Below the pieces are notes generated by a model, which was not told where the DNA came from, searched no databases, and saw only the letters and a program-made list of their open reading frames with translations. This document shows, piece by piece, positions 1 to 64,000 of a DNA stretch of 64,000 nt. This DNA is from Stegostoma tigrinum (taxonomy: Eukaryota). The translations under genes and the position numbers were made by a program. The stretch spans positions 39,805,979 through 39,869,978 of the forward strand of contig NC_081358.1 of assembly GCF_030684315.1 (NCBI RefSeq). The letters are read 5' to 3'. Each line of letters opens with the position of its first letter. Position 1 is the stretch's first letter.

Positions 1-3000
1 ATCCTCAGTAGGAGAACGTGGAGAACTGGTAATAGGCTGCACCTGATGAGAACAAGTACATTATGTTTGCATCCTTGGTCAGTGAGGTTGCTTCTATTCT
101 AACTAGGGATCTTGCCCTGAAACTCCTCCTTGTACAAATCCATCAGACAAAGAGCATCATATAATCTGCCAACTTTCTGAAGTGATATGTATTTCAACAT
201 CTCCAATTTGCATTTGTATAGCAGTTTTAAAGTGGTAGAATGTACCACTCTACTTCAAGTGTGTTATCAACAAAGGTTTGATATCAAGTCACACAAGGAG
301 AGATTAGGGCAAGTGGAAGTAGATTTTGAAAGAGTATTTTAAGAGGGTAGAAAGAGGCAGACAGATTCTAGAAATCTCAGTTCAAATGGCAGAAGGCACA
401 GCTGTCACTGAGGAAGAAGGGAAATCGGAAATGTCAAGTGGGCAGAAATGGAACAGCACAGAAATTGTAGAGGGTTATAAAGTTGCAGGGTTATAAAGTT
501 GCAGAAGTTTGAGATCTGATTGGATGAGGCCTTGGAGGGATTTGAATGCTTGCAATTTTAAATAGGAGGCATTGCTGGGTTGAGAATCAGTGGAGGTCAG
601 CAAGCACAGGGATGTGATGGCATATTGTGACTTGGTATGAGTTAGGATACAGGCAACAAAGCTTTAGCTATGCTGAAATTTATGCCAATGGATGGTTTTT
701 ATTTCAAACTTCTTTACAATTGCTAATAATTCTTTATACATCATGAGGAAAATGCAGATAGTTATTTGATAGAAGTTGGCTGTGATTATGTGATGTTCTT
801 TGCAATAATTCAATGACTGATGGATTTGTACAAGGAAAAGTGACTGATGTTTTTGAATTGATTAAACTTTTCATTTTCCCATCTCAAAAGACCTATATTG
901 TTATGGTACAGTTTCTCTCTGTGCATAGGGGATAAATTGATTCCCAATGTCAAAGAAAATAACACATTTTAATCTTTTTTTTCACCACTTTCACTGACTT
1001 TTTTCCCCCTCTTTTGTTGCTTATCATGTCAATATAATGTACAAGTGGAATAAATGAAATGGCGCCCCCAAATGAGGAAGCTTTGATGCAAGAATTACCT
1101 AGGCTATGTAGAATCACTTGGTTCTGTTCAGGGAAATCTAGGTAACACACGTGTTTGTTTCTGTGACATGCAATTTCTACTATCTTAACAGGCCACTTCC
1201 TCTGCTCTGAACAGTTGTCTATTTTTGAGTTAAACCAGACCTCTGGGAGGAAAAAAAAATCAAATGATTTCATCATGTTAAAAATGAAAAGCTGTAATTA
1301 CTTACAATTAAGCTTCAGTTCCATTCAACACCCCCCCCCCCCCCCGACACCATTGAAATTACATTTTTTTTCTAAAGCTCTGGGTCTTGTTCTAAATCAG
1401 TATAGTTTGAAAAGTAGGAAATAATTTTCTGTTCGGTTGAAAATTGATTTAATTTGTAATGCTGACCAGAGCTTGTGTGTTTTATTTTAAAAGGTAAAGG
1501 AGTTACTGCATGAAATAATGAATCCATTAAAGCCCGCTATTAGGATTTATTTATATAAATATGATTTTTCCTACATTTTTCTGGGCAGCAATGAATTAAA
1601 ACATGAAATACTTAAAACGTTAAGTAAATAGAAATAATAAATGTCAGGTTTGGAGAGGCTGATGTGTTTTAGTTGATAGTCATCTCAAAATTATTTCCAA
1701 GCCATATCATTGCAGGAAGCTGTGCAAGCTGCTCTCCTTAAGTGACCTCAAAGGGAAAAAGAAGAGGACACCGAAATCAACATTTGCAAGTAAGCGATAG
1801 CGATTATAATGTCAATGGTACCTTGTGGTCTGTGAACCTTCCAACTCCTGAACAATACCTTGGCATAGGGACAATGTGAACATGGTGCAGTTATTTGAGG
1901 CTCATCCTGGCAATTATCAAACTTGTGTTATAAGTACAGCTGCAAGAGATATTGTTTGGGGAGTCGCCGTATTGGTTTTCTGGATTCTACTCAAAGCAAG
2001 TGATCTCCCCCCACCTCTGGTACGATCCATTAAGAGTAGAGTCCCATATGTTACAGTTTGCTGGTGGCCTGATAATGTCACTGGCGCACTGCAGTCATGT
2101 TCCAGGCAGGAGTTGTCGCTGAAACTGTCACAGCTCCACAGCTTTTCTTGGCAACAATCTTTACATAATGATAACCTTGCAAAGCATTGCGCGAGACGTT
2201 TTAAAAAAAATACTGACCTAATGAGTGTTTTTATAATTATTGTTGGGGGAGGGGTAGAAAAAAAGTGTAATCTTGCAGTTAATGAAAGGTTTATGAACTG
2301 TCAATTTTATTGGAGAATTTTAAAGTACAATACAGTAGCACATAAGCTTACATGTTGGAAGATTTCTGACATTCTAAATGGAAAGGCTTTGTATATTCTA
2401 TAAGCAAATATCAAAGCTGACTTCATATATGCTATAATATTTAAAGTTGTGATTTATTTAAGTGGATACGATATAGTTACAATATTAAGGAACATTTATT
2501 TGTATTTTGGATTCACATCTTTCAAAAACTTTTTCAAATATATATTTTTCACTGCTTGCCCCCTTCTCCACTGCACCTTTTGATACTGGTTTGCCAATTG
2601 ATTTGTATCTACTGTTTTTGTGCAATTTAATCAGAGTACAGCTATAGTTTTTAGCATTGTTTTGTGCAAATGTCCTTTTATGTCAAGTGCTTGGAATTGC
2701 TTAAAGCAACATGTGCAGAAAATCATCTTGTATTTATTTGATGGGTGATTGCTCTTTTTTGTTCCCTCGTATTGCAGTAATTGCACAGAGCAGTACCAAA
2801 TAGTTCATGGTCTTGCACTGAAATGACTAGATTAAAAATCAGAATTGTGCAACAATGACATTATAGCAATAGTGCAGATTAACCTCAACCAATGCTTTTG
2901 TTATATTCAGAAAAGTTTTTTTTTTCTTAAATATAATGGGCTTTAACCCAAAGCTAAATCATTTACTACAAGGCAAAAATTAAGAGTGTGGTTGGATACT

Positions 3001-6000
3001 TTCATCTTTTGTGGATGAATGCAGCTTGAAGTTCAAAAAAACAGTCTGCTTGATCAGCACCCAACTTACCACCAACACCGATGCACAGTGGCAAAATGTA
3101 TGCACCCATCTAAAAGATGGGCCACAGCAATTCACTAAGGCTCCTTCAATAGTACTTCCAAATCCACAACTTCTGCTACTTAGCAGAATAAAGGTGGAAA
3201 ATGCACAGGAACGTGGCCACTTGTGAGTTGCGAAAGTTCCTGACTTGGAAAAATATGGTTGTTTCTTCATTGTGGCCGGATTAAAATTCTGAAACTTCCT
3301 TCGTAACAGCACAGTGGATGCACCTCCACGACATGGATTATACAGGTTCATGACGTTGGCTCACATACAGCGAGGACAATTTTTAATGGCATTAAATGCT
3401 AGTTTTGCCAGTGTGGGAAGGGAAGGATTTGTTGTTTTCAAAATAGCCACCGTCCTTGCTTAGGAGGAAATATATTCTTAACGTTTAATTTTGTTTTTCC
3501 TTGAGCTGACTCACGTTAATGAGAAATCTTGGGTGCTTATGAATTAAAATCAGGCAAGGATTATATTAAGTGTATTTATTATTCGGGAAAGGGAATGGTG
3601 ATCTTATTTCCAACAGTGAAGTTCATTCATGCTTTTGTTCAATTATTTACTTTGCTACGCATAGAATACCATTAAGCTGAATCAAGCGGGACATCAGTAT
3701 TTTTCCACACACTATTTCTCCCCATGAGCCTATCAGAAATTTCATTCTTCTTTATTTCTGATTAGGTCATGTATTCCTTCCCAGTTTTCCTGTACCATAA
3801 ACTGTCTGTGGTCGGGAAGGTATGTGTGTTGCAAGGAAGAGAAGGGAGTTACCTGCCCTGGACCTCCAATGGGACTTTGTTGTACATTACATTGGTGCCA
3901 TTTCTTATGATTGAAGGGTCTATTTGGACATCTTTTTTCACACCTCGTAACTGGAATGAAACGGCGAATTTATTTAAAATACAAGTTTTAGTCATTTTGT
4001 GTGAAAATATGCTTTTTAATAGAAGCTTACTTTTACAGTTCTACAGTCTCTCTTTGTTTTATTTTGCCCATTTTTATCTCCCTGTTCTCTTTTTACTTGT
4101 GGATGGCCCCTCTTACTGTGTCTCTTTACACCCCCCTCAACCATCTCTGTATCTCCCTCGCTGTCCAAACCCTGTCAGTGTCTCAACTCTCTTTCGCCTC
4201 TTACTCTGTCACTCTTCTCTGTCTCTCATTCCACCTATCTTTGCTTTTCTCATGTCTGGAATAGGTATATTCTGTCCAATTTACAACCTGAAATACCTTC
4301 AGGAAAATAAAAGTTTAATGTGGAAATCATTTTGAATGAAGCTGCACATAATGTGCCTGCTTCGTATTCTACTTGGGTGTTTGTTCTCCTATTTCCTGTT
4401 ACCCCTGTTTTTCCTGTCCATCTTTCACTTGTGTGTTTGTTAAATTGATGCACTGTATAAATGTTAATCATCTTTTATAAAATATGTTTCAGACTGCACA
4501 GAGTTTTATGTAAGATAAGATGTGAGCAAAGCTGAACAACTGATCCAAATCTGAGATATTGCACATTTGTCATAAATTCAACTGACTATAAAGCATGCAC
4601 AGTACATACAATTTGCTTTCTCTTTGTTCTCCTTGGCCCAGTTCAAGCTGCATTTACCCTAATGCTACAAATGGAGTGTTTTCTTTATACAAAATAACAT
4701 TCTTGACACACCTATCAACTAAACGTTACTTAGATTTTGTTGGCAAAATTCTTTTTTTTAAAAAGAATTTAACAGGGTTTGAATGTCAATCTTCATTGTA
4801 TTTGACTTTGACCAGTTCTTTTAGAGCAGTTTTAAAAGCATTGATCAGAGCTGTTATATTAATTAAAGACACTTTTTTGCAACTTCAGCATGTCCCAAAG
4901 CACTCTACAGTCAATGTAAAAGTTAAAATGTAGTCACTATTCTAATGTCAGAAAATGTGGTGGCCAATCCTTTGACAACAAGGTCAGACGAATAGTGAAG
5001 GGGTAGTGACCAGGTTTTCCCATATTGTCTGTGACATAAGCACTGACAAGAAGATTTTCACTGCTCCCCTGAAATAGCTAGATGAAAGTCTTCCGCTGCT
5101 CCTTGATATGGCTGTGGATGTTATTTTTTAGCATCCACCTGAGAGGGTTGACTTGACCTTGGCCCAATGTCTCATCCAGAAGATGTCACTCCCAACAGTG
5201 CTGTCATCCCCCTTAAAAGCTTGTGTTTTTTTTGACAAAGTCGTTGTTCATTTTTAAGCTTTGAGCTCCTTTTAGCACTTGCATCTGTCATTCCTGGTGT
5301 TCTGCATGTGGAAAATATTTTTTGAGTGTCAATTAAATTTATGCAAACTTTTGTAAACCTAAAGCATGTCTTTTTCTATCATACATGTTTGCATCATCTG
5401 CTGTTCCTCTTGGATGCCAGTCCTTTCCACAGCTCCTATAAAGCAATCGCAGAAGTACCTTCTAATGCTGCAGACCTCGTGCTTTAATTTTTCAGGTGAT
5501 GTTACTTAGACTGCACTGTTTGTCCTCTGATTCTGTTGGTGTGAGAAAATTAGGTTGCAATTGCATACTGATGGCAGAATCAAAATTAAGATAAAGGTGC
5601 CAGAGTGTTGCCAGATCGTAAGGTGGTTTAATCAGAGGATTAGCATACCTCAGTCGAAGGGTGAGATTGAGAGGTTGAGTCCTTCATGTCAATCGCAGTG
5701 TTGGAATTGAACCCATGCTGTTGGCATCAGTCCACTTTACAAACCACCCATTCACCCGACTGAGCTATCTGACACCCCTGCTTGCAGAATAACATGGGCT
5801 TTAAGTGAGCATCTGATTTACCTGGAATGGAGGTTTTCTGATCAGGCATAGACCACCCAAATGGAGATGATAGAAAACTAAAAGTGCACTCTAATTGCAA
5901 GATATAAAGTTCCTTTGGAGAATGTTAAAGTTAGCACCTGTCACATGTGGTGTGTTTCCATTGGAATAAGTTGTTATTTTCAGATGCAAGCAACACCTAT

Positions 6001-6455
6001 AGTACCTTCATGTTTGATGTTACATGTTGGTGCTTGTAGTTATGGAGAGTTTGTCGAATTTTCTACCAAGATTGTAAGATAAGTATCCTCCAAGGGATTC
6101 TATGTTGACTGTTCAATAAAAATTTTGTAGGGTGACCCACCCTATTTTAATCATTTAATCTATCATTCAAAATCTCTGCTGATGTAACATGCATAAACAA
6201 AGTCTGCTTCAATTACTGTAAACCAGAGAAACAGACTTTAATTCAAATCTCACACAATGTTGGCATATGGCCTTTCCAAAGAAACTCCTTGACCTTAATA
6301 CTCCTGAATAGTGGTTATATTTGTATCTCTGCCCGAAAAACAGAGAACTGACATACTGCCTGAGGAGGTTTGGCAATACATTTCCATACTTGTCGTTGCT
6401 CATCAGAGAACGAATATCTGTGTAAAATGAAAAACAAACAGGAAATACTGGAGAA

Positions 6456-6743
6456 AGTGGTTAGCACTGCAGCCTCACAGCGCCAGGGACCTGGGTTCAA
6501 TTGCAGCCTCGGGCGACTGTCTGTGCGGAGTTTGCACGTTCTCCCCGTGTCTGCTTGGGTTTTCTCTGGGTGCTTCGGTTTCCTCCCACAGTCCAAAGAT
6601 GTGCAGGCTAGGTGGATTGGCCAAGCTAAATTGCCCGTAGTGTTTAGGGTGTGTGGGTTATAGGGGAATCGGTCTGGGTGGGATGCCGCAAGGGGCGGCG
6701 TGGACTTGCTGTAGAGAATTTAATCTAATCTAATCTAATCTAA
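6456..6743 (+). mobile_element. HE1-like tRNA-derived SINE (V-SINE), slightly 5'-truncated
   Basis: GTGGTTAGCACTGCAGCCTCACAGCGCCAGGGACCTGGGTTCAATT (A/B-box region), GGAGTTTGCACGTTCTCCCCGTGTCTGC core and a (TAATC)4 tail. Confidence 0.88.
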
Positions 6744-6836
6744 AATTTAGCAGATTTGACAACATCTGTGTATAGGTAGAGGGAAACAGTTAATGTTTTG
6801 ACTCTGACCTTCAAAACTGGGATAAGTTAGTGATGT

Positions 6837-7027
6837 CGGGATAGTAGGAACTGCAGATGCTGGAGATCTGAGATAACAAACTGTGTAGAGGTGGATGAAC
6901 ACAGCAGTCCAAACAGCATCAGAGGAGCAGGAAGGCTGACGTTTTGGACCTAGACCCTTCTTCAGAGAGGGTCTTCGGATTGTTGCATGGCCTGCTGTGT
7001 TCATCCAGCTTCATACCTTGTTTTCTC
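6837..7027. mobile_element. Palindromic PLE-terminus mini-insertion (older subfamily, decayed HHR)
   Basis: A minus-strand tail plus HHR is joined to a plus-strand partial arm. TSD TAAGTTAGTGATGT at 6823-6836 and 7028-7041. Confidence 0.88.
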
Positions 7028-8524
7028 TAAGTTAGTGATGTGATAAGTTTTGAGCAAGACACAGTTAGGACAAGGTCAAGAGAAAAGTCTGTAATTGGGT
7101 GGAAGACTGAAAAAATTGAATGACAGAAACGTTGATCTTCTAGAGCCAAAGGGAATGAGATGGGCCAAGAAATGTTTCCGGTCTGAATTTATTAAATTGA
7201 CTTGAGGTGGAAAGCTGTAAAGTGCCTAATAGAAAGATGAGGTGCTGTTCCTCAAGTCTGCATTAAGTTTCACCAAATCATTGCAACAGGCGAAGGACAG
7301 AAATGGTAGCCTGAAAGCAAGGTGGAAAATTAAATGATAGGCCACTGGAACCATGCCTGTCGACAGAACAGACATGTTTGCGAAAGAGATGATACTGTTT
7401 GAATTTGGTCGTCTTAATATAGAAGATAACACATTGTGAGCAGTAAATTAGATCGAAAGCAGTATACATAAATCATTAATGGAGATAACAAAGTGTGGAG
7501 CTGTAAATCATTACTTGGGAGGGGAGGTAAAAGTGCAGATGTTACATCTGCATTTCCTGGAGAAGGTGCTTAGGTGATCAGTTGTTGGAGATTGTGAACT
7601 GAACCAAGGTATCATGGAGGGAGTGGAGGGCAAGACTTGTTTGGTAATGGAGTCATGCTGAAGGTAGCAAAAATAGCAGAAAATATTTCATTGAATGGAA
7701 AGACTGTTGAGGTGGAAGATGAGGACAAGGAGACCTCTGTTATGGTTAACAGAAGGAGGGTAAGGGTGAGAGCAGAAGTGTGGGACATGTGGGAACAGGG
7801 GCCAGGTCAACCACAGTGAGGTAAATCCTAATTTCAGGAATAAAGATTTCTTAGGAGCATTGTTGTTTAATACTGCATCATTAGGACAGATGTCATGGTG
7901 GATACAGATTAACTGAGAGTGTAGAGTGGGGTCCCATAGAGAATTGGGTGTAAATTAGTATATGATATCTATGCATTCTTCTTTGCCTCGCAGGCGGTGG
8001 AGGAAATGGCAATAGTGTGTGTTTGATCAGCTTCTTCCCTTTGTTTCATGAGGCAATATTGTGCCTCTCTAAGAATTTTCCTCATGTCCTCTTGATAGTT
8101 GTGATTTCTTTTATGACAATTGCTCTTGGTTTTGGTTATCATTTTAATTGTCTTCTACCTAGATGCCAGTGGGCTTGGGATTGATAGGTGAATATGATTT
8201 GCCAACCTTGCCCTTATTTGCAGTAAAGTTTTTTTTGATTACCTTAATTTACATGTAGAACATGAGAAATCAGCTCAGAGTGCGTTGGAATAATCAAGTG
8301 CAGAAGATAAAGTGATAGATGAGAGTTTCAGCAGCCTGTGAGCTGAAATAGGAGTCTAATGCTGTTAATGGTCGAGGGGTGAATATTGTTCATGACATCG
8401 TGAAGATTTTCTTGCTTTTTGAAGCAGGCAAACTGGACTTTGATTGAATGGCATTTTGAGCAATTAAAACTCTATCAGCATGTCACTGATGTGTAAGTCT
8501 ACTTTACAAGCTTAAGTTTCTTAA

Positions 8525-9809
8525 GTGGGATTGGAAAAGGTTATAAGGGATAGGATTTATAATCATCTAGAAAAGAATAAATTGATTAGGGATAGTCAGC
8601 ACGGTTTTGTCAAGGGAAGGTCATGCCTCACAAACCGCATTGAGTTCTTTGAGAAGGTGACCAAACAGGTAGATGAGAGTAAACCGGTTGATGTGGTGTA
8701 TATGGATTTCAGCAAGGCGTTCGATAAGGTTCCCCACAATAGGCTATTGTACAAAATGCAGAGGAATGGGATTGTGGGAGACATAGCAGTTTGGATCGGA
8801 AATTGGCTTGCTGAAAGAAGACAGAGGGTGGTAGTTGATGGGAAATGTTCATCCTGGAGACCAGTTACTAGTGGTGTACCGCAAGGGTCGGTGTTGGGTC
8901 CACTGCTGTTTGTCATTTTTATAAATGACGTGGAAGTTGCCACCCAGGTTGACAAGATAATAAAGTGTGAAGCTGGATGAACACAGCAGGCCAAGCAGCA
9001 TCTCAGGAGCACAAAAGCTGACATATCAGGCTTAGACCCTTTTTCATATCTCTGATGAAGGGTCTAGGCCCGAAACGTCAGCTTTTGTGCTCCTGAGATG
9101 CTGCTTGGCCTGCTGTGTTCATCCAGCTTCACACTTTATTATCTTGGATTCTCCAGCATCTGCAGTTCCCATTATGTCACCCAGGTTGACAGGGCTGTTA
9201 AGAAGGCACACAGTGTTTTAGCTTTTATTAATAGAGGGATCGAGTTCCGGAACCAAGAGGTTATGGGGAAGCTGTACAAAACTCTGGTGCGGCTGCACTT
9301 GGAGTATTGCGTACAGTTCTGGTCACTGCATTATAAGAAGGACGTGGATGCTTTGGAAAGGCTGCAGAGGAGATTTACTAGGATGTTGCCTAGTATGGAG
9401 GGAAGGTCTTATGAAGAAAGGCTGAGGGACTTGAGGCTGTTTTCATTAGAGAGAAGAAGGTTGAGAGGTGACTTAATTGAAACATATGAAATAATCAGAG
9501 GGTTGGAGAGGGAGAGCCTTTTTCCTAGGATGGTGACGGCGAGCACGAGGGGGCATAGCTTTAAATTGAGGGGTGAAAGATATAGGACAGATGTCCGAGG
9601 TAGTTTCTTTACTCAGAGAGTAGTAAGGGAATGGAACGCTTTGCCTGCAACGGTCGTAGATTTGCCAACTTTAGGTACATTTAAGTCGTCATTGGATAAG
9701 CATATGGATGTACGTGGAATAGTGTAGGTTAGATGGGCTTCAGATCGGTATGACAGGTCGGCACAACATCAAGGGCCGAAGGGCCTGTACTGTGCTGTTA
9801 TGTTCTATG
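8525..9809 (+). mobile_element. CR1/HER1-type LINE, 5'-truncated ORF2 with internal deletion
   Basis: [48 protein letters not shown], then a jump to the C-terminal region (FADD motif deleted). Ends ...GGCCTGTACTGTGCTGTTATGTTCTATG. Confidence 0.92.
8955..9177. mobile_element. Palindromic PLE-terminus mini-insertion with an intact HHR core (9052-9079, +)
   Basis: Two head-to-head copies of the PLE 3' terminus. TSD CACCCAGGTTGACA at 8941-8954 and 9178-9191. Interrupts a CR1 ORF2. Confidence 0.9.
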
Positions 9810-11969
9810 AACCCTTGTAATTGTGATTTAGAGGGGAAAATGAGTTAGATGTCCAGTCTGTGTGTTATTCTCATGTGAACACGAACAGATATTGAACTTG
9901 GAGAAATGGGCTGTTTGTTTTTTTTTAATGTATGCCTGAGTCATGATTTAGTGGGTAGCACTCACCTCTTAGTCAGAAGTCCGTGGGTTCATGATCTTCA
10001 CCAGTGGCTTGAGAAAAAAATTGAGGCTAACGCTTCATTGAAGCAGTGAGAGCAGTTTTGCACACTGAGGTACCATCTTACAGAAAATAATTGGGCAAAT
10101 ACTGCAAACTGGAAACTTGGGAGGCCTGTGGAGAAAACTAGACAAAGAGAAGAGGAATGAGTGACTGATGAAATGAGCATTGCAAACATAACCTGTGTCT
10201 TGTTCATCTCAGATGTGTTCTGCACCTCATGACTCACAACAAGAAGAGCGATATTCTTATTTGATCCATCCATCAATGTTTTATAACAAAACCCTATTTC
10301 AAAAAAATTTCTCCTTGTCATGCCAAAACTTCTAATGTCAATCAGAAAAATGTAGTTGTTGATTGTACTGTGAAATTGTTTTGCTTTACTAAACAGGAGC
10401 TTCCCTGAAAGGCCTGTAGGAAACTTGTCTGTCACATTTGTTAAAGATCTCAGTAGCCATTCTTATGTAGAGATGCCTTGTCCAAACCACAGATAGTACC
10501 TCCTTGATGCAGCAATCAAATATCTCTCCATACCAACATTCGCTTAAAGAGAATCTGGCTTTTGTTCATTGCAGGTTCTGACCCATAGTCTGTAGTCAGG
10601 ATCTGTGAATTCATCTTAGAGAATGTAATTTTATCCTCTGTAGACGGTGGGGAGTTTGAGTTTGAGAATAATTATGTCAATAAATACCTTGGGTTCAGAC
10701 CGAATGCCTGAGAGTATATTTTTCAGTTACGCAAATTGAAATTCCAAATGTTCAGGAAGTTGAGGTAAAGTGGACAGTCTGTTGCTGTGATTGTTTGCAA
10801 TTTGTTTATTACTCACTGAAGGTACAGTTGGACTGATCTCAAAAGTTGTGCTAGACGTGGAAAGCACAGTCGGAAGTATCATCATCAGCACCACAGTGTA
10901 CTAGCTGTATCTCTGACCTGCACTCCCATTGGTGATCGCAGTCTGCTCGGACTATGCACTTCTGTGTCTTAATCTTTCTCCTGATGACAGCTCCAGGGGC
11001 GCCTCAAACTCCCTTGCCATTTTCATTCTTTCCTAGCCTCTCCTACTGCTATACTAAATCAAGTCCAAATATTAAAATAGTGAATTTAGTGTAAGAAAGT
11101 TTATTATTGTAACGTAAACCCAAAACAACTCAATGAAGTGTTCATGAGCAACTTTGATTTTTTTAAGTTGTATTTTTTTTAATATCATGGAAATATGTGA
11201 CGCAGGTGATAGCTGTATCATATAAGTCTGCTGAGAAGAATTATCTAGCCTTAGCATATAGTAGGATATTGATTTATGACTCGATTTGTTATCATGCGCT
11301 CAATGGCAAAATAAGTGAATATTCATTTTTAGATGTTGTTGAAGCATCCTACATGTACAACCCTTTCAGGAGTGGTCACTGTTGTAATGTAGGAAAAGAT
11401 GCTGCCAATTTACAAGATGTCATGCACAACATTAGATAAATGGGCAGAATTTTTTTCTGATGATAACTCGGAAAAAGTATTGGCCAGAATTCTAGGTTAA
11501 CACACCTGCACTTCTTCAAAATAGCACCAAGGGATCTATCGTTCCTCTGAGAGAGTAGACGGAAGGCCTGTGGCTCATCTGACAGTGCAGCACTCAGTGT
11601 TGTACCAGACTTGTTGGCTTTCATTTGTCTGTTGTTCAGTGGCTCAGTGGGATTTGAACCAATAATGTTTGGAGATGTAAGTGTTACCCCACCAAACCAT
11701 TGTTGACGTGATGCGTCAGATACTGTTGAGTTTTGATAGTTGTATGAAATTACTTGCTATCTCTGAAAATGCTGGAGTAGTGTCACTTCTAGCAATTGAT
11801 TTTACTGAGGATGAAGAAGAAGGGACAACATGAAAATCTGTCCTCAAGTGGATGGCTGACCTGAAATGTAGGGACATTGACAGGATTCATCTCAGGATAA
11901 CAAATGAAAGTGTGGGTTGTATTTTTCTATCCCCAGTGTACATGATGGTGCCGTTGTCCAGCACGATTG

Positions 11970-13580
11970 TCATGTCATTTAGGAACATCCGGGGCAAGGT
12001 GACATAACCTTAAAATCAGAGCCAGGTCATTTAGGACAGAGGTTGAGAAGCGCTTTTTCTCACTAAGGGTGAATAAGTGTGAAATTCTGTCCCTCAGATC
12101 GGAAAACCATAGCTCAATTAATGCTTTTAAACTGGAATCAGTATATTTTTCATGACATGTTTCGTAAGGGTTAAAGGGAGTTGGTATATAGATCAGCCGT
12201 GATTTAATTGAATGATAGAACATGCTCAAGGGATCAAAAGCCTACGCATGTTCTTAATTTCTAAACATCAGTATGAGGGGATGTTAACTCATCACAGCTT
12301 AATGTCTTAAAGGAGGTCCAATAGCGCCATTGGGCCTAGGGAAGTGTTGCAGAAGTGCAGCTCATGTCATGAACATACATATGGAAGTCGACCACCTGTC
12401 TTTAGATGCTGTCGCACAGTGATTTACATAATATCCCATTGCTATGTATTGTTTCAATTAAACTAAGCTGAAGGATGAGCATTAATCAAGATAACATGCC
12501 TCAAAGAAGATAAATTCTACTGATGCGTTCTTTGTGTAATAGCTCACTCGGCAACATTTGTATGTCTTGTACCAGATGGTTGTGGATTCAACTTTTTGCT
12601 CCAGAATCTGCCTTTTTAAATGGAAAGACATCCCACAGCACTTTTTCAAAGAAGTGTCCAAACCAATATTTATCCCTCAATCAACTAAAACAAGAAGGAT
12701 TATCTTGTTTTTATTTGTAGAAGCTTGCTATGTGTAAAATTGTTGCCTTGTGCAAATAGGAGATGTGTGCCATCTGATTACCCATAATCAGTATATTTTT
12801 AAGGAAAGAAGCTGAGGCAAATATATCCTTTCTTAGGCAGGGAGACCAAAACTGTATGCAGTAGTGCAGGCTTGGTCTCACCAAGTCTCTGTATGACTGC
12901 AGTAAGACATCCATACTTTGAAGTCAAATCCACTTGTGACAAAGGCCAGTAATATATCTTTTACCTCCCTATTGCTTGCTACACCTGCCTTTCCACTTCC
13001 ACTGACTGATGTACACTCAGATCTCCTTGTACATACACAATTTCCAAAATTTAAAATAATCATTTAAATAGTCCTGTTCCTTTCTGTTTTTCCTACCGAT
13101 GTGTATAACTTTACCATGTTGTATTATATTTGCCATGTCTTTGCTTACTCACTCAACTTGTCTAAACCACCTTGAAGTCTCCTTGTATTCTCCTTACAAT
13201 TCACAATCCTGTCCAGTTTTGCATCACCAGCATACTTGGAAATGTTGCATTTTGTTCCCTCATTCTAGTCATTTATATATATTGTCATGAATAGTTGGAG
13301 CCAAAGTATTGATCCTTGTGGTACCACAGTAGTCATCACCTCCCACTTGGTAAAATACCCATTTATCTTCTGTTTTCTGCCTGTCACCAACTCTTGATCT
13401 GTATCAATATGTCAACATCTCCCCCCACCAACCTGTCCCACAGTCTATAATTTTTCCCTCTAACCTCTTATCAAAAGCTTCCGACATCCACTCATTTTAC
13501 CTTATCTGTCCTACTAGTTACATCCTTAAAATACTTTAGTAGATTTGTTAAGCATATTCGCCTTTCATAAACCCTTTAGG
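11970..13580. mobile_element. Decayed CR1 fragments (+ at ~11970-12260; - at ~12830-13580)
   Basis: Minus-strand fragment YRDLVRPSLHYCIQFWSP; the plus fragment resembles the CR1 ORF2 C-terminus and 3'UTR. Confidence 0.65.
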
Positions 13581-14032
13581 TTTTAATAGCTTTGTTCAAT
13601 CCTGTGGAAAAGCTTGGCCTGGATTGGAGACTATACAATAAACAAGTACAAAAAAATTAATAGATTTAGCAAATAAAGATTTGATCATTCTGGTAGTTTT
13701 TGTTTGGAAGTTGAGAAAAGTGGTAATGAGAGGATCATTTGTGGCATTGTGACCATTGTTTTCAGTGTTTGTTAATTTGAAAATACTGCTCACCATTTTA
13801 CTGCAGTATCTGCCAAGAACAACATGAGTGATTCTGCTAATTCAAATAGTTCAGCATTTTTCACCCAATTTTATTTATAATAAGGGGAAATAAACATGCA
13901 AGAGCAAAACTCTAGTACTCTGAGAATTGTTGTCAGTGTTAAATTAGCGCAAACAAAATGAAAACTGAGGAACCTTGTGTCAAATAAAATACATAGGATG
14001 GAGTGGTAGGGAAGTGGGATGGTGGCTGTTTT

Positions 14033-14155
14033 GGAGATAGTTGGAACTGCAGATGCTGGAGAATTTGAGATAACCTCTAGGCCCAAAATTTTGGCCTTCC
14101 TGCTCCTCTGCTGCTTGACCTGCAGTGTTCATCCAGCTCTACACCTTGTTATCTC
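14033..14155. mobile_element. PLE-terminus mini-insertion, inverted junction, decayed
   Basis: GAGATAGTTGGAACTGCAGATGCTGG (minus tail) is followed by a plus arm ending ACACCTTGTTATCTC. Degenerate TSD TGGTGGCTGTTTT / TGGTGGTCATTTT. Confidence 0.75.
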
Positions 14156-17100
14156 TGGTGGTCATTTTACCCTGCTTCTACAGTCAATAATTAGTCATGT
14201 AGCTAATGTTTGAGAGTAGGTTCATGTTAATTTACACTGTTCCATTACAAGTGCACATTTGTGTCTTGTCAATTGGAACCAATTCAAGTTAATTTGTCAA
14301 GATTTATTTCCCCATAAAATTGTTTTTTTTTAAGAAAAGCTTCATTACTTGGGAGCAAAGTTTTTTCATGCCTTATTATTGACTTTTAAGATATAATGCA
14401 AGCATTTGTTGGTTCCTGACAGACATAAAAGGAAAATCATTATTTTTATCCCCTGAATTTTATCTTCTGCACCTGCCACAATTCCCCCACAGCCATTCTT
14501 CCCTCCCTACCTGAGCATAACGTGTATTGAATCTGCCAGTTTTAATACTGTTTATATTGTGTGACCATTGGAATCTAGAATTATTAATTCTAATGCATAA
14601 CAGGCACAGAAGACTTTGTTTATACTATGGATTACAATAGGCCACAGACTCCAACAGGAGCTATCAGCAGCAGGGAAGAAATTACCATCAATAGCAAGTT
14701 CAACACCCAAGGTACTTTTGAAGCATACTTGCTGCTGTGAGCTCAGAAAATATGCTGAATCTGCAATCTTTTGGTGTCGTGGAATAACAGGATTAAGTAT
14801 GGATAACATTAATAAAGTTTAATAATAGTGGCACAGACTGTTTAAGAAAGACAGGACTGGGTATAAAAGGAAGTGATGAACCTGTATTTGTCAGGAGCAC
14901 CTGAGAGGTTAATGATCTTTCGATGGGAGGTTGCATGTTGTAGAATGTATCAGTGTGATTAAATTTTGCAAAAAAGTCAAATTACAGTGAGAGTAGAATA
15001 TGCATTGGAGACTAGGATGGTACAAGAAAATGGTAGCTTGCTCCATGAAGAAATCACTTGCATTTGAAAGCTATTTTAAGGGGAGATGTCAGTCACTCTG
15101 TTGTGAGCTGAAAGAAGTCATGTGGTTTAGAGCCAGAGTAGGCAGGACGTAATGGATGGCTGTTGCTTGATATGCTTATGAGAATAAAGCCCTAAGAGGC
15201 AATGTTCATTATAATTTGGTATTCATAAAACTCTCAGAAACTAACACAAAGTGGAAGTTGTAGCACCCCTGGGTGACAGCAAGCACAGAATGTTAAAGTC
15301 TAGCACCAGGGAGGTTGGTGCTGAGTGTCAGGATCAGTTCCGTGAAATGAGGAAACAGATAATTTTAGAATGGATTTAAGGATATTCTTCTCATGCAAAC
15401 AGTAAGCAATGTGTTGTATTGACGTTCAAGTAGACTTGATAAAGGTTTGAATTAGGTTTCATATGATATAACAATGACTCTGTACTTAATTGGCTAGAAC
15501 ACACTTTGGGATTTCCTGTGATTGTGGAAAACACTATTTGAGTATTAAGGAATTATCTTTCTAATTGTTTAAAGGAGAACATTGAGGGGGAGATGTGGAG
15601 AAGCAAAGGAAGTGAATTCAGGGACTTGGCAACTATGTGCCTGAAGGCACAGCCACCAGTGTTTGGTCAAAGACAGTGTGGAAATGCACAAGAAAGCACA
15701 GGTGGAAGTTACAGATTTCTTGTTAAGTTGGAGGGATGGAGTAATTTGCAAATAAAAAAGGGGTGAGGCCACAGAGGGATTCACAACAGGATGAGGATTT
15801 TTAAAATCGAGGTACTGGTTCTTTGATGAAAGACCTAGTTCAGCATAAGATTGCAAAGCAGCTGCTGATGAACATCAGCAACTCTGATAAGCCCTCTTCT
15901 ACGGGCTGTGATGTGTATTAATGCTGTGCCTAGGAAGATGGTGGGAGTCCTTCCTTACAACTTTGGATCAGCTGTGATACTTACTGTCTGTTCAACTGAC
16001 AGTGCTGTTTGTGAAGAGATTCCTAGTATCTACTATCCACTGGGTATGGCCTCAAGGCTATGGTTGTCAATTGCCTGATGGTTGACCTGGCACTCTCCTC
16101 TTCTTGGGTGTCAAGAAGCAGCAAAATCAACAATAAGTTGCATTTATATGCCATATTCTATTATTAACCACCTTCTCCTTAAAAAAAATGTTTCACAGGC
16201 ACAGTATCAAAAAAAATTGAGAGAATTGACCAAAAGTTTGTTTTTCAAAGTGTTAGCTTTTAATGGTGAGAAAGAGGAGGGTTTCTGAGGTTTAGGAATA
16301 GAATTTTGGAATATGGCAGCCTAAGGCGCAGCCCCCATGGAGGGGTGTTGAAAATCGGGGATGTGCAGGAAACTCAAATTGGTGGAATACAGAGACAGGG
16401 TTTTGGTCAGTGGAGGATAGTAAACTCCTAACTGAATCGGATATATCTATATACTCCAAGGCAACCAGTGATAGCTTGATCAGGCAGTCTTAATCACAAA
16501 TGAAGCTACGTGGGTAGAGTTGTGGCCAAGGTTCTTCTCACTTGGCTGTAGATAATAATGCATGGAAATTACTGACCATCTATCCCAAATTTCATCAGCC
16601 AGGCAGTCTTTGTTTTGGCCTCAACAGTCATTCCATCTATTTTTAATTGAGAACAAACAGACTTTGGAACTGTGAAACATCATTGTTACTGAGATCAAAT
16701 CCTCCTCAAAACCGAGTCAGAAAGGAAACCATAAGTGTAGCAAACATGCAGGAGGAAATGGGATAAAGTTTTATTTGAAAACCAATTTTAAAAATTTCTT
16801 AACATTCAATGCACCCGAAACCTGTGCAGGAGCTGTTATCTTTTACTTTAAAAAAAATAAGCATTTGGTCAACAGTTTGGTTGGCAAAAACATGATTCAA
16901 TGTATTAAGGCAGAAATTTGTCTGGACAGTGGAGTGTTGTAAAGCCATTGCTTTAATTCAAACTTCTCACAATGAGTGGCCATAACCAGTGTGATACTGA
17001 TTTGATCTGCTCGGTGAGCCGTGAAAAACCCATACTGAAAGTGTGTGTAACAAATATTTGCAGCCTAAATTAATAGCTTAACAAAGATGACGAGCTTCTC

Positions 17101-18235
17101 TGCAGTATTTCTGTTCTGATCATTTATTATAGAACTTCTCATGATATATATGTGTACCTTTTTTAAAAAGCTATTTGGCTTGCTGATATTGGAAAGTTGA
17201 CAACTGGAAAGTAGTCTTGTGTTTATTTACAGTGTGGCTGCTGCAGGACAGAGTGTAGAGTATCGATTCGCGAATATAAGTTGCATGCTGTGCAGGACAT
17301 TTCTTAAATGACGATGACTTTTGCTCGCCACAGCTATTTTTGTTTTTCTTTAGCTAGGGAAGCATGTCCCTTCAGGTCTACTATCCAAGCTTGCAAAGAA
17401 TCAAACCATCTTGGCCAATCAAAGATCTGCCTGATGACCTTTATCTCTTATCTCACCATGATACATTTTGAAAGCGAGAGCTGGTGAGAGTCAGGATCAG
17501 GGGGTCCCTACTGTGGTGTGATGGAAGGTTTGAATCAAAGCAAATAGTGGCTCTTTGTACTTTTTTTCCACATGTCCTGCCAGCTTGCTGTATGGCTGCC
17601 ACAATGGAAACACAGGGAACAGCTTGATTTGCAGGGATTTACATGTGTGCTAATTAGAGTGGAATAAATGATTGGCTGCTCACTGCATTGCTGTAAAGGG
17701 TGCCCAGATGTACACGCTATGTGAACATAATGTGCACGGGCATGGCGCATCAAATTTTGTCAGCTGCATTACCTCAGCAGGCTTAGGGCCTGTCGGAGAG
17801 GATTTGCTGATAATCATCCCTGTGTTTCAGTACTTGACTTGGGAGGTGCAGAGGGGGAGGTGAAAAGAACCACTAAAGTTGTCAGCCTCTATCCCGAAAA
17901 AAAGCACAATTTTATAAGTCTTGATTAAATCTATGCAAAATGACAGAGAAATGTATACTGATAGTTAAGATGAAAGATTTACAGGGAGAGTGAATGTTAA
18001 ATTACTCGTTGACCATGATATTTCCACTTCGTACAAGGGGATATTTGTCAATTACAATCCCTTCTGTGTCTCACACTTGTATTTGCAAAGAACACAACAC
18101 AAATTTCTTGGCTTAACTATGTAATTTTTCTGTGTGTGCTGGTTCCTATTTAATTAGCATTTCAAATATGACAGCCATAGCATACTGTTTATCCCTCAGT
18201 TTGTACATACTCAGGTTTTTTTTGAAATGGACGGA

Positions 18236-19978
18236 CCTCCACTTCCTTCAGGATTTTCAATTCCCTGGCCCCTCAAACCTCATCTTCACCATGGACATCC
18301 AGACACTGTACACATGTACCCCCCACGTAGATGGCCTAAAAGCCCTCTGCTTTTTCCTCTCCTGCAGGCCCAACCAGACCACCTCCACCGACATCTACTG
18401 AATGGAACTTGTCTTTACCCTCAACAACTTTTCCTTTAACTCCTCGCACTTCCTACAAACTAAAGGGCTGGCTGTGGGCACCCGTATGGGTCCGAGCTCT
18501 GCCTGCCTGTTCGTAGGATACGTGGAATAGTCCCTTTTCCACTGATACACTGGCATCATCCCCTTCCTCTTCTTCTGCTACATTGATTGTATCACCGCTG
18601 CCTTGTGTTACCGCAGGAAGCTTGAGCAGTTCATCAACTTTACTAACACCTTTCACCCCAACCTCAAATTCACCTGGACCATCTCTGATACCTTCCTCCA
18701 TTTCCTGGATGTCTCTGCTTCCATAACCAGTAACTGTCTCAGTACTGACATCTATTTCAAACCCACAGCTAACTTGATTACACCTCGTCTCACCCAACCT
18801 CCTACAAGAATGCAATCTCTTACTCCCAATTGCTCTGCCTCCACCACGTCTGCTCCCAGGACAGAGCCTTCCACTCCCACTCGTGTCCGATGTCCTCCTA
18901 ATTCAAGGATTGCAACTTCCCCCTCTCTTGATTGAAAATGCCCTCAACTGCATCTCTTGCATTTCCCACACTTCTTCCCTAAAACCCCCTCCCCCCAACA
19001 AAAATAAATACTGAGTCTCCCTGGCTCTCACATACCACCCCACCAACCTCCGCATCCAGCGCATCACCCTCCACCATTTCTGCCACCATACAATCCAAAC
19101 CTACCACTAAAGAGAGATTCCCCTTTCCCACCCCTATTTGCTTTTCATAGGGACCACTCTCACTCTGCAACTCACTCGTCCACTACTCACTCCCCACTAA
19201 CTCCGCCACACCAGGCACCTTTCCCTGCAACTGCAGGAGATGTTACACATGTCCCTACACCTCTGTTCTCACCTCCATCTGAGGCCCAAGATAAACTTTC
19301 CATATCTGATAGGGGTTCACCTGTACATCCTCCAACCTGGTTTGCTGTATCCCTTGCTCCCGATATGGTCTCAGCTGTATTGGTGAGACCAGCATAGACT
19401 CAGTGACAGATTTGTGGAACATCTGTGCTCCATACACTATAATCAATACCTTCTGGTTGCCAACTATTTTAACTCCTCCTCTCTCCTCCCACTCCCTGGA
19501 TGACATGCCCATCCTGGGCCTCCTCCAGTGCCACAATGATGCCACATGCAAACTGGAGGAACAACACCTCATATTGTGCCTCAGGAGCCTACAACCTGTT
19601 GGCCTAATGTAGAATTCACCAGTTTCAAAATCTCCCTAACCCCAGTGTCATCCCATTTCCAACCCTCCCTCTCATACCCACCTCCTTGACATGACACTAC
19701 CTGTCCATCTCCTTCCATATCTATCTGCCACAACCTTCCCATTGACTAATCCCCACTACCCCTACCTGCATCCACCTATCACCACCCACCTACCTTCCCC
19801 AGGACCACCCCATTTACCTCTATCTATTCTCAGCTCCCTTTCCCCTTCCCGGTCCTGATGAAGGGTCTAGGCCTAAAACATTTACTGTCCTAATCCTCTG
19901 ATGCTGTCTGACCTGCTGTGTTTCTCCAGCTTCGTGCTGTTTTGACTCTGACTCCAGCATCTGCAGTTCTTGCTATCT
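18236..19978 (+). pseudogene. Decayed 5'-truncated PLE of the same lineage (RT C-half, GIY-YIG, 3'UTR, degenerate HHR at ~19855)
   Basis: Fragments LHFLQDFQFPGPSNLIFTMDIQTLY, LEQFINFTNTFHPNLKFTW and LEEQHLI, with stops and frameshifts. Terminal CTCCAGCATCTGCAGTTC. Confidence 0.9.
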
Positions 19979-20519
19979 TTTGCAATTGTTATTTTTCAAG
20001 TGACTGCCTATCATGTACAAAGTTTATAAATGCATGGTGATTATCTCCATTCAAAATAATGTTATGGAAAAATATTGTCATGTTGCCAATGTTGTCAAAT
20101 CAGTAATAAACTTTTAAAAGGCAAATTGAGATCGCAGTCTTCTGTTGTATCATTTGTTGCACAAATATTTCCTGTTTAATCTCCTCTATTTTTATTAATA
20201 AAAAAGCAGTTTTCTAAAGCTGGTATAAGGTAACTTTTAGTGGTGTCAACATGCCTCCAGTTGATCTGGAAGAAAAAAAAAGCTTTGCTAAAGAATTCGG
20301 TATATAACTAATTCAGCTGCTTGGCAGATTTATTAATCTCTTCTTGGTCCTTTTCATTGGTTGTAAAATGTATTGGGATGTCCCGAAGCTATAAAAGATG
20401 TTATGTAAATGCAAATTAATTAATTCATACTTGAAAGATGCCCTTCAGAATATGTCATACTCCTTGTCACAAAAATGACAAGGTTTTTTTTTGTTTTGGT
20501 TTCCATTTTGTTGTGTGTT

Positions 20520-20945
20520 AGCCATGGCTAAGTTGATGGCAGCTATTTAAAAAGCTGTAGGTTCAAGTCCTTATCCAGGTTTTAATGCTAAGCAATCTAA
20601 GCAGTCACTCCAGTGTAATGCTGTGCTGTCATTGGTGCAGTCTTTCACATGAGACTTTAAATTGAGGTGTCTGTCTGCCATCTTGGATAGATGTCAAAGA
20701 TATAAAAGACTATTATAAGAAGACCAGGAGAGTTATCTCATACCCTACTCAATATTTATCGCATAATCAATATCACAAACAGATTTTCTGCTCATTGTTG
20801 CTGTTCGTGGGAGATTGCTGTGTGTAAATTTGTTGCTCCATTTCCTACATTACAAGCAAGTCCCTACTTCAAAATTTTTTCATTGGCCATAAAACAGTTT
20901 TTGATAACCAGTGGTTATGAAACAAACTATATAAATGCAGGTTTT
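20520..20945 (+). mobile_element. Ancient DeuSINE (SacSINE1-like)
   Basis: GTCTTTCACATGAGACTTTAAATTGAGG...CAATATTTATC...GTGGGAGATTGCTGTGTGTAAATT...CTATATAAATGCA. Related pieces at ~4880-5210 (-), ~11350-11700 (-), ~12620-12780 (+) and ~40520-40815 (+). Confidence 0.6.
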
Positions 20946-20972
20946 TCTGAACTAAATGCCAAGATCAGTTGT

Positions 20973-21875
20973 ATCAGAGATAATGGGAACTGCAGATGCT
21001 GGAGAATTCCAAGATAATAAAATGTGAGGCTGGATGAACACAGCAGGCCAAGCAGCATCTCAGGAGCACAAAAGCTGACGTTTCGGGCCTAGACCCTTCT
21101 TCAGAGAGGGGGATGGGGAGAGGGAGCTGGAATAAATAGGGAGAGAGGGGGAGGCGGACCGAAGATGGAGAGTAAAGAAGATAGGTGGAGAGAGTATAGG
21201 TGGGGTGGTAGGGAGGGGATAGGTCAGTCCAGGGAAGACGGACAGGTCAAGGAGGTGGGATGGGGTTAGTAGGTAGCTGGGGGTGCGGCTTGGTGTGGGA
21301 GGAAGGGATGGGTGAGAGGAAGAACCGGTTAGGGAGGCAGAGACAGGTTGGACTGGTTTTGGGATGCAGTGGGTGGGGGTGAAGAGTTGGGCTGGTTGTG
21401 TGGTGCAGTGGGGGGAGGGGACGAACTAGGCTGGTTTAGGGATGCAGTAGGGGAAGGGGAGATTTTGAAACTGGTGAAGTCCACATTGATACCATATGGC
21501 TGCAGGGTTCCCAGGCGGAATATGAGTTGCTGTTCCTGCAACCTTCGGGTGGCATCATTGTGGCAGTGTAGGAGGCCCATGATGGACATGTCATCTAGAG
21601 AATGGGAGGGGGAGTGGAAATGGTTTGCGACTGGGAGGTGCAGTTGTTTGTTGCGAACTGAGCGAAGGTGTTCTGCAAAGCGGTCTCCAAGCCTCCGCTT
21701 GGTTTCCCCAATGTAGAGGAAGCCGCACCGGGTACAATGGATGCAGTATACCACATTGGCAGATGTGCAGGTGAACCTCTGCTTAATGTGGAATGTCATC
21801 TTGGGGCCTGCGATAGGGGTGAGGGAGGAGGTGTGGGGACAAGTGTAGCATTTCCTGCGGTTGCAGGGGAAGGTG
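20973..21875 (-). repeat. Inverted copy of the PLE 3' end (GIY-YIG region, 3'UTR, HHR and terminal tail)
   Basis: The minus-strand ORF 21329-21958 reproduces TFPCNRRKCYTC...SNLSLPP. The arm also carries ~40 nt of terminal tail (20973-21014) that the sense copy lacks. Confidence 0.95.
21077..21104 (-). ncRNA. Minimal hammerhead motif in the inverted arm
   Basis: Reverse complement reads CTGAAGAAGGGTCTAGGCCCGAAACGTC; the only change is at the variable N7 position. Confidence 0.78.
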
Positions 21876-21928
21876 TCAAGATAATAAAATGTGAGGCTGG
21901 ATGAACACAGCAGGCCAAGCAGCATCTC

Positions 21929-24900
21929 CGGACCAACCTCAGGGAATCTCTCTCCCATTGCAACTCTGTTGTAATCTCTTCGGCCTTGAAACTACTCGAC
22001 CATGTCCTGAAGCAAACCAGGTACCACAGCCACATCACCTTCCTCAGCACCTGCCTACGGAACCAGATCATCCCCAAGGGACTACAGTCCACATTTCAGC
22101 CTTCCCAATTTGGCCCCAACCGTGACCACCTCTACACCCAGAATATTCAGACCCTTGAGAAGCGTTTCTCCCTGCGAGTCCTGAAACAGACGCTTGCAGC
22201 CATGCGCCGGCACCTCCAGGCACTGCAATCCAGCCTGCCCCAGCTCAGAGCCTCCCTCTCCCAGACCTGCAAAGGACCTCTGCTGTTTTTTATCTTCCGC
22301 AGGATCCACAGACTGAACACCCAGTTCCACTCAGCTTTACTGGACACCAAAAATCGTAAGTACAACCAACTCACGGGCCCCTGCCACCCACAAGAGGATT
22401 CCTGCGCCTCCCAAATCCCGACTCTGTCCCTGCCCCTCCCCCACCATGCATCCGCCGCCATTGACCATGAGGACACGGCCGGAGACCCCACCGATGACGT
22501 CACATCCGCCTCCGCCGGCCACAGAACTTCCGGAACCGCTGCAGCAGTCACCACCTCCACATCCAGGTACAACACCCCACACACTACCCTCACCGCAGCT
22601 GCTGCCGCCCACCCCGATCCTCCAACCGCCGACGGAACCCCGCCCACGGCTGACGGAACCCCGCCCACGGCCGATGACCTCATCGCTCCGCCCGCAACCT
22701 CCACAGCCAGCAACCCCAGAGGAGACAGCCACACTCAGCCCTGCCGCATCTTCACCATCCCCCCAGACCTCCCACTGACTGAGGACGAATGGTCAGTCCT
22801 TAGCAAGGGGCTCACCTTTGTTCCCCTACAACCACACATCAACGAATACCAGTCACGGTTGGACATAGAGCAGTTTTTCCGCCGTCTTCGCCTCCATGCC
22901 TACTTCTTCAACCGGGAACCTAACCCTCCTTCCACTGACCCCTTCACCCGCTTCCAACACAAGTCCTCCTCCTGGACACCACCCCCAGGCCTCCTACCCT
23001 CCCTCAACCTCTTCATCTCCAACTGCCGTCGAGACATTAACCGCCTCAACCTCTCCACCCCTCTCACCCACTCCAACCTCTCCCCCGCAGAACGGGCAGC
23101 CCTCCGCTCCCTCTGCTCCAACCCCAACCTCACCATCAAACCCGCAGACAAGGGTGGCGCAGTGGTAGTATGGCACACTGACCTCTACATCGCCGAGGCC
23201 AGACGCCAACTCTCCGACACCACCTCCTACCGCCTCCTCGATCATGACCCCACACCCGAGCACCAAACCATCATCTCCAACACCATTCACGACCTCATCA
23301 CCTCAGGGGACCTCCCACCCACAGCCTCCAACCTCATTGTTCCCCAACCCCGCACGGCCCGTTTCTATCTCCTTCCCAAAATCCACAAACCTGCCTGCCC
23401 TGGTCGACACATCGTCTCAGCCTGCTCCTGCCCCACCGAACTCATCTCCACCTATCTGGACTCCATTTTCTCCCCTTTGGTCCAGGAACTCCCCACCTAT
23501 GTCCGTGACACCACCCACGCACTCCACCTCCTCCAGGACTTCCAATTCCCTGGCCCCCAACACCTCATATTCACCATGGACGTCCAGTCCCTGTACACCT
23601 GCATTCCGCATGGAGATGGCCTCAAGGCCCTCCGCTTCTTCCTGCCCCGCAGGCCCGACCAGTCCCCCTCCACCGACACTCTCATCTGCCTAGCTGAATT
23701 CGTCCTCACACTCAACAACTTGTCTTTTGACTCCTCCCACTTCCTACAGACTAAGGGGGTGGCCATGGGCACCCGCATGGGCCCCAGCTATGCCTGCCTC
23801 TTTGTAGGTTACGTGGAACAGTCCCTCTTCCGCACCTACACAGGCCCCAAACCCCACCTCTTCCTCCGGTACATTGATGACTGTATCGGCGCCGCCTCTT
23901 GCTCCCCAGAGGAGCTCGAACAGTTCATCCACTTCACCAACACCTTCCACCCCAACCTTCAGTTCACCTGGGCCATCTCCAGCACATCCCTCACCTTCCT
24001 GGACCTCTCAGTCTCCATCTCAGGCAACCAGCATGTAACTGATGTCCATTTCAAGCCCACCGACTCCCACAGCTACCTAGAATACACCTCCTCCCACCCA
24101 CCCTCCTGCAAAAATTCCATCCCCTATTCCCAATTCCTCCGCCTCCGCCGCATCTGCTCCCACGATAAGACATTCCACTCCCGCACATCCCAGATGTCCA
24201 AGTTCTTTAAGGACCGCAACTTTCCCCCCACAGTGATTGAGAACGCCCTTGACCGCGTCACCCCTATTTCCCGCAACACATCCCTCACACCCCGCCCCCG
24301 CCACAACCGCCCTAAGAGGATCCCCCTCGTTCTCACACACCACCCTACCAACCTCCGGATACAACGCATTATCCTCCGACACTTCCGCCATTTACAATCC
24401 GACCCCACCACCCAAGACATTTTTCCATCCCCTCCCCTGTCTGCTTTCCAGAGAGACCACTCTCTCCGTGACTCCCTTGTTCGCTCCACACTGCCCTCCA
24501 ACCCCACCACACCCGGCACCTTCCCCTGCAACCGCAGGAAATGCTACACTTGTCCCCTCACTTCCTCCCTCACCCCTATCGCAGGCCCCAAGATGACATT
24601 TCACATTAAGCAGAGGTTCACCTGCACATCTGCCAATGTGGTATACTGCATCCACTGTACCCGGTGCGGCTCCCTCTACATTGGGGAAACCAAGCGGAGG
24701 CTTGGAGACCGCTTTGCAGAACACCTCCGCTCAGTTCTCAACAAACAACTGCACCTCCCAGTCGCAAACCATTTCCACTCCCCCTCCCATTCTCGAGATG
24801 ACATGTCCATCATGGGCCTCCTGCACTGCCACAATGATGCCACCCGAAGGTTGCAGGAACAGCAACTCATATTCCGCCTGGGAACCCTGCAGCCATATGG

Positions 24901-25075
24901 TATCAATGTGGACTTCACCAGTTTCAAAATCTCCCCTTCCCCTACTGCATCCCTAAACCAGCCTAGTTCGTCCCCTCCCCCCACTGCACCACACAACCAG
25001 CCCAGCTTCCCGCGCCCCCCCACCCACCCACCCACTGCATCCCAAAACCAGTCCAACCTGTCTCTGCCTCCCTAA
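21929..25075 (+). CDS. PLE polyprotein: N-terminal domain, T/P/A-rich linker, reverse transcriptase, Cys-rich linker, GIY-YIG endonuclease (5'-truncated, no native ATG)
   Basis: The frame is open from the junction at 21929 (the ORF track starts at a TTG, 21986) to TAA at 25075. RT motifs: FTMDVQSLYT, QTKGVAMGTRMGPSYA, LRYIDD (YIDD at 23870-23881), FLDL. Linker CNRRKCYTC. Endonuclease NVVYCIHCTRCGSLYIGETKRRLGDRFAEH...EQQLIFRLGTLQPYGIN. Confidence 0.93.
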   Translation, partial: RTNLRESLSHCNSVVISSALKLLDHVLKQTRYHSHITFLSTCLRNQIIPKGLQSTFQPSQFGPNRDHLYTQNIQTLEKRFSLRVLKQTLAAMRRHLQALQSSLPQLRASLSQTCKGPLLFFIFRRIHRLNTQFHSALLDTKNRKYNQLTGPCHPQEDSCASQIPTLSLPLPHHASAAIDHEDTAGDPTDDVTSASAGHRTSGTAAAVTTSTSRYNTPHTTLTAAAAAHPDPPTADGTPPTADGTPPTADDLIAPPATSTASNPRGDSHTQPCRIFTIPPDLPLTEDEWSVLSKGLTFVPLQPHINEYQSRLDIEQFFRRLRLHAYFFNREPNPPSTDPFTRFQHKSSSWTPPPGLLPSLNLFISNCRRDINRLNLSTPLTHSNLSPAERAALRSLCSNPNLTIKPADKGGAVVVWHTDLYIAEARRQLSDTTSYRLLDHDPTPEHQTIISNTIHDLITSGDLPPTASNLIVPQPRTARFYLLPKIHKPACPGRHIVSACSCPTELISTYLDSIFSPLVQELPTYVRDTTHALHLLQDFQFPGPQHLIFTMDVQSLYTCIPHGDGLKALRFFLPRRPDQSPSTDTLICLAEFVLTLNNLSFDSSHFLQTKGVAMGTRMGPSYACLFVGYVEQSLFRTYTGPKPHLFLRYIDDCIGAASCSPEELEQFIHFTNTFHPNLQFTWAISSTSLTFLDLSVSISGNQHVTDVHFKPTDSHSYLEYTSSHPPSCKNSIPYSQFLRLRRICSHDKTFHSRTSQMSKFFKDRNFPPTVIENALDRVTPISRNTSLTPRPRHNRPKRIPLVLTHHPTNLRIQRIILRHFRHLQSDPTTQDIFPSPPLSAFQRDHSLRDSLVRSTLPSNPTTPGTFPCNRRKCYTCPLTSSLTPIAGPKMTFHIKQRFTCTSANVVYCIHCTRCGSLYIGETKRRLGDRFAEHLRSVLNKQLHLPVANHFHSPSHSRDDMSIMGLLHCHNDATRRLQEQQLIFRLGTLQPYGINVDFTSFKISPSPTASLNQPSSSPPPTAPHNQPSFPRPPTHPPTASQNQSNLSLPP

Positions 25076-25299
25076 CCGGTTCTTCCTCTCACCCATCCCT
25101 TCCTCCCACACCAAGCCGCACCCCCAGGTACCTACTAACCTCATCCCACCTCCTTGACCTGTCCGTCTTCCCTGGACTGACCTATCCCCTCCCTACCACC
25201 CCACCTATACTCTCTCCACCTATCTTCTTTACTCTCCATCTTCGGTCCGCCTCCCCCTCTCTCCCTATTTATTCCAGCTCCCTCTCCCCATCCCCCTCT

Positions 25300-25327
25300 C
25301 TGATGAAGGGTCTAGGCCCGAAACGTC
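25300..25327 (+). ncRNA. Minimal type I hammerhead ribozyme motif (tandem copy 1)
   Basis: CTGATGA-A-GGGT(CTAG)GCCC-GAAAC-GTC: conserved core boxes, a 4-bp stem II and palindromic ACGT at helix III. Confidence 0.8.
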
Positions 25328-25363
25328 CCTATTTATTCCAGCTCCCTCTCCCCATCCCCCTCT

Positions 25364-25391
25364 CTGATGAAGGGTCTAGGCCCGAAACGTC
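25364..25391 (+). ncRNA. Minimal type I hammerhead ribozyme motif (tandem copy 2)
   Basis: Identical 28-nt core, 64 nt downstream of copy 1. Confidence 0.82.
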
Positions 25392-25789
25392 AGCTTTTGT
25401 GCTCCTGAGATGCTGCTTGGCCTGCTGTGTTCATCCAGCCTCACATTTTATTAGCCAAGATCAGTTGTCACTGTTTTAATACGGACATTTTCCAAACAAA
25501 CATTTAATGAGTCTTTAACAAACCTATGTTCCTGACAGTGTAGCGAATTCAGTAACCAAGTTCAGATTTGTTCTTGATAGAAATATGACTTCTGTTATTT
25601 GCAACTATATTGACAATAAGCACTTCTTGTTTGTCTAAATTTATTCCAAAGAAAATTGCTTGCATTTTAATTGAGGAATGTGCAATAATTTTCAGTAGAT
25701 GGATTTATGCTTACTGACATCAAGTTGTACATAAAATTCTTGTTTGCTGCAATCTGGTCCATGGAAATCATGTATGAGCAATAAATCTT

Positions 25790-26550
25790 TCACATGATTT
25801 GCTTATTTTAACTGCCTCCATTCGTCTTGTGCTGAAATCCTCACCTATGTCTTTGTCACATCTGCAGCTGACAATTCTAATGGTCCCTTGGCTGGATTCT
25901 TATCTCCCACCCACATAAACATTGGCTTGTTGAAAATCCTGTTCCCCACCACCCTCTCTGCTCACCTATATATTGACACTAACTGCCAATCAACCGTCAT
26001 CTCTCTGCTTGCTAGCTTAACACTAGTTCTCGATCTAGCAATGCCCTGGTTTTAAAGCTCTAAATTGTAGTTTTCAAACCTCTCCATGGTCTCACTCTCT
26101 TCCTATCTCAATAACCTGCCTTAGTTTGACAAATTTTGGAAGTCTTTCTGGTCCTCTAATTCTGATGTCCTGTGCTCACTGAATATTGATCTATTAGTGG
26201 GGCTATAACTTCAGCTACTTTAGCTCTAGCTTTGAAAGTACCTCTGTAAACCTATCGACCTCTTCACCACTCATCTGGGCCCGAAATGTCAGCTTTTGTG
26301 CTCCTGAGATGCTGCTTGGCCTGCTGTGTTCATCCAGCCTCACATTTTATTATCTTGGAATTCTCCAGCATCTGCAGTTCCCATTATCTCTGACCTCTTC
26401 ACCACTCTCACTTTAGGATTTTTTTTAAAAACAACTTCTCTGACCAGACTTTTTGGTTTCTTTGGTAGGTTAGTTTCAAATAATGTTAGATAATATTCAT
26501 GTGAAGTGCTTTGGAATGTATCCATGCATTAAAGGTGCTATATAAATGCA
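25790..26550 (+). mobile_element. Decayed L2-type LINE 3' end
   Basis: CTCACCTATGTCTTTGTCACATCTGCAGCTGACAATTCTAATGG resembles LIHAFVTSRLDYSN; tail AAAGGTGCTATATAAATGCAAATTGTTG. Confidence 0.6.
26273..26391 (+). mobile_element. Solo PLE 3' terminus insertion, truncated within HHR stem II
   Basis: Near-identical to the terminus of the 20973 element. 16-bp TSD GACCTCTTCACCACTC at 26257-26272 and 26392-26407. Confidence 0.9.
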
Positions 26551-26640
26551 AATTGTTGTTTGATGTTATTGCTGCCAAATCCCAGCATTAGGCAGCCTCT
26601 TAGCCCCTGTTACCTACTCATTTTGTTTTTTTCCCAACAC

Positions 26641-26643
<3 letters not shown>

Positions 26644-26700
<57 letters not shown>
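26644..26700. repeat. (TG)28 microsatellite
   Basis: Perfect TG run. Confidence 0.98.
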
Positions 26701-26702
<2 letters not shown>

Positions 26703-26944
26703 AATCCTTGCCTGTTTCTCTCAAGCAATTCTAGCTCACTGCTGCTTCTTGGTTCCAGTTGTTGGCTGCAAAACTCTGCCTTCTAAGCTTGTGTTCTGCT
26801 CATCTATTCTCTTATACTGAAAAGGACATGCTCTGATGTTCAATATTGTGTTGCCTGGGCGACAATGCAGTATTTCTCTAACTGTTAATGATAACATTTT
26901 ACTTTCATTTATATGACCATTTTAACATAGCCAGTTCACATGAG

Positions 26945-28600
26945 CATTCATAGAGTCATATAGTATGGAAACAGGCCCCTTTGCCCAGCTCGACCATGCT
27001 GACCAGGTCACAAAAACTGAACTAGCCCTGTTTGCCTGTATTTGGCTCACATCCTTCTAAACCTTTCCTATACATGTACCTGCCAAATGTGTTTTAAATA
27101 TTGTAACTGTACTACTTCTGGCAGCTCATTCCATACAAGCACCACCTTCTGTGTGGAAAAAGTTGCTCTTCAGGTTCTTTTTTAAATCTTTCCCCTCTCA
27201 CCTTAAACCTATACCCTCCAGTTCTGAACTCCACTACTCTGGCAAAAAGACCTTGGCCATTTACCTTATCTATGCCCCTCACGAATTTATAAACCTTAAT
27301 ACGGTCATCCCTCAGCCTCCTTTAGTCCCAACCTACTCAGCCTCTCCTTTTAAATCGAACCTTCCAGGCTCTGTAAAGTCCTTGTAAATCTTTTTTTACA
27401 CCCTTTCCGGTTTAATAACATCTTTCCTATAGAAGGATGATTAGAATTGTATGCAGTACTTCAAATGTGGCCTTACCAATGTCTGGTGGAGTTGTAACAT
27501 GACATCCCAACTCTTGTATTCAGAGCTCTGACTGATAAAGGCAAGCATGCCAAACACCTTCCTCACCTCCCTGTCTACGGGTGGCACAGTGGCTCAGTGG
27601 TTAGCACTGCTGCTTCACAGCGGCAGGGACCCGGGTTCAATTCCAACCTCTGGCAATTGTCTGTGCGGAGTTTGCATATTGTACCCATGTCTGCATGGGT
27701 TTCCTCCAAGTGTTCCGGTTTGAGCTCTCAGTCCAGAGATGTGCAAGTTAGGTGGATTGGTCAGGCTAAATTGCCCATAGTGCTGACGGATGTGTAGATT
27801 AGGTGGGTTATGGGGGGATGGTAATGGGTGGGATACTCTGAGGTTCAGTGTGGACTCTTTGGGCTGAAGGGCCTGATTCCACACTGGAGTCATTCTGTGA
27901 TTCTACCTGTGATGCCACTTTCAAGGAACTATGTGCCTGTCTCTCTGTTTGACAGCTCTACCCAGAGCCCTGTCATTAACTGCATAAGTCCTGCCCTGGT
28001 TTGTATTACCAAAAAGGCAAGAAATCATGTTCATCTGAATTAAGCTCCATCTGTCATTCCTTGGCCGAGTTGACCCAGATCCTGTTGTACTCTTAGATAA
28101 TCTTCTTCATTGTTCACCATACCAATAATTTTGTTGTCATCCATAAACTTACTAACCATGCCTCCTTTTTTCTCATCCAAATCATTTATATAAGTGATGA
28201 ACAATTGTGAACTCAGCACTAATCCTTGTGGCACACTGATCACAAGCCTCCAGTCTGAACAACGACCTCCTACCACTATCCTCTGTTTCTACCATCAAGC
28301 CAGTTTTGTATCTAATTGACTAGCTCTCCCTGGATCCCATGTGATCTAACCTTACTAACCAGCCCACCATGTGGAACCTTGTTGAACGCCTTGCTGAAGT
28401 CCATGTAGACAAGTTTTGCCGCACTGCTTTCATCTATCATCTTGGTCACCTCTTCGAAGAAAAACTCAATCAAATTTGTGCGACATAATTTCCCATGTAC
28501 TAAGCTATGTTGACTGTCCCTGATCAGTCCTTGCCTTTCCAAATGCATGTGGATCCTGTCTCTCAGAATCCCCTTCAACCAATTACCCACCACTGACACT
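26945..28600 (-). mobile_element. Decayed CR1 LINE
   Basis: Minus-strand fragments [21 protein letters not shown] and SKFMDDNKI; CR1-type tail at ~26945. Confidence 0.88.
27579..27901 (+). mobile_element. HE1-like tRNA-derived SINE, full length
   Basis: A box TGGCTCAGTGG (27590-27600), B box GGTTCAATTCC (27634-27644) and a CR1-like 3' tail. Flanked by TCTAC, inside a CR1. Confidence 0.9.
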
Positions 28601-28844
28601 GACAAAGGCCCATTGGTCTGTAGTTCTCGGACACAATTTGACTTTGTGCCACATGAGATATTAAGACAAGTGACCATAGCTTTTTGAAAGGTAGATTTCT
28701 AGAAATGTTTGAAAGGAGGAGAGAAAACTATGAAAGCAGAGTGGTTTCGTGTGGAAATTCTGGAACTTAAAGTCTAGGCAGTTGAAATACAGTTATTCAT
28801 GCCGGTGGAATCAAAATCAGGATTTATAAATAATTCAGTCATAG

Positions 28845-31460
28845 GACCTGGGTATCACTGGCTAGGTAGAATTTATTGTCCATCCCTGATTGTCATTGAT
28901 AAGGTGGTGGTGAGCTTCCCCCTTGAACCACTGACATCCATAGAATGTAGGGACGCCCACAGTGCAGTCAGGAAGGAAGGTCCAGTCCTTTTGACCCAGC
29001 AGCAATGAATGAACGGTGATATGGTTCCAAGTCAGAATGGTGTGTGACTTGGAGGTAACTTGCAGGTGGTGGTGCACCCAGGCATTTACTACCCTCATCT
29101 TTCTGGCTGGTAGAGTTTGTGGCTTTGGAAGGTGCTGTCTAAGGAGCCTTGAGGAATTACTGCATCTTGTAAATGGTATGTGCTGCTGCCAGTGTGTTGG
29201 TGGTGAAGGGAGTGAATACTGAAGGTGTTGGATAGGGTGCTGGATGGGTGCAAAGCTTTTGAATATTGTTAGAGCTGCATCTATCCAGGCAAGTGGGGAG
29301 GATTCAATCACATTCCTGACTTGTGTCTTGGGAATGGCAGACATGCTTTGAGGAGACAGGAAGTGAGTATTTGCCTCAGGATTCCTAGCTTCTGACCTGC
29401 TCTTGTAGCCACGTATTTACGTGGCTAGTCCAGCCCAGTTTCTGGTAATGGTGTCCCTACAGTGTTGAAAATGAAGTATTCAACAATGGTAATACCGTTG
29501 GAGGTCAAGGGCCGATGGTTAAATTCTCTCACTGGAGATAGTCATTGTCTGGTACTTGTATGACACATGCCAGTTGAGCTAGAATTTTGACAAATTTGAA
29601 TATGGACTGCTTCAGTATTGGAGGGGTCAGAGGTCATTGATGATGTAGCTGAAGATGTTGGGACCAGAACACTACACTGAGGAATCCTGCAGTGATGTGG
29701 TGACTGACCTCCCAACAACCATAATGATTTTTCTATGTGCCAGCTATGACTCCAAGCAGCAGAGATTTTTTTCCCCTGATCCCATTAACTCCAGTTTGCT
29801 TCTTGAGGCTATACTTGATCAAATACGGCATTGATATCAAGGGCAGTCACTCTCACCTCCCCTCTTTTTTGTCCATTTTGAATCAAAGCTCAAATGAAGT
29901 CAGGAGATGAGTGGTCCTGAAGGTACCCAAATTGAGTGTCAGTGAGCATGCTTTTGCCAGGCAAGTGCAGTTTGATAGCACATGTTGACACGTCATTTAG
30001 TCAGGCTGGCATTCCATTTTTTTAAGGAATTTCTGGTGCTGCTCTTAGCATGCCCTCCTGCATGCTTCATTTCACAAAGTTGATCCCCGATTTGACTATA
30101 ATGGTAGATTTGGGGTATGCTGTGCCATGATTTTGCAGATTATGTTTTAGCACAGTGCAGGTCCTGATAGCTCCTGAATGCCCATTCTTGAGTTGCTGGA
30201 TCTGTTTCAAATTATTTAGCCTGGTGCTAGTGCCACGTCACATGGTGGAGGGTGCAGTCATTGTGATGCTGGGTGTCATCTCCACAGGGACTGTGCAGTA
30301 GGCACTCCTACTGTAGATGACACAAAGCTGGGTGGGAGGATGAACTGTGAGGAGGATGCAGAGATGTTTCAGTACGATTTGGATATGATGAGTGAGTGGA
30401 CAAAGATGAAGTGTAGTGGGCATAAATGTGAGATTATTCACTTTGGTATCAGAAACAGGAAGACAAGTTATTATATGAATGCCTATAGGTTAGGAAATTA
30501 ATAGATGAAACAAAATCGAGGTGTCTTTGTTCACCAGTCACAAAAAAGTAAACGTGCGGTTGCAGTATTGCGGCAGTGAGAGGATTCAAATGCAAGAGCA
30601 AGGATGTCTTGCTACAACTGTACTGAGCCCTGGTGAGACTATACCTGGAGTAGTATGTTTAGTTTTGTTCTCCTTATCAAAGGAAGAATGCTTTGGTGTG
30701 GAAGGAATGGAACAAAGATTTGCCAGACTGTTTCCTGTGATGGCAGGACTGACTTATGAAGAGAAACTGGATCCTTGGGTCTGTATTCACTTGAGTTAAG
30801 AAGAATGAGAGGAACATCTCCAAAACCTATAAACAGGGCTCAACAGTGTAAATGCAAGAAGGATGTTCCCGATGACCAGGGGAGTCCAGAATCAGAGATG
30901 ACAGTTTAAGGATATGGATTAGGCCATTTCGGATTGAGTCGAAACTTCTTCGCACGGAAAGTGGTGAACATGTAGAATTCTCTGCCACAGAACATGTTGA
31001 GGCCAAAACATTGAATGTTTTAAGAGGCATTGGATATTGCCTTAGGGTTAAAGGGGATAAAGGGTGTAGGGAGAAAGCAGGACCGGTTCGTGAGTTGGAT
31101 CATCAGCCATTAGAATAGTGAATGGCAGTGCAGGCCCAAAGGGCCAAATGGCCTACTCCTGCTCCTGTATTCCATGATTCTATGTCTGCTGATACTTGCC
31201 ATGGACAAATGCATTTGTGGCAGGCAAGCTGGTGAAGATGAGGCCAGGTATAGTTTTATTTTCTTCTTCTTTCCCTCACTTCACGACTTAGACAGACCCA
31301 ATCAAGCAACTATGTCCTTTAGGACTTGATCAGCATCCCCTGTAGGTTTGCTGCCAAGCACTGTGATGGACATTGAGGATTGCCATCAGAGGCATTCTGC
31401 TTCCTTGCCACCCTCATGTTTTCCTTCAAGTGGTGTTCAATATGAAAGTGTACTGATTCA
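28845..31460 (-). mobile_element. Decayed non-LTR LINE (CR1/L2 group), interrupted by a CR1 at 30315-31185
   Basis: KTQVRNVIESSPLAWIDAALT (RT C-terminal region). Its 3' end recurs at ~3220-3410 (+) and ~60000-60130 (-). Confidence 0.65.
30315..31185 (+). mobile_element. Decayed CR1 LINE 3' part
   Basis: GATGACACAAAGCTGGGTGGG (DDTKLGG) and EQRFARLFPVMAGLTYEE; tail GGGCCAAATGGCCTACTCCTGCTCC. Confidence 0.85.
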
Positions 31461-34036
31461 TCAACCAGTGGTTTCAAGCAGAAAACAGACAATGGGCAAG
31501 GGTTTTAACCCCCACAATATTCACTTGTGTGCAGTTAAAACTGGGCCCTTTTAAAAAAATTTTGACTGTCTGCAGTGCCAGTGAAATTAGTTAGTTGTAT
31601 TAAAATTGTTGATAAAATGTTAGTTATGATCATTAAGTTTTTTTCTTTTTTATAATTAAACTGTTAGTGGGATTATTTAACAGTGTTTTAATTTTATTTT
31701 TATTGATCATTTGCATGTTTTTCCTTTTATGTGTGATTAAGTATAACATTTTCTTACTGTTATATTTTGTAAGAATGCCATTAGTTTTGGTATACATAAT
31801 GCTGGACCCTGCTGTCTACCATATGCAATACTTACATCAGTTTATGACGATCGCGTCATTCATGCAATTATTTGCAATATAGTGACTTGATTGTCGAGCT
31901 CTTGCCATAATGACTTAAAACTAGACTTAGAAATAAATTAAAATTGCTTCATAAAACAATCTAATTCTCTATTATACTGCGTAATTTCTTTTCTCCCTCT
32001 TCTGATAATTAGATTTAATTACATTATCACCACAAGTGGTTGAGAGATTTTCTTCAGATAAGTTTACATCAATTTAATCATCTTTGTCATATATCATCCA
32101 GTTTTATGTTTAACCCGGTTTAAAAGCACACAAATGGATTGCAGTTTAGTTGAACACAAAGTAATAAAAATTTAAATGGAATGGATATGTTTGTGAAAAC
32201 TACAGACTCAATTATCAACTACATCCACACAGCAGTGCAAAGTTTTGAATAAAGCAATAATTAGGTTGAAGATGGATTGAACTTAAATAAGATGAGGAGC
32301 TAAAGATATTCTGTTAAATCATTCTATTTCAGTTGCCATGAGATCCTTTAAAGCTTCTTGGCAAAGGGGTTTGACATTAAGGAAGGTAATAAAGTTTGAA
32401 GAATAATCTGTGGTGATAACATTTGATATAGGTGCAGGAATTCTGTTATGTCTGCTTGGTTATATTCTTCATATTCAACTATTCCTTGTTACCAAAACTT
32501 GATGTAGCTGTATATTTAATCTAGCCAATCTGTTCCTTGTCAGTCATTTCTCCCTCCTATGCCGTCCTGAAGGCACAGACCAAGACTGAATGGGATCTTT
32601 GCTCATTTGTAAAATATATTAATCTCTGACCCAAGTGTTACAACATTAAGTAATCCATAGGAAGTGTTGTTGCCCAGATTTTCTGAAGTTTGCTGCTTTT
32701 GAGCAAAGATACGTAGTGAGAAAATGGTTGGCTGATTCTAAGCAGTATGAGGTATATCAGAATTTGTACTGTCCAGTATTCTCATTCTTAAACCTTTAAA
32801 CAAAAATTAGTAGAATAGCAATATCAACTGCTATGTTATATAGTAGAAGTCTAGTTTGAAAATTCTTGATAGACATTCATGGTTAATGGGTTGCTGCTTT
32901 AAGTAGAAGTTCTTTTAATAATATTGTGGTTCACCAGGTTACCACTGTTTCTCCTGAGAAGCAGAGTTGGTGGTACAAGTTCCGCTCCATTGCCTTGAAC
33001 AAAACATATAGACTTACCCTGCATGAAGATACTGCTGCACTGTCTGAGGGTCTGTTTTTCAAAATCTCTTCTCATAAATGGTCAGACTAGTCAGCATTAC
33101 CAACCTTGAACAGGTTCTGCTTTCATGAGCATTCTGTGAATTCTTATTACAACCCAATCTGCTGGAATTATGCTGACAGATGCAATTTAATGATCCTAAA
33201 ATGGGCTGTATATGTGCTTTGCAGTGTAGACAGCACCCTCCCAGACCTGGTGAATCCAGTGCTTTATCAATTTCTCAAACAAACTGACGTGTTGCATGAA
33301 TGGCAGCACACTTTTGATTTAAGTTCCTCACATTCTCGATTCACTTTGTATCAGGTTTCCACATTTGGACTCATTTCAGAGCTAAGGGTGAAGGCTGACT
33401 GGCCCACTGGCCCGCCACAACGATGCAGTGTGCTGGCTTATTCAAGCACTACTCTTTCAGGGCAGGCATGTGTGCCTCAAATAAACAGTAGATTCAACTT
33501 AAAGTGGTCATTAAATAAAAGGGAGGTACAATTTAAAGGGGGGATTAACAGCAGAGATAAAGAAAAAGGTGTGCAGAATGCAAGGTGAATCTGTGGAGAG
33601 CAAGTTACAGAGCAGCAGTGTAGGGAAGCATCCAGGGCAATAGAGGATGCAGCTATGATTTCACAGGGGAGAGTCCAAACCAGATGGGCAACAGAGACAA
33701 TGAGCAGTGGAAGCTGGAAATTAGGAGTGCAGAACAATATGAAATGATTTGGAGAGCTGAGGAAGGAAATAAAGCAGCAAAAGGGGTGGAGAGGAGACAG
33801 CGTGATGTAAGGGTCAGTTTTGACATTGGGAACTCAATGGGTGTAGATTCATGGAGTAGGAAAATAATGTCGAGGGAAATGTAAAAAGGGCCCAAATTTA
33901 TAGAGGCTAACTCTAGAAAGACAAAGCAGACACGAGAGGAGATATCAAGGCCATCTAAAGAATTTATAGGGAGACTGTACCTAAAAAAGGGAAGGGTACA
34001 GGAGAAAAATTGTAAGTGAAGTTAACTACCACCATG

Positions 34037-34129
34037 CTCTCTGATGAAGGGTCTAGGCCCGAAACGTCAGCTTTTGTGCTCCTGAGATGCTACTTGGCCT
34101 GCAGTGTTCATCCGGCTTCACACTTTATT
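34037..34129 (+). mobile_element. Solo PLE terminus fragment with an intact HHR core (34041-34068)
   Basis: CTGATGAAGGGTCTAGGCCCGAAACGTCAGCTTTTGTGCTCCTGAG...CACTTTATT; no clear TSD. Confidence 0.85.
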
Positions 34130-35089
34130 CGCATGTTGTCACACACTGTTTTCCTCTGAAACAAGGAGGTGAGGTACGCAGTGCAAAAGGGAAGGCTTCC
34201 AAATGCGTTTACACTTGCTTAGGTAGGCATGTAGACTCCCAAAACAGGCAATTCAAAGTGAAACTCCAGAAATCTATTGGGTGAACAGTCTTGTTCTTTT
34301 GCAACGAAGGTAAACTGTGATCAGAAATTCAATGCCACTAATGCCTCAGTGTTAAAATTGCTGTCTTGCAAGCTACATTTTATTAATTAATAATATTTTA
34401 CAAGAAGGACAGCTCACAGTAAGCAGCAGTGCTGATATTGGATATTTAATGCCAATTCACCCATAAACTACCATTCAAAGGCCACTGCATTTTTAAATTA
34501 ATGTGATGGGGAGCAAATGTTTATGTAAGCAGAACTTTAAATGTAGGTGTTTGAGCTTAAGAGGGGCAGCACTGGTCACGTCAAAATATTAATCACATTC
34601 ATGAAAATCAATGTTAACATTAAACAGCACAGAGATCTGGCACATGTCAGCCAGGGAAGGACCAGTCATGGGTTGTAGAAAATGGGCCTCTCCATTTATA
34701 GGTGATGGTACATCAGTTTTTCACCCAAAACAGGATCAGTCAGAGAACGGTGAAATGGGTATGTTCACTATGTTGAGATCTTGACTGGAAAGCATAGACC
34801 ACAATCTACATCTCTCTTCACAGATGCAGACCTCTGTATCAGATATCACAAGCACTAGACCTAACAGCTGCTTGATTTGGGAAATGGTGTAATGCCTATG
34901 GTGCTGAGGTCAGAGCTGCATTGAACTCCCTTGTCACCAGCTCTTTACAAAACTCAACTGGGGACACGGGTGGCATTTACCAGTCAGTAACCCACAAGTG
35001 TATTTGTGGATACTCTTTGCTTGAAAGCTACTCAGTTTGTGATGGTTCGGACAACCCAACTACTAGAGCCTGGAACATTGTGTTGTAGA

Positions 35090-37565
35090 TTCAACTGGGG
35101 ATCATGTTATTTTGGATCTGGTGAATTGTAATGTGCCATATTTAATAAGTGATCTCAGAATAAAAGATGCCCTATAACATTATTTAATGTTCAATTTGAG
35201 AATGAGAAACTTGAGTCAGAAACAACTGCCAATTTAAATAAGGGTAATTATGTAAGAATGAGGGGATTGTTGGCTGGAGTGGATTTGGAAGGGATTTGGC
35301 AGAAAAGCCTGTTGAGGAACAATGGTAGGTGGGTGTGTTCTTTTAAAAAAAACTGTTTATAACACATGGAAAGATTTTAGAAAGGGAATATATTTAATAT
35401 GGTTAACCAGGGGAATTAAGGACGGCATTAAATTGAAAGATAAAGCATAAAATGGGAGACATTTGTTGTAAATCATAGGAATAGGAAAGTTTTAAAAGCC
35501 AATAAAAATGACCAAAAAATAAACCAAGAGGACAAACTGCCAAGTATCACTAAAACAAACAATAAGAACTTATTGAAATGTATAAGGAAGAGAGACAACA
35601 GTGAACTTGGGCCCCTTAAAGAATGTGGTTGGGGAAATAATGATGGGGAATCGGGAAATGGTAAAGGACTTGAACAAATACTTTGCAGTAGTCTTCACTG
35701 TAGAGGATACTAAAAGCATTCAAAAACTCTAATAATAAGGGGCTTAAGGGGAGGAGGAAGTAAACACACAACAATCACTGGAGAAAAAGTACTAGGAAAA
35801 CTAATGCAGCTAAACGCTGATAAGTTCCTGGACCTGATGGGTTACATCTATTGGATTTTAAAGACAGTAGCTGCAGCAATGGTGCATGCACTGGTAGTAA
35901 TCTTCCAATAATTCTTAGAGTCTGGAAGATCCCAGTAGATTGCAAAGTTGCCAATGTAACAGCCTTATTCAAAAGGGGAGGGAAATGCATAAAGCAAAAC
36001 AGGTTACTGTAGCCCAAGTGACATTCCATTTGTCATTGGGAAAATTTTCACATGTATTATAAAAGGATGTAATCACATGACACCAGGTTATTGTCCAACA
36101 GGCTCATTTGAAATCACAAGCTTTTGAGGCATTGCCCTTCATCATTCTATTCTTTGCTATTCTTTGAAAACTTATGATTTCAAATAAACCTGTTGGACGA
36201 TAACCTGGTCTTGTCTGACTTCTGACTTTACCCACCTCAGTTCAACACTGGCACCTCCACAAAAAGGATGAAATAGTAGAGCCTTTAAACATACAATGTC
36301 ATCAAGAAGAGTCAGCATGGCTTCATGAAGTCAAAACCATGCCTGACAAGTTTATTGAAGATCTTTGGAGAGGTATGTTGGGGGTGGTATAGAAACTAGG
36401 AGTAGGAGTAGCCAGTTTGGCCCTTCAAGTCCACTCTGCCATTTAATACGATCATGTCTGATTCTGTGTCTCAATGCCATTTTCCCACTTTCTCTCTACT
36501 ACTTGGTGCCTTTAATATCTGAAAATTGATCAATCTCTTTCTTGTTTATACTCAGTGAGCCAGCTTCCACAGCTTTCTATGGGTGAGAATTCCACAGGTT
36601 TACCGCCCATTGTTTGAAGAAATGTTTCCTCATCTCAGTCCTAAATGGTTCACCCCCTGTCCTCAGACTGTGACCTTTGGTAGTAGACTCACCAAGCAGG
36701 GGAACTTTTTCTCTGCATCTAGTTTGTCCATCCCTATTAGAATTTTATAAGTTTCAATCAGATTCCCCCTCATCCCTGCTAAACTCTAGTGAATACAGGG
36801 TCACTTGAAACTATCTGTCCTTATCCAACAGGCCTGCCTTCCCTGCATCAGTCAAGTGTACTTCCGCTGCACTCCCTCCGTGGCAAGTATGTCCCCTTTT
36901 AGATAGGGAGACCGAAATAGCACATGATTCTCCAGGTGCAGTCTACATAAGTGCTGTCATACATCCCGTTTCTGAACTCTCTTCATCTTACAATGAAGAC
37001 CAACATAACAGCTGCCTAAGTGCTTTTAGCACCTGTCTGTTTACTTTAATTGATGTGTACAAAGGCACCCAGATACACTGAGAAATGGGATGTAAAAATG
37101 TATCACATTTAACTAATTCTTGCCTTTCTGTTTTTCGCATCAAAATGTATAACTTCATATATATCCATGTTTGTTAGCAAAGGTGGAGGATTGGCTACTA
37201 ATAGCGGACAGAGTTGGGATAAAGGGGGCATTTTCAGATTTAACCTGTAACCAGAGGAGTGCCATTGGGTCAAATAGATCTACAAATATTTATAAAATGT
37301 ATTAATGATTTGGATGATGGAAGTGAATGTACAATTGCCAAGTTTGTGGATGACACAAAATTAGGTGGGAAGGTAACTAGTGAGGGTGACACAAAGCAGT
37401 GTATAGAGCGAAATGGACGGGTTAAGTGAATGGGTAAAAATTTAGCCAGTAAAATATAAGATGGGAAGATGTTAGGTTGTGCACTTTGGCAAGAAGAATA
37501 GGAGAACTGAATGCTGTTTAAGTGGAGAAAGACTGCAGAATCTGCACTGCAGAGAGATTTGGGTA
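35090..37565 (+). mobile_element. Old CR1 LINE, with an antisense CR1 (~36385-37170) and a mini-palindrome nested in it
   Basis: CCTGGACCTGATGGGTTACATC (PGPDG), CAGCATGGCTTCATGAAG (QHGF) and AAGTTTGTGGATGACACAAAA (KFxDDTK). Confidence 0.75.
36074..36261. mobile_element. Palindromic mini-insertion of a second family with a decayed HHR-like core
   Basis: Inverted arms at ~36080-36125 and ~36166-36211. TSD AAAAGGATG(T/A)AAT at 36061-36073 and 36262-36274. The minus strand reads TGATGAAGGGCAATGCCTCAAAAGCTT. Confidence 0.75.
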
Positions 37566-38619
37566 GTGTATGGACATTGGAAGAATCAGAGGAGACCTTA
37601 TTGAAGCATAGAGTTAGGTTTAGGGTCAGGATTAATATTCAATCTGTCCTCACAGCGGAAGTTTCTAATTTTGGAACTATTCTTGTAAATCGCTTCTGCA
37701 CTATCTCCAATGTGTACACATATTTCCTATAATGTGGCACCCACAACAATACAAAATACTCCAGCTACCCCTCGTGGTACAGTATAAGACCAGAGTGTAG
37801 AATTCCAGAGAAAGGAATCATCCGCTCTCGATTGAAGAATAATCTTTTTCCTGAGAGTGATTTTTTTCTGGGCTGTGACTCTTCTTCATTTTTCACAGAT
37901 CTGTGTTTGTGATTTGGGGGCTTCTGAGAAAAATGTATTGGTGTTATTGCCAAAGTGAAGACTCAGATTTTATGCTAACCCCTGTCTTGGCATGCTATGC
38001 AAGCTCTTGGCTACATAAAGGTGATGACATTAAGTGACGTTACAAAGGATTTATGAAGTTTTCCTGCATTGATAGATAGCGATAGAGATGTAGACCATGA
38101 GACCTGCACTCGTCTGTGTGCATTCCAAGTAAGAAGAAACTGGCTTGGGGGCAAGTTCTTATTGAAAGGGACCTGATCAAAAGTGTCAATATGTGGTGAA
38201 AGTACTGGAATTGATGGATTTCAATAAAGTTTTAGATGATGCTTATGCCTGATATTTGTCTGAGGTGTTGATACTCGAGCCATCTTTGGTGGAAGTGTTC
38301 TTGTACCATTCAAGCCTTGGTGAGAAGGAATGTCGGTTCTCATAGTTGTGATGAAAAATGGGTGAGCTAGTGGTGTGTCTGTTGCTGAGTTCTGTAGATC
38401 CTTTTCTATTTATAATGTGAGCAATAACAGGTATGTGAGATGCAGAATCATTGCGTTCTTCGGAGTCGAACATGGGTAGGTGCATTGAAGAGAGAGACAT
38501 TGATTACTTATGATACCTGTGTTGAAAATGCCTATCAGCCAAGGTGATGTGAGACAGTCTTGTCCAGTGGAAAGCTTATTAAAATAGGATATGCCATAGA
38601 AATCTGCAGCACAGAGAAA

Positions 38620-40060
38620 GACCCTTCCGCTGATTGCATTCATGCCAGTCAAAAACAGCCACCGAACTATTCTAATCACATCACATTTTCCAGCGCTTGG
38701 CCCATTGCCTTGAATGCTTTGGCATTGCAAGTACACATCTAAATACTTATTAAATGTTCTGAGGGTTTCTGCCTGTACCACCCTTACAGGCAATGAGTTA
38801 CAGAGTCCCACCACCATCTGGGTGAAAATGTTTTTCTTCATATCTCCTCAAACCTCTGCCCCTTAAGTCAAGTCTGTGGCCCTTGATCACTGGGGCTCCA
38901 TCAAGAGGAAAGATTTCTTTGTCTGAACCTTATCTATGCCCCTCATAATTTTATACGTCTCAGTTTTGTTCTATTCATCACAACCATGTTCCCTGTCAAT
39001 CTCCTGTGCTCGAAGGAACACAACCTCGGTCTGTCCAATCTCTCTTCATAACTGAAATTCTGTGGTCCATGAAATGTCCTGATAAATCTCCTCTGCACCT
39101 TCCCCAGTGCTGTCAAATCCCACCTATAATAATCTCCAGCGGAGATTCACACGGATGATCCCTGGAATGGTAGGTTTAATGTATGATGAATGGCTAAGGA
39201 TCCTGGGATTGTACTCATTAGAGTTTAGAAGGTTGAGGGGAGATCTGATAGAAACTTACAAGAACAAGGAATCAAGGGCTATGGAGAGAGTGCAGGGAAG
39301 TGGAGTTGAAATGCCCATCAGCTATGATTTAAATGGCGGAGTGGACTTGATGGGCCAAATGGCCTTACTTCCACTCCTACGGTATGGCTTAGAAGGGGTG
39401 GACGCCGGGAAGTTGTTTCCATTCGGCGGGGAGACTAGGACCAGTGGGCGCAGCCTTAAAATTAGAGGGGGTCAATTTAAAACGGAAATTAGATGACATT
39501 TCTTCAGCCAGAGAGTGGTGGGCTTGTGGAATTCATTGCCACTGAGTGCAGTGGAGGCCGGGACATTGGATGCCTCCAAGGCAGAGATCGACAAATTCTT
39601 GATCTCACAAGGAATCAAGGGCTATGGAGAGAGTGCAGGGAAGTGGAGTTGAAATGCCCATCAGCTATGATTTAAATGGCGGAGTGGACTTGATGGGCCG
39701 AATGGCATTACTTCCACTCCTACATCTTACAGTCTTACTCCAGAACTGAGGCCTAACCAATGTTTGATACAGTTCCAAGAAAACCTCCCTGCTGTGAAAG
39801 TCAGTGCAATGATAACAAAGGCAAGTATCCCATATGCCTTCTTAATGACTTTATCTGCCTGTCCTGATACCTTAGGGTATACATGCACAAGGGTCCTTTT
39901 GATCCTTGGTGCTGCCCAGGGTCCTACTATTCATAATGTGTTTCCTTGTCATGTTTTTTCCTGCCCAGTGCATCCCTCACATTTATCTGGATTGAATTAC
40001 GTTTCACACTGATCAACCTGTCTGATCAGCCTGTAGTCAAAGACCATCCTCCTTACTATT
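38620..40060 (-). mobile_element. Decayed CR1 LINE 3' part, interrupted by a plus-strand CR1
   Basis: Minus-strand fragment FTQMVVGLCNSLPVRVVQAETLRTFNKYLD. Confidence 0.75.
39131..39737 (+). mobile_element. Young CR1 3' fragment carrying an internal copy of its own 3' end
   Basis: QRRFTRMIPGMVGLMYDEWLRILGLYSLEFRRLRGDLIETYK; 39264-39380 matches 39607-39723 with 2 mismatches. Confidence 0.88.
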
Positions 40061-41035
40061 TCAGGGCGTGAAGAATTTTGTAGACCGTTTCATTTAGTCT
40101 GATACACCACAGCAGATCATTTATCCTCTGCGTGCAGTCATGCTTCCAAAATGATTGCAGGCTGATTGCCTCAGCCAGTTCCACCTACGCTGCCTTCTCC
40201 TGGTGGCACAGCATCTTGTTGCCATTCCTGCACTCTCAGACATCTTCCAGCAGAGACTTTAGGGACTAGCCACTAAATGTTAGGTCTGACCTCTGCCTTT
40301 GCCTTTTCTCTGCTATCTTCAGGTTTGGATATGGGCCAAGATTCACTGATGGTCCTGGGGTTCAGAAAGTGTAGTTCAGTCTAGGTGCCTTTTAGATATA
40401 GTACCTAGAATTTGGAGTTGGGCATGTCTTGGTGTTGTGCCCTTACATGCATATGTCATGAGCTTTAAAGAATATAATCACATGAAGAAACCTGCCACTC
40501 TTTCTCCCTAAAGAAAGTGGATGTACCTCCCTGTTTTCACGCCTGCCATAACAGAACCCCCTTCAGAAGATACAATTCTGTGCTGAAGTGCTATTTCACG
40601 GATTTATCCTTGCCAATATTTAACCTCAAAACAATCAGCGTGACTGAAGCAGATTATCTGTTAGCACATTGTTTGATTAAAGGAGTTGGTTGTGCATATT
40701 TGACTGATATGTTTCTTACATTACAACAATGGCAACATGTCACAGGTACTTCATTGGCTGTAAAGGACTTTGAGGTGCAGTGGTGTCTTTGAAAAGTAAT
40801 TTATAAATGCAAGTCTTTTTCTTTAAGTGCAATGTTTCAACACCTATCCCGCCTTTGTAATTCTCAGCATCTCCCTGTGATTGCCCATAGATGAACAAGG
40901 GAAATCCTCTTACTACAACATGCTTGATAACAGATCAAATAAAAATCTGTGGATAATTGTTCATCCATTTTAAAGTAGTGTGAGGTGGCAAATCAAATTT
41001 TAAATTGTACATCAAGGTTTTTAGGTTGTATAATC

Positions 41036-42125
41036 TATGTGGCGGTGGAGTAGCAGGCCTGTGTACAGACTCTTACTTGAGTCTCATCCGCTCCTGTATG
41101 CTTTCTTTCTTTATACCTCTGCTTTTTTTTGTTTTTCTCTTTCATTTTTTTCTTTGGTTTTTCTTTGTTTTTGGAGCCTTCTGTGGTGGGTTGGTGGTGA
41201 GATCGGCGTGGCAGCTAAAGGGGGTCAGGCACAGAATGTTGGCTTCTTCCAGTGTTTGGAGGTGGCAGCAGCAGCAGCAAGCAGTGACAAACACCCAGTG
41301 TTAGGATCTGGCAGTGGTGGCAAAACTCCTCCAGCGACTGGAGGTGTAGTGGCCACGGACTTTTCAGGATGGCACTACTGGCAAGGTGACATCTTGGAGC
41401 GGGATTCCACAGCTATCCGTTCTGAGAGTGGACTCCAAGTGTTTAGAATTTATTTAGAGAAATACTATTTCAGAGTTGCAAGTAGTGTATGGAAGGATAA
41501 AATGGCAAAGAGATTTAACAGATTAATAGAATGAGCAAAACATGATAAATGATTTCAATGTAAGTAAAAAAGGTTTTCCAACTTGGAACTAAAACTTGTA
41601 GTGAGAAACTAAATAGTGAGAATCAGAAACAGGATGGCAATACCAGCAAGGTGACATCTTGGAGTGGGATGGCAGTGGCCTGTTCTGGCAATGGAACCAG
41701 GCGCTCCTGATGTTGGTGAGGTGGTGGCTGCAGTGGTGGCAGCATGGAATGCCTGGACTTGGGTGGGGGTGCCTGCTGTCATCAAGGTGGCGGTAGAGCC
41801 GGGACTCCTGGTTGTGGGATAAGTGTGGGTTCTGCTTGGGACCCAGAATTGGCATCGATGAGATATGCCCAGCAGTGAAGAGGTGGTGATTTCTATGTTG
41901 ATGGGTCCGGTGACGGCAGTGGAGGAGAACTGGTAGTGCAGATGTCATTGAGATGGCTTAGGGCTTTCTTTCGGTTAGACTTTTATCTTCTTTATTCTTT
42001 AAACTATTCTAAATGGTGCTGGATTCTAGTGACTATTGAAGCTTTTCACTGTATTTTACTGTATTAGTCACTGTAAAATGGAAGTGACAACAAATAAATC
42101 ATTCATAAATAAATCATTCATTCAT
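41036..42125 (+). mobile_element. Unclassified non-coding, probably non-autonomous retroelement
   Basis: Starts with TGGCGGTGGAGTAG, followed by a T-rich tract and a G-rich body. Ends GCTTTTCACTGT...GTGACAACAAATAAATCATTC-type repeats. Similar layout at 55020-55700 on the minus strand. Confidence 0.5.
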
Positions 42126-42504
42126 TTACCATCTGGTGCAAAATGAAAAGTCTTTTTAGGCTGTGTAAGTCTGTGATGCATGCGCACAGTTTTACTAGTG
42201 CTGGTCCCCCCACATGGTGGAAAATAATGAGGTTTCAAGCAGATGCGGAGGTAGGCAAGTCAGCAATTTATTAGCTCATTCCACTGCTATCCGTTCTGAG
42301 AGTGGACTCCAAGTGTTTAGAATTTATTTAGAGAAATACTAGTGTAGAGTTGCAAGTAGTGAATGGAAGGATAAAATGACAAAGAGATTTAACAGATTAA
42401 TAGAATGAGCGAACTATGATAAATGATTTCAATGTAAGTAAAAAGGTTTTCCAACTTGGAACTAAAACGGGTAGTGAGAAACTTAATAGTGAGAATCAGA
42501 AACA
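41404..42504 (+). repeat. ~227-bp local direct duplication (41404-41631 and 42278-42504)
   Basis: Both copies read ATTCCAC..GCTATCCGTTCTGAGAGTGGACTCC...GAGAATCAGAAACA and are highly similar. Confidence 0.92.
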
Positions 42505-43070
42505 TTAGAAATCCAAAGAAACTTCGGGGTCTTCTGGAATATGTGTCCACTTCTGGTTGCCCACTTATAAGAAGGATATTATTAAGCAGGAGAGGGTGCA
42601 GAGAGATTTACCAGGATGCTCCTCGGTATGGAAGCTTTGAGTTGTAAGGAAAGGCTGGAAAGGCTGGGACTTTCACTGGAGCATAGGAGGTTGAGAGGCA
42701 ACTTTATCTCTATCCCTCATTATTTTATAAACTTCTATAAAGTTAATGATAGTTGTCTTTTCTGTAGAATGGGGGATTTCAAGATGAGGGGCCATATTTT
42801 TAAGGTGAGAAGAGAGAGGCTTTAAAAAGACATGGACGATTTTTTATAGAAAGGGTGGTTCACATGTGGAATGAACTTCCTGAGCAAGTGTAGGATATGG
42901 GTACAATTAGTGTTTTAAAGACATTTGGATAAGTATGTGAATAGAAATGTTTGGGGGGGATGAGAGCCAGGAGCAGGTCGGTGGGACTAATTTAGTTTGG
43001 GATTAAGTTTTTGGCATGGACTGATTGGACCAAGGGTCTGTTTCTGTGCTGTATGACTCAGTGACTCCAT
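42505..43070 (+). mobile_element. CR1 3' fragment within an older CR1 (~42330-43740)
   Basis: MLLGMEALSCKERLERLGLSLEHRRLRG; tail CTGTATGACTCAGTGACTC. Confidence 0.75.
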
Positions 43071-46000
43071 GTGGATAGGTCAGTCAAATATATGGACAAG
43101 CATAAAAGTAACCAAAAAGACAGTTGGAATGCTGACCTTCATGCATGGCAGAGTAGAATGTAAGGGGTTCATAAGAGATTCTTCAGTTGTAGAAAACACT
43201 AGTTAGACCTAACTTGGAGTGCTGAGAGCTTTCTGGACACAATGACTTTGGAAGGATATACTGCTCTCGAGTGTGGTGTGGATTTGGGAGTGTGGGACGG
43301 GGATGGCAACAGGGAGGGAGGGGTAGGGACAGGGAGCAAGGCATGGGTTGGGAGCGAGGGGGCAAGGGATGAGGAGGAAGCCAAAAGATGGAATTACAAG
43401 GAGCTTTTTCTTACATTAAGTTAGTATTTGCTGGCATTTAACAGTTAAGGGTGATCTGGCTGAGGTTTTCAAGATATTAGCAAGAGTTGAAAGGGTGGGT
43501 CAGAGAAACTGCTGATTGGAAATTTTGGACCAGGGACTATAGTTAGAGTTTAATGTTAGTAGCTGTTTGGGTTTTTTTTTCAAATATCAATTGATGCAGA
43601 ATGCAGTGTAGATTCTGAACCTGAGATTAATGGATTTCTGTTAAGTAAAGGTATTAAGTCACATGGGGTGAAAGGCAGGTCATAAATCTGTCATGATCTC
43701 ATTGAATGGCAGAGGCTAAATGGCTATCTCCTCCTTTCATCCTGAAAAAAGATAATGGAAATTCAGGAAATGGATCCAGTTCAGTCATATAAATTAAGAT
43801 TGACAAGGCTGGTGGAACTACAAGATAGGACATGCATCCAAAATCTTTGGGTAGCAAACTAGGTTAGATTGCAAGCACATTTATTTTTGTTGAAAGCTGT
43901 TCCATTCTGGAACAGGTCAACAAAATATGCAAGGGGTCGAATTTGTTGCAACCTTTTTAGAAAGTAAGTCAATCACCTTTGGTAGAGTTAGTGGCATAGT
44001 GATAATGTCACTATACTAACAATCCAGCTAAAGCACTTGGGATGCAGCTTTACATCCCAATATTACAGAATTTAAATTGGTTTAATTAATAGAATATGGA
44101 ATTGAAAGTGGGCCTCAGTTAGTGGTGACAACAAAACCATTATTAATTGTGACATAAACCCATCTAATTTACCTTGTCCTTTAGGGTGGGAAATCTGCTA
44201 TCCTTACTTTGTCTGGCCTACATGTGATTCCAGACCTAAAGCAATGCTGCTGATCTTTTAACTACCTTTTGGAATGGCTTAACAAGCCCTAAACTAAAAT
44301 AAATTTCAAAATATGGAATTTTAAAATCTTAAGCAGTTTTTTTAAACCATTCTTTTCTACCTCCTACCATTTAAATAGGAAAGGTACTTTGCATATTAGT
44401 GTTATATGTTGGCCACACTGATGGTCTTCTGTTGGCAGGCTGAAATTTGAAATAATTCCCCTTTGTTTCATTTTGAAGAATTGAGCAGGAAATCAAAATC
44501 ATTCTCAAAGTAGAGTTTTGAGGAGACAGATGTAGGGGTGTGACCCCAGAGAGGTTTGAGAACAGTTCCTTGTTTTAAATTGAATTGTTGACTGTCTGGG
44601 GGAACAATCTAAGCCAGCAAGCATCGAGGGTTATGGGAAATGAACTTAGTGCAAGATTGGACACAAGTAATGGAGTTTTGAACGAACTCAAGTGTACAGA
44701 GGTATATTTGGAACCAGTGCAGACATGAATGACCTACTTCTTTATTGTAACGATTCTGTGATTCTTTGGGAAGATGGGAAGTGGGTCACGTGGGCATTGG
44801 AATGGTTGAATCTAGAGGTAACGAGGCAAAGTTTCAGCAGCAGATTTACGGGAAGGCATGGTATTTTGCTCACTGTAAAGATATGAAGACCTTCAATTTA
44901 AATTGAAGTTGCTTTAGTGCAATAAATCATCACAAACAACCTCTTGAGTCTGGTGAAGAAAACTTTGCCATGCCATCTTAATTTTATTGTGGAAATAGCA
45001 CAATGGCAAAACATTAACTTGTCAAATATCCTAGAAAGCTAACTGGAATACAAGTATATGGTCACAGTGTGTTTTTTTTTGTTTGGCAGCAGGCACTGTG
45101 GGAAACTGATAGCTTCTATGAAGAAAAGTACTGCAGTGAGCAATTACATGCAAAATGACAGAATGAAATTATTACAGTTGTTCAGAGACGGCATTTGAGT
45201 TTTTGCAGATGACTTGTCATTTGATCTTAGTATTTTTCATTTGCTTTGTTAACTTAATATCTTAAATATGATTTCTGTGAAGTAAGGTAGAAAATTGACT
45301 TCGTTTGTTTAACATTCTTGGCACTCTTTTTGTGTTCGTGTAACCTGCATTATCTACAATGGGTAAAATGTTATTTTAAAATAATCAGAGGCAAATAAAT
45401 ATCTTATTGCAGCCATAACAAAGGTTAGACATCAACGTATATTGAATAAAAATTTAGTCTATTGGATTAATGGAATCCAGTGTTCTCCCTTAAAAAGTAC
45501 AGGTATTTTAAAAAAAGTCAAGAAAATAGTTAGATGTATTTTATGGCATTTTTTTGTTTTATTAAAATAGTCAAATTTTCTCATCTAATAATTGAAAATC
45601 TGCTACATTTTAGATACAACATTGAGATTAGATGTTTCATTAATCTAGCACAGGAAGAAAATAATTTTCAATAAATGAACATGTGGTACATTGCTTAAAA
45701 CATCGAGTGTGTATTGGACCCTTTGTTTAAAAAAAAGACCTTAAATACTCTGCAAGGTTCCATGTTATTTCTAAACCCTTGCAATCTTTTTTTGTAATTT
45801 CCCAATGAAAAGGTTGGGCAGCACTGCCCCTATGCTAGTGTGTCTCATTGATATTGCATCGAGTGTCAAGAGGGTTTGCAAAGGGATTGCTTTGCCAGGA
45901 GGAGCACCCAAACATGATAAATAAAACATGAAGCTGGGAATGATACTAACCCATTGATTCTCATCAATGAATGAGCTCTGATTTCATGCAGGCTGTGTTG

Positions 46001-49000
46001 TCAGTGTAAAAATTATTCTGTAATTATCTGGCCTGTTCTCTCTGTGCCACCTTTCTGCAGCACTCTGGGCTTGGCTAAGCTGGCAGATTGCAGCACTTGT
46101 TTTGAGTGAGCGAAGCGCTTTGATGCCGGATGAGAGGAAGCCTGGCATTGATTAAGCAACTAGTCTTTTGAGTTCTATTTACCATGATTAATTCAAGCTC
46201 TCGCTGGGTATGTTTGCTTTGAGTCTGAATGTTTAACAGGAAAATAATTCACTTATTGCTCATAATGATGATTATCCATACTTTTGTTGTCTGTCGAGTC
46301 CCCTGATACTTTTCTTATTTGCAGGAGTTAAATAAAACAAGAAAATTTGAATTGTTATATATTTCTATATAATGTCAAAATAAGATTTGTTAGGTGGTAG
46401 TGACAAAGTAATATTTTGCAGAACACCAATTATTTAGCAGAATGTGATACCATTTTTTAAAAAGTAAAGATTTTGCCCATGTTTACCTTTCAAACACTTA
46501 AAATATATTTGACATATTAGATTGCTTGCTTTTATCTAATTTTGTTTTACAGATATGACCAGGCTCAAATTACCATCTTTTACAATATGTCATTAGTTTG
46601 TTTTAAAGGGGATTCTGTAGATATCCAGTTTTATGTCTTTCCAGACTGTATTTACCCTGTCTCCTATTAATGACTGCACTAGTCTGTGTCCTGTGTAAAA
46701 TGATAGAATTACTTTAGAATCAATATTAGAATGCCTGCATTGCCCTCCTTTTCTCTGCAGGGCAGATAAGCTGACAAATCATTTGCCCCACTAAGTTTGA
46801 CACTTGCAGCCTATTGCAAAAGAGAAACAGTGGTTTCTGCGCGCACATGCGCACACACATGCACACAGTGCGTGCACACTCTTTTACAGCCTGCGATTTC
46901 CTCTTAATTCTATTTGTTAACTTCATTTGTGGTTGAATTAGCTCATACCTCTCCTTTCCACTGTCACTAGTAATGGACCTTTTCTCATGTCCCATGTTGC
47001 TGTACCAGCCCAACATTGATTATATGTAATAGAGTGTAACCATTATTTTCATTTCAAGCGGTCTTATTCTCAAGTGACTACTGCCTGCTGTAACCTTTGA
47101 CTTGAGATTATTATTAGGCTGTAAGACCATTATAAATTCATTCACTTTTTCGCCCCACATACAAAGTGTCCTTCAGGAATAGCATTGCATGATATATGGG
47201 GCCGAGAGTTTTTACAACAAAGACACATTTTGAGTAGAAGGTTTAATTGAAGGTTGGTAGCCATTTGTCATTAAAGGGACATGGTAGACAAATGTAGCAC
47301 CTTGAATTTCCCTGGAGATCATGTGGTGTATGTTGGCTGTAGACCCTTATCTTTTGCATCTGCTGAATCTTTTAAAGTATATAGCTTACACTAAAACATT
47401 GATAAGTGTGGAGCAGAACAAATTGGTTTTGTGCCTTTTTTTCATGCTTGTCCCTCTCTCAAACTTGATAATTGTTGATATAAATATTGTTTCATTTTGA
47501 AATTTGCAAACTATTACCTCATGGGTAATGATCGTATTGCTTCTTGAAATGGGATAGAAACAGTTCTAATACAGTACTTGTGAATATAGTGACTGATCTT
47601 TGTGCAGACTGGACCCAAAATGGTTAATCTTTCATTCCGTCCAATTTAGACATTCGCTTTTAAACCTGGTACAATTGTACCAGTGGCACATCACTTGCAT
47701 TACTGCATCATGTTACAGTGCGGAAAGCAATGTCACAAATCTTAAAAGATAGTTGATGCATGGATGTCTTCTGTCACAAGCAATCATGCTTTTGCTTGAG
47801 AGCCAGGCCTATCGAAACTGAACTCTGCTGCTTTGCTGCAGGTCACCTTTCATGCACAATTAGTGTTGTAACAGCACTTTGGTCACAAGTTGTCGTGAAT
47901 GTTTATCATAAGAGCATCATTTTATGGAAATGCAGCAGTGATTAGTCCAGTTTCTACTTCTTTCAGCATGTCGGTGGGAGATGGCACTTGGATCTGAGTC
48001 AGAGGAACTGTTTCATTAGGCTGTTTCCATTGATTCTCAGTGGTTTAACTGCAATGAGCCTTAGGCTTTTGGATTGGGATCTAGTGTAGGAGTCCTGCCT
48101 TTGGAACCGCTGGCCCGAACTGAAATGGAGCTCCCATCATTGTCCCACTGGCATCTCATTGGAGGAGCTAAACTTCCAGTTTTTTCAGGCAGGTTTTTCT
48201 TTATGAAGCATCAGCTTATGATGATGATGAACCACATCCTTAGGTTTCAATCCTGTTGACAGCGTTAGAAACCCTATATCCATGTATCACTTTGATATAT
48301 TTCTATGCAGCTGAAAAACAAGAGGCATCAGAAAAATCAGGAAACACCCTACAATTTATCGCTAATGAATTTAAAAATTGAAAAATATAAATGAAGAGTT
48401 TACATTTTTACGGCACATTTCATTAAGTTAAGATGTCAAAGTGCTTCACAAGCAGCATGTGAAGTACTTTTGAAGTGTAGTCACTTTAAATATGGTAATA
48501 TCTACTCTATGGTAAGGAGAGGCTATAATGTGGCATAAGACAGGGATGCTGTTCTCTGGTCTGTGGCAACAGGGAGTTGAAAAATACTGTGTCAGTCTGC
48601 AGGAAGTCTTTAGAAACACCTACCGTGACTTGATAGTGCAGAATGCCATTAATACAAAGAAGGTAAATGTTCCATTTCCTCGTGCAATTATATCATAAAA
48701 GCATAAGAAACACCAGGGATAGAAAAAAACTGTTCAGCCATCGAAGCTCATCATTCTAGTACATTAACTTGTGCATCATGGCATCTAATTGTACTTTTGA
48801 ATAAACCCAATGATTCCTTTCCTCCAAAACCTTGCTTGGTATGTTATTAAAAGGTTGATAAATATCTGGAATAAATACGTTTTCCCCAATACTATCTCTA
48901 AACATGCTTTTCAGTTATCTCCATCTATAACACCATGGGCCTCATTTCTTTGTGTGCTTCAAGTTAAATCAAACTTTCTGTTCAAAACTTGCATGCACAC

Positions 49001-49744
49001 ACAAAGCATTACATTTTTGCCTTGCTGTTGTCTCATTAAGATGAATGAACTGCAAGAGCACCGACGGAATCAATCTTTGTGGATTATAGATTTATATAAT
49101 ATGAGGCCACCATATTAATTACGGTGCTACAAAACAAAAAATAAATTTGCAAATCAGTACAAAATATGTGATGTTGAAAAGTACAGTATGGTCACTTGTG
49201 GATGGTGGAGGAAACCAACACTGGTTTGTGTATTTTCCAACTTTACATTGATGGTTGTGTCATCTGATAGAGCATTTTGCAGAATTTTGTGATACTGTGT
49301 AGAACTCAAGTTGACGCATGCCATAGCTGTGAGCTGAATGGTAGGAGCTTAGGTCAATGGTAGTGCTTTAATTTAATGAACAGAATAATTTCTGTACTGT
49401 TTTGACGTTTGACTTGAGTGAGTAAAATGTAGTCTAAGAGGAATACAAGAGCTGTTTATGCTGAATTGCGAACAATTAATTTTCTGCTATGCCCGAAATC
49501 TCAAGCCCAGCATGCACAGCAGGAGATTTCCAAATTGTGCATTAATTTGGCTAAATTATTAAAAAGCTACTTTAGTACTCCTATCGTTTACTTTGCTTTT
49601 TCTACGTGAATTTAGAATTCATTCTTTATAAACTGTTTATTCCACTAATTTGAATTTGTGGCATCAAGTTGGGGTGTGATTCTTTTAATTTTTTTTTAGG
49701 TTATTTTTCTAGAGTCATCTTGGGACGATTTGCTTTAATATAAG

Positions 49745-50460
49745 AATGTAAGACATAATAATAAGGGTAGGCCATATGATCTTTTAGGCTGCTCTGCCAT
49801 CCAAATAAGACCATGGCTGATCTGATATTGGCTTCAAATCCATTTTTCTGCCTGTTCTCCATTACTCTTTTACTCCCTAGATTTCGAGAATCTCTCTGCT
49901 TTGAATGAATTTGGTGACCCAGCTCCTCAGCTCTCTGAAGTGAATTTCAAAGATTTAGCACCTTCTGAAAGAAGAATTTCCTCCTTATCTCCATTATAGG
50001 TCAGCAACCCCACTGTTTTAAACTGTGCCCCCTATTTTTAGATATTGTCACATGAGAAACATTTCTAATCATATGCCATGTAAAGCTCCCTCAGAGCATG
50101 TATACATTATACATTTCAACAAGGTCACCTCTCATTCTTAAAAAAATCTAAGTATAGGCCAACTTGCTCCTCGTTACATCATAAGTTGACCCCTTTATTC
50201 CAAGAATTAACCTAGTGAAACTTTTTCTGTTTCCAAGGCAAGTATATCTCTCCATAACTACGGAGATTAAATGTGTACACAGTACTTCAGGTGTGATGTT
50301 ACCAATCTTCACAGTGCTGTAGACAGGCTTTCCTACTTTCACACTCCATCCCTCTTGCCTTTGTTATTACTTGCTATACCTACATGCTAATCTTTTGTGA
50401 TTTATATACGTGAATGTCCTCTACCACAGCATCTTTTAGCTTCTCTCCGTTTAAACAAAC
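49745..50460 (-). mobile_element. Decayed CR1 3' part
   Basis: TAAGAATGTAAGACATA tail and GACCATGGCTGATCTG 3'UTR motif; ORF fragment FTRLILGIKGSTYD. Confidence 0.65.
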
Positions 50461-53065
50461 ATTTCAATTTACGGAAGAGCATTAAACTTCTTTTCCCTCT
50501 TTCCAAAATGAATTGGTTCATGGATGACGTTTCAGTAGGAGATGGGTAAATATTTGATGCACTGTTATTACATTATCAGAAAAGAATTAAAATTAATAAA
50601 ACCAAAATGAGAGGAAAAGAGAGAAATTTCTATTCCATGGGGTATTAAGAAAAGGTTTGCACTAAGTGTATAATTCATTTCAGGTTGGGAGTGAAGGCTG
50701 AGTTCGTGATAAATGGTTTCTCCCGAAGAAAAATTCCCATCCAAACATCAGTATTAGTTATACTTTAATTACCAGCTCTAGTAATGTCTCCTATCCATTA
50801 CTGTCTGCAAAATAGACTGTTACCAAGCAGAGGGTATGGCCTGTTTGCTCATCCATTGTAAAGTGCACCTCAATTTTTTCTCATCTTGCTGATATTCACA
50901 GCTTCCTCTTGGGAGAAATTCATGTATTTGAATACTTAAAATATTAATATTTCCCTTTACAGTCAGATCAACTCAACAGCCTGGGTAACAAAATATGTTG
51001 TCTTTTTATTTTGAATGTTGACAAATACACACTAATTTCAAATTTACACTAGTTAGATAGACACCGTGCACTTCCATTTTGCAAGAACCCACAGGCTTTG
51101 AAGCTGTTTTTTTTCTACTCGCAGCCGGATGAAAGAAAAGCTATCTAGGCTAGGTCTTTTCAAAATGTTTCAACTGACATTAGCTGCAAATGAGCAGAGA
51201 GACACTAACTACTAATTGATTACTGTAATTACGCGGTCTTTGGCTAGTTTGTATTGGCAAACTATATATACTCCTTGCATAAATTTGAACTTGCAGAATG
51301 CATAGAAAAGGTCAGTCTAATTTGCATGATAGGCTTCATTAGAATATGCTAAGGACAAGACCTAGTAGTTTGTGATTCCAGGTGATGAATAGCCACCATA
51401 ACACAGCAATAGCTGAAAGCACGTTTCAGTCTTCTTAATTTGCATACTGTTTTTTTTAGAGTACTAAGGAAAACTTGTTACCTATTAGGAGATCAACAGA
51501 TGACATTGCAGGGTAATTTTAGCCTGTTTTGCAATATGGGAATGAAAACAGTAGATTTTGTGGGAGCAAAAATCATAGTATTGAACCTTAATATCTCCTT
51601 CCCAAGTCAAAGTCTTAACAATCACACATGGGTGTGGAAAGAAGGCAGTTCATTGCTGATTTTGTTACACAACTCAGTGATATTTATCTAAAAAGTAAAC
51701 AATGCAATATGTGTATTTCAGCAAATGCAACAGTCACAATAATGCCTGCTTGTCAGTGTTGGAGGAAGCCAATAATCTCTAAGTAATTAGTTTATGTACA
51801 CTTTTAATTGAACTACCAACAAGTGTGTAGTGTCACTATGACACTCAGTTATCTGACATGATAAAGAAGAATAAGAATGTTTCTGTGTCTCTGAAAATAG
51901 CCAGTTTATAATTGGACTAATACTAGGCAGTGATGTTCAGTAACAGTTTTCAGTTTGTCACTGTGTGTAAACAAACAAAAATTAATGATTAGGTTGTTGA
52001 GTTATTGTTTTTTCCTTTCAATTAAAAAAAATGGATAGACATTACAAAGAAAATAATCTATGTCTAATTATGGTCTATTAGAAAAAGGTCACCAGCAATT
52101 GCTGATGAGTTGATGGTGTTTTTACAATTTCTATATGTCTTGGGGACGATGGTGTTGGCCTTGGGAAAGGTTGCAGTCACTGTCTCCAAAGAAGATGTTG
52201 CTGCTTCAAGCAGCTTTGTTGTGGCTTGAGGGAATGGCAGTGCAAGGATGGGATTGGATGTGAATGGATGTGTTGGAGAATGTTATAGTCTGATCCAATT
52301 AAACTCATCTTCCTCCCCAGTTCTTTTTAGAAATGCTTTGTTCTATTACAATGGTTTCATTGTTAACATAAGTTACATACATGGAAACTCTCCATTGTGT
52401 TTGAAATTCTGAAGCAGTCTTGTGATCCTGATGGTTCAATATTGTATGTTTGTGTAGTTTTTACAATATTTCCTTTGAAGCAATCAACCCTTCTTCGGAT
52501 CACCATGTTCTCCCATGCTGTTGTATTTTATTGATGTATTGATATCAACTGACTTGATTCTTTTTGGCTTTCCAGTACTATTCAAGAAATTGCCAAATTA
52601 CAAGGCAGCAATTTCACCTGAATATTGCTGAAATGAGAGACAAATTTCTGAAGATTTTCATTTAGCACTTATCAAGACAAAGGCCAGAATGCCAAATTTC
52701 AAGCAATTACAATAAATAATAGTGCTAAAGGAAAGGGGTACTGATTGGTTTGCAAGATGATTGTATTTGGCTAAAATGTTTCCATAGAGAAAACAATGGG
52801 ACTTATAAGGGTCCTATGTTTCTGAGCAATTAAAGTGCAAAGTTTGAACTTTTTTTGCAGAGAATGGGTCCCTGTGTGAAAGGACGTTACTTCTAGTAGG
52901 TATAAGTGAGCCGCATTGCAGACTAGACTCGATTTTATCTTAAATTGGTTTTAGTGCAGATACTAGCAGATGCAGTATTCATCAGCAAGTGCTGTCAGTT
53001 GTGATATCATATCTAACACTACGTATGGGGGCTTTAAGCATGGGCTGGTAAAGTATGTCCATGAG

Positions 53066-53265
53066 GATGGACAGGTCAAGGGGGGTTGGGATGAGGTTAG
53101 TAGGAAGGAAATGAGGGTGTGGCTTGAGGTGGGAGGAGGGGATAGGTGAGAGGAAGAACAGGTTATGGAGGCGGGGATGAGCTGGGCTGGTTTTGGGATG
53201 CAGTAGGGGGAGGGGAGATTTTGAAGCTTGTGAAATCCACAATGATACCATTGGGCTGCATAAGG
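53066..53265 (-). mobile_element. PLE fragment (ORF end and 3'UTR)
   Basis: Homologous to 21240-21505 (GGACAGGTCAAGG...GGGGAGATTTTGAAGCTTGTGAAATCCAC). Confidence 0.85.
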
Positions 53266-55019
53266 TTTTTGGATGGATTTCTGCCATGTGTCTTAGTTGG
53301 GTATCTTACCAGACTTTTCCCATTCACTACCTACCCGCGCATTGCTGTGGGTGCCCCACACATCTGATTCTGCCTTAGCTTGCCATACACCAATCCTGGA
53401 TCAGCTCGGCAGTTAGTGGATATCCTTGATTTCACTGGCATTCCTTGTACATTTACCATCTTTAAAAACTTATTGTGCTCCCAGCCAAGCACTGCCGGCC
53501 TGAAGCTGCTCTGCACAATTCCTGACATTTACCCCAGACACGGCAAGCAGGGAGAAGTTCTTTGTGGGCAGTGACCTGGAATCCAGGCAGGTTTTCCTCA
53601 TCCACCAGGACCAACAGCGATTGCCATGGTACCAAACCATGTAGCCCTGGTCTGAGTTGACCACCTGAGTTAAAGCAATTTTAACCACTTAGAGGAATCC
53701 CCAGTCAGAAGAAGGCCAGTGACCTCCAGTACAGCAGCACAAGTAACACCATTGCTTTCCAATAACTTGCATGCACTTTATCTTTGCCATTGTACCCAAG
53801 GTTCATGCTCTATTGCCCTCATTATTGCATGTATCATCTTCCCTCACTTGCAATTGCCCACCTCAACTGTTGACATAATTTAACCCTGCATACTTTCTGT
53901 GCTGCAGAAAGAGTCAAGACCATTCTATTCAGTTCCTTACTCCTTATGTAGAGAGCATCCTGGCTCTGACCATCCCAAGTGGCTGACTGACATCCCAAGC
54001 CCCTGGCCTAGTATTAGAGGCTATTCTCGACTTGCTGTGGCAGGACCTCGTGTAAAGGCTATCATCTTCTGAGGCTTGCTGACAACACATACAAGCTTTC
54101 TTCCTTTGTGTTTGCATTAAACGGCAAGGCAGCTGTAATATTAGTTAGGAACTCTAGCTAAGGGGGCAAAGTGCCAAAAGACAGGGCAATGCAAGCCTAT
54201 GAACAATCAGCTAGGATCAAAATGAGTGAGTGCTATGAGTAGGGAGATGTAGCTTCGTCAGTCCGTGAGATATGGTTTTGTCCCGAGTGCACAGTGTCCT
54301 TGCTGCAGTATCACAATGATAGTTGCTGATCCGACCGGAGGTGCAGCGTTGAAGTGCAGAAACATCTTGCAGCTGGATCGGAGATGTGCCTTGAGGTTTC
54401 TTAGATATTGGCACATATCAGATGCAAATTTTTGTGGACATGAAGCGCTTTGGCTAATGCCTGTGGACCTGTCCTCATACTCATGCACAGTGTCCAGCAT
54501 GGAGGCCATCTGAAGCAAGTGGCGAGCTGAATCTGTCCGTTATCTTCTTTGATTTCCATGTTGAGTTTTCTCAATATCTAGCTTGTTTGGTGCATTTGGT
54601 AACATGGAAAGGTGAATATTAATGAGGAGTTATGGGCTCTGTTTAACATTGAGAAGTCCGTCGAGGCCAGTGACTCTGACACAAATCCCATGCCACTCAG
54701 ACCCACAATAAAATGGCACTCATTATATCTAATGTGTAAAACATCACAATGATTGCTTTGAATTAAATAACATCAGTGTTGCAGGCCATTGAATTAAACC
54801 AAAAGACAGTGATTAGTTGCACAATGAGAGGAAATGACACAATAGAACCAATCCTTACGAAAATCTAACACATTAAAACAAACTGGAGTGATGATCAGTG
54901 ACAATATGATCATGATCACATCAAGACTGTGAGTAAAAATGAAAAGGAATAAAGCATATTAAATCAAGAAAAATCACACAAACTGCTTTAAGACAAGAAA
55001 GACAAAGTTGTAACTTGCA

Positions 55020-55700
55020 TTTATTACAATTAGAATAGCTTTTTATTATCACATTCACTTTAATGAGTGCAATGAAAAGCTTGTAATGTTGCTTCTCTGT
55101 GCTATCTTAGGTACAGGGTGCCTAGGTACAGACACTTTATTTGTTGTTACAGTATTGAAATACTAAACAAAAGAGTACACAGAGCTTAAAAAGTCAAGAT
55201 TGATACTACGAAGTACCTTTTTAAAGTACTCAATTTATAGTCCCTTTTTCACTGAGTCCATGCCCCTGCGGCTTCCAAACACAAGGCTGCTTCCATGTTC
55301 TGGCCTCTGTCCTGGACTCACCCCCAGGATTCATCACACCCTGGCTGGCCTGGATTTGCTCTGCTCCTGCTCTCGACTCTGACCATGACTCACTTTCGGG
55401 ATTTGCCTCCCAGGTCGACCTGGGCTTGATCTGCTCCTGCAACGGGCTTGGGCCACAACTCACTTCCCGCATTGGCCTGTTCTCCAACTTGTCTCCCACG
55501 CTGGGCTGGCCTCTGACTCTGTTCTCCATTCTCTCCAGGTAGGGTAGTTTAAGAAGTTAAAAGTTGGAGGTCGGGTGGTGGGTGGGGTGGGGGGGGGGTG
55601 CGGTGTGGTGGTGGGTGAGAAAAAAATGCAAAGAGGGAAAAAAGAAAGGAACAGTCAAACAGTGGCGCTCTGGCTGGAGTGTCTTACTCTGCCACCATCA
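55020..55700 (-). mobile_element. Unclassified non-coding element, similar layout to 41036-42125
   Basis: Minus strand starts ATGATGGTGGCAGAGTAAG, then a T-rich tract and a G-rich body, and ends GCTTTTCATTGCAC...GTGATAATAAA. Confidence 0.45.
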
Positions 55701-58700
55701 TGAGTTTCTTAAGGATCCTTCATGATCTTAGTGTGTCTCCAAGTCCTTAACAAGTACTGAAATTTTTATGTGTAGCCTCTGTCGTATTTTAGAGAAACTC
55801 AGAAGTCATTTGTGTGTGGTGAAGTATTGATGTGGAAGAATTCTTAAATCTTTGCATTATTTTGAAGTAAAATTATGAGCTCAAAAAGCTTCTAATTAAG
55901 CATTACACAAGGAATAACTACTTACAGTTTGGAATTTGTTGAGAGGGTAAGCTGCAATACATAGCCTAATAAACGTGGACAAGAAGCTTTCAACAGAAAG
56001 ACATAGCCAAATCCTAATTCAGGGTGTAGGAAGCCAGCATGAGAGAGGCGCCAAAGACAAGAGCAGTGACATGTCCTGAACAAGCCCTATACATCGATTT
56101 AAAACACTTAAAGCCACCTGAGGGGGCTTAAGTACCTTTTTTCAGTTTTCTAGCTTTTTGTCTTGGTACATCTAATGGCTTGTTTTGAAACTAGATGGCT
56201 GAAAGTGTCAAACAGAGTAACGGGAAAAAGAACCTTGTGACCGTCACATAAATGCATTTTGAAAAATATACTATTGAATGCCTGCAAGAAAACATTGTCA
56301 AAGTGTTGCAGTGAGAAAGAAAGCATTATGGCAAATTGCAGTGTCTTTAGCGTAAAAATGTGTTTTTTTAAAGCTGCTTTTAGCTCTGAAGTTTGGATGT
56401 TTTATTTCTTTGTGCTGTGTTAAAATGTGTTAAATAAATTAGAATCAAGGAGTATGTATTCTGTGTTCACAGCAGCATTTACACACTCCTATTCTGTTCT
56501 CCTCATGCCAGAAAAATCTTGGGTTTTTATTGACTTTCAAAATCTTCTCCATCAAACATTGCTCATATTTTTAGTTTAACATTTACTTTTTTTTGTTGTA
56601 AAGGGCAGTGATGTCCAGCTGACATGATCTGTTTTAACAGCAAAATGCTTTCGGGTTTATATTTCTGGACTTGCAAGTTCTAGTCAGCCTTGCAGGCTGC
56701 AAAACAATTCACACAACATTTGGTTCTTTGATCCCTCTATTTTTACTCGCTTGGTTTGAGGTGGTTTTGGTATGCTTTGCCCTTGTTTCTTTTCATGTAT
56801 ATAGCCATTAAAAATAGGCAAATTGAGCACTTCACCAGACAAGTAAAGCTTCGAAAGCAATGAAAATTTCAAATCTGCTTTTAAGGCCTTGAAGTCAAAC
56901 ATGTTCAGTCGTCTTTAAGAATATTATGACTAATTTATTCAGACAAAGTTGATTTACAATACTACTGTGTAACCATGAGCAATAATGTCACTTTGTTAAA
57001 CTAAAAACTGTTGCCATTTACTTAAACAACATTACATGCATACAATAGTCACAGGACAGTGCATACTCTCTGACATTTGAATCCTAGAAGTCTCTGGTTG
57101 GCCAACTATTGATAGAACTATAAGAACCAGTATATCAATTTATTCCACAGATTTCAGCTAAATGTAATAATGATTGGTTTACGATCAATTATTTTATATA
57201 CAATAGAAAGATATGGTGGCACCATTCACCTGCTCCATCTGTACACCTGTAAGTCAAGATGCATCCTTTGAAACACTTTAAAATGCATTCAGAAATGAGA
57301 TTTTCACTGCAACATTTCCCATCAGTTTCCTGAACGGCTTTCAGGAATGTTAATGTACTAATTTGATTGTCTCCTTAAACTTATCAGGACCATTGTTTTA
57401 AATGCAAGCTATGTCAAATAATTCTGTTTATCCTTAATATGGATTTGTGGTCTTATTCACTTTAGTTGTGACTTTTATTAATTTTTAAGATTTAAAAAAA
57501 TTTATGCAATGAATTCGATGAAACTTTCAAGCCATTACGTGAAAAGATAACTCCAGATATAACATGCATGCAGCTGTTATCAACTGATGCAAATACAGTG
57601 CACTTTGACTAAAAGAATCACCAAATCTTTAAAGACAGGGCTACAGACAATACAATCAGACCAAAAAAAAGAATAAAACTGGCTTCCGTAGTGGCTCAGC
57701 ACAAAATTTGGTATAGAGACATACAAGATGCAGGATCTGTGTTGACTTAATTGACCTCAACCAGAGTCTGAATGAGTGTGCTACATCTGGCCTTGATCTG
57801 TTGGAAAGGGAGGTATTGGTCAAAGTACCCATTTGTCATTACTGTTCATTGTTTTTCAAGTTGGTTGTAATTCTTTGTGATAGTTCTCTTTAATTTTATA
57901 GATAAAAGTATTAACCCTGATGTTGAAACTCCATCATTGTGAAGCGTCAATGGATGTTTCAGTAAGCTTTGAGTCAGCAAGAATGTGGCTAATTTCAATA
58001 TTTGGAAAGCAAACGTATGCAGATTTAACGACCGGGGACATGACAACCTTTGAGAAATCATACAAATCTAGCTTAACACCACGGTGGTGTAATGCCGCTT
58101 CCAATCCACATTCTGAATTCTAAAAAGATACAGCAACATACTTTTGATTTCTCTTTGCCTAGAGTAGACAATCTGTATATTCAAAAGCAATCAAAATACC
58201 ATGCAGGTCTAACAAGTTGTTCAGCAACTCCGTCAATGGATATTTCTCATTATGCTAGTTGTCACCCTTCCTTACCCAACATTAGTGTGGTTATACATTA
58301 AAGTTCAGTAATTGAGGCAAAAAGTAGTGCCGCATTTTGCTGAGTATTTTTTCTCTCAACAGTTTCTTGTTTTCTTAAAATTTGCCAGCTGCATAATCTG
58401 TTTTCCTGGAAATCCCTGTATGCACTCAGAAAGAGTCACAGTGGTAAATGGCATTGAAGAACAATGATCTAACTGAAGGACAGACTGGTTAGAGGAGTCA
58501 AAAGTCTATTCCTTTACTTTGTTTCAACTCTTCATGTGTGGTGCTTTTGCCTTTTGTGAGGTTCAGTCCAATCTCTTTTCTCTGACTGCCACAAGCACAC
58601 TTTTTCAATGCAAATCACTACTTCAGAATTAGGATTCAGAGCTCCATGACTCTAACTCAAGCATGTGCAACACTGCAGTCATTGTCCAGTTGTGCTTAGT

Positions 58701-61069
58701 CAACTCAGTGTAAATGGGAATGTAATTAAGATTATGTCTGAAACAATGGAGAGGGCCACATGCATTGGTAGAGTGAGAAATATTTGTAGCACTCAAGCAG
58801 AATTCCTGTGAATCTGAAGTTTGGAGCATGTTATAGAATTGAGATGGCTCCAAGATGACATCTCCTGGTGTTATCGGATGCGGGCTCAGTACTCTAATAA
58901 CTGAGACACTAGGTCTGTAGTATGCCCGGGTATAGATTCAGATTGACCATTCAACATGGCTTACTGAATGGAATCTTGAGAGTAGTTTTAAGTGCACTAT
59001 GTATTGGCTAAGTAGCAATTCTACGTCCTATATTTCTCTGTAGCTTGTTTTGGATGCATAAGAGTGAGGTGCTTTATGCATCGTATAACTCAATTAAATC
59101 AAAACGCCAAACAACAATAAAATTTAAAAGCACCACTTTATTATATTGACATGTGGCATAGTTTAAATAAAACCCTCCACCCACTTCTAAACATGTTGAG
59201 ATTTTAGCCAAACTGCAGAAGCCATTTTCTCTTGCTCATAGCCAGTTAGGTGTCAGATATGTGGGAAAGCTTTCTATTTGTCTGATAACTTGTTTGATTT
59301 CATGTATCATGTGATTTTTGTATATGTTACAAATTGCCAAACAATTACATCTATTAAAATGTAAGCATCTTGCAAAGTGCCCAGGTCTGAAAACAGTAGA
59401 GCTATCTTGTACTAAAACTAATTTATGTTGGAGCGGTTGCTTTAAACATCAGTCTGTTTTAGTTTAGCTTGACATTTTCATGTCTGTGCGCACTTTCTTT
59501 TCATGATATTTTGACTGCTTTTGAATGATGCCCATAGCCGCCTTGATCACATTTCCCCAAGGAGATATTTGTGAGCATTGCTCACATTGCTTGTTTGCCA
59601 GGATATACATACAGTATATTACATTAATATCCATAAAGCGCAGCTTGAGAACAAAAATATGCAATCCACTTTTGGAAAATATCATTGCTGACAGTGCACA
59701 ACACTATAATTTATTTATTTTCGCTCCGAGAGACCTTTTAATTTGAGAAAATTTTGTTAACCAAATTAATGAAAGTAGAATATGTCAGATAAAATGTTAT
59801 CTTATTATAATAACTCTTTTCTTTGAACAGAAATTAAGACAACTTTGTACATTTTAATATTGCACTAAAGAGCCAATGCTTTTAAGCAATAACAAATTAA
59901 ACTGCTAGAATTTGCAACACAAACCCTTTGTAAAAATAATAGTAATTTAAGAAAGATGTAAAAATTCTGAAGTTTGAGCCTTTTTAAAAAAAAATTCTTA
60001 ATGTATGGACATTGCTGCCTAAGCCAATATTTGCTGCCCAAATCCTGATAGCCCTTGAGAAAACAGTGGTGGGTCACCTCCCTTGAACCTCTGAAAATCC
60101 ATGTGGTGTAGGTCCCTCCACAGTTCCAGTGGGGAAGGAGTTCTAGGTCTGGATTATAAAATGACTTAGCCACAGTAAGTAGTGTTAATTTTGTAACGAG
60201 TTTTGTCATGGAGTTAGATGAGTTTAAATGTACTCCAGGAAGTTTGTTCTGGGTGTTTTGGAAAAGGATGTGATTTACATATAAAAAATTGCTGAAACGT
60301 TAAATTGGCATTATTCTGGGTGTGATCAATAGTATTAAGTGAATTTGGGCAAATGGTTGAAAATACATTTCTGTGCAGAGACAGAGGTGTGGTAGTGCAC
60401 AAGAACTTGAAACATAAATGTATGTGTGCTTATTAGAAAAGATAAAACAGTACAAGACACTTGATACAGCTTCTGTAAAGCAAGATATGACATTGAGCTG
60501 CAAAGTACATTAGTGTGGGGACAAAATGTTTGGCCAAAGAGGACCGCAAGGTAAGGACATAATTCTAGGATAAGGTGTTCTAGAACCTTGGTAGATGAAG
60601 ATATAGTTGCTAATCGTGGAGAAATTAAAATACTTATGAGACCAGAATTAGATAAGCACAGGTATCCTGAGGGTTGTGGTCAGGCGGAGGTCACTGTGAA
60701 GCCATGGAGTAGTTTGAAAACAAAAATAGGTGAACATTTTAAAATCTGGGTGGTGTTTAACCAAAAGTCAGTGTACGTATGTAAACATTGCTCTCAGATG
60801 GCTAAACAGGATTTAGTCTATGTTGGGATTTAGGTAGTAGGGTTTTGAATGGTCTTGAATTCACAGTAGATGCAAGATTGGTATCTGGCTGGGAGTGCTT
60901 TCGAACAGTCAGGCATAGAGGTAATGTAGGTATGCTGGAGGGTTTCAAGAGCTGATCAGGTGAGGCACTTTTATTGATCTTTGTTTTCCTGAATTCATCC
61001 ACATGTGGCTGTATCCTGAGATGTTTAAGCTTCTGAACTCTCTGGAATTCTGTTGATAAAGACCTTAAA

Positions 61070-61500
61070 ATGTAGGATCGGAATTAAATCATTCAGCCCA
61101 TAGAGTCTGCTCCACCATTTGATCATGGCTGTTATGTTTCTCACCCTTATTCTCCTCCTGTTCTTCCTGTTAGGTTTGAACCCCTTACTAATCAAGAAAC
61201 TATCTATGTCCCAAATATGAGATAACAAGGTGTAGAGCTGGATGAACACAGCAGGCCAAGCAGCATCAGAGAAGCAGGAAGGCTGATGTTTCAGGCCTAG
61301 CCCCTTCCTCGCTTGTCCTCCACAGCCTGATGTGGCAATGAATTCCACAGATTCACCAGTCTTTGACTGAAGAAATTCCTTCTCATCTCCGTTCTAAAGG
61401 GTCATCCCTTCACTCTGTGGCTATACCCTCAAGTCCTAATCTCTCCTACTGGTGGAAACATCTTTTCTGTATCCACTCTATCTAGCCTCTCAGTATTATC
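61070..61500 (-). mobile_element. Decayed CR1 3' end
   Basis: ATTCAGCCCATAGAGTCTGCTCCACCATTTGATCATGGCTG and GGCAATGAATTCCACAGATTCACC motifs. Confidence 0.7.
61219..61310 (-). mobile_element. Solo PLE terminus fragment (decayed HHR) inserted in a CR1 3' end
   Basis: GAGATAACAAGGTGTAGAGCTGGATGAACACAGCAGGCCAAGCAGCATC...TTTCAGGCCTAG matches the 6837/14033 subfamily. Confidence 0.8.
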
Positions 61501-61949
61501 CTCATAGCTGAAGTCAAATTTTGGTTGATAACATTCCTGTGAAGTTCCTGGAGATGTTTTATTTTGTTAAAAGAATTACTCCGCTACAAATTGTTAATTT
61601 AAAATTTGTTTTAACTACTCTTCTGAGGCGATTAGGCTTAGTACGCCATAAGTATATTTGCTCCTAATTGCTGATGTTCCTTTTAGAAAAACTTTGCTGA
61701 CAGTTTTTTTTGAGGGCTGAGATTTAGAGATCTTCAAAATATGTTCTACTGGAAATGGTATATTACAACTGTTGGTTTACAAATGTCAAAAGATCTGTAA
61801 CTTGGAACGAAAAGAATATTTAGCACATCATGCTGGCTTAGGTACCAAATTCTCCTCTTTGAAGGAGAAAATGTTTCTACTCCGTTCTCTCCTATTCTCT
61901 GTTAGCTCTCTCAATAAAACTCCATATTGTTGAAAATGATAAATGCAAT

Positions 61950-62975
61950 CAAACTCTGGAATAGGAGCAAAATTTCAAGGGCTAATGCTATTCTGGCTGA
62001 GCTGTTTAAGGCCAGTAGACAATATGGACAAGAAGCTCATTGAACCCTCAGTCTGTGTGAGGTAGGGAACCATTCCACAAGAATGCAAATGCGTCTCCAT
62101 TGTCCATCTTTACAAGCAGGAAGGACCTTGCCTATCTTGAGATATTCCTAGATGAATCTCTCTCTTCATCAGCAGCAAAGTCTTTGCCACAATTGCTCTG
62201 AACGATTTCGTGCAAGATCTTGATCAGGATTGGCTGACAGAGACCTCCAGGAGAGTCGCCGAAAACAGAATATGAATGTCTACATCACTTTTATTGTCCT
62301 GACCAAGGCCTTTGACACAGTTAGCTCTGAAGACCTTTAGTTTACAGGGAAATAATCTTCACAATGGTTCAACAGCTTCATGTGACATGGCTGATGGTGA
62401 ATATTCTGAATCATTCCCTTTGCTAATGAAACCAAACAAGTTGCAAGCTTGTACCAACTCTCTTCAGCATATTTTTCCCTGCCATTCTATACAGTGCCTG
62501 ACATGAAGGTGATTCTAGCGTTGCAGTCAGATAGTAGATAGATGGAAAACTCTTCAGTTTAAGACCAGTTTAGGCAAGATATAAGGCCTGTGTATTTGTG
62601 ACGTGCTGTTTGCCAGTGAATGTGCAGTAGGTGCTGATTCAGATCTGGACATGGAATGCAGGAAGGATTGGTTCTTTTATGCATCCGTAACTTTAGCCTT
62701 ATGATCAGTATGAGGAACACTGAAGCAATGTTCTGTCAACCATGGATAAGTTTTGCTTACCTTGGAGGTATACTCTCTTTAGGTTTCTATAATGATGATG
62801 GGAACATGTAAGAAGCAAGCATTATCTTTTGGCAGATTTTGAACGTTGACAATGAAACCAAGAGGAACAGGGTTTCCTAACAAACTGAAAATCTGTTGAA
62901 CAATAGTCCTGCCTACTTGACTGTATACATGAGAAACTTGGGCTGTGTACCAGCATCATACCAAGAACCTCATTA
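61950..62975 (+). pseudogene. Decayed RTE-clade (BovB-like) LINE RT region
   Basis: Frameshifted remnants of SIVHLYK, FIxLTKAFDTVS, PTLFSIFF, LLFA(DD)CA and FAYLGGILS in the expected order. Confidence 0.7.
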
Positions 62976-62989
62976 TGATCATGCCTGAT

Positions 62990-64000
62990 GATCCAACTCA
63001 GTACCTTATTTTTGCTTTCTCCCCATATCCTTTGATTCCTTTAGCCCTGAGAACTACATCTAAATCTTCTTAAACATTCAATGCTTTGATCTCAACTGCT
63101 TTCTGTGGTTGAGAATTCCACAGGCTCACCAATCTCTGGATGAAGAAACACCTCATTGTATCAATTCCAAATGGCCTACCTCATATCCTTAGATTGTGAC
63201 CCCCCTCACTGCAAACATCCTTCCTGTGTTTACCCTGTCTAGTCCTGTTAGGATTTTATCGGTTTCTATGAGATCTCTCTAATGCCAAACATTGAATGTA
63301 TTCAAGAGCTGACTAGATATAGCACTTGGGGCAAATAGGATCAAAGGTTATGCGGAGAAAGCAGGATTAGTTGGATGACCAACCATGATCGTAAAGAATG
63401 GTAGACCAGGCTCAAAGGGCCAAATAGCCGCCTCCTGCTCCGATCTTCTGTGTTTCATTCTTGCAAACTCCAGTGAAAATATCATAGAATCAGTCCTAAA
63501 ATAGTCTCAAACAGAACATCCTCCTTTAGATAAGGAGACCAAAATCGTACCTAGTCCTCCAACTGTGATCTCACTAAGGCCCTTTGCTATTAAAATAAGA
63601 CATCCCTCCCCCATATGCAACTCCTGTCATTTTGAAGGCCAACAGACCATTTGGTTTCTTTACCACCTGCTTCAGCTGGATGTTTAGAAGAGAACCAGAG
63701 TCTTAGGAACAGAATTCTCCTTCTGAAGAGTCATATTGGATTTGAAATGTTAATTTTGTTTCAGTCTTCACAGATGCTGCCAGACCACTTGAGTTTCTTT
63801 AGCAATTCCCATTTTTGTTTATGGGGACCAGGAATTAGCAGAGGAGTTGAATAAATACTTTGCATGAATCTTCGCAGTAGACAACATTAATCACATTCCA
63901 AAAATACTAAATCTAGTGGAGAAAATATGGACAGCAAATAAATACAGTAGCTATCTCTGGAGAAAATGTAGTTAGGAAGCTAATAGGTCTAAAGGTCAAG
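62990..64000. mobile_element. Cluster of nested CR1 fragments on both strands, running off the window end
   Basis: Minus CR1 3' region at ~62990-63270 and ~63455-63660; plus 3' end at ~63280-63455; AEELNKYFA-like plus fragment from ~63820. Confidence 0.65.
63721..63820 (+). mobile_element. Old PLE terminus with a degenerate HHR
   Basis: CTGAAGAGTCATATTGGATTTGAAATGTT...CACAGATGCTGCCAGACC; homologous to 6746-6820 on the opposite strand. Confidence 0.55.

Follow-up and report, generated by a model that had tools for sequence, protein, structure and literature searches.

The short palindromic insertions in this stretch of DNA are best read as the smallest insertions that a conventional Penelope-like element (PLE) makes, rather than as a mobile family of their own. 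They would be built anew at each site, where both nicked target strands prime in the 5' leader of the element's RNA, the cDNAs run off, and the two are joined head to head; we put the probability of this reading at roughly 0.7. The first-pass annotation of the window (the whole 64,000-nt stretch analyzed, from a 3.2-Gb assembly) had offered two interpretations. De novo two-ended priming is supported by a continuum of insert sizes, by a tail on one arm only, by junctions found across haplotypes and orientations, and by arms of mixed haplotype, whereas a non-autonomous, ribozyme-processed family is not, since junctions cross haplotypes and sizes run continuously up to the coding copy.

Checking the sequence of the window bore out the reported palindromic insertions and their TSDs. 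Three short insertions consist of head-to-head pieces of the PLE terminus, as described; in all of them one arm bears the tail and the other lacks it. The older insertion at 6837-7027 (with flanks 6823..7041) has an exact 14-bp TSD (6823-6836 / 7028-7041), a tail-bearing (-) arm extending to position -131 of the reference terminus (ref -131), and a tail-less (+) arm from near -78. The young insertion at 8955-9177 (8941..9191) also has an exact 14-bp TSD (8941-8954 / 9178-9191), with a tail-less (-) arm to ref -119 and a tail-bearing (+) arm from -128. At the old insertion 14033-14155 (14020..14168), the left arm is a 32-nt tail and nothing more, the tail-less arm runs from ref -114, and the flanks hold a 13-bp near-repeat with 3 mismatches that alone is not above chance; the 13-14 bp TSDs claimed for the three (degenerate at 14033) hold at the first two. 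Joining at or near the hammerhead, also claimed, fits well at 8955, but 6837, where the right arm begins ~20 nt downstream of the hammerhead cut site, and 14033 differ. The three arms listed as solo are indeed solo: a tail-bearing (+) arm at 26273-26391 (26257..26407) that starts at ref -114 and has the exact 16-bp TSD reported for it (26257/26392), a tail-less (+) arm at 34037..34132 that starts exactly at ref -129 with a G in front, and an older tail-less (-) arm at 61219..61310; a search for TSDs at the latter two found none. The piece that had been named the 3' terminus serves as the ORF's 5' leader as well.

The 8955 insertion is embedded in a different repeat, which we take to be CR1-like, whose paralogues hold the 14-mer once; the TSD therefore arose on insertion. 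Of 21 matches that extend to the TSD, the 12 listed were the locus itself and 11 paralogues, with the 14-mer single in each. The same search gave no usable paralogous empty site for 6837, 14033, 26273 or 20974, and 2 diverged matches for 36070. The palindrome at 36070-36261 (36061..36270; one tail; 9-bp exact TSD, or 13 bp with 1 mismatch) lies inside the range of the first-pass annotation and belongs to a separate terminus family (0 cross-hits). A decayed older related PLE (18237..19980, +) has 72% identity and a related terminus.

The coding element at 20973-25453 shares this head-to-head build and is flanked by a 15-bp TSD (20958..20972 on the left, 25454..25468 on the right), a feature absent from the earlier text. 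Its tail-bearing inverted arm (20973..21875, -, ~900 nt) extends to the GIY-YIG region; beyond it, a second short antisense piece (21877..21935, -) starts at the inner start site and may represent re-initiation or a template jump. The open frame (21905..25075, +, 1056 aa stop to stop) carries the RT motifs DKG (23147) and YIDD (23870), a CX4CxxC linker (24527), and a GIY-YIG motif with an internal CxxC (24641). Domain searches matched RVT_1 (E 3.6e-5) and, on the inverted arm, GIY-YIG (E 4.7e-4), both below Pfam cut-offs, and a comparison of the ORF with solved structures gave no match. Frame, domain matches and motifs agree with what defines an EN+ PLE, one ORF that encodes RT and, at its C-terminus, GIY-YIG, and the CX2-5CxxC linker described for Neptune/Nematis-type elements (PMC8557442), together with two cysteines inside GIY-YIG, is seen in CNRRKCYTC and VYCIHCTRCGSLYIG. 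Judged by these motifs, the coding copy is an EN+ PLE of Neptune/Nematis type. We presume Neptune over Nematis, given the linker motif and vertebrate distribution. Its ORF is without the 5' pLTR and the first codons present in unbroken copies. The tail-less end is the 3' pLTR (25360..25453, +), with ref -129 at 25360 and a hammerhead core at 25364-25391; a TATA-like TATTTAT (25330..25336, +) precedes the modal run-off point by 30 nt, and a second copy at 25266 falls within a 64-nt duplication (25262-25389). Across 25 ORF-bearing loci the pLTR stands in partial tandem before the ORF, with terminus, tail and ORF start contiguous in most, and an ATG lies at ref +42 in one (L156).

The same architecture recurs across the genome. 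In a position-blind sample of 1.26 Mb, whose pairs are unselected, 35 of 56 head-to-head pairs had a TSD of at least 10 bp, against 1/168 mismatched-flank controls, and none was found in 21. Neighboring arms were head to head in 56 cases, direct in 3 and tail to tail in 2. A tail was present on one arm only in 45 of 46 classifiable unselected pairs (10/56 were unclassifiable) and in 123/129 pairs overall, with two tails in 5/129 as exceptions to this rule. Among 164 arms, 86 were anchored by a candidate TSD: 30 tail-bearing with an inner-start partner, 28 tail-less with an outer-start partner, 1 tail-bearing with an outer-start partner, and 27 without a partner, so that the two-armed form (59/86) makes up the majority of TSD-bounded young insertions. 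Insert sizes form a continuum from 76 to 4481 bp, and the coding copy is of the same build. The TSD test set of 69 pairs included 30 similarity-ranked loci and pattern-selected loci; TSDs were 10-17 bp long (mode 14), and microhomology to the target exceeded that of shuffles at both outer ends (2.48 vs 0.57; 1.40 vs 0.52). An inverted 5'-truncated copy, a 30-40 nt tail at one end and a TSD, together the mark of a PLE insertion unit, are all seen here. Arm lengths of adjacent pairs were tightly correlated (rho 0.79; of 41 pairs, 29 short-short, 12 long-long, 0 mixed); independent priming would need an extra coupling step to explain this. The 30 loci ranked by likeness to the query were excluded from end-position and length statistics. 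With 44 pairs shorter than 300 bp in ~1.2 Mb of sample, extrapolation gives ~120,000 in the genome.

Arm ends are concentrated at two points. The 5' ends of 197 young arms occur at 2.3/nt from -115 to -140 and at 0.25/nt from -141 to -200, with the mode at -129 within a broad pile-up (-115 to -132), and 6314 arms start at -129. The base before -129 is G in 83/100 arms among the matches listed, in 49/66 without mirror-type GAG rows, and in 7/10 solos; this G is untemplated, and long arms have C there in 85/86 cases. In the second terminus family, TATAAAT precedes a TCA-type start by 31 nt, with G before the start A in 14/19 centers, 7 of them unambiguous (counted by eye). Going by these sequence patterns, ref -129 is likely a capped transcription start and the extra G a copied cap. 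The main stop point thus behaves like a capped start ~30 nt upstream of the ribozyme cut, with the cut itself secondary. A TATA-driven start need not be general, since Penelope of D. virilis has a TATA-less internal promoter (PMC2377424).

Among the three short insertions, only the 8955 copy retains an intact hammerhead core (9052..9079, +: CUGAUGA, an extra A, a 4-bp stem II and GAAA-CG-UC, with cutting predicted after 9079). It has the minimal-hammerhead features given in PMC4209133, namely the core bases, stem II, an extra base at 9/10.1 and a palindromic helix III. An Rfam gathering search of the window returned 0 matches, which is uninformative for minimal hammerheads; covariation in stem I was not shown, the motif scan returned almost one family only, and the fold of the hammerhead region was no more stable than shuffles (z -0.80). 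Arms end at -97 in 3008 cases and at -96 in 330. Among the 100 matches listed, 74 of the -97 ends are explainable by overlap with the other arm, and the residual 26% (~780) exceed -96 only ~2.4-fold. Perfect palindromes are centered on the cut-site AGCT in 771 cases, on ACGT in 53 and on GGCC in 25. There is no excess of G at -97 (7/26 non-overlap rows), as expected of an uncapped cut end. A minority of cDNAs likely run off at the hammerhead cut, and tens of thousands of palindromes likely record both RNA start and ribozyme cut position. The first unit of the 64-nt duplication in the coding copy ends at the cut, an observation that prompted the idea of the upstream cleavage product as a template-jump acceptor; with 38 such ends genome-wide, this was rejected as a general route.

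The AGCT-centered junction occurs on 4 haplotypes, and an ATC/AG-type junction on 3, in both orientations relative to the tail. Recurrent identical junctions had been proposed as the mark of a self-propagating family; 771 of one kind do recur, yet on unrelated haplotypes, because the template ends are fixed. In a test of 100 young pairs, which took in the 30 similarity-ranked loci and pattern-selected loci, 15 had arms discordant at no fewer than 2 of the 5 diagnostic sites, where mutation alone predicts 0.65-2.5, pointing to insertions that copy two different RNA templates. Discordant pairs include some with perfect or near-perfect centers (L269, L277, L237), where fold-back would have no loop to work with. 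Arms were identical at all 5 sites in 64/100 pairs (random pairing predicts 15), and rare variants were common to both arms in 12/201; fold-back or later gene conversion would give the same.

Under two-ended priming, staggered nicks 12-16 nt apart would leave the observed TSDs. One strand would prime at the outer site (ref 0 to +8), so that its arm takes in the tail, and its counterpart at the inner site (~-33), presumably aided by 1-3 nt of pairing with the target; the end positions and microhomology conform to such priming, which has in vitro precedent. The RNA would begin at ref -129, 30 nt after the TATA-like box, the cDNA running off and copying the cap as an extra base, while a minority would run off at the hammerhead cut, -97. 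Repair would then join the two cDNA ends with the short overlaps, deletions or inserted bases seen at junctions, and priming on the 3' pLTR copy of the RNA would give the long two-armed kind, to which the coding copy belongs. A purified PLE protein nicks and extends both strands from two internal start sites (PMC11167929). More tentative, and somewhat short of even odds, is the further proposal of an asymmetric dimer that assigns one target strand to each fixed internal site, sometimes with two RNAs, so that ~100,000 'strong-stop' palindromes map a capped TATA start and an in vivo hammerhead cut. Counting against the two-ended priming model as set out here, the available part of PMC11167929 reports that the start site of the anole element lacks homology to the target and that none of its reads stop at the hammerhead cut.

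The most serious competitor, itself unlikely, is fold-back or self-priming (Arkhipova et al. 2013, PMC3846280), in which a single cDNA or antisense template copies back on itself and a cut at the inner site makes the second end. It would account for the mostly shared haplotypes and some shared rare variants, for correlated arm lengths, and for junctions that use self-complementary stretches such as stem II; it accords poorly with the discordant pairs, with the commonest centers being perfect or near-perfect mirrors (0-4 nt overlap, no loop), with neither arm type being consistently the longer (17 vs 17, 7 equal), and with the extra G, which suits a sense, capped template. That a long inverted insertion lost its middle, or that direct-pLTR recombination left an inverted arm and a solo pLTR, is improbable. 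Long two-armed insertions are common, and TSD, single tail and extra G would survive recombination, but both arms end at or before -129 in 29/41 pairs with 0 mixed, long elements have long inverted arms, and 0/25 ORF-bearing loci have a short inverted arm before a pLTR starting near -129 (370 nt upstream read); random central loss would not produce peaks at -129 and -97 either.

We regard as very improbable a self-propagating non-autonomous family, MITE-like or retrozyme-like, served in trans by the PLE protein. Its very high copy number and junctions recurring hundreds of times would suit it, and non-autonomous PLE derivatives are known (PMC8557442; bioRxiv 10.64898/2026.07.22.740005); the distribution of junctions over haplotypes and both tail orientations and the size continuum stand against it, as do palindromes without a TATA-like box, hammerheads on opposite strands that would make the transcript one long hairpin, and the absence of tandem arrays (3 direct vs 56 head-to-head neighbors). 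MITEs are expected to have uniform size, symmetric ends, a fixed short TSD and a junction inherited with the haplotype; the range of 76-4481 bp, asymmetric ends, TSDs of 10-17 bp and junctions across haplotypes led us to reject this class. Equally improbable is that two-ended priming is right with stop points that are RT stalling at RNA structure or a pyrimidine run. A hairpin from -125 to -96 is predicted in the monomer fold, which differs from the active hammerhead shape, and the pile-up near -129 is broad, but an untemplated G marks the start in two families at 30-31 nt from the TATA box. Stalling is likelier for -97 alone, about one chance in three, since the hairpin's 3' foot at -96 could make it mimic cleavage; the lack of a G excess there fits an uncapped cut end.

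The inverted, one-tailed, TSD-bounded PLE architecture is already published. A literature search confined to freely available main texts did not find ORF-less PLE palindromes, a cap-derived G, cut-site evidence or two-template arms. The origin of PLE inverted structures and of the one-sided tail, and hammerhead cutting in vivo, are open questions in PMC8557442, PMC11167929 and PMC4209133, and this genome is a very large natural record from which the start, the two priming sites and the cut can each be given a precise position open to testing. For annotation, such palindromes are to be recorded as PLE insertion products rather than MITEs or retrozymes. If the asymmetric-dimer proposal is true, they hold the first in vivo trace of self-template cleavage by a minimal hammerhead of a PLE.

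Several known systems share parts of this picture. Metazoan PLE hammerheads (Cervera and De la Pena 2014, PMC4209133) have the same core, extra base before stem II, G10.1-C11.1 pair and palindromic 15.2-16.2 without loop 3, in thousands of dispersed copies, whereas the hammerhead here has a 4-bp stem II and a stem I of just 2 bp; that source mentions opposite-strand pairs 100-700 bp apart in Schistosoma and, in its available part, states that in vivo cleavage evidence is absent. Non-LTR retrozymes (bioRxiv 10.64898/2026.07.22.740005) are likewise short, non-coding, hammerhead-bearing and derived from PLE pLTRs, but form direct tandem arrays with at least two same-strand hammerheads, in contrast to the inverted pairs with TSDs seen here (56 head to head, 3 direct, 2 tail to tail), and were rejected as a class. 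L1 twin priming (PMC11702581) resembles the reaction proposed here in a second target strand priming on the RNA with a 12-18 bp TSD kept, short deletions or duplications at the inner junction, and an extra G from run-off at a capped 5' end. The two L1 cDNAs derive from neighboring stretches of a single RNA with little overlap, whereas the arms here overlap fully, both copying the same segment from two fixed sites to give a palindrome as the main outcome; the geometry, the microhomology at either end and the arms of mixed haplotype would fit putative priming by both target strands. The green anole's Poseidon PAc, studied in vitro (Frangieh et al. 2024, PMC11167929), shares two internal start sites bounding the tail, nicking and extension of both target strands, a hammerhead upstream of the start sites and a predicted dimer; it has no CX2-5CxxC linker, unlike the element here, no difference in start site between strands is reported for it, and the available part of that source is silent on inverted genomic products, on a rule of one site per strand, and on cap copying or junctions. 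Closest are published EN+ PLE insertions (PMC3846280, PMC8557442), with their head-to-head inverted 5'-truncated copy, TSD, palindromic junction and 30-40 nt tail at one end only. Here most products are without an ORF and both arms stop at two fixed points, and the present data favor two-ended priming on a sense, capped RNA over the explanation in print, which has an antisense template priming itself.

Adjacent copies of the terminus of the window's coding Penelope-like element (PLE), hereafter arms, are arranged predominantly as head-to-head pairs. Genome-wide, the 39-nt core of this terminus has 132,572 exact occurrences, and a short mirror pattern matches 10,903 palindrome centres. In an unselected sample (twelve 100-kb blocks picked by position, plus the window), 56 adjacent pairs were head-to-head, 2 tail-to-tail and 3 direct, and target-site duplications (TSDs) of at least 10 bp flanked 35 of the 56 head-to-head pairs versus 1 of 168 controls. 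We placed arms on a ruler based on L156, a natural tandem-context copy, in which 0 is the base after the conserved end of the tail (30–40 nt at one end). Arm 3' ends cluster in two places, close to -33 and at 0 to +8, and one arm of each type was present in 45 of 46 classifiable pairs from the blocks and in 123 of 129 overall, the exceptions being one tail-less and five two-tailed pairs (e.g. L002, L004 and L250). The one-of-each rule held again for TSD-anchored arms, with inserts of 76 to 4481 bp, where anchoring needs an exact 11-mer that 78 of 164 arms lack, and where 27 "no partner" rows include some spurious matches to element sequence. The TSD length mode was 14 bp. The known PLE insertion unit has the same architecture (PMC3846280, PMC8557442 and PMC8969392), and both 3'-end classes match the two start sites of PLE reverse transcription shown in vitro (PMC11167929). 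In one two-armed insertion (L048, block C2, 71308-75229), a unit of 830 bp from the 3' part of the element is repeated several times in tandem.

Within the window, the three short insertions reported by the first-pass annotation (6837, 8955 and 14033) were found in place, with exact 14-bp TSDs at 6837 and 8955, and the solo arm at 26273 has the exact 16-bp TSD ascribed to it; the degenerate TSD claimed at 14033 exists as a near-repeat, but is weak, with 3 mismatches in 13. No TSD was found in the flanks of the solo arms at 34037 and 61219. The 14-mer at 8955 is a true duplication, because paralogues of the host repeat hold it once (a single copy in each of 11 among the matches listed, which were 12 of 21 hits, one being the locus itself). 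This host repeat (8525-9727), presumably CR1-like, has RT-like frames and, relative to its paralogues, has lost an internal segment a few bases to the left of the TSD. Local direct duplications unrelated to the palindromes lie at 41404-42504 (about 230 nt at 874-nt spacing) and 39264-39723 (117 nt at 343-nt spacing).

The coding element (20973-25453) is itself two-armed: its inverted arm of 900 nt bears the tail, its direct part of 3.5 kb has none, and a TSD of 15 bp flanks the whole. In a profile search its frame matched RT and GIY-YIG, both below Pfam cut-offs, and it carries a CX4CxxC linker, as given for Neptune and Nematis PLEs (CX2-5CxxC type) in PMC8557442. Beyond these 900 nt, antisense sequence begins anew at the inner start site (21877-21935), which suggests either re-initiation or template jumping; L167 and L171 have short antisense pieces of a similar kind. 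A 64-nt tandem duplication (25262-25389) contains the TATA-like box and hammerhead, its first unit stopping at the predicted cut site.

On the L156 ruler, the TATA-like TATTTAT starts at -159, the hammerhead core at -125 and the ORF ATG at +42, with the predicted hammerhead cut at -98/-97; the terminus therefore serves as the 3' end of the element and also as 5' leader for the unit that follows. Across 197 young arms, the density of 5' ends between -115 and -140 is nine times that between -141 and -200, and the mode lies at -129, 30 nt after the TATA-like box. Arms starting exactly at -129 number 6314, and among the matches listed the preceding base is G in 83 of 100, while 85 of 86 long arms carry C at the same position. 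The extra G is still present where a mirror arm is lacking, in 49 of 66 non-GAG rows and in 7 of 10 solos; at L254 it is the sole base separating TSD from arm. For L1, an extra 5' G is read as a copied cap in PMC11702581. The PLE RNA would begin at -129, and short arms would represent cDNA run-off at its 5' end. If one RNA spans -129 through the ORF, ORF-bearing copies beginning between -94 and -128 are expected, and 4 of 25 do so.

Two other terminus families make one-tailed palindromes too. Family 2, with its own minimal hammerhead, does so at 36070-36261 and at L302, L305, L307, L309, L310, L312 and L313; at L302 an arm of the coding element's family, with a TSD, sits within a family-2 arm. 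Its start is initiator-like in long copies, with a canonical TATAAAT 31 nt upstream of the TCA-type start, and of 19 centres, 14 have G before the start A (unambiguously in 7) and 5 have C or T, as counted over 50 of 51 loci listed with a pattern whose 15-nt gap limits visible arm extension. The third, older and related to the coding element's family (18237-19980; L301, L303, L304, L306, L311 and L315), has TSD-like flanks.

The hammerhead motif conforms to the minimal type described in PMC4209133. Genome-wide, 5' ends number 3008 at -97 versus 330 at -96, and perfect palindromes on the cut-site AGCT number 771 versus 53 and 25 for two other nearby self-complementary 4-mers. No G excess precedes the -97 ends (7 of 26 non-overlap rows). 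Cleavage in vivo is moderately probable. Against it, overlap with the partner arm can account for 74 of 100 of the -97 rows, AGCT centres would also arise from stops at -95, and a predicted RNA hairpin ends at -96. Only 38 3' ends genome-wide fall at the cut site; eight continue beyond the cut with the same three bases (L284, L285, L291, L296 and L298), which suggests another small family or a variant of the hammerhead.

Among 100 young pairs, the two arms agreed at all five diagnostic sites in 64 and differed at one, two, three, four or five of them in 21, 10, 2, 2 and 1 pairs, respectively. A background difference of 2.6% per site predicts 0.65 pairs with at least two differences (2.5 if the rate is doubled), and random pairing of arms predicts 63, a figure that pools ages and so overstates contemporaneous diversity. 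By this comparison of observed with expected differences, a minority of pairs clearly drew on two templates and the majority on one source. Rare variants were common to both arms in 12 of 201 cases. Arm lengths were correlated (rho 0.79; 41 pairs, 0 mixed), as might result if the first finished cDNA captures its partner, or if both cDNAs copy the same copy of the terminal repeat (pLTR). Microhomology exceeded shuffles at both outer junctions, as scored on those ends that lack untemplated bases (42 and 47 of 69). Two-ended priming, one of two origins proposed in the first-pass annotation, fits these junctions, the one-of-each 3' ends and the discordant arms. Fold-back of a single product may apply to the remaining pairs, but is unable to yield discordant arms or mirror centres without a loop. 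The other proposed origin, a non-autonomous, ribozyme-processed family, did not hold up, as recurring junctions cross haplotypes instead of being confined to one: the AGCT-centred junction was found on four; a second one occurs on three haplotypes and in either orientation with respect to the tail. Palindrome centres are otherwise diverse, and self-propagation was rejected. The palindromes have no TATA-like box, and their two hammerheads sit on opposite strands. They belong to the PLE insertion type, and are neither MITEs nor retrozymes.

The two-armed structure was already known; our literature search found no account in PLEs of the ORF-less run-off class or of the cap, cut-site and two-template evidence. 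A parallel is twin priming in L1, which the formation of PLE palindromes would resemble in its working, but with fixed sites and overlapping segments.

Follow-up and report, generated by a model that had tools for sequence, protein, structure and literature searches.

The 64,000-nucleotide window from Stegostoma tigrinum, the whole stretch of DNA that was analysed, contains an insertion that is bounded by two identical, directly repeated copies of a 15-bp target site duplication (TSD) on the plus strand, located at positions 20958..20972 and 25454..25468. All 15 bases match, and no third occurrence of this sequence is present on either strand of the 64-kb window. A TSD scan of the same kind, run on 300 random pairs of positions, produced no match of at least 12 bases. 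Thus, the TSD that the original prediction placed around the entire insert was found to be perfect and unique in the window, and all of the coordinates that it gave were correct when the insert was aligned to a reference unit. This unit (U coordinates) is the natural 3,639-nt unit of another copy (L033, positions 3436-7074), in which U1 is the base directly after the tail and U3639 is the end of the tail.

As read in the assembly sequence, which also provides its three internal junctions (21876, 21926 and 25326), the insert is made up of four segments inside the one 15-bp TSD. Segment 1 (20973..21875, minus strand, 903 nt) is a reverse 3' end that runs from U3639 to U2737; it starts at the tail end, with 2-nt microhomology to the target, and it contains the full PLE tail of 42 nt (U3598-3639; 20973..21014, minus strand), which is present at the left end of the insert only. 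A minimal hammerhead motif within this segment (21077..21104, minus strand), recognized by eye in comparison with the motifs described in the available text of PMC4209133, was copied through without a break. A single untemplated T (21876) separates segment 1 from segment 2 (21877..21928, minus strand, 52 nt), which runs from U3602 to U3551 and begins in the tail-less reverse transcriptase (RT) start region, where tail-less ends cluster (U3594-3603). Segment 3 (21926..25327, plus strand; U66 to U3535) carries the sense open reading frame (ORF) and the 3' region, and shares 3 nt of microhomology with segment 2 at the inversion junction (21926..21928). Its end coincides exactly with the predicted hammerhead cut site (25327, U3535); of the motif, by sequence, the segment keeps the 5' portion, which stops at the scissile bond after 25327 (25300..25327, plus strand). 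Segment 4 (25326..25453, plus strand, 128 nt) is a sense 3' piece without a tail that extends from U3470 to U3597. Its sequence contains an intact hammerhead motif (25364-25391, plus strand), and it generates a direct duplication of 64 bp (25262-25325 and 25326-25389) whose copies are identical at 64 of 64 positions. The junction between segments 3 and 4, with 2-nt microhomology and no A-run, resembles that of an ordinary tandem duplication. The insert had been predicted to consist of three segments: the two reverse pieces (20973-21875 and 21877-21928) stand as described, and the sense part, which had been taken as one segment, turned out to be two. Likewise, the 52-nt piece does end at 21928, but its border with the ORF segment is a 3-nt overlap and not a clean one.

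The ORF (21926..25075, plus strand; 1,056 open codons) encodes an RT, a C-x4-C-xx-C linker and a GIY-YIG endonuclease at the C terminus; the copy in the insert lacks the first ten codons, including the ATG. The RVT_1 match of the ORF (E 3.6e-5) fell below Pfam's cut-off, and the Atlas matches at 0.97 were RT/HTH_animal/GIY-YIG clusters. By eye, YIDD and VVY..YIG are recognizable in the translation. The CTRC inside the GIY-YIG core supplies the two cysteines between GIY and YIG (CCHH), and KPADKGG corresponds to the DKG motif, both of which are described as features of endonuclease-bearing (EN+) PLEs in the available text of PMC8557442. The single ORF with an RT followed by a GIY-YIG endonuclease, together with the partial tandems (pLTR), the inverted 5' copy, the optional tail and the variable TSD, identifies the element, by its sequence, as an EN+ PLE. 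According to the same source, the Penelope/Poseidon clade has no Zn-finger linker between RT and endonuclease, and Neptune and Nematis have a CX2-5CxxC linker. The C-x4-C-xx-C linker thus speaks against Penelope/Poseidon, Poseidon having been our initial guess, and agrees with Neptune/Nematis without distinguishing between these two. An exact 24-mer of the hammerhead core occurs 34 times per sampled Mb, or about 100,000 times per genome.

The minimal hammerhead motif lies at U3508-3535 of the unit, with a predicted cut after U3535, again from comparison by eye with the text available for PMC4209133. Inspection of the copy at 25364-25391 shows the conserved core, an extra base between 9 and 10.1, a G10.1-C11.1 pair and a palindromic 15.2-16.2. 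Folding gives a helix II of 4 bp, and helix I appears by eye to be only 2 bp long, compared with the 4-5 bp that define the PLE type I hammerhead, although a helix I of 2 bp has also been described for D. virilis (PMC4209133, in the part available). An Rfam search gave no hammerhead match at E values up to 1, and the pLTR-tail region showed no stable fold, performing no better than shuffled sequences (z +1.21).

Origin of the insert and its layout in the family

Several lines of evidence bear on whether the segments arrived together. First, one contig from run X4, which comes from a related organism (flank about 5.5% diverged), proceeds from 20957 to 25454 unbroken, so that this site has a single TSD copy and no element; this is the empty allele that the original prediction proposed to look for. 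Second, internal TSDs, which would have pointed to independent insertions, were seen at none of the junctions of the insert. Third, its two arms have six rare non-CpG variants in common, and share at most two with any of 18 other copies. Together these observations uphold the claim of one integration event, which we consider very probable. Contigs from runs X10 and X11 (Stegostoma tigrinum samples, one of which may be the source of the assembly) span both outer junctions with zero differences. A contig of run X8 ends at 20970 with 40 leftover letters; this fits an empty site but, as no join to the far side was seen, was not counted as one. A search for an empty site within the assembly itself found nothing.

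The arms also tell something about their donor. Segments 1 and 3 differ at 17 positions in 799 columns, nearly all of them private and the others at common mutable sites, and have eight non-majority letters in common. Judged by these variants, both arms are of one donor lineage, a signature that later gene conversion between the arms could mimic. Across the family, the inverted arm is closest to its own sense arm by rare variants in 13 of 19 inverted loci; among the remaining six, three have no rare variants to share and three are matched or exceeded by another copy.

To see how common this layout is, 1 Mb of unselected sequence was sampled as five blocks of 200 kb, with copies of less than 94% identity or shorter than 40 nt dropped. 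It contains 48 young insertions, of which 28 are head-to-head, 19 are single and one is of another kind. A TSD of 12-19 bp, with a mode of 14, surrounds 22 of the 28 head-to-head insertions, and no bias as to which arm is the longer was found in this sample (14 vs 10). In addition, 35 long loci were picked by their similarity to the ORF start (37 stretches, with one locus in two of them and one segmental duplicate pair); 21 of these are head-to-head, 17 of them with a TSD. The insert had been proposed to be the long version of the short palindromic copies, and indeed short and long head-to-head copies agree in TSD lengths and in the pairing of ends described below. Inversion junctions of head-to-head copies show 0-4 nt of microhomology or short inserts. 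At least three pieces within one TSD were also found in C20 block 163256, L040, L050 and L061, some of which could reflect later deletions, and a restart at the tail-less site like that of segment 2 was seen at one other locus only (L053, where no TSD was found). An inverted pLTR, a TSD around the whole and an optional tail have been published for PLEs (available text of PMC3846280, PMC8557442 and PMC2377424). The head-to-head layout in one TSD is thus the published norm for PLEs and the commonest form here, and is not novel. What is new with respect to the papers searched are the two regularities described below, for which the insert, with its ordinary PLE layout, serves as one worked example.

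Pairing of tailed and tail-less ends

In the unselected 1 Mb, 25 of the 26 classifiable head-to-head insertions have one tailed and one tail-less end (binomial p 4e-7 against 0.5, the ceiling expected from independent ends). The exceptions among the 28 are one pair of tail-less ends and two insertions with one unclassable end. Of the long head-to-head copies, 17 out of 21 fit the one-tail rule; the left end of L034 lies outside the stretch, L065 has no tail, and L031 and L035, for which no TSD was found, have two. The near-constant pairing of a tailed with a tail-less end suggests that, within one event, RT starts at a different site on each of the two primers. In vitro, according to the available text of PMC11167929, both strands are nicked and extended by a PLE protein that is predicted to be a dimer, the RT start points are internal, at two sites flanking the tail, and no difference in start sites between the strands is seen in bulk. 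Our literature search, which left most subscription journals and supplements outside its scope, found no count of PLE tail pairing. Through this rule, what was a descriptive feature becomes a constraint, open to testing, on the coupling between the two primers and the two start sites.

Breaks at the predicted hammerhead cut site

A genome-wide pattern search for breaks 0-6 bases past the hammerhead core gave 97 matches, the first 70 of which were inspected. An A-rich untemplated run is present at the predicted scissile bond in 28 of these 70 breaks. The sequence continues at U3536 in 22 of them and nearly so in one, elsewhere in the element in three (L154 at U3036, L230 at U3210 and L247 at U3513), and into other sequence in two. 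The runs are 4-12 nt long, some are mixed with G or T, some lack the last C, and they occur in several subfamily backgrounds; a few of the copies may go back to a single master. Judged on 10 printed letters each, the remaining 27 matches add about six to eight A-runs. At a control site that lies about 290 nt upstream in the unit and occurs as an exact copy 14 times per Mb, three breaks and no A-run were found; this was a single site, and by hand estimate its filter lets about half of the possible insertion lengths go unnoticed. When one A-run locus was used as the query, 99 candidates came back, and all 30 that were fetched contained an A-run at this position. Correction of a palindrome, which would add three A's, was considered as the main source of the runs and rejected, since only two of these 30 loci are of that form; the others have 4-12 A's, G/T mixtures or a missing C, with a query that favoured four added A's. 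Canonical polyadenylation was also rejected: no AATAAA was seen upstream on the sense strand, and it would not explain the resumption at U3536.

Since the A-run remains attached to the 5' side whichever partner follows downstream, it is most likely a tail on the 3' end of a cleaved RNA, and reiterated copying at the template end is the lesser alternative. Both of these explanations would require a cut at the U3535/U3536 bond. At tens per 100,000 copies, the runs are infrequent, and seamless events are for this reason not countable. The A-runs thus likely record ribozyme cutting in living cells, to the extent that cleavage can be read from genomic copies. In the available text of PMC11167929, no RNA reads are reported to end at the cut site and cleavage is dispensable in vitro. 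Elsewhere, the role of the hammerhead in vivo is treated as open, or circularisation is proposed (available text of PMC7761336, PMC6765202 and PMC6155905), and the accessible part of a 2026 retrozyme preprint is silent on it. The literature search, with most subscription journals and supplements outside it, turned up no paper describing A-runs or junctions at the place where PLE hammerheads cut. A-runs at the scissile bond would constitute genomic evidence of ribozyme cutting in the germline and of an RT jump onto the cut end.

Proposed course of the insertion and comparison with known systems

From the structure, the end positions and the junction bases read at the locus, and from its single origin, we infer a course of nicking, priming, template jumps and ribozyme cleavage in which two cDNAs are made from two nicked strands, each jumps template once, and the two are then joined; we give this reading as a whole a probability of about 0.7. 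The GIY-YIG endonuclease would nick both target strands, 15 bp apart. The left 3'-OH would prime at the tail-end start site and be extended by a copy of 903 nt, and the right 3'-OH would prime about 40 nt further upstream, at the tail-less start site, and be extended by 128 nt. The left cDNA would then add one untemplated base and restart at the tail-less site for 52 nt, and the right cDNA would jump to a hammerhead-cleaved RNA 3' end (U3535) and copy 3,470 nt. Finally, the two cDNA 3' ends would anneal over 3 nt and the gaps would be filled by repair. As to the parts of this course, we hold priming at both target ends to be quite likely, and a jump onto a ribozyme-cut RNA end at the junction of segments 4 and 3 to be likely. 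The original prediction had both outer ends as element 3' ends, and both indeed fall in family-wide end clusters. Its combination of priming from both target strands with a template jump is still the best fit, with two jumps rather than one. It had also supposed at least three separately initiated cDNAs; the event is multi-segmented, but the separate initiations give way to two primed cDNAs with one jump each.

Segment 4 might instead be a later 64-bp tandem duplication, produced by slippage or repair in an insert that originally had three segments, with a breakpoint that coincides with the cut site only by accident. The 2-nt microhomology, the lack of an A-run and the perfect identity of the copies are what such a duplication would leave, and short duplications with other breakpoints near the core exist (L142 and L222). 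However, A-tailed breaks accumulate at one position, which is also that of this break, and the same untailed geometry, ending at U3535, is found again in L138/L139 (twice) and in L154, and we regard a later duplication as unlikely. The inversion, in turn, could result from self-priming on the antisense template, without the use of both target strands. This has been proposed for head-to-head PLE copies on the basis of palindromes at inverted junctions (available text of PMC3846280), and L035 does have a perfect hairpin junction. In the insert, on the other hand, the arms end at unrelated positions (U3551 and U66) without a junction palindrome, both outer ends lie at RT start clusters and directly abut the TSD, and self-priming offers no reason for the one-tail rule, all of which makes it improbable here.

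It is very improbable that segments 2 and 3, or more, were already combined at the donor locus and reached the insert through a single read-through RNA. Rearrangements can be inherited and copied, as illustrated by a 41-bp micro-inversion shared by L051 and the two arms of L066, palindromic copies rich in T-to-C changes may stem from edited hairpin RNAs that were reinserted, and L031 has a similar junction (U3559 to U69). Yet L031 is not closely related, neither junction region turned up a second time among the 40 scored candidates per search, L048, which of the fetched copies is the nearest sibling, is intact from U12 and has neither the inversion junction nor the duplication, and segment 2 begins exactly in the start cluster and carries no donor flank. 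Nested independent insertions at one spot, or an assembly artefact at the inverted repeat, are conceivable in a family of this copy number with internal junctions known from the assembly sequence alone, but the one TSD, the clean empty site, the lack of internal TSDs, the rare variants common to the arms and the private differences between them, which argue against a collapsed copy, leave them barely any probability.

A pile-up of arm 5' ends at U3500-3522 (24 of 54, with none in the 23 bases upstream), which may mark the RNA start, motivates a more general and more tentative reading, namely that PLEs replicate by an LTR-like strand transfer in which the cut defines the template 3' end and an asymmetric dimer gives the one-tail rule. 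RT would start inside the 5' pLTR, run to the RNA 5' end (near U3500-3522 or at the cut, U3536), and then move to the RNA 3' end produced by the downstream hammerhead. Transfers in register would be traceless, and those that are out of register or onto an A-tailed end would give duplications and A-runs. The asymmetric dimer would distribute the target primers over the two start sites. If this is correct, the minimal hammerhead would set the template 3' end in vivo.

Among known systems, the insert is close to EN+ PLEs that have inverted pLTRs, such as Penelope of D. virilis (PMC2377424) and Pen2a of A. vaga (PMC3846280; scheme in PMC8557442). As far as the available text of these papers goes, they have (i) the same single ORF with RT and C-terminal GIY-YIG, (ii) the same 5'-truncated inverted copy beside a sense copy, with one TSD around the whole, and (iii) the same tail of 30-40 nt, often at one end only. 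The tail is called optional there, whereas exactly one tail is near-obligatory in the head-to-head copies analysed here (25/26), and the restart at the tail-less site and the cut-site junction are absent from those descriptions. In PAc, a Poseidon element of Anolis, RT likewise starts internally at two sites on either side of the tail, both strands are nicked and extended, and the pLTR has a hammerhead; the available text of PMC11167929 reports neither RNA ends at the cut site nor a start-site difference between strands, whereas cut-site scars and paired use of the sites are seen here. The C-x4-C-xx-C linker further separates the element from Penelope/Poseidon, the group of PAc.

In the twin priming of L1 that Ostertag and Kazazian are said to have described in 2001, two target 3'-OH ends reportedly prime two cDNAs that are joined through microhomology, and an inversion within a single TSD results. 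The second primer anneals at an internal position, and the two arms come from almost separate stretches of one RNA. The two target primers, the joining by microhomology and the inversion within one TSD are the same here. The difference is that both arms start at the 3' start sites of the element, overlap by about 800 nt and leave 3' ends at both outer sides, so that the insertion works like twin priming and takes another form. In the end-to-end template jumping of R2, RT runs off its template, may add untemplated bases and continues on the 3' end of another RNA, and the same sequence of run-off, possible untemplated bases and continuation would apply to the insert. The ribozyme of R2, which is HDV-like, makes the 5' end of the RNA, whereas the hammerhead of the element described here would make the 3' end of the acceptor.

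Other copies of the element in the window

In addition to the main, four-segment insertion of a Penelope-like element (PLE; window 20958-25468), a head-to-head mini-palindrome of the same family, whose left end is tail-less and whose right end is tailed, is present at window 8953-9178. It is surrounded by a 17-bp TSD with one mismatch, and it interrupts the RT frame of a LINE that we take to be CR1-like. A single sense-strand 3' piece with a tail (window 26274-26393; TSD of 16 bp) lies 800 bp from the main insertion, and a 5'-truncated, older copy at window 18237-19969 belongs to a related subfamily (72-77% identity).

Mini-palindromes rich in T-to-C changes

In the mini-palindromes of the genomic stretches L148, L151, L161 and L165 (centre ~1500), one strand is dense in T-to-C changes near the hairpin centre. 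Such mini-palindromes make up 7 of the 97 hits of our genome-wide search for breaks beside the hammerhead core, and the one in L165 is surrounded by a TSD. They may be either reinserted ADAR-edited hairpin RNA or assembly errors at inverted repeats.

Inherited and duplicated features

A 41-bp micro-inversion at U2821-2861 (U, positions in the 3,639-nt reference unit) is common to L051 and L066 and present in both L066 arms, which indicates that it was inherited from a donor. The Pro/Ala/Thr-rich part of the ORF contains a 27-bp in-frame tandem repeat (window 22627-22680; U740-920), whose copy number differs among PLE copies. On contig C56, four near-identical copies (L009-L012, L038, L039) have flanks in common, as judged from two copies, and apparently reflect segmental duplication.

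Unusual junctions and arm ends

At L032 3908-3915, L040 4586-4590 and L047 4524-4525 (oriented), ORF-internal ends are joined to short 3' pieces beginning at U3504-3506, with A-rich inserts at two of the three junctions; these may be RT jumps onto degraded, A-tailed RNA ends. A recurring 4-nt T-rich insertion is located 3 bases ahead of the predicted hammerhead cut site (U3535) in L145, L149 and L233. In the unselected 1 Mb (five 200-kb blocks), 24 of 54 arm 5' ends fall within U3500-3522, with a sharp upstream edge; this cluster, just 5' of the hammerhead, could correspond to a transcription start or an RT stall. At L031 3544 (oriented), in an unrelated copy, U3559 is joined to U69, which is nearly the inversion junction of the main insertion; there may be an inversion-junction hot spot around U66-69.

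Follow-up and report, generated by a model that had tools for sequence, protein, structure and literature searches.

A 64-nt tandem duplication meeting at the predicted hammerhead cleavage site of a shark Penelope-like element

A compound Penelope-like insertion

A 4.5-kb Penelope-like element (PLE) insertion from Stegostoma tigrinum (20973-25453) contains, within its 3' pseudo-LTR and near its right end, a 64-nt sequence that is present twice in tandem, each unit bearing a hammerhead core. An exact 15-bp target duplication, identified as the longest common substring of both flanks, brackets the insertion. The parts of the locus, numbered by their position in the window (the whole 64,000-nt stretch of DNA that was analysed), are listed below.

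20958..20972, no strand: left copy of the 15-bp target-site duplication (longest common substring of flanks)
20973..21875, minus strand: inverted copy of the 3' part of the element, truncated at its 5' end and holding the last of the endonuclease region, the pseudo-LTR and the long tail
21077..21104, minus strand: the inverted arm's only minimal hammerhead core, C3 = 21104 and C17 = 21077 (motif search)
21877..21935, minus strand: short inverted tail fragment with its 3' end 67 nt past C17 (exact to about 21928, by BLAST to 21935)
21905..25075, plus strand: open frame of 1056 codons, a slightly 5'-truncated PLE ORF (motifs, profile search)
25076..25453, plus strand: main copy's 3' pseudo-LTR, which extends to the short tail site (C17+62)
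25262..25327, plus strand: unit 1 of the duplication, including the 2-nt overlap and ending at C17 (exact match, Tandem Repeats Finder)
25300..25327, plus strand: hammerhead core, copy 1, whose own cleavage site has no helix I (motif search)
25326..25391, plus strand: unit 2 of the duplication, with its 5' end 36-38 nt upstream of C3 (exact match, Tandem Repeats Finder)
25364..25391, plus strand: hammerhead core, copy 2, with the native 2-bp helix I and a predicted cut at 25391/25392 (motif search)
25454..25468, no strand: right copy of the 15-bp target-site duplication (longest common substring of flanks)

The 1056-codon frame, whose first approximately eight codons are inverted tail sequence, combines a reverse transcriptase (RT) with a GIY-YIG-type endonuclease at the C-terminus in one ORF. 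It carries a DKG motif, RT motifs including YIDD, a CX4CXXC linker (residue 875) and the endonuclease motifs YCI..YIG, R..EH and V..HF. The Pfam RVT_1 profile matched this frame with an E-value of 3.6e-5 but scored only 24 bits, under the cut-off of 29.6; the closest of 794 matching proteins (76% and 73% identical) are labelled Chiloscyllium punctatum. Because the linker fits the CX2-5CxxC definition, a feature between RT and endonuclease that is reported as common to Neptune and Nematis (PMC8557442), one of these two clades is suggested, and the element is probably of the Neptune type. Tandem Repeats Finder additionally located an in-frame 21-nt doubling (22631-22671) in a Pro/Thr-rich stretch of the ORF.

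This ORF, together with a pseudo-LTR accompanied by an inverted 5'-truncated copy, a tail and a target duplication, identifies the locus as a single compound insertion of a PLE that carries an endonuclease (EN+). Its tail sites lie at C17+61..67 and C17+98..104, and the inverted copy (20973-21875) has its 3' end about 103 nt past C17. The inverted and direct arms differ by 15 mismatches in 861 aligned columns (1.7% of sites), and the core of the inverted arm has an A at variable position 7. An ATG located 19 nt past C17 (in the 25410-25453 region, and in the inverted arm to 20973) opens a 28-codon frame with no stop up to the long tail site; in full-length copies, the ORF may begin with this frame.

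Elsewhere in the window, a Pfam search for host genes among the 119 frames of at least 72 codons outside the element, from which short exons would escape, returned only two RT fragments of other retroelements, at 8525-8977 (plus strand) and 28315-28698 (minus strand), both matching RVT_1. At 18237-19970 (plus strand) lies the 3' half of a related PLE, which is older (about 72% identity) and differs in its helix I flanks.

The maximal exact match within the duplication is 66 nt long (25262-25327 = 25326-25391, period 64, within the 64-kb window), and Tandem Repeats Finder scored 25262-25391 as 2.0 copies at 100%. The 64-nt units thus overlap by 2 nt (TC), the last base of which is hammerhead C17 of copy 1, such that the seam can be placed after G16.2, U16.1 or C17 of that copy. 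An initial annotation had set the units at 25264-25327 and 25328-25391, which is one of several valid registers; its observations that the first unit ends at the predicted GUC cut site with TC microhomology, and that the inverted arm is single-copy (one core, 21104-21077 on the minus strand, by motif search), were reproduced here. Across the 64 kb, exact tandem doublings whose unit measures 10-299 nt number only four, the other three having units of 10-16 nt, and therefore the 64-nt doubling is not a product of chance. That the two units are identical gives no date for the event: dating on this basis was attempted and set aside as uninformative, as the probability of zero differences is 0.33 at the divergence of the arms.

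The hammerhead motif and its predicted folding

Both units contain the arrangement CUGAUGA-A-helix II-GAA-ACGU-C17, in which C3 corresponds to 25300 (copy 1) or 25364 (copy 2) and C17 to 25327 or 25391, respectively. As read from the sequence, they have the catalytic core, the extra base 9/10.1, the G10.1-C11.1 pair and the palindromic 15.2-16.2 positions of the minimal hammerheads of PLEs. The earlier identification of this type, with a palindromic ACGU replacing helix III, therefore holds, and dimers of the kind have been reported to cleave weakly (PMC4209133). According to the same report, a single motif was uncleaved, dimers and trimers cleaved weakly, and in the double hammerhead the two ACGU strands pair so that each core acts on the other copy's site (PMC4209133). 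An Rfam scan of the 64 kb up to E = 1 gave one match, which was not a hammerhead.

Helix I is short at this locus. Two contiguous pairs form at the native site (copy 2) and none at the site of copy 1, in agreement with the initial annotation. In minimal hammerheads helix I usually comprises 4-5 bp, although 2 bp has been reported in Drosophila virilis (PMC4209133). A search with the hammerhead pattern yielded no match in viral contigs and 15 loci in metagenome contigs, which resemble the window element at the core only; helix I has 0-7 pairs in these loci, with at least three in 10 of the 15. None of the 15 has a second core within 300 nt. In two of these unrelated loci (L003, 692-894; L010, 738-837), head-to-head inverted repeats are centred 8-14 nt upstream of C3.

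The two sites of the putative dimer are not equivalent. Site A would combine the core of copy 1 with the GUC of copy 2 and the native two-pair helix I, whereas site B has no helix I pairs because the seam replaced the downstream strand of copy 1. Judged from these pairings, at most one cut, at 25391, would be possible in the tandem. Since the site of copy 1 is without helix I, no 64-nt monomer or circle would be released. This bears on the proposal that the units were copied from a 64-nt RNA circle, or that they represent a newborn retrozyme. A circular intermediate has been proposed for PLEs (PMC4209133), and tandem retrozymes with units from 51 bp have been linked to PLE pseudo-LTRs (bioRxiv 10.64898/2026.07.22.740005). 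A circle would nevertheless require that C17 be linked to a 5' end lying 36 nt upstream of the core, where there is no cleavage site; with its seam at C17, the unit loses the 3' half of helix I (zero pairs) and cannot cut itself out; and normal element sequence continues on both sides. The small-circle origin raised in the initial annotation is thus scarcely credible.

Folding predictions with ViennaRNA, which are two-dimensional and include neither magnesium nor tertiary contacts nor protein, place the core of a single unit in pairing with the cleavage-site strand. In the tandem, the two 12-nt helix II strands are predicted to pair mutually while the core again pairs with the cleavage-site strand; a fold constrained to form site A lies 14.5 kcal/mol higher if helix I is left out and 20.2 kcal/mol higher if it is included. 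Compared with shuffled sequences, the tandem region folds only slightly better (z = -1.5). These models predict that the tandem adopts an inactive helix II/helix II duplex, and the pair appears to have no likely function. The suggestion that the two palindromes could form a working dimeric ribozyme in cis accordingly finds little footing in the predictions, as one site only could form, in a fold lying 14.5-20 kcal/mol above the mispaired one.

The helix II strand (25308-25319) is itself self-complementary, with a self-duplex of -22.6 kcal/mol compared with -3.7 kcal/mol for the hairpin. Self-duplexes below -10 kcal/mol are also obtained in 14 of the 15 other loci, and any hairpin strand does so to a degree.

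Breakpoints and the origin of the doubling

Breakpoints in the window were taken as the BLAST ends of all copies of the family aligned to the single-core inverted arm. Seven of the 14 3' ends fall at C17+61..67 and five at C17+98..104; of the remaining two, one at about C17+90 belongs to an old diverged copy and one, at C17, is the seam itself. Among the 11 5' ends (three long copies that continue upstream being omitted), seven lie at C3-6..C3+11 and none at C17+1. The clustered ends belong to short copies (6971, 9046, 9049, 14076, 26274, 34037 and 61310). The absence of ends at C17+1 is uninformative alone (P = 0.79 under a flat model), and the C3 cluster has a binomial probability of 1e-4 for a zone that was picked post hoc. 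Because these seven 5' ends lie upstream of the cut site, the corresponding templates were read through uncleaved, and their accumulation at C3 suggests that inserted templates were mostly uncleaved. The cluster may correspond to the 5' end of the RNA, not to the cut site.

Stops at C3 caused by a hairpin in the nascent cDNA were considered and rejected; all the 45-nt cDNA ends examined fold weakly (-1.1 to -4.5 kcal/mol) and give no peak at C3.

Small insertions of the family at 8955-9177, 6837-7027 and 26273-26391 have 14-16-bp target duplications. Two small family insertions are head-to-head pairs with a tail at each end, an arrangement expected if both target nicks were primed; the PLE pair near 9 kb sits within the RT fragment at 8525-8977 (plus strand).

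A broader view of the family was obtained from the contigs of four of 23 listed sequencing runs, aligned to 20951-21350, which covers the single-copy arm and not the seam. Three bisulfite raw-read runs of Stegostoma tigrinum were left out, as C-to-T conversion produces false ends at the hammerhead. The family is very abundant, with 190,131 contigs of run X1 on these 400 bases. The joints listed (15 of 103 and 12 of 291) mostly connect tail site to tail site or stop at 21099-21108, around C3; restarts following stops in the C3 zone lie at tail sites or at C17+3, +4 and +10. No breakpoint at C17 (21076-21079) is present among these joints or the loose ends listed (24 of 1047), a tally that leaves some uncounted. 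Among the joints and ends listed, C17 is thus not one of the best-supported breakpoints; rarer restarts at C17 may be hidden beyond them. With one of 14 3' ends and none of 11 5' ends at C17 in the window as well, the predicted clustering of family breakpoints at GTC| was not borne out by the breakpoints listed. In run X9, 154 of 788 partly aligned contigs end at C3-1 (21105) with heterogeneous, unrelated flanks. The summed depth of X1, which is no measure of copy number, is almost level across C17 (39 to 34 million), whereas from helix II to the region upstream of C3 it declines (34, 21 and then 9 million).

Three of the 12 joints listed out of 291 connect 21106 to 21067, 21108 to 21074 and 21108 to 21073, their kind not being stated. 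If they are go-back joints, the genome holds several 35-40-nt tandem hammerhead units, and those restarting at C17+3 or C17+4 would keep helix I in both units, making them better dimer candidates than the 64-nt pair.

The same contigs bear on whether the doubling is an artefact of assembling highly repeated sequence. The four best runs contain 95-97% of 101 sampled words of 25240-26250, and the words that span the seam, about 28 of 981 positions, could be the missing ones. Joints from 21140-21142 to 21077-21079, as the doubling would produce, number zero among those listed, but a seam present at a single locus would fall below the support of the listed joints. The rest of the insertion is coherent, with its open 1056-codon frame and exact target duplication, and we consider an artefact very improbable.

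On a narrow balance of probability, the doubling is an ordinary template slip on an uncleaved template, and its match to C17 is incidental. We infer that the insertion was built from several reverse-transcription runs. The rightmost run would have been primed at the usual tail site, passed through the hammerhead in its uncleaved form and come to a halt 36-38 nt upstream of the core. Re-priming 64 nt back, on the same or another element RNA and via the 2-nt TC microhomology, would then have been followed by about 3.4 kb of synthesis. The restart would lie at the base of the hammerhead hairpin, a zone of other restarts, its coincidence with C17 being fortuitous.

Several observations are consistent with such a slip. 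The insertion has the anatomy of a PLE with a target duplication and three internal seams, and 12 of the 14 3' ends in the window lie in the two tail zones. Microhomology of at least 2 nt to the stall point is found at 13 of 116 downstream positions, C17 among them; when microhomology is not required, the seam zone comprises 3 of the 116. In the anole PLE, hammerhead cleavage is reported to be dispensable for insertion, unprocessed RNA to be the dominant template, and no RNA-seq read to end at the cut site (PMC11167929). Against the slip, all other 3' ends in the window except that of the one old diverged copy fall within the tail zones, and the seam brackets C17. For a restart located in this region, the probability of bracketing C17 is about 3-8%, for one event noticed post hoc.

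This coincidence is what an alternative proposed in the initial annotation would explain. The stalled RT may have switched to an element RNA that had cleaved itself, accepting the 3' end of the 5' product (whose final base is C17), with the last two cDNA bases pairing with the terminal UC. The geometry fits, as C17 is the last base of the overlap; in end-to-end jumps, the enzymes of group II introns and R2, which are not PLEs, are reported to pair 1-2 bases at the 3' terminus of the acceptor (PMC8363836, PMC8857657). The seam is, moreover, the only clear non-tail 3' end of the 14 in the window, and the anole PLE hammerhead cleaves in vitro with its protein present (PMC11167929). Yet this is a single event, picked post hoc in a very abundant family (190,131 X1 contigs on 400 bases), and neither joints nor loose ends at 21076-21079 are among those listed. 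The restarts listed at C17+3, +4 and +10 require no cleavage, helix I has only two pairs, the core of a single unit is predicted to fold onto the cleavage-site strand, and none of the 15 unrelated minimal-hammerhead loci has a second core within 300 nt. In open-licence papers and preprints, we found no PLE enzyme that accepts a 2',3'-cyclic-phosphate end, nor any description of a PLE seam at the hammerhead cut site or of a jump onto a cyclic-phosphate terminus. Of the original proposal, the seam geometry stands, whereas the expected concentration at C17 is missing among the listed breakpoints. We regard a jump onto a cleaved end as unlikely, and are equally doubtful that the seam preserves, as a genomic fossil, an in vivo cleavage by the hammerhead.

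A different possibility is that one unit was present at insertion and that 64 bp were doubled later at the DNA level, by replication slippage or by repair using the 2-nt microhomology. The window holds further short and exact doublings, overlapping by 0-2 nt, at 471-504, 36147-36166 and 42092-42121, the ORF contains its 21-nt doubling (22631-22671), and no difference separates the two units, against 1.7% of sites between the arms. These other doublings are far shorter, however; unit 2 with its tail (128 nt) resembles, in both size and shape, the short truncated copies abundant in the window, and the insertion already bears other re-priming seams. A DNA-level origin seems unlikely as well, and a template slip at the time of insertion remains our preferred account of the doubling.

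Significance and comparison with known systems

The ribozyme type is already published, and the pair is one irregular seam in a very common shark retroelement. Its interest lies in the in vivo role of PLE hammerheads, which are reported to cleave weakly in vitro, to be dispensable in one reconstituted system and to be missing from some successful clades (PMC4209133, PMC11167929, PMC8557442). Recurrent seams at C17 would matter for that role, and the breakpoint pattern offers a cheap genome-wide handle on it. The pattern currently points away from a role for cleavage, because the 5' ends concentrate along the core's upstream edge rather than where the cut is predicted. Should the jump onto cleaved RNA be true, vertebrate minimal hammerheads would cut in the germline and supply acceptor ends for partial tandems, and a genome-wide survey of such seams could report on how active the ribozymes are in vivo.

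Non-LTR retrozymes also consist of tandem units with a type I core derived from the PLE pseudo-LTR (PMC7229834; bioRxiv 10.64898/2026.07.22.740005). They are defined by at least two consecutive units, each a complete hammerhead; in the shark pair, the site of copy 1 is without helix I. The pair thus differs in consisting of two units inside a coding element, whose seam destroys helix I of unit 1 and would allow no monomer or circle.

With the minimal type I hammerheads of PLEs (Cervera and de la Pena 2014, PMC4209133), the shark motifs share the core CUGANGA / GAAA / GUC, the extra base 9/10.1, the G10.1-C11.1 pair, the palindromic 15.2-16.2 positions without a helix III loop, and the location in the pseudo-LTR. 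The differences from that description are a helix I of 2 bp instead of the usual 4-5, two cores 64 nt apart, a seam at C17 and a helix II strand that is a 12-nt self-complement.

The Poseidon element PAc of Anolis carolinensis (Frangieh et al. 2024, PMC11167929) resembles the shark element in having two internal initiation sites that define the tail, in the extension of both target strands and in read-through of the uncleaved hammerhead. PAc belongs to the Penelope/Poseidon clade, and its hammerhead was cut only with protein; the available text of that report describes neither a tandem hammerhead nor a restart at the cut site.

In its anatomy, the locus follows the standard plan of EN+ PLEs, as described for canonical insertions of Neptune and Nematis elements (PMC8557442, Craig et al. 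2021; PMC3846280, Arkhipova et al. 2013). Shared features are an RT followed by a GIY-YIG endonuclease, the CX2-5CxxC linker, an inverted 5'-truncated copy, partial tandems, an optional tail of 30-40 bp and a target duplication. The shark element is set apart from these descriptions by one re-priming point that lies at the hammerhead and not at a tail site.
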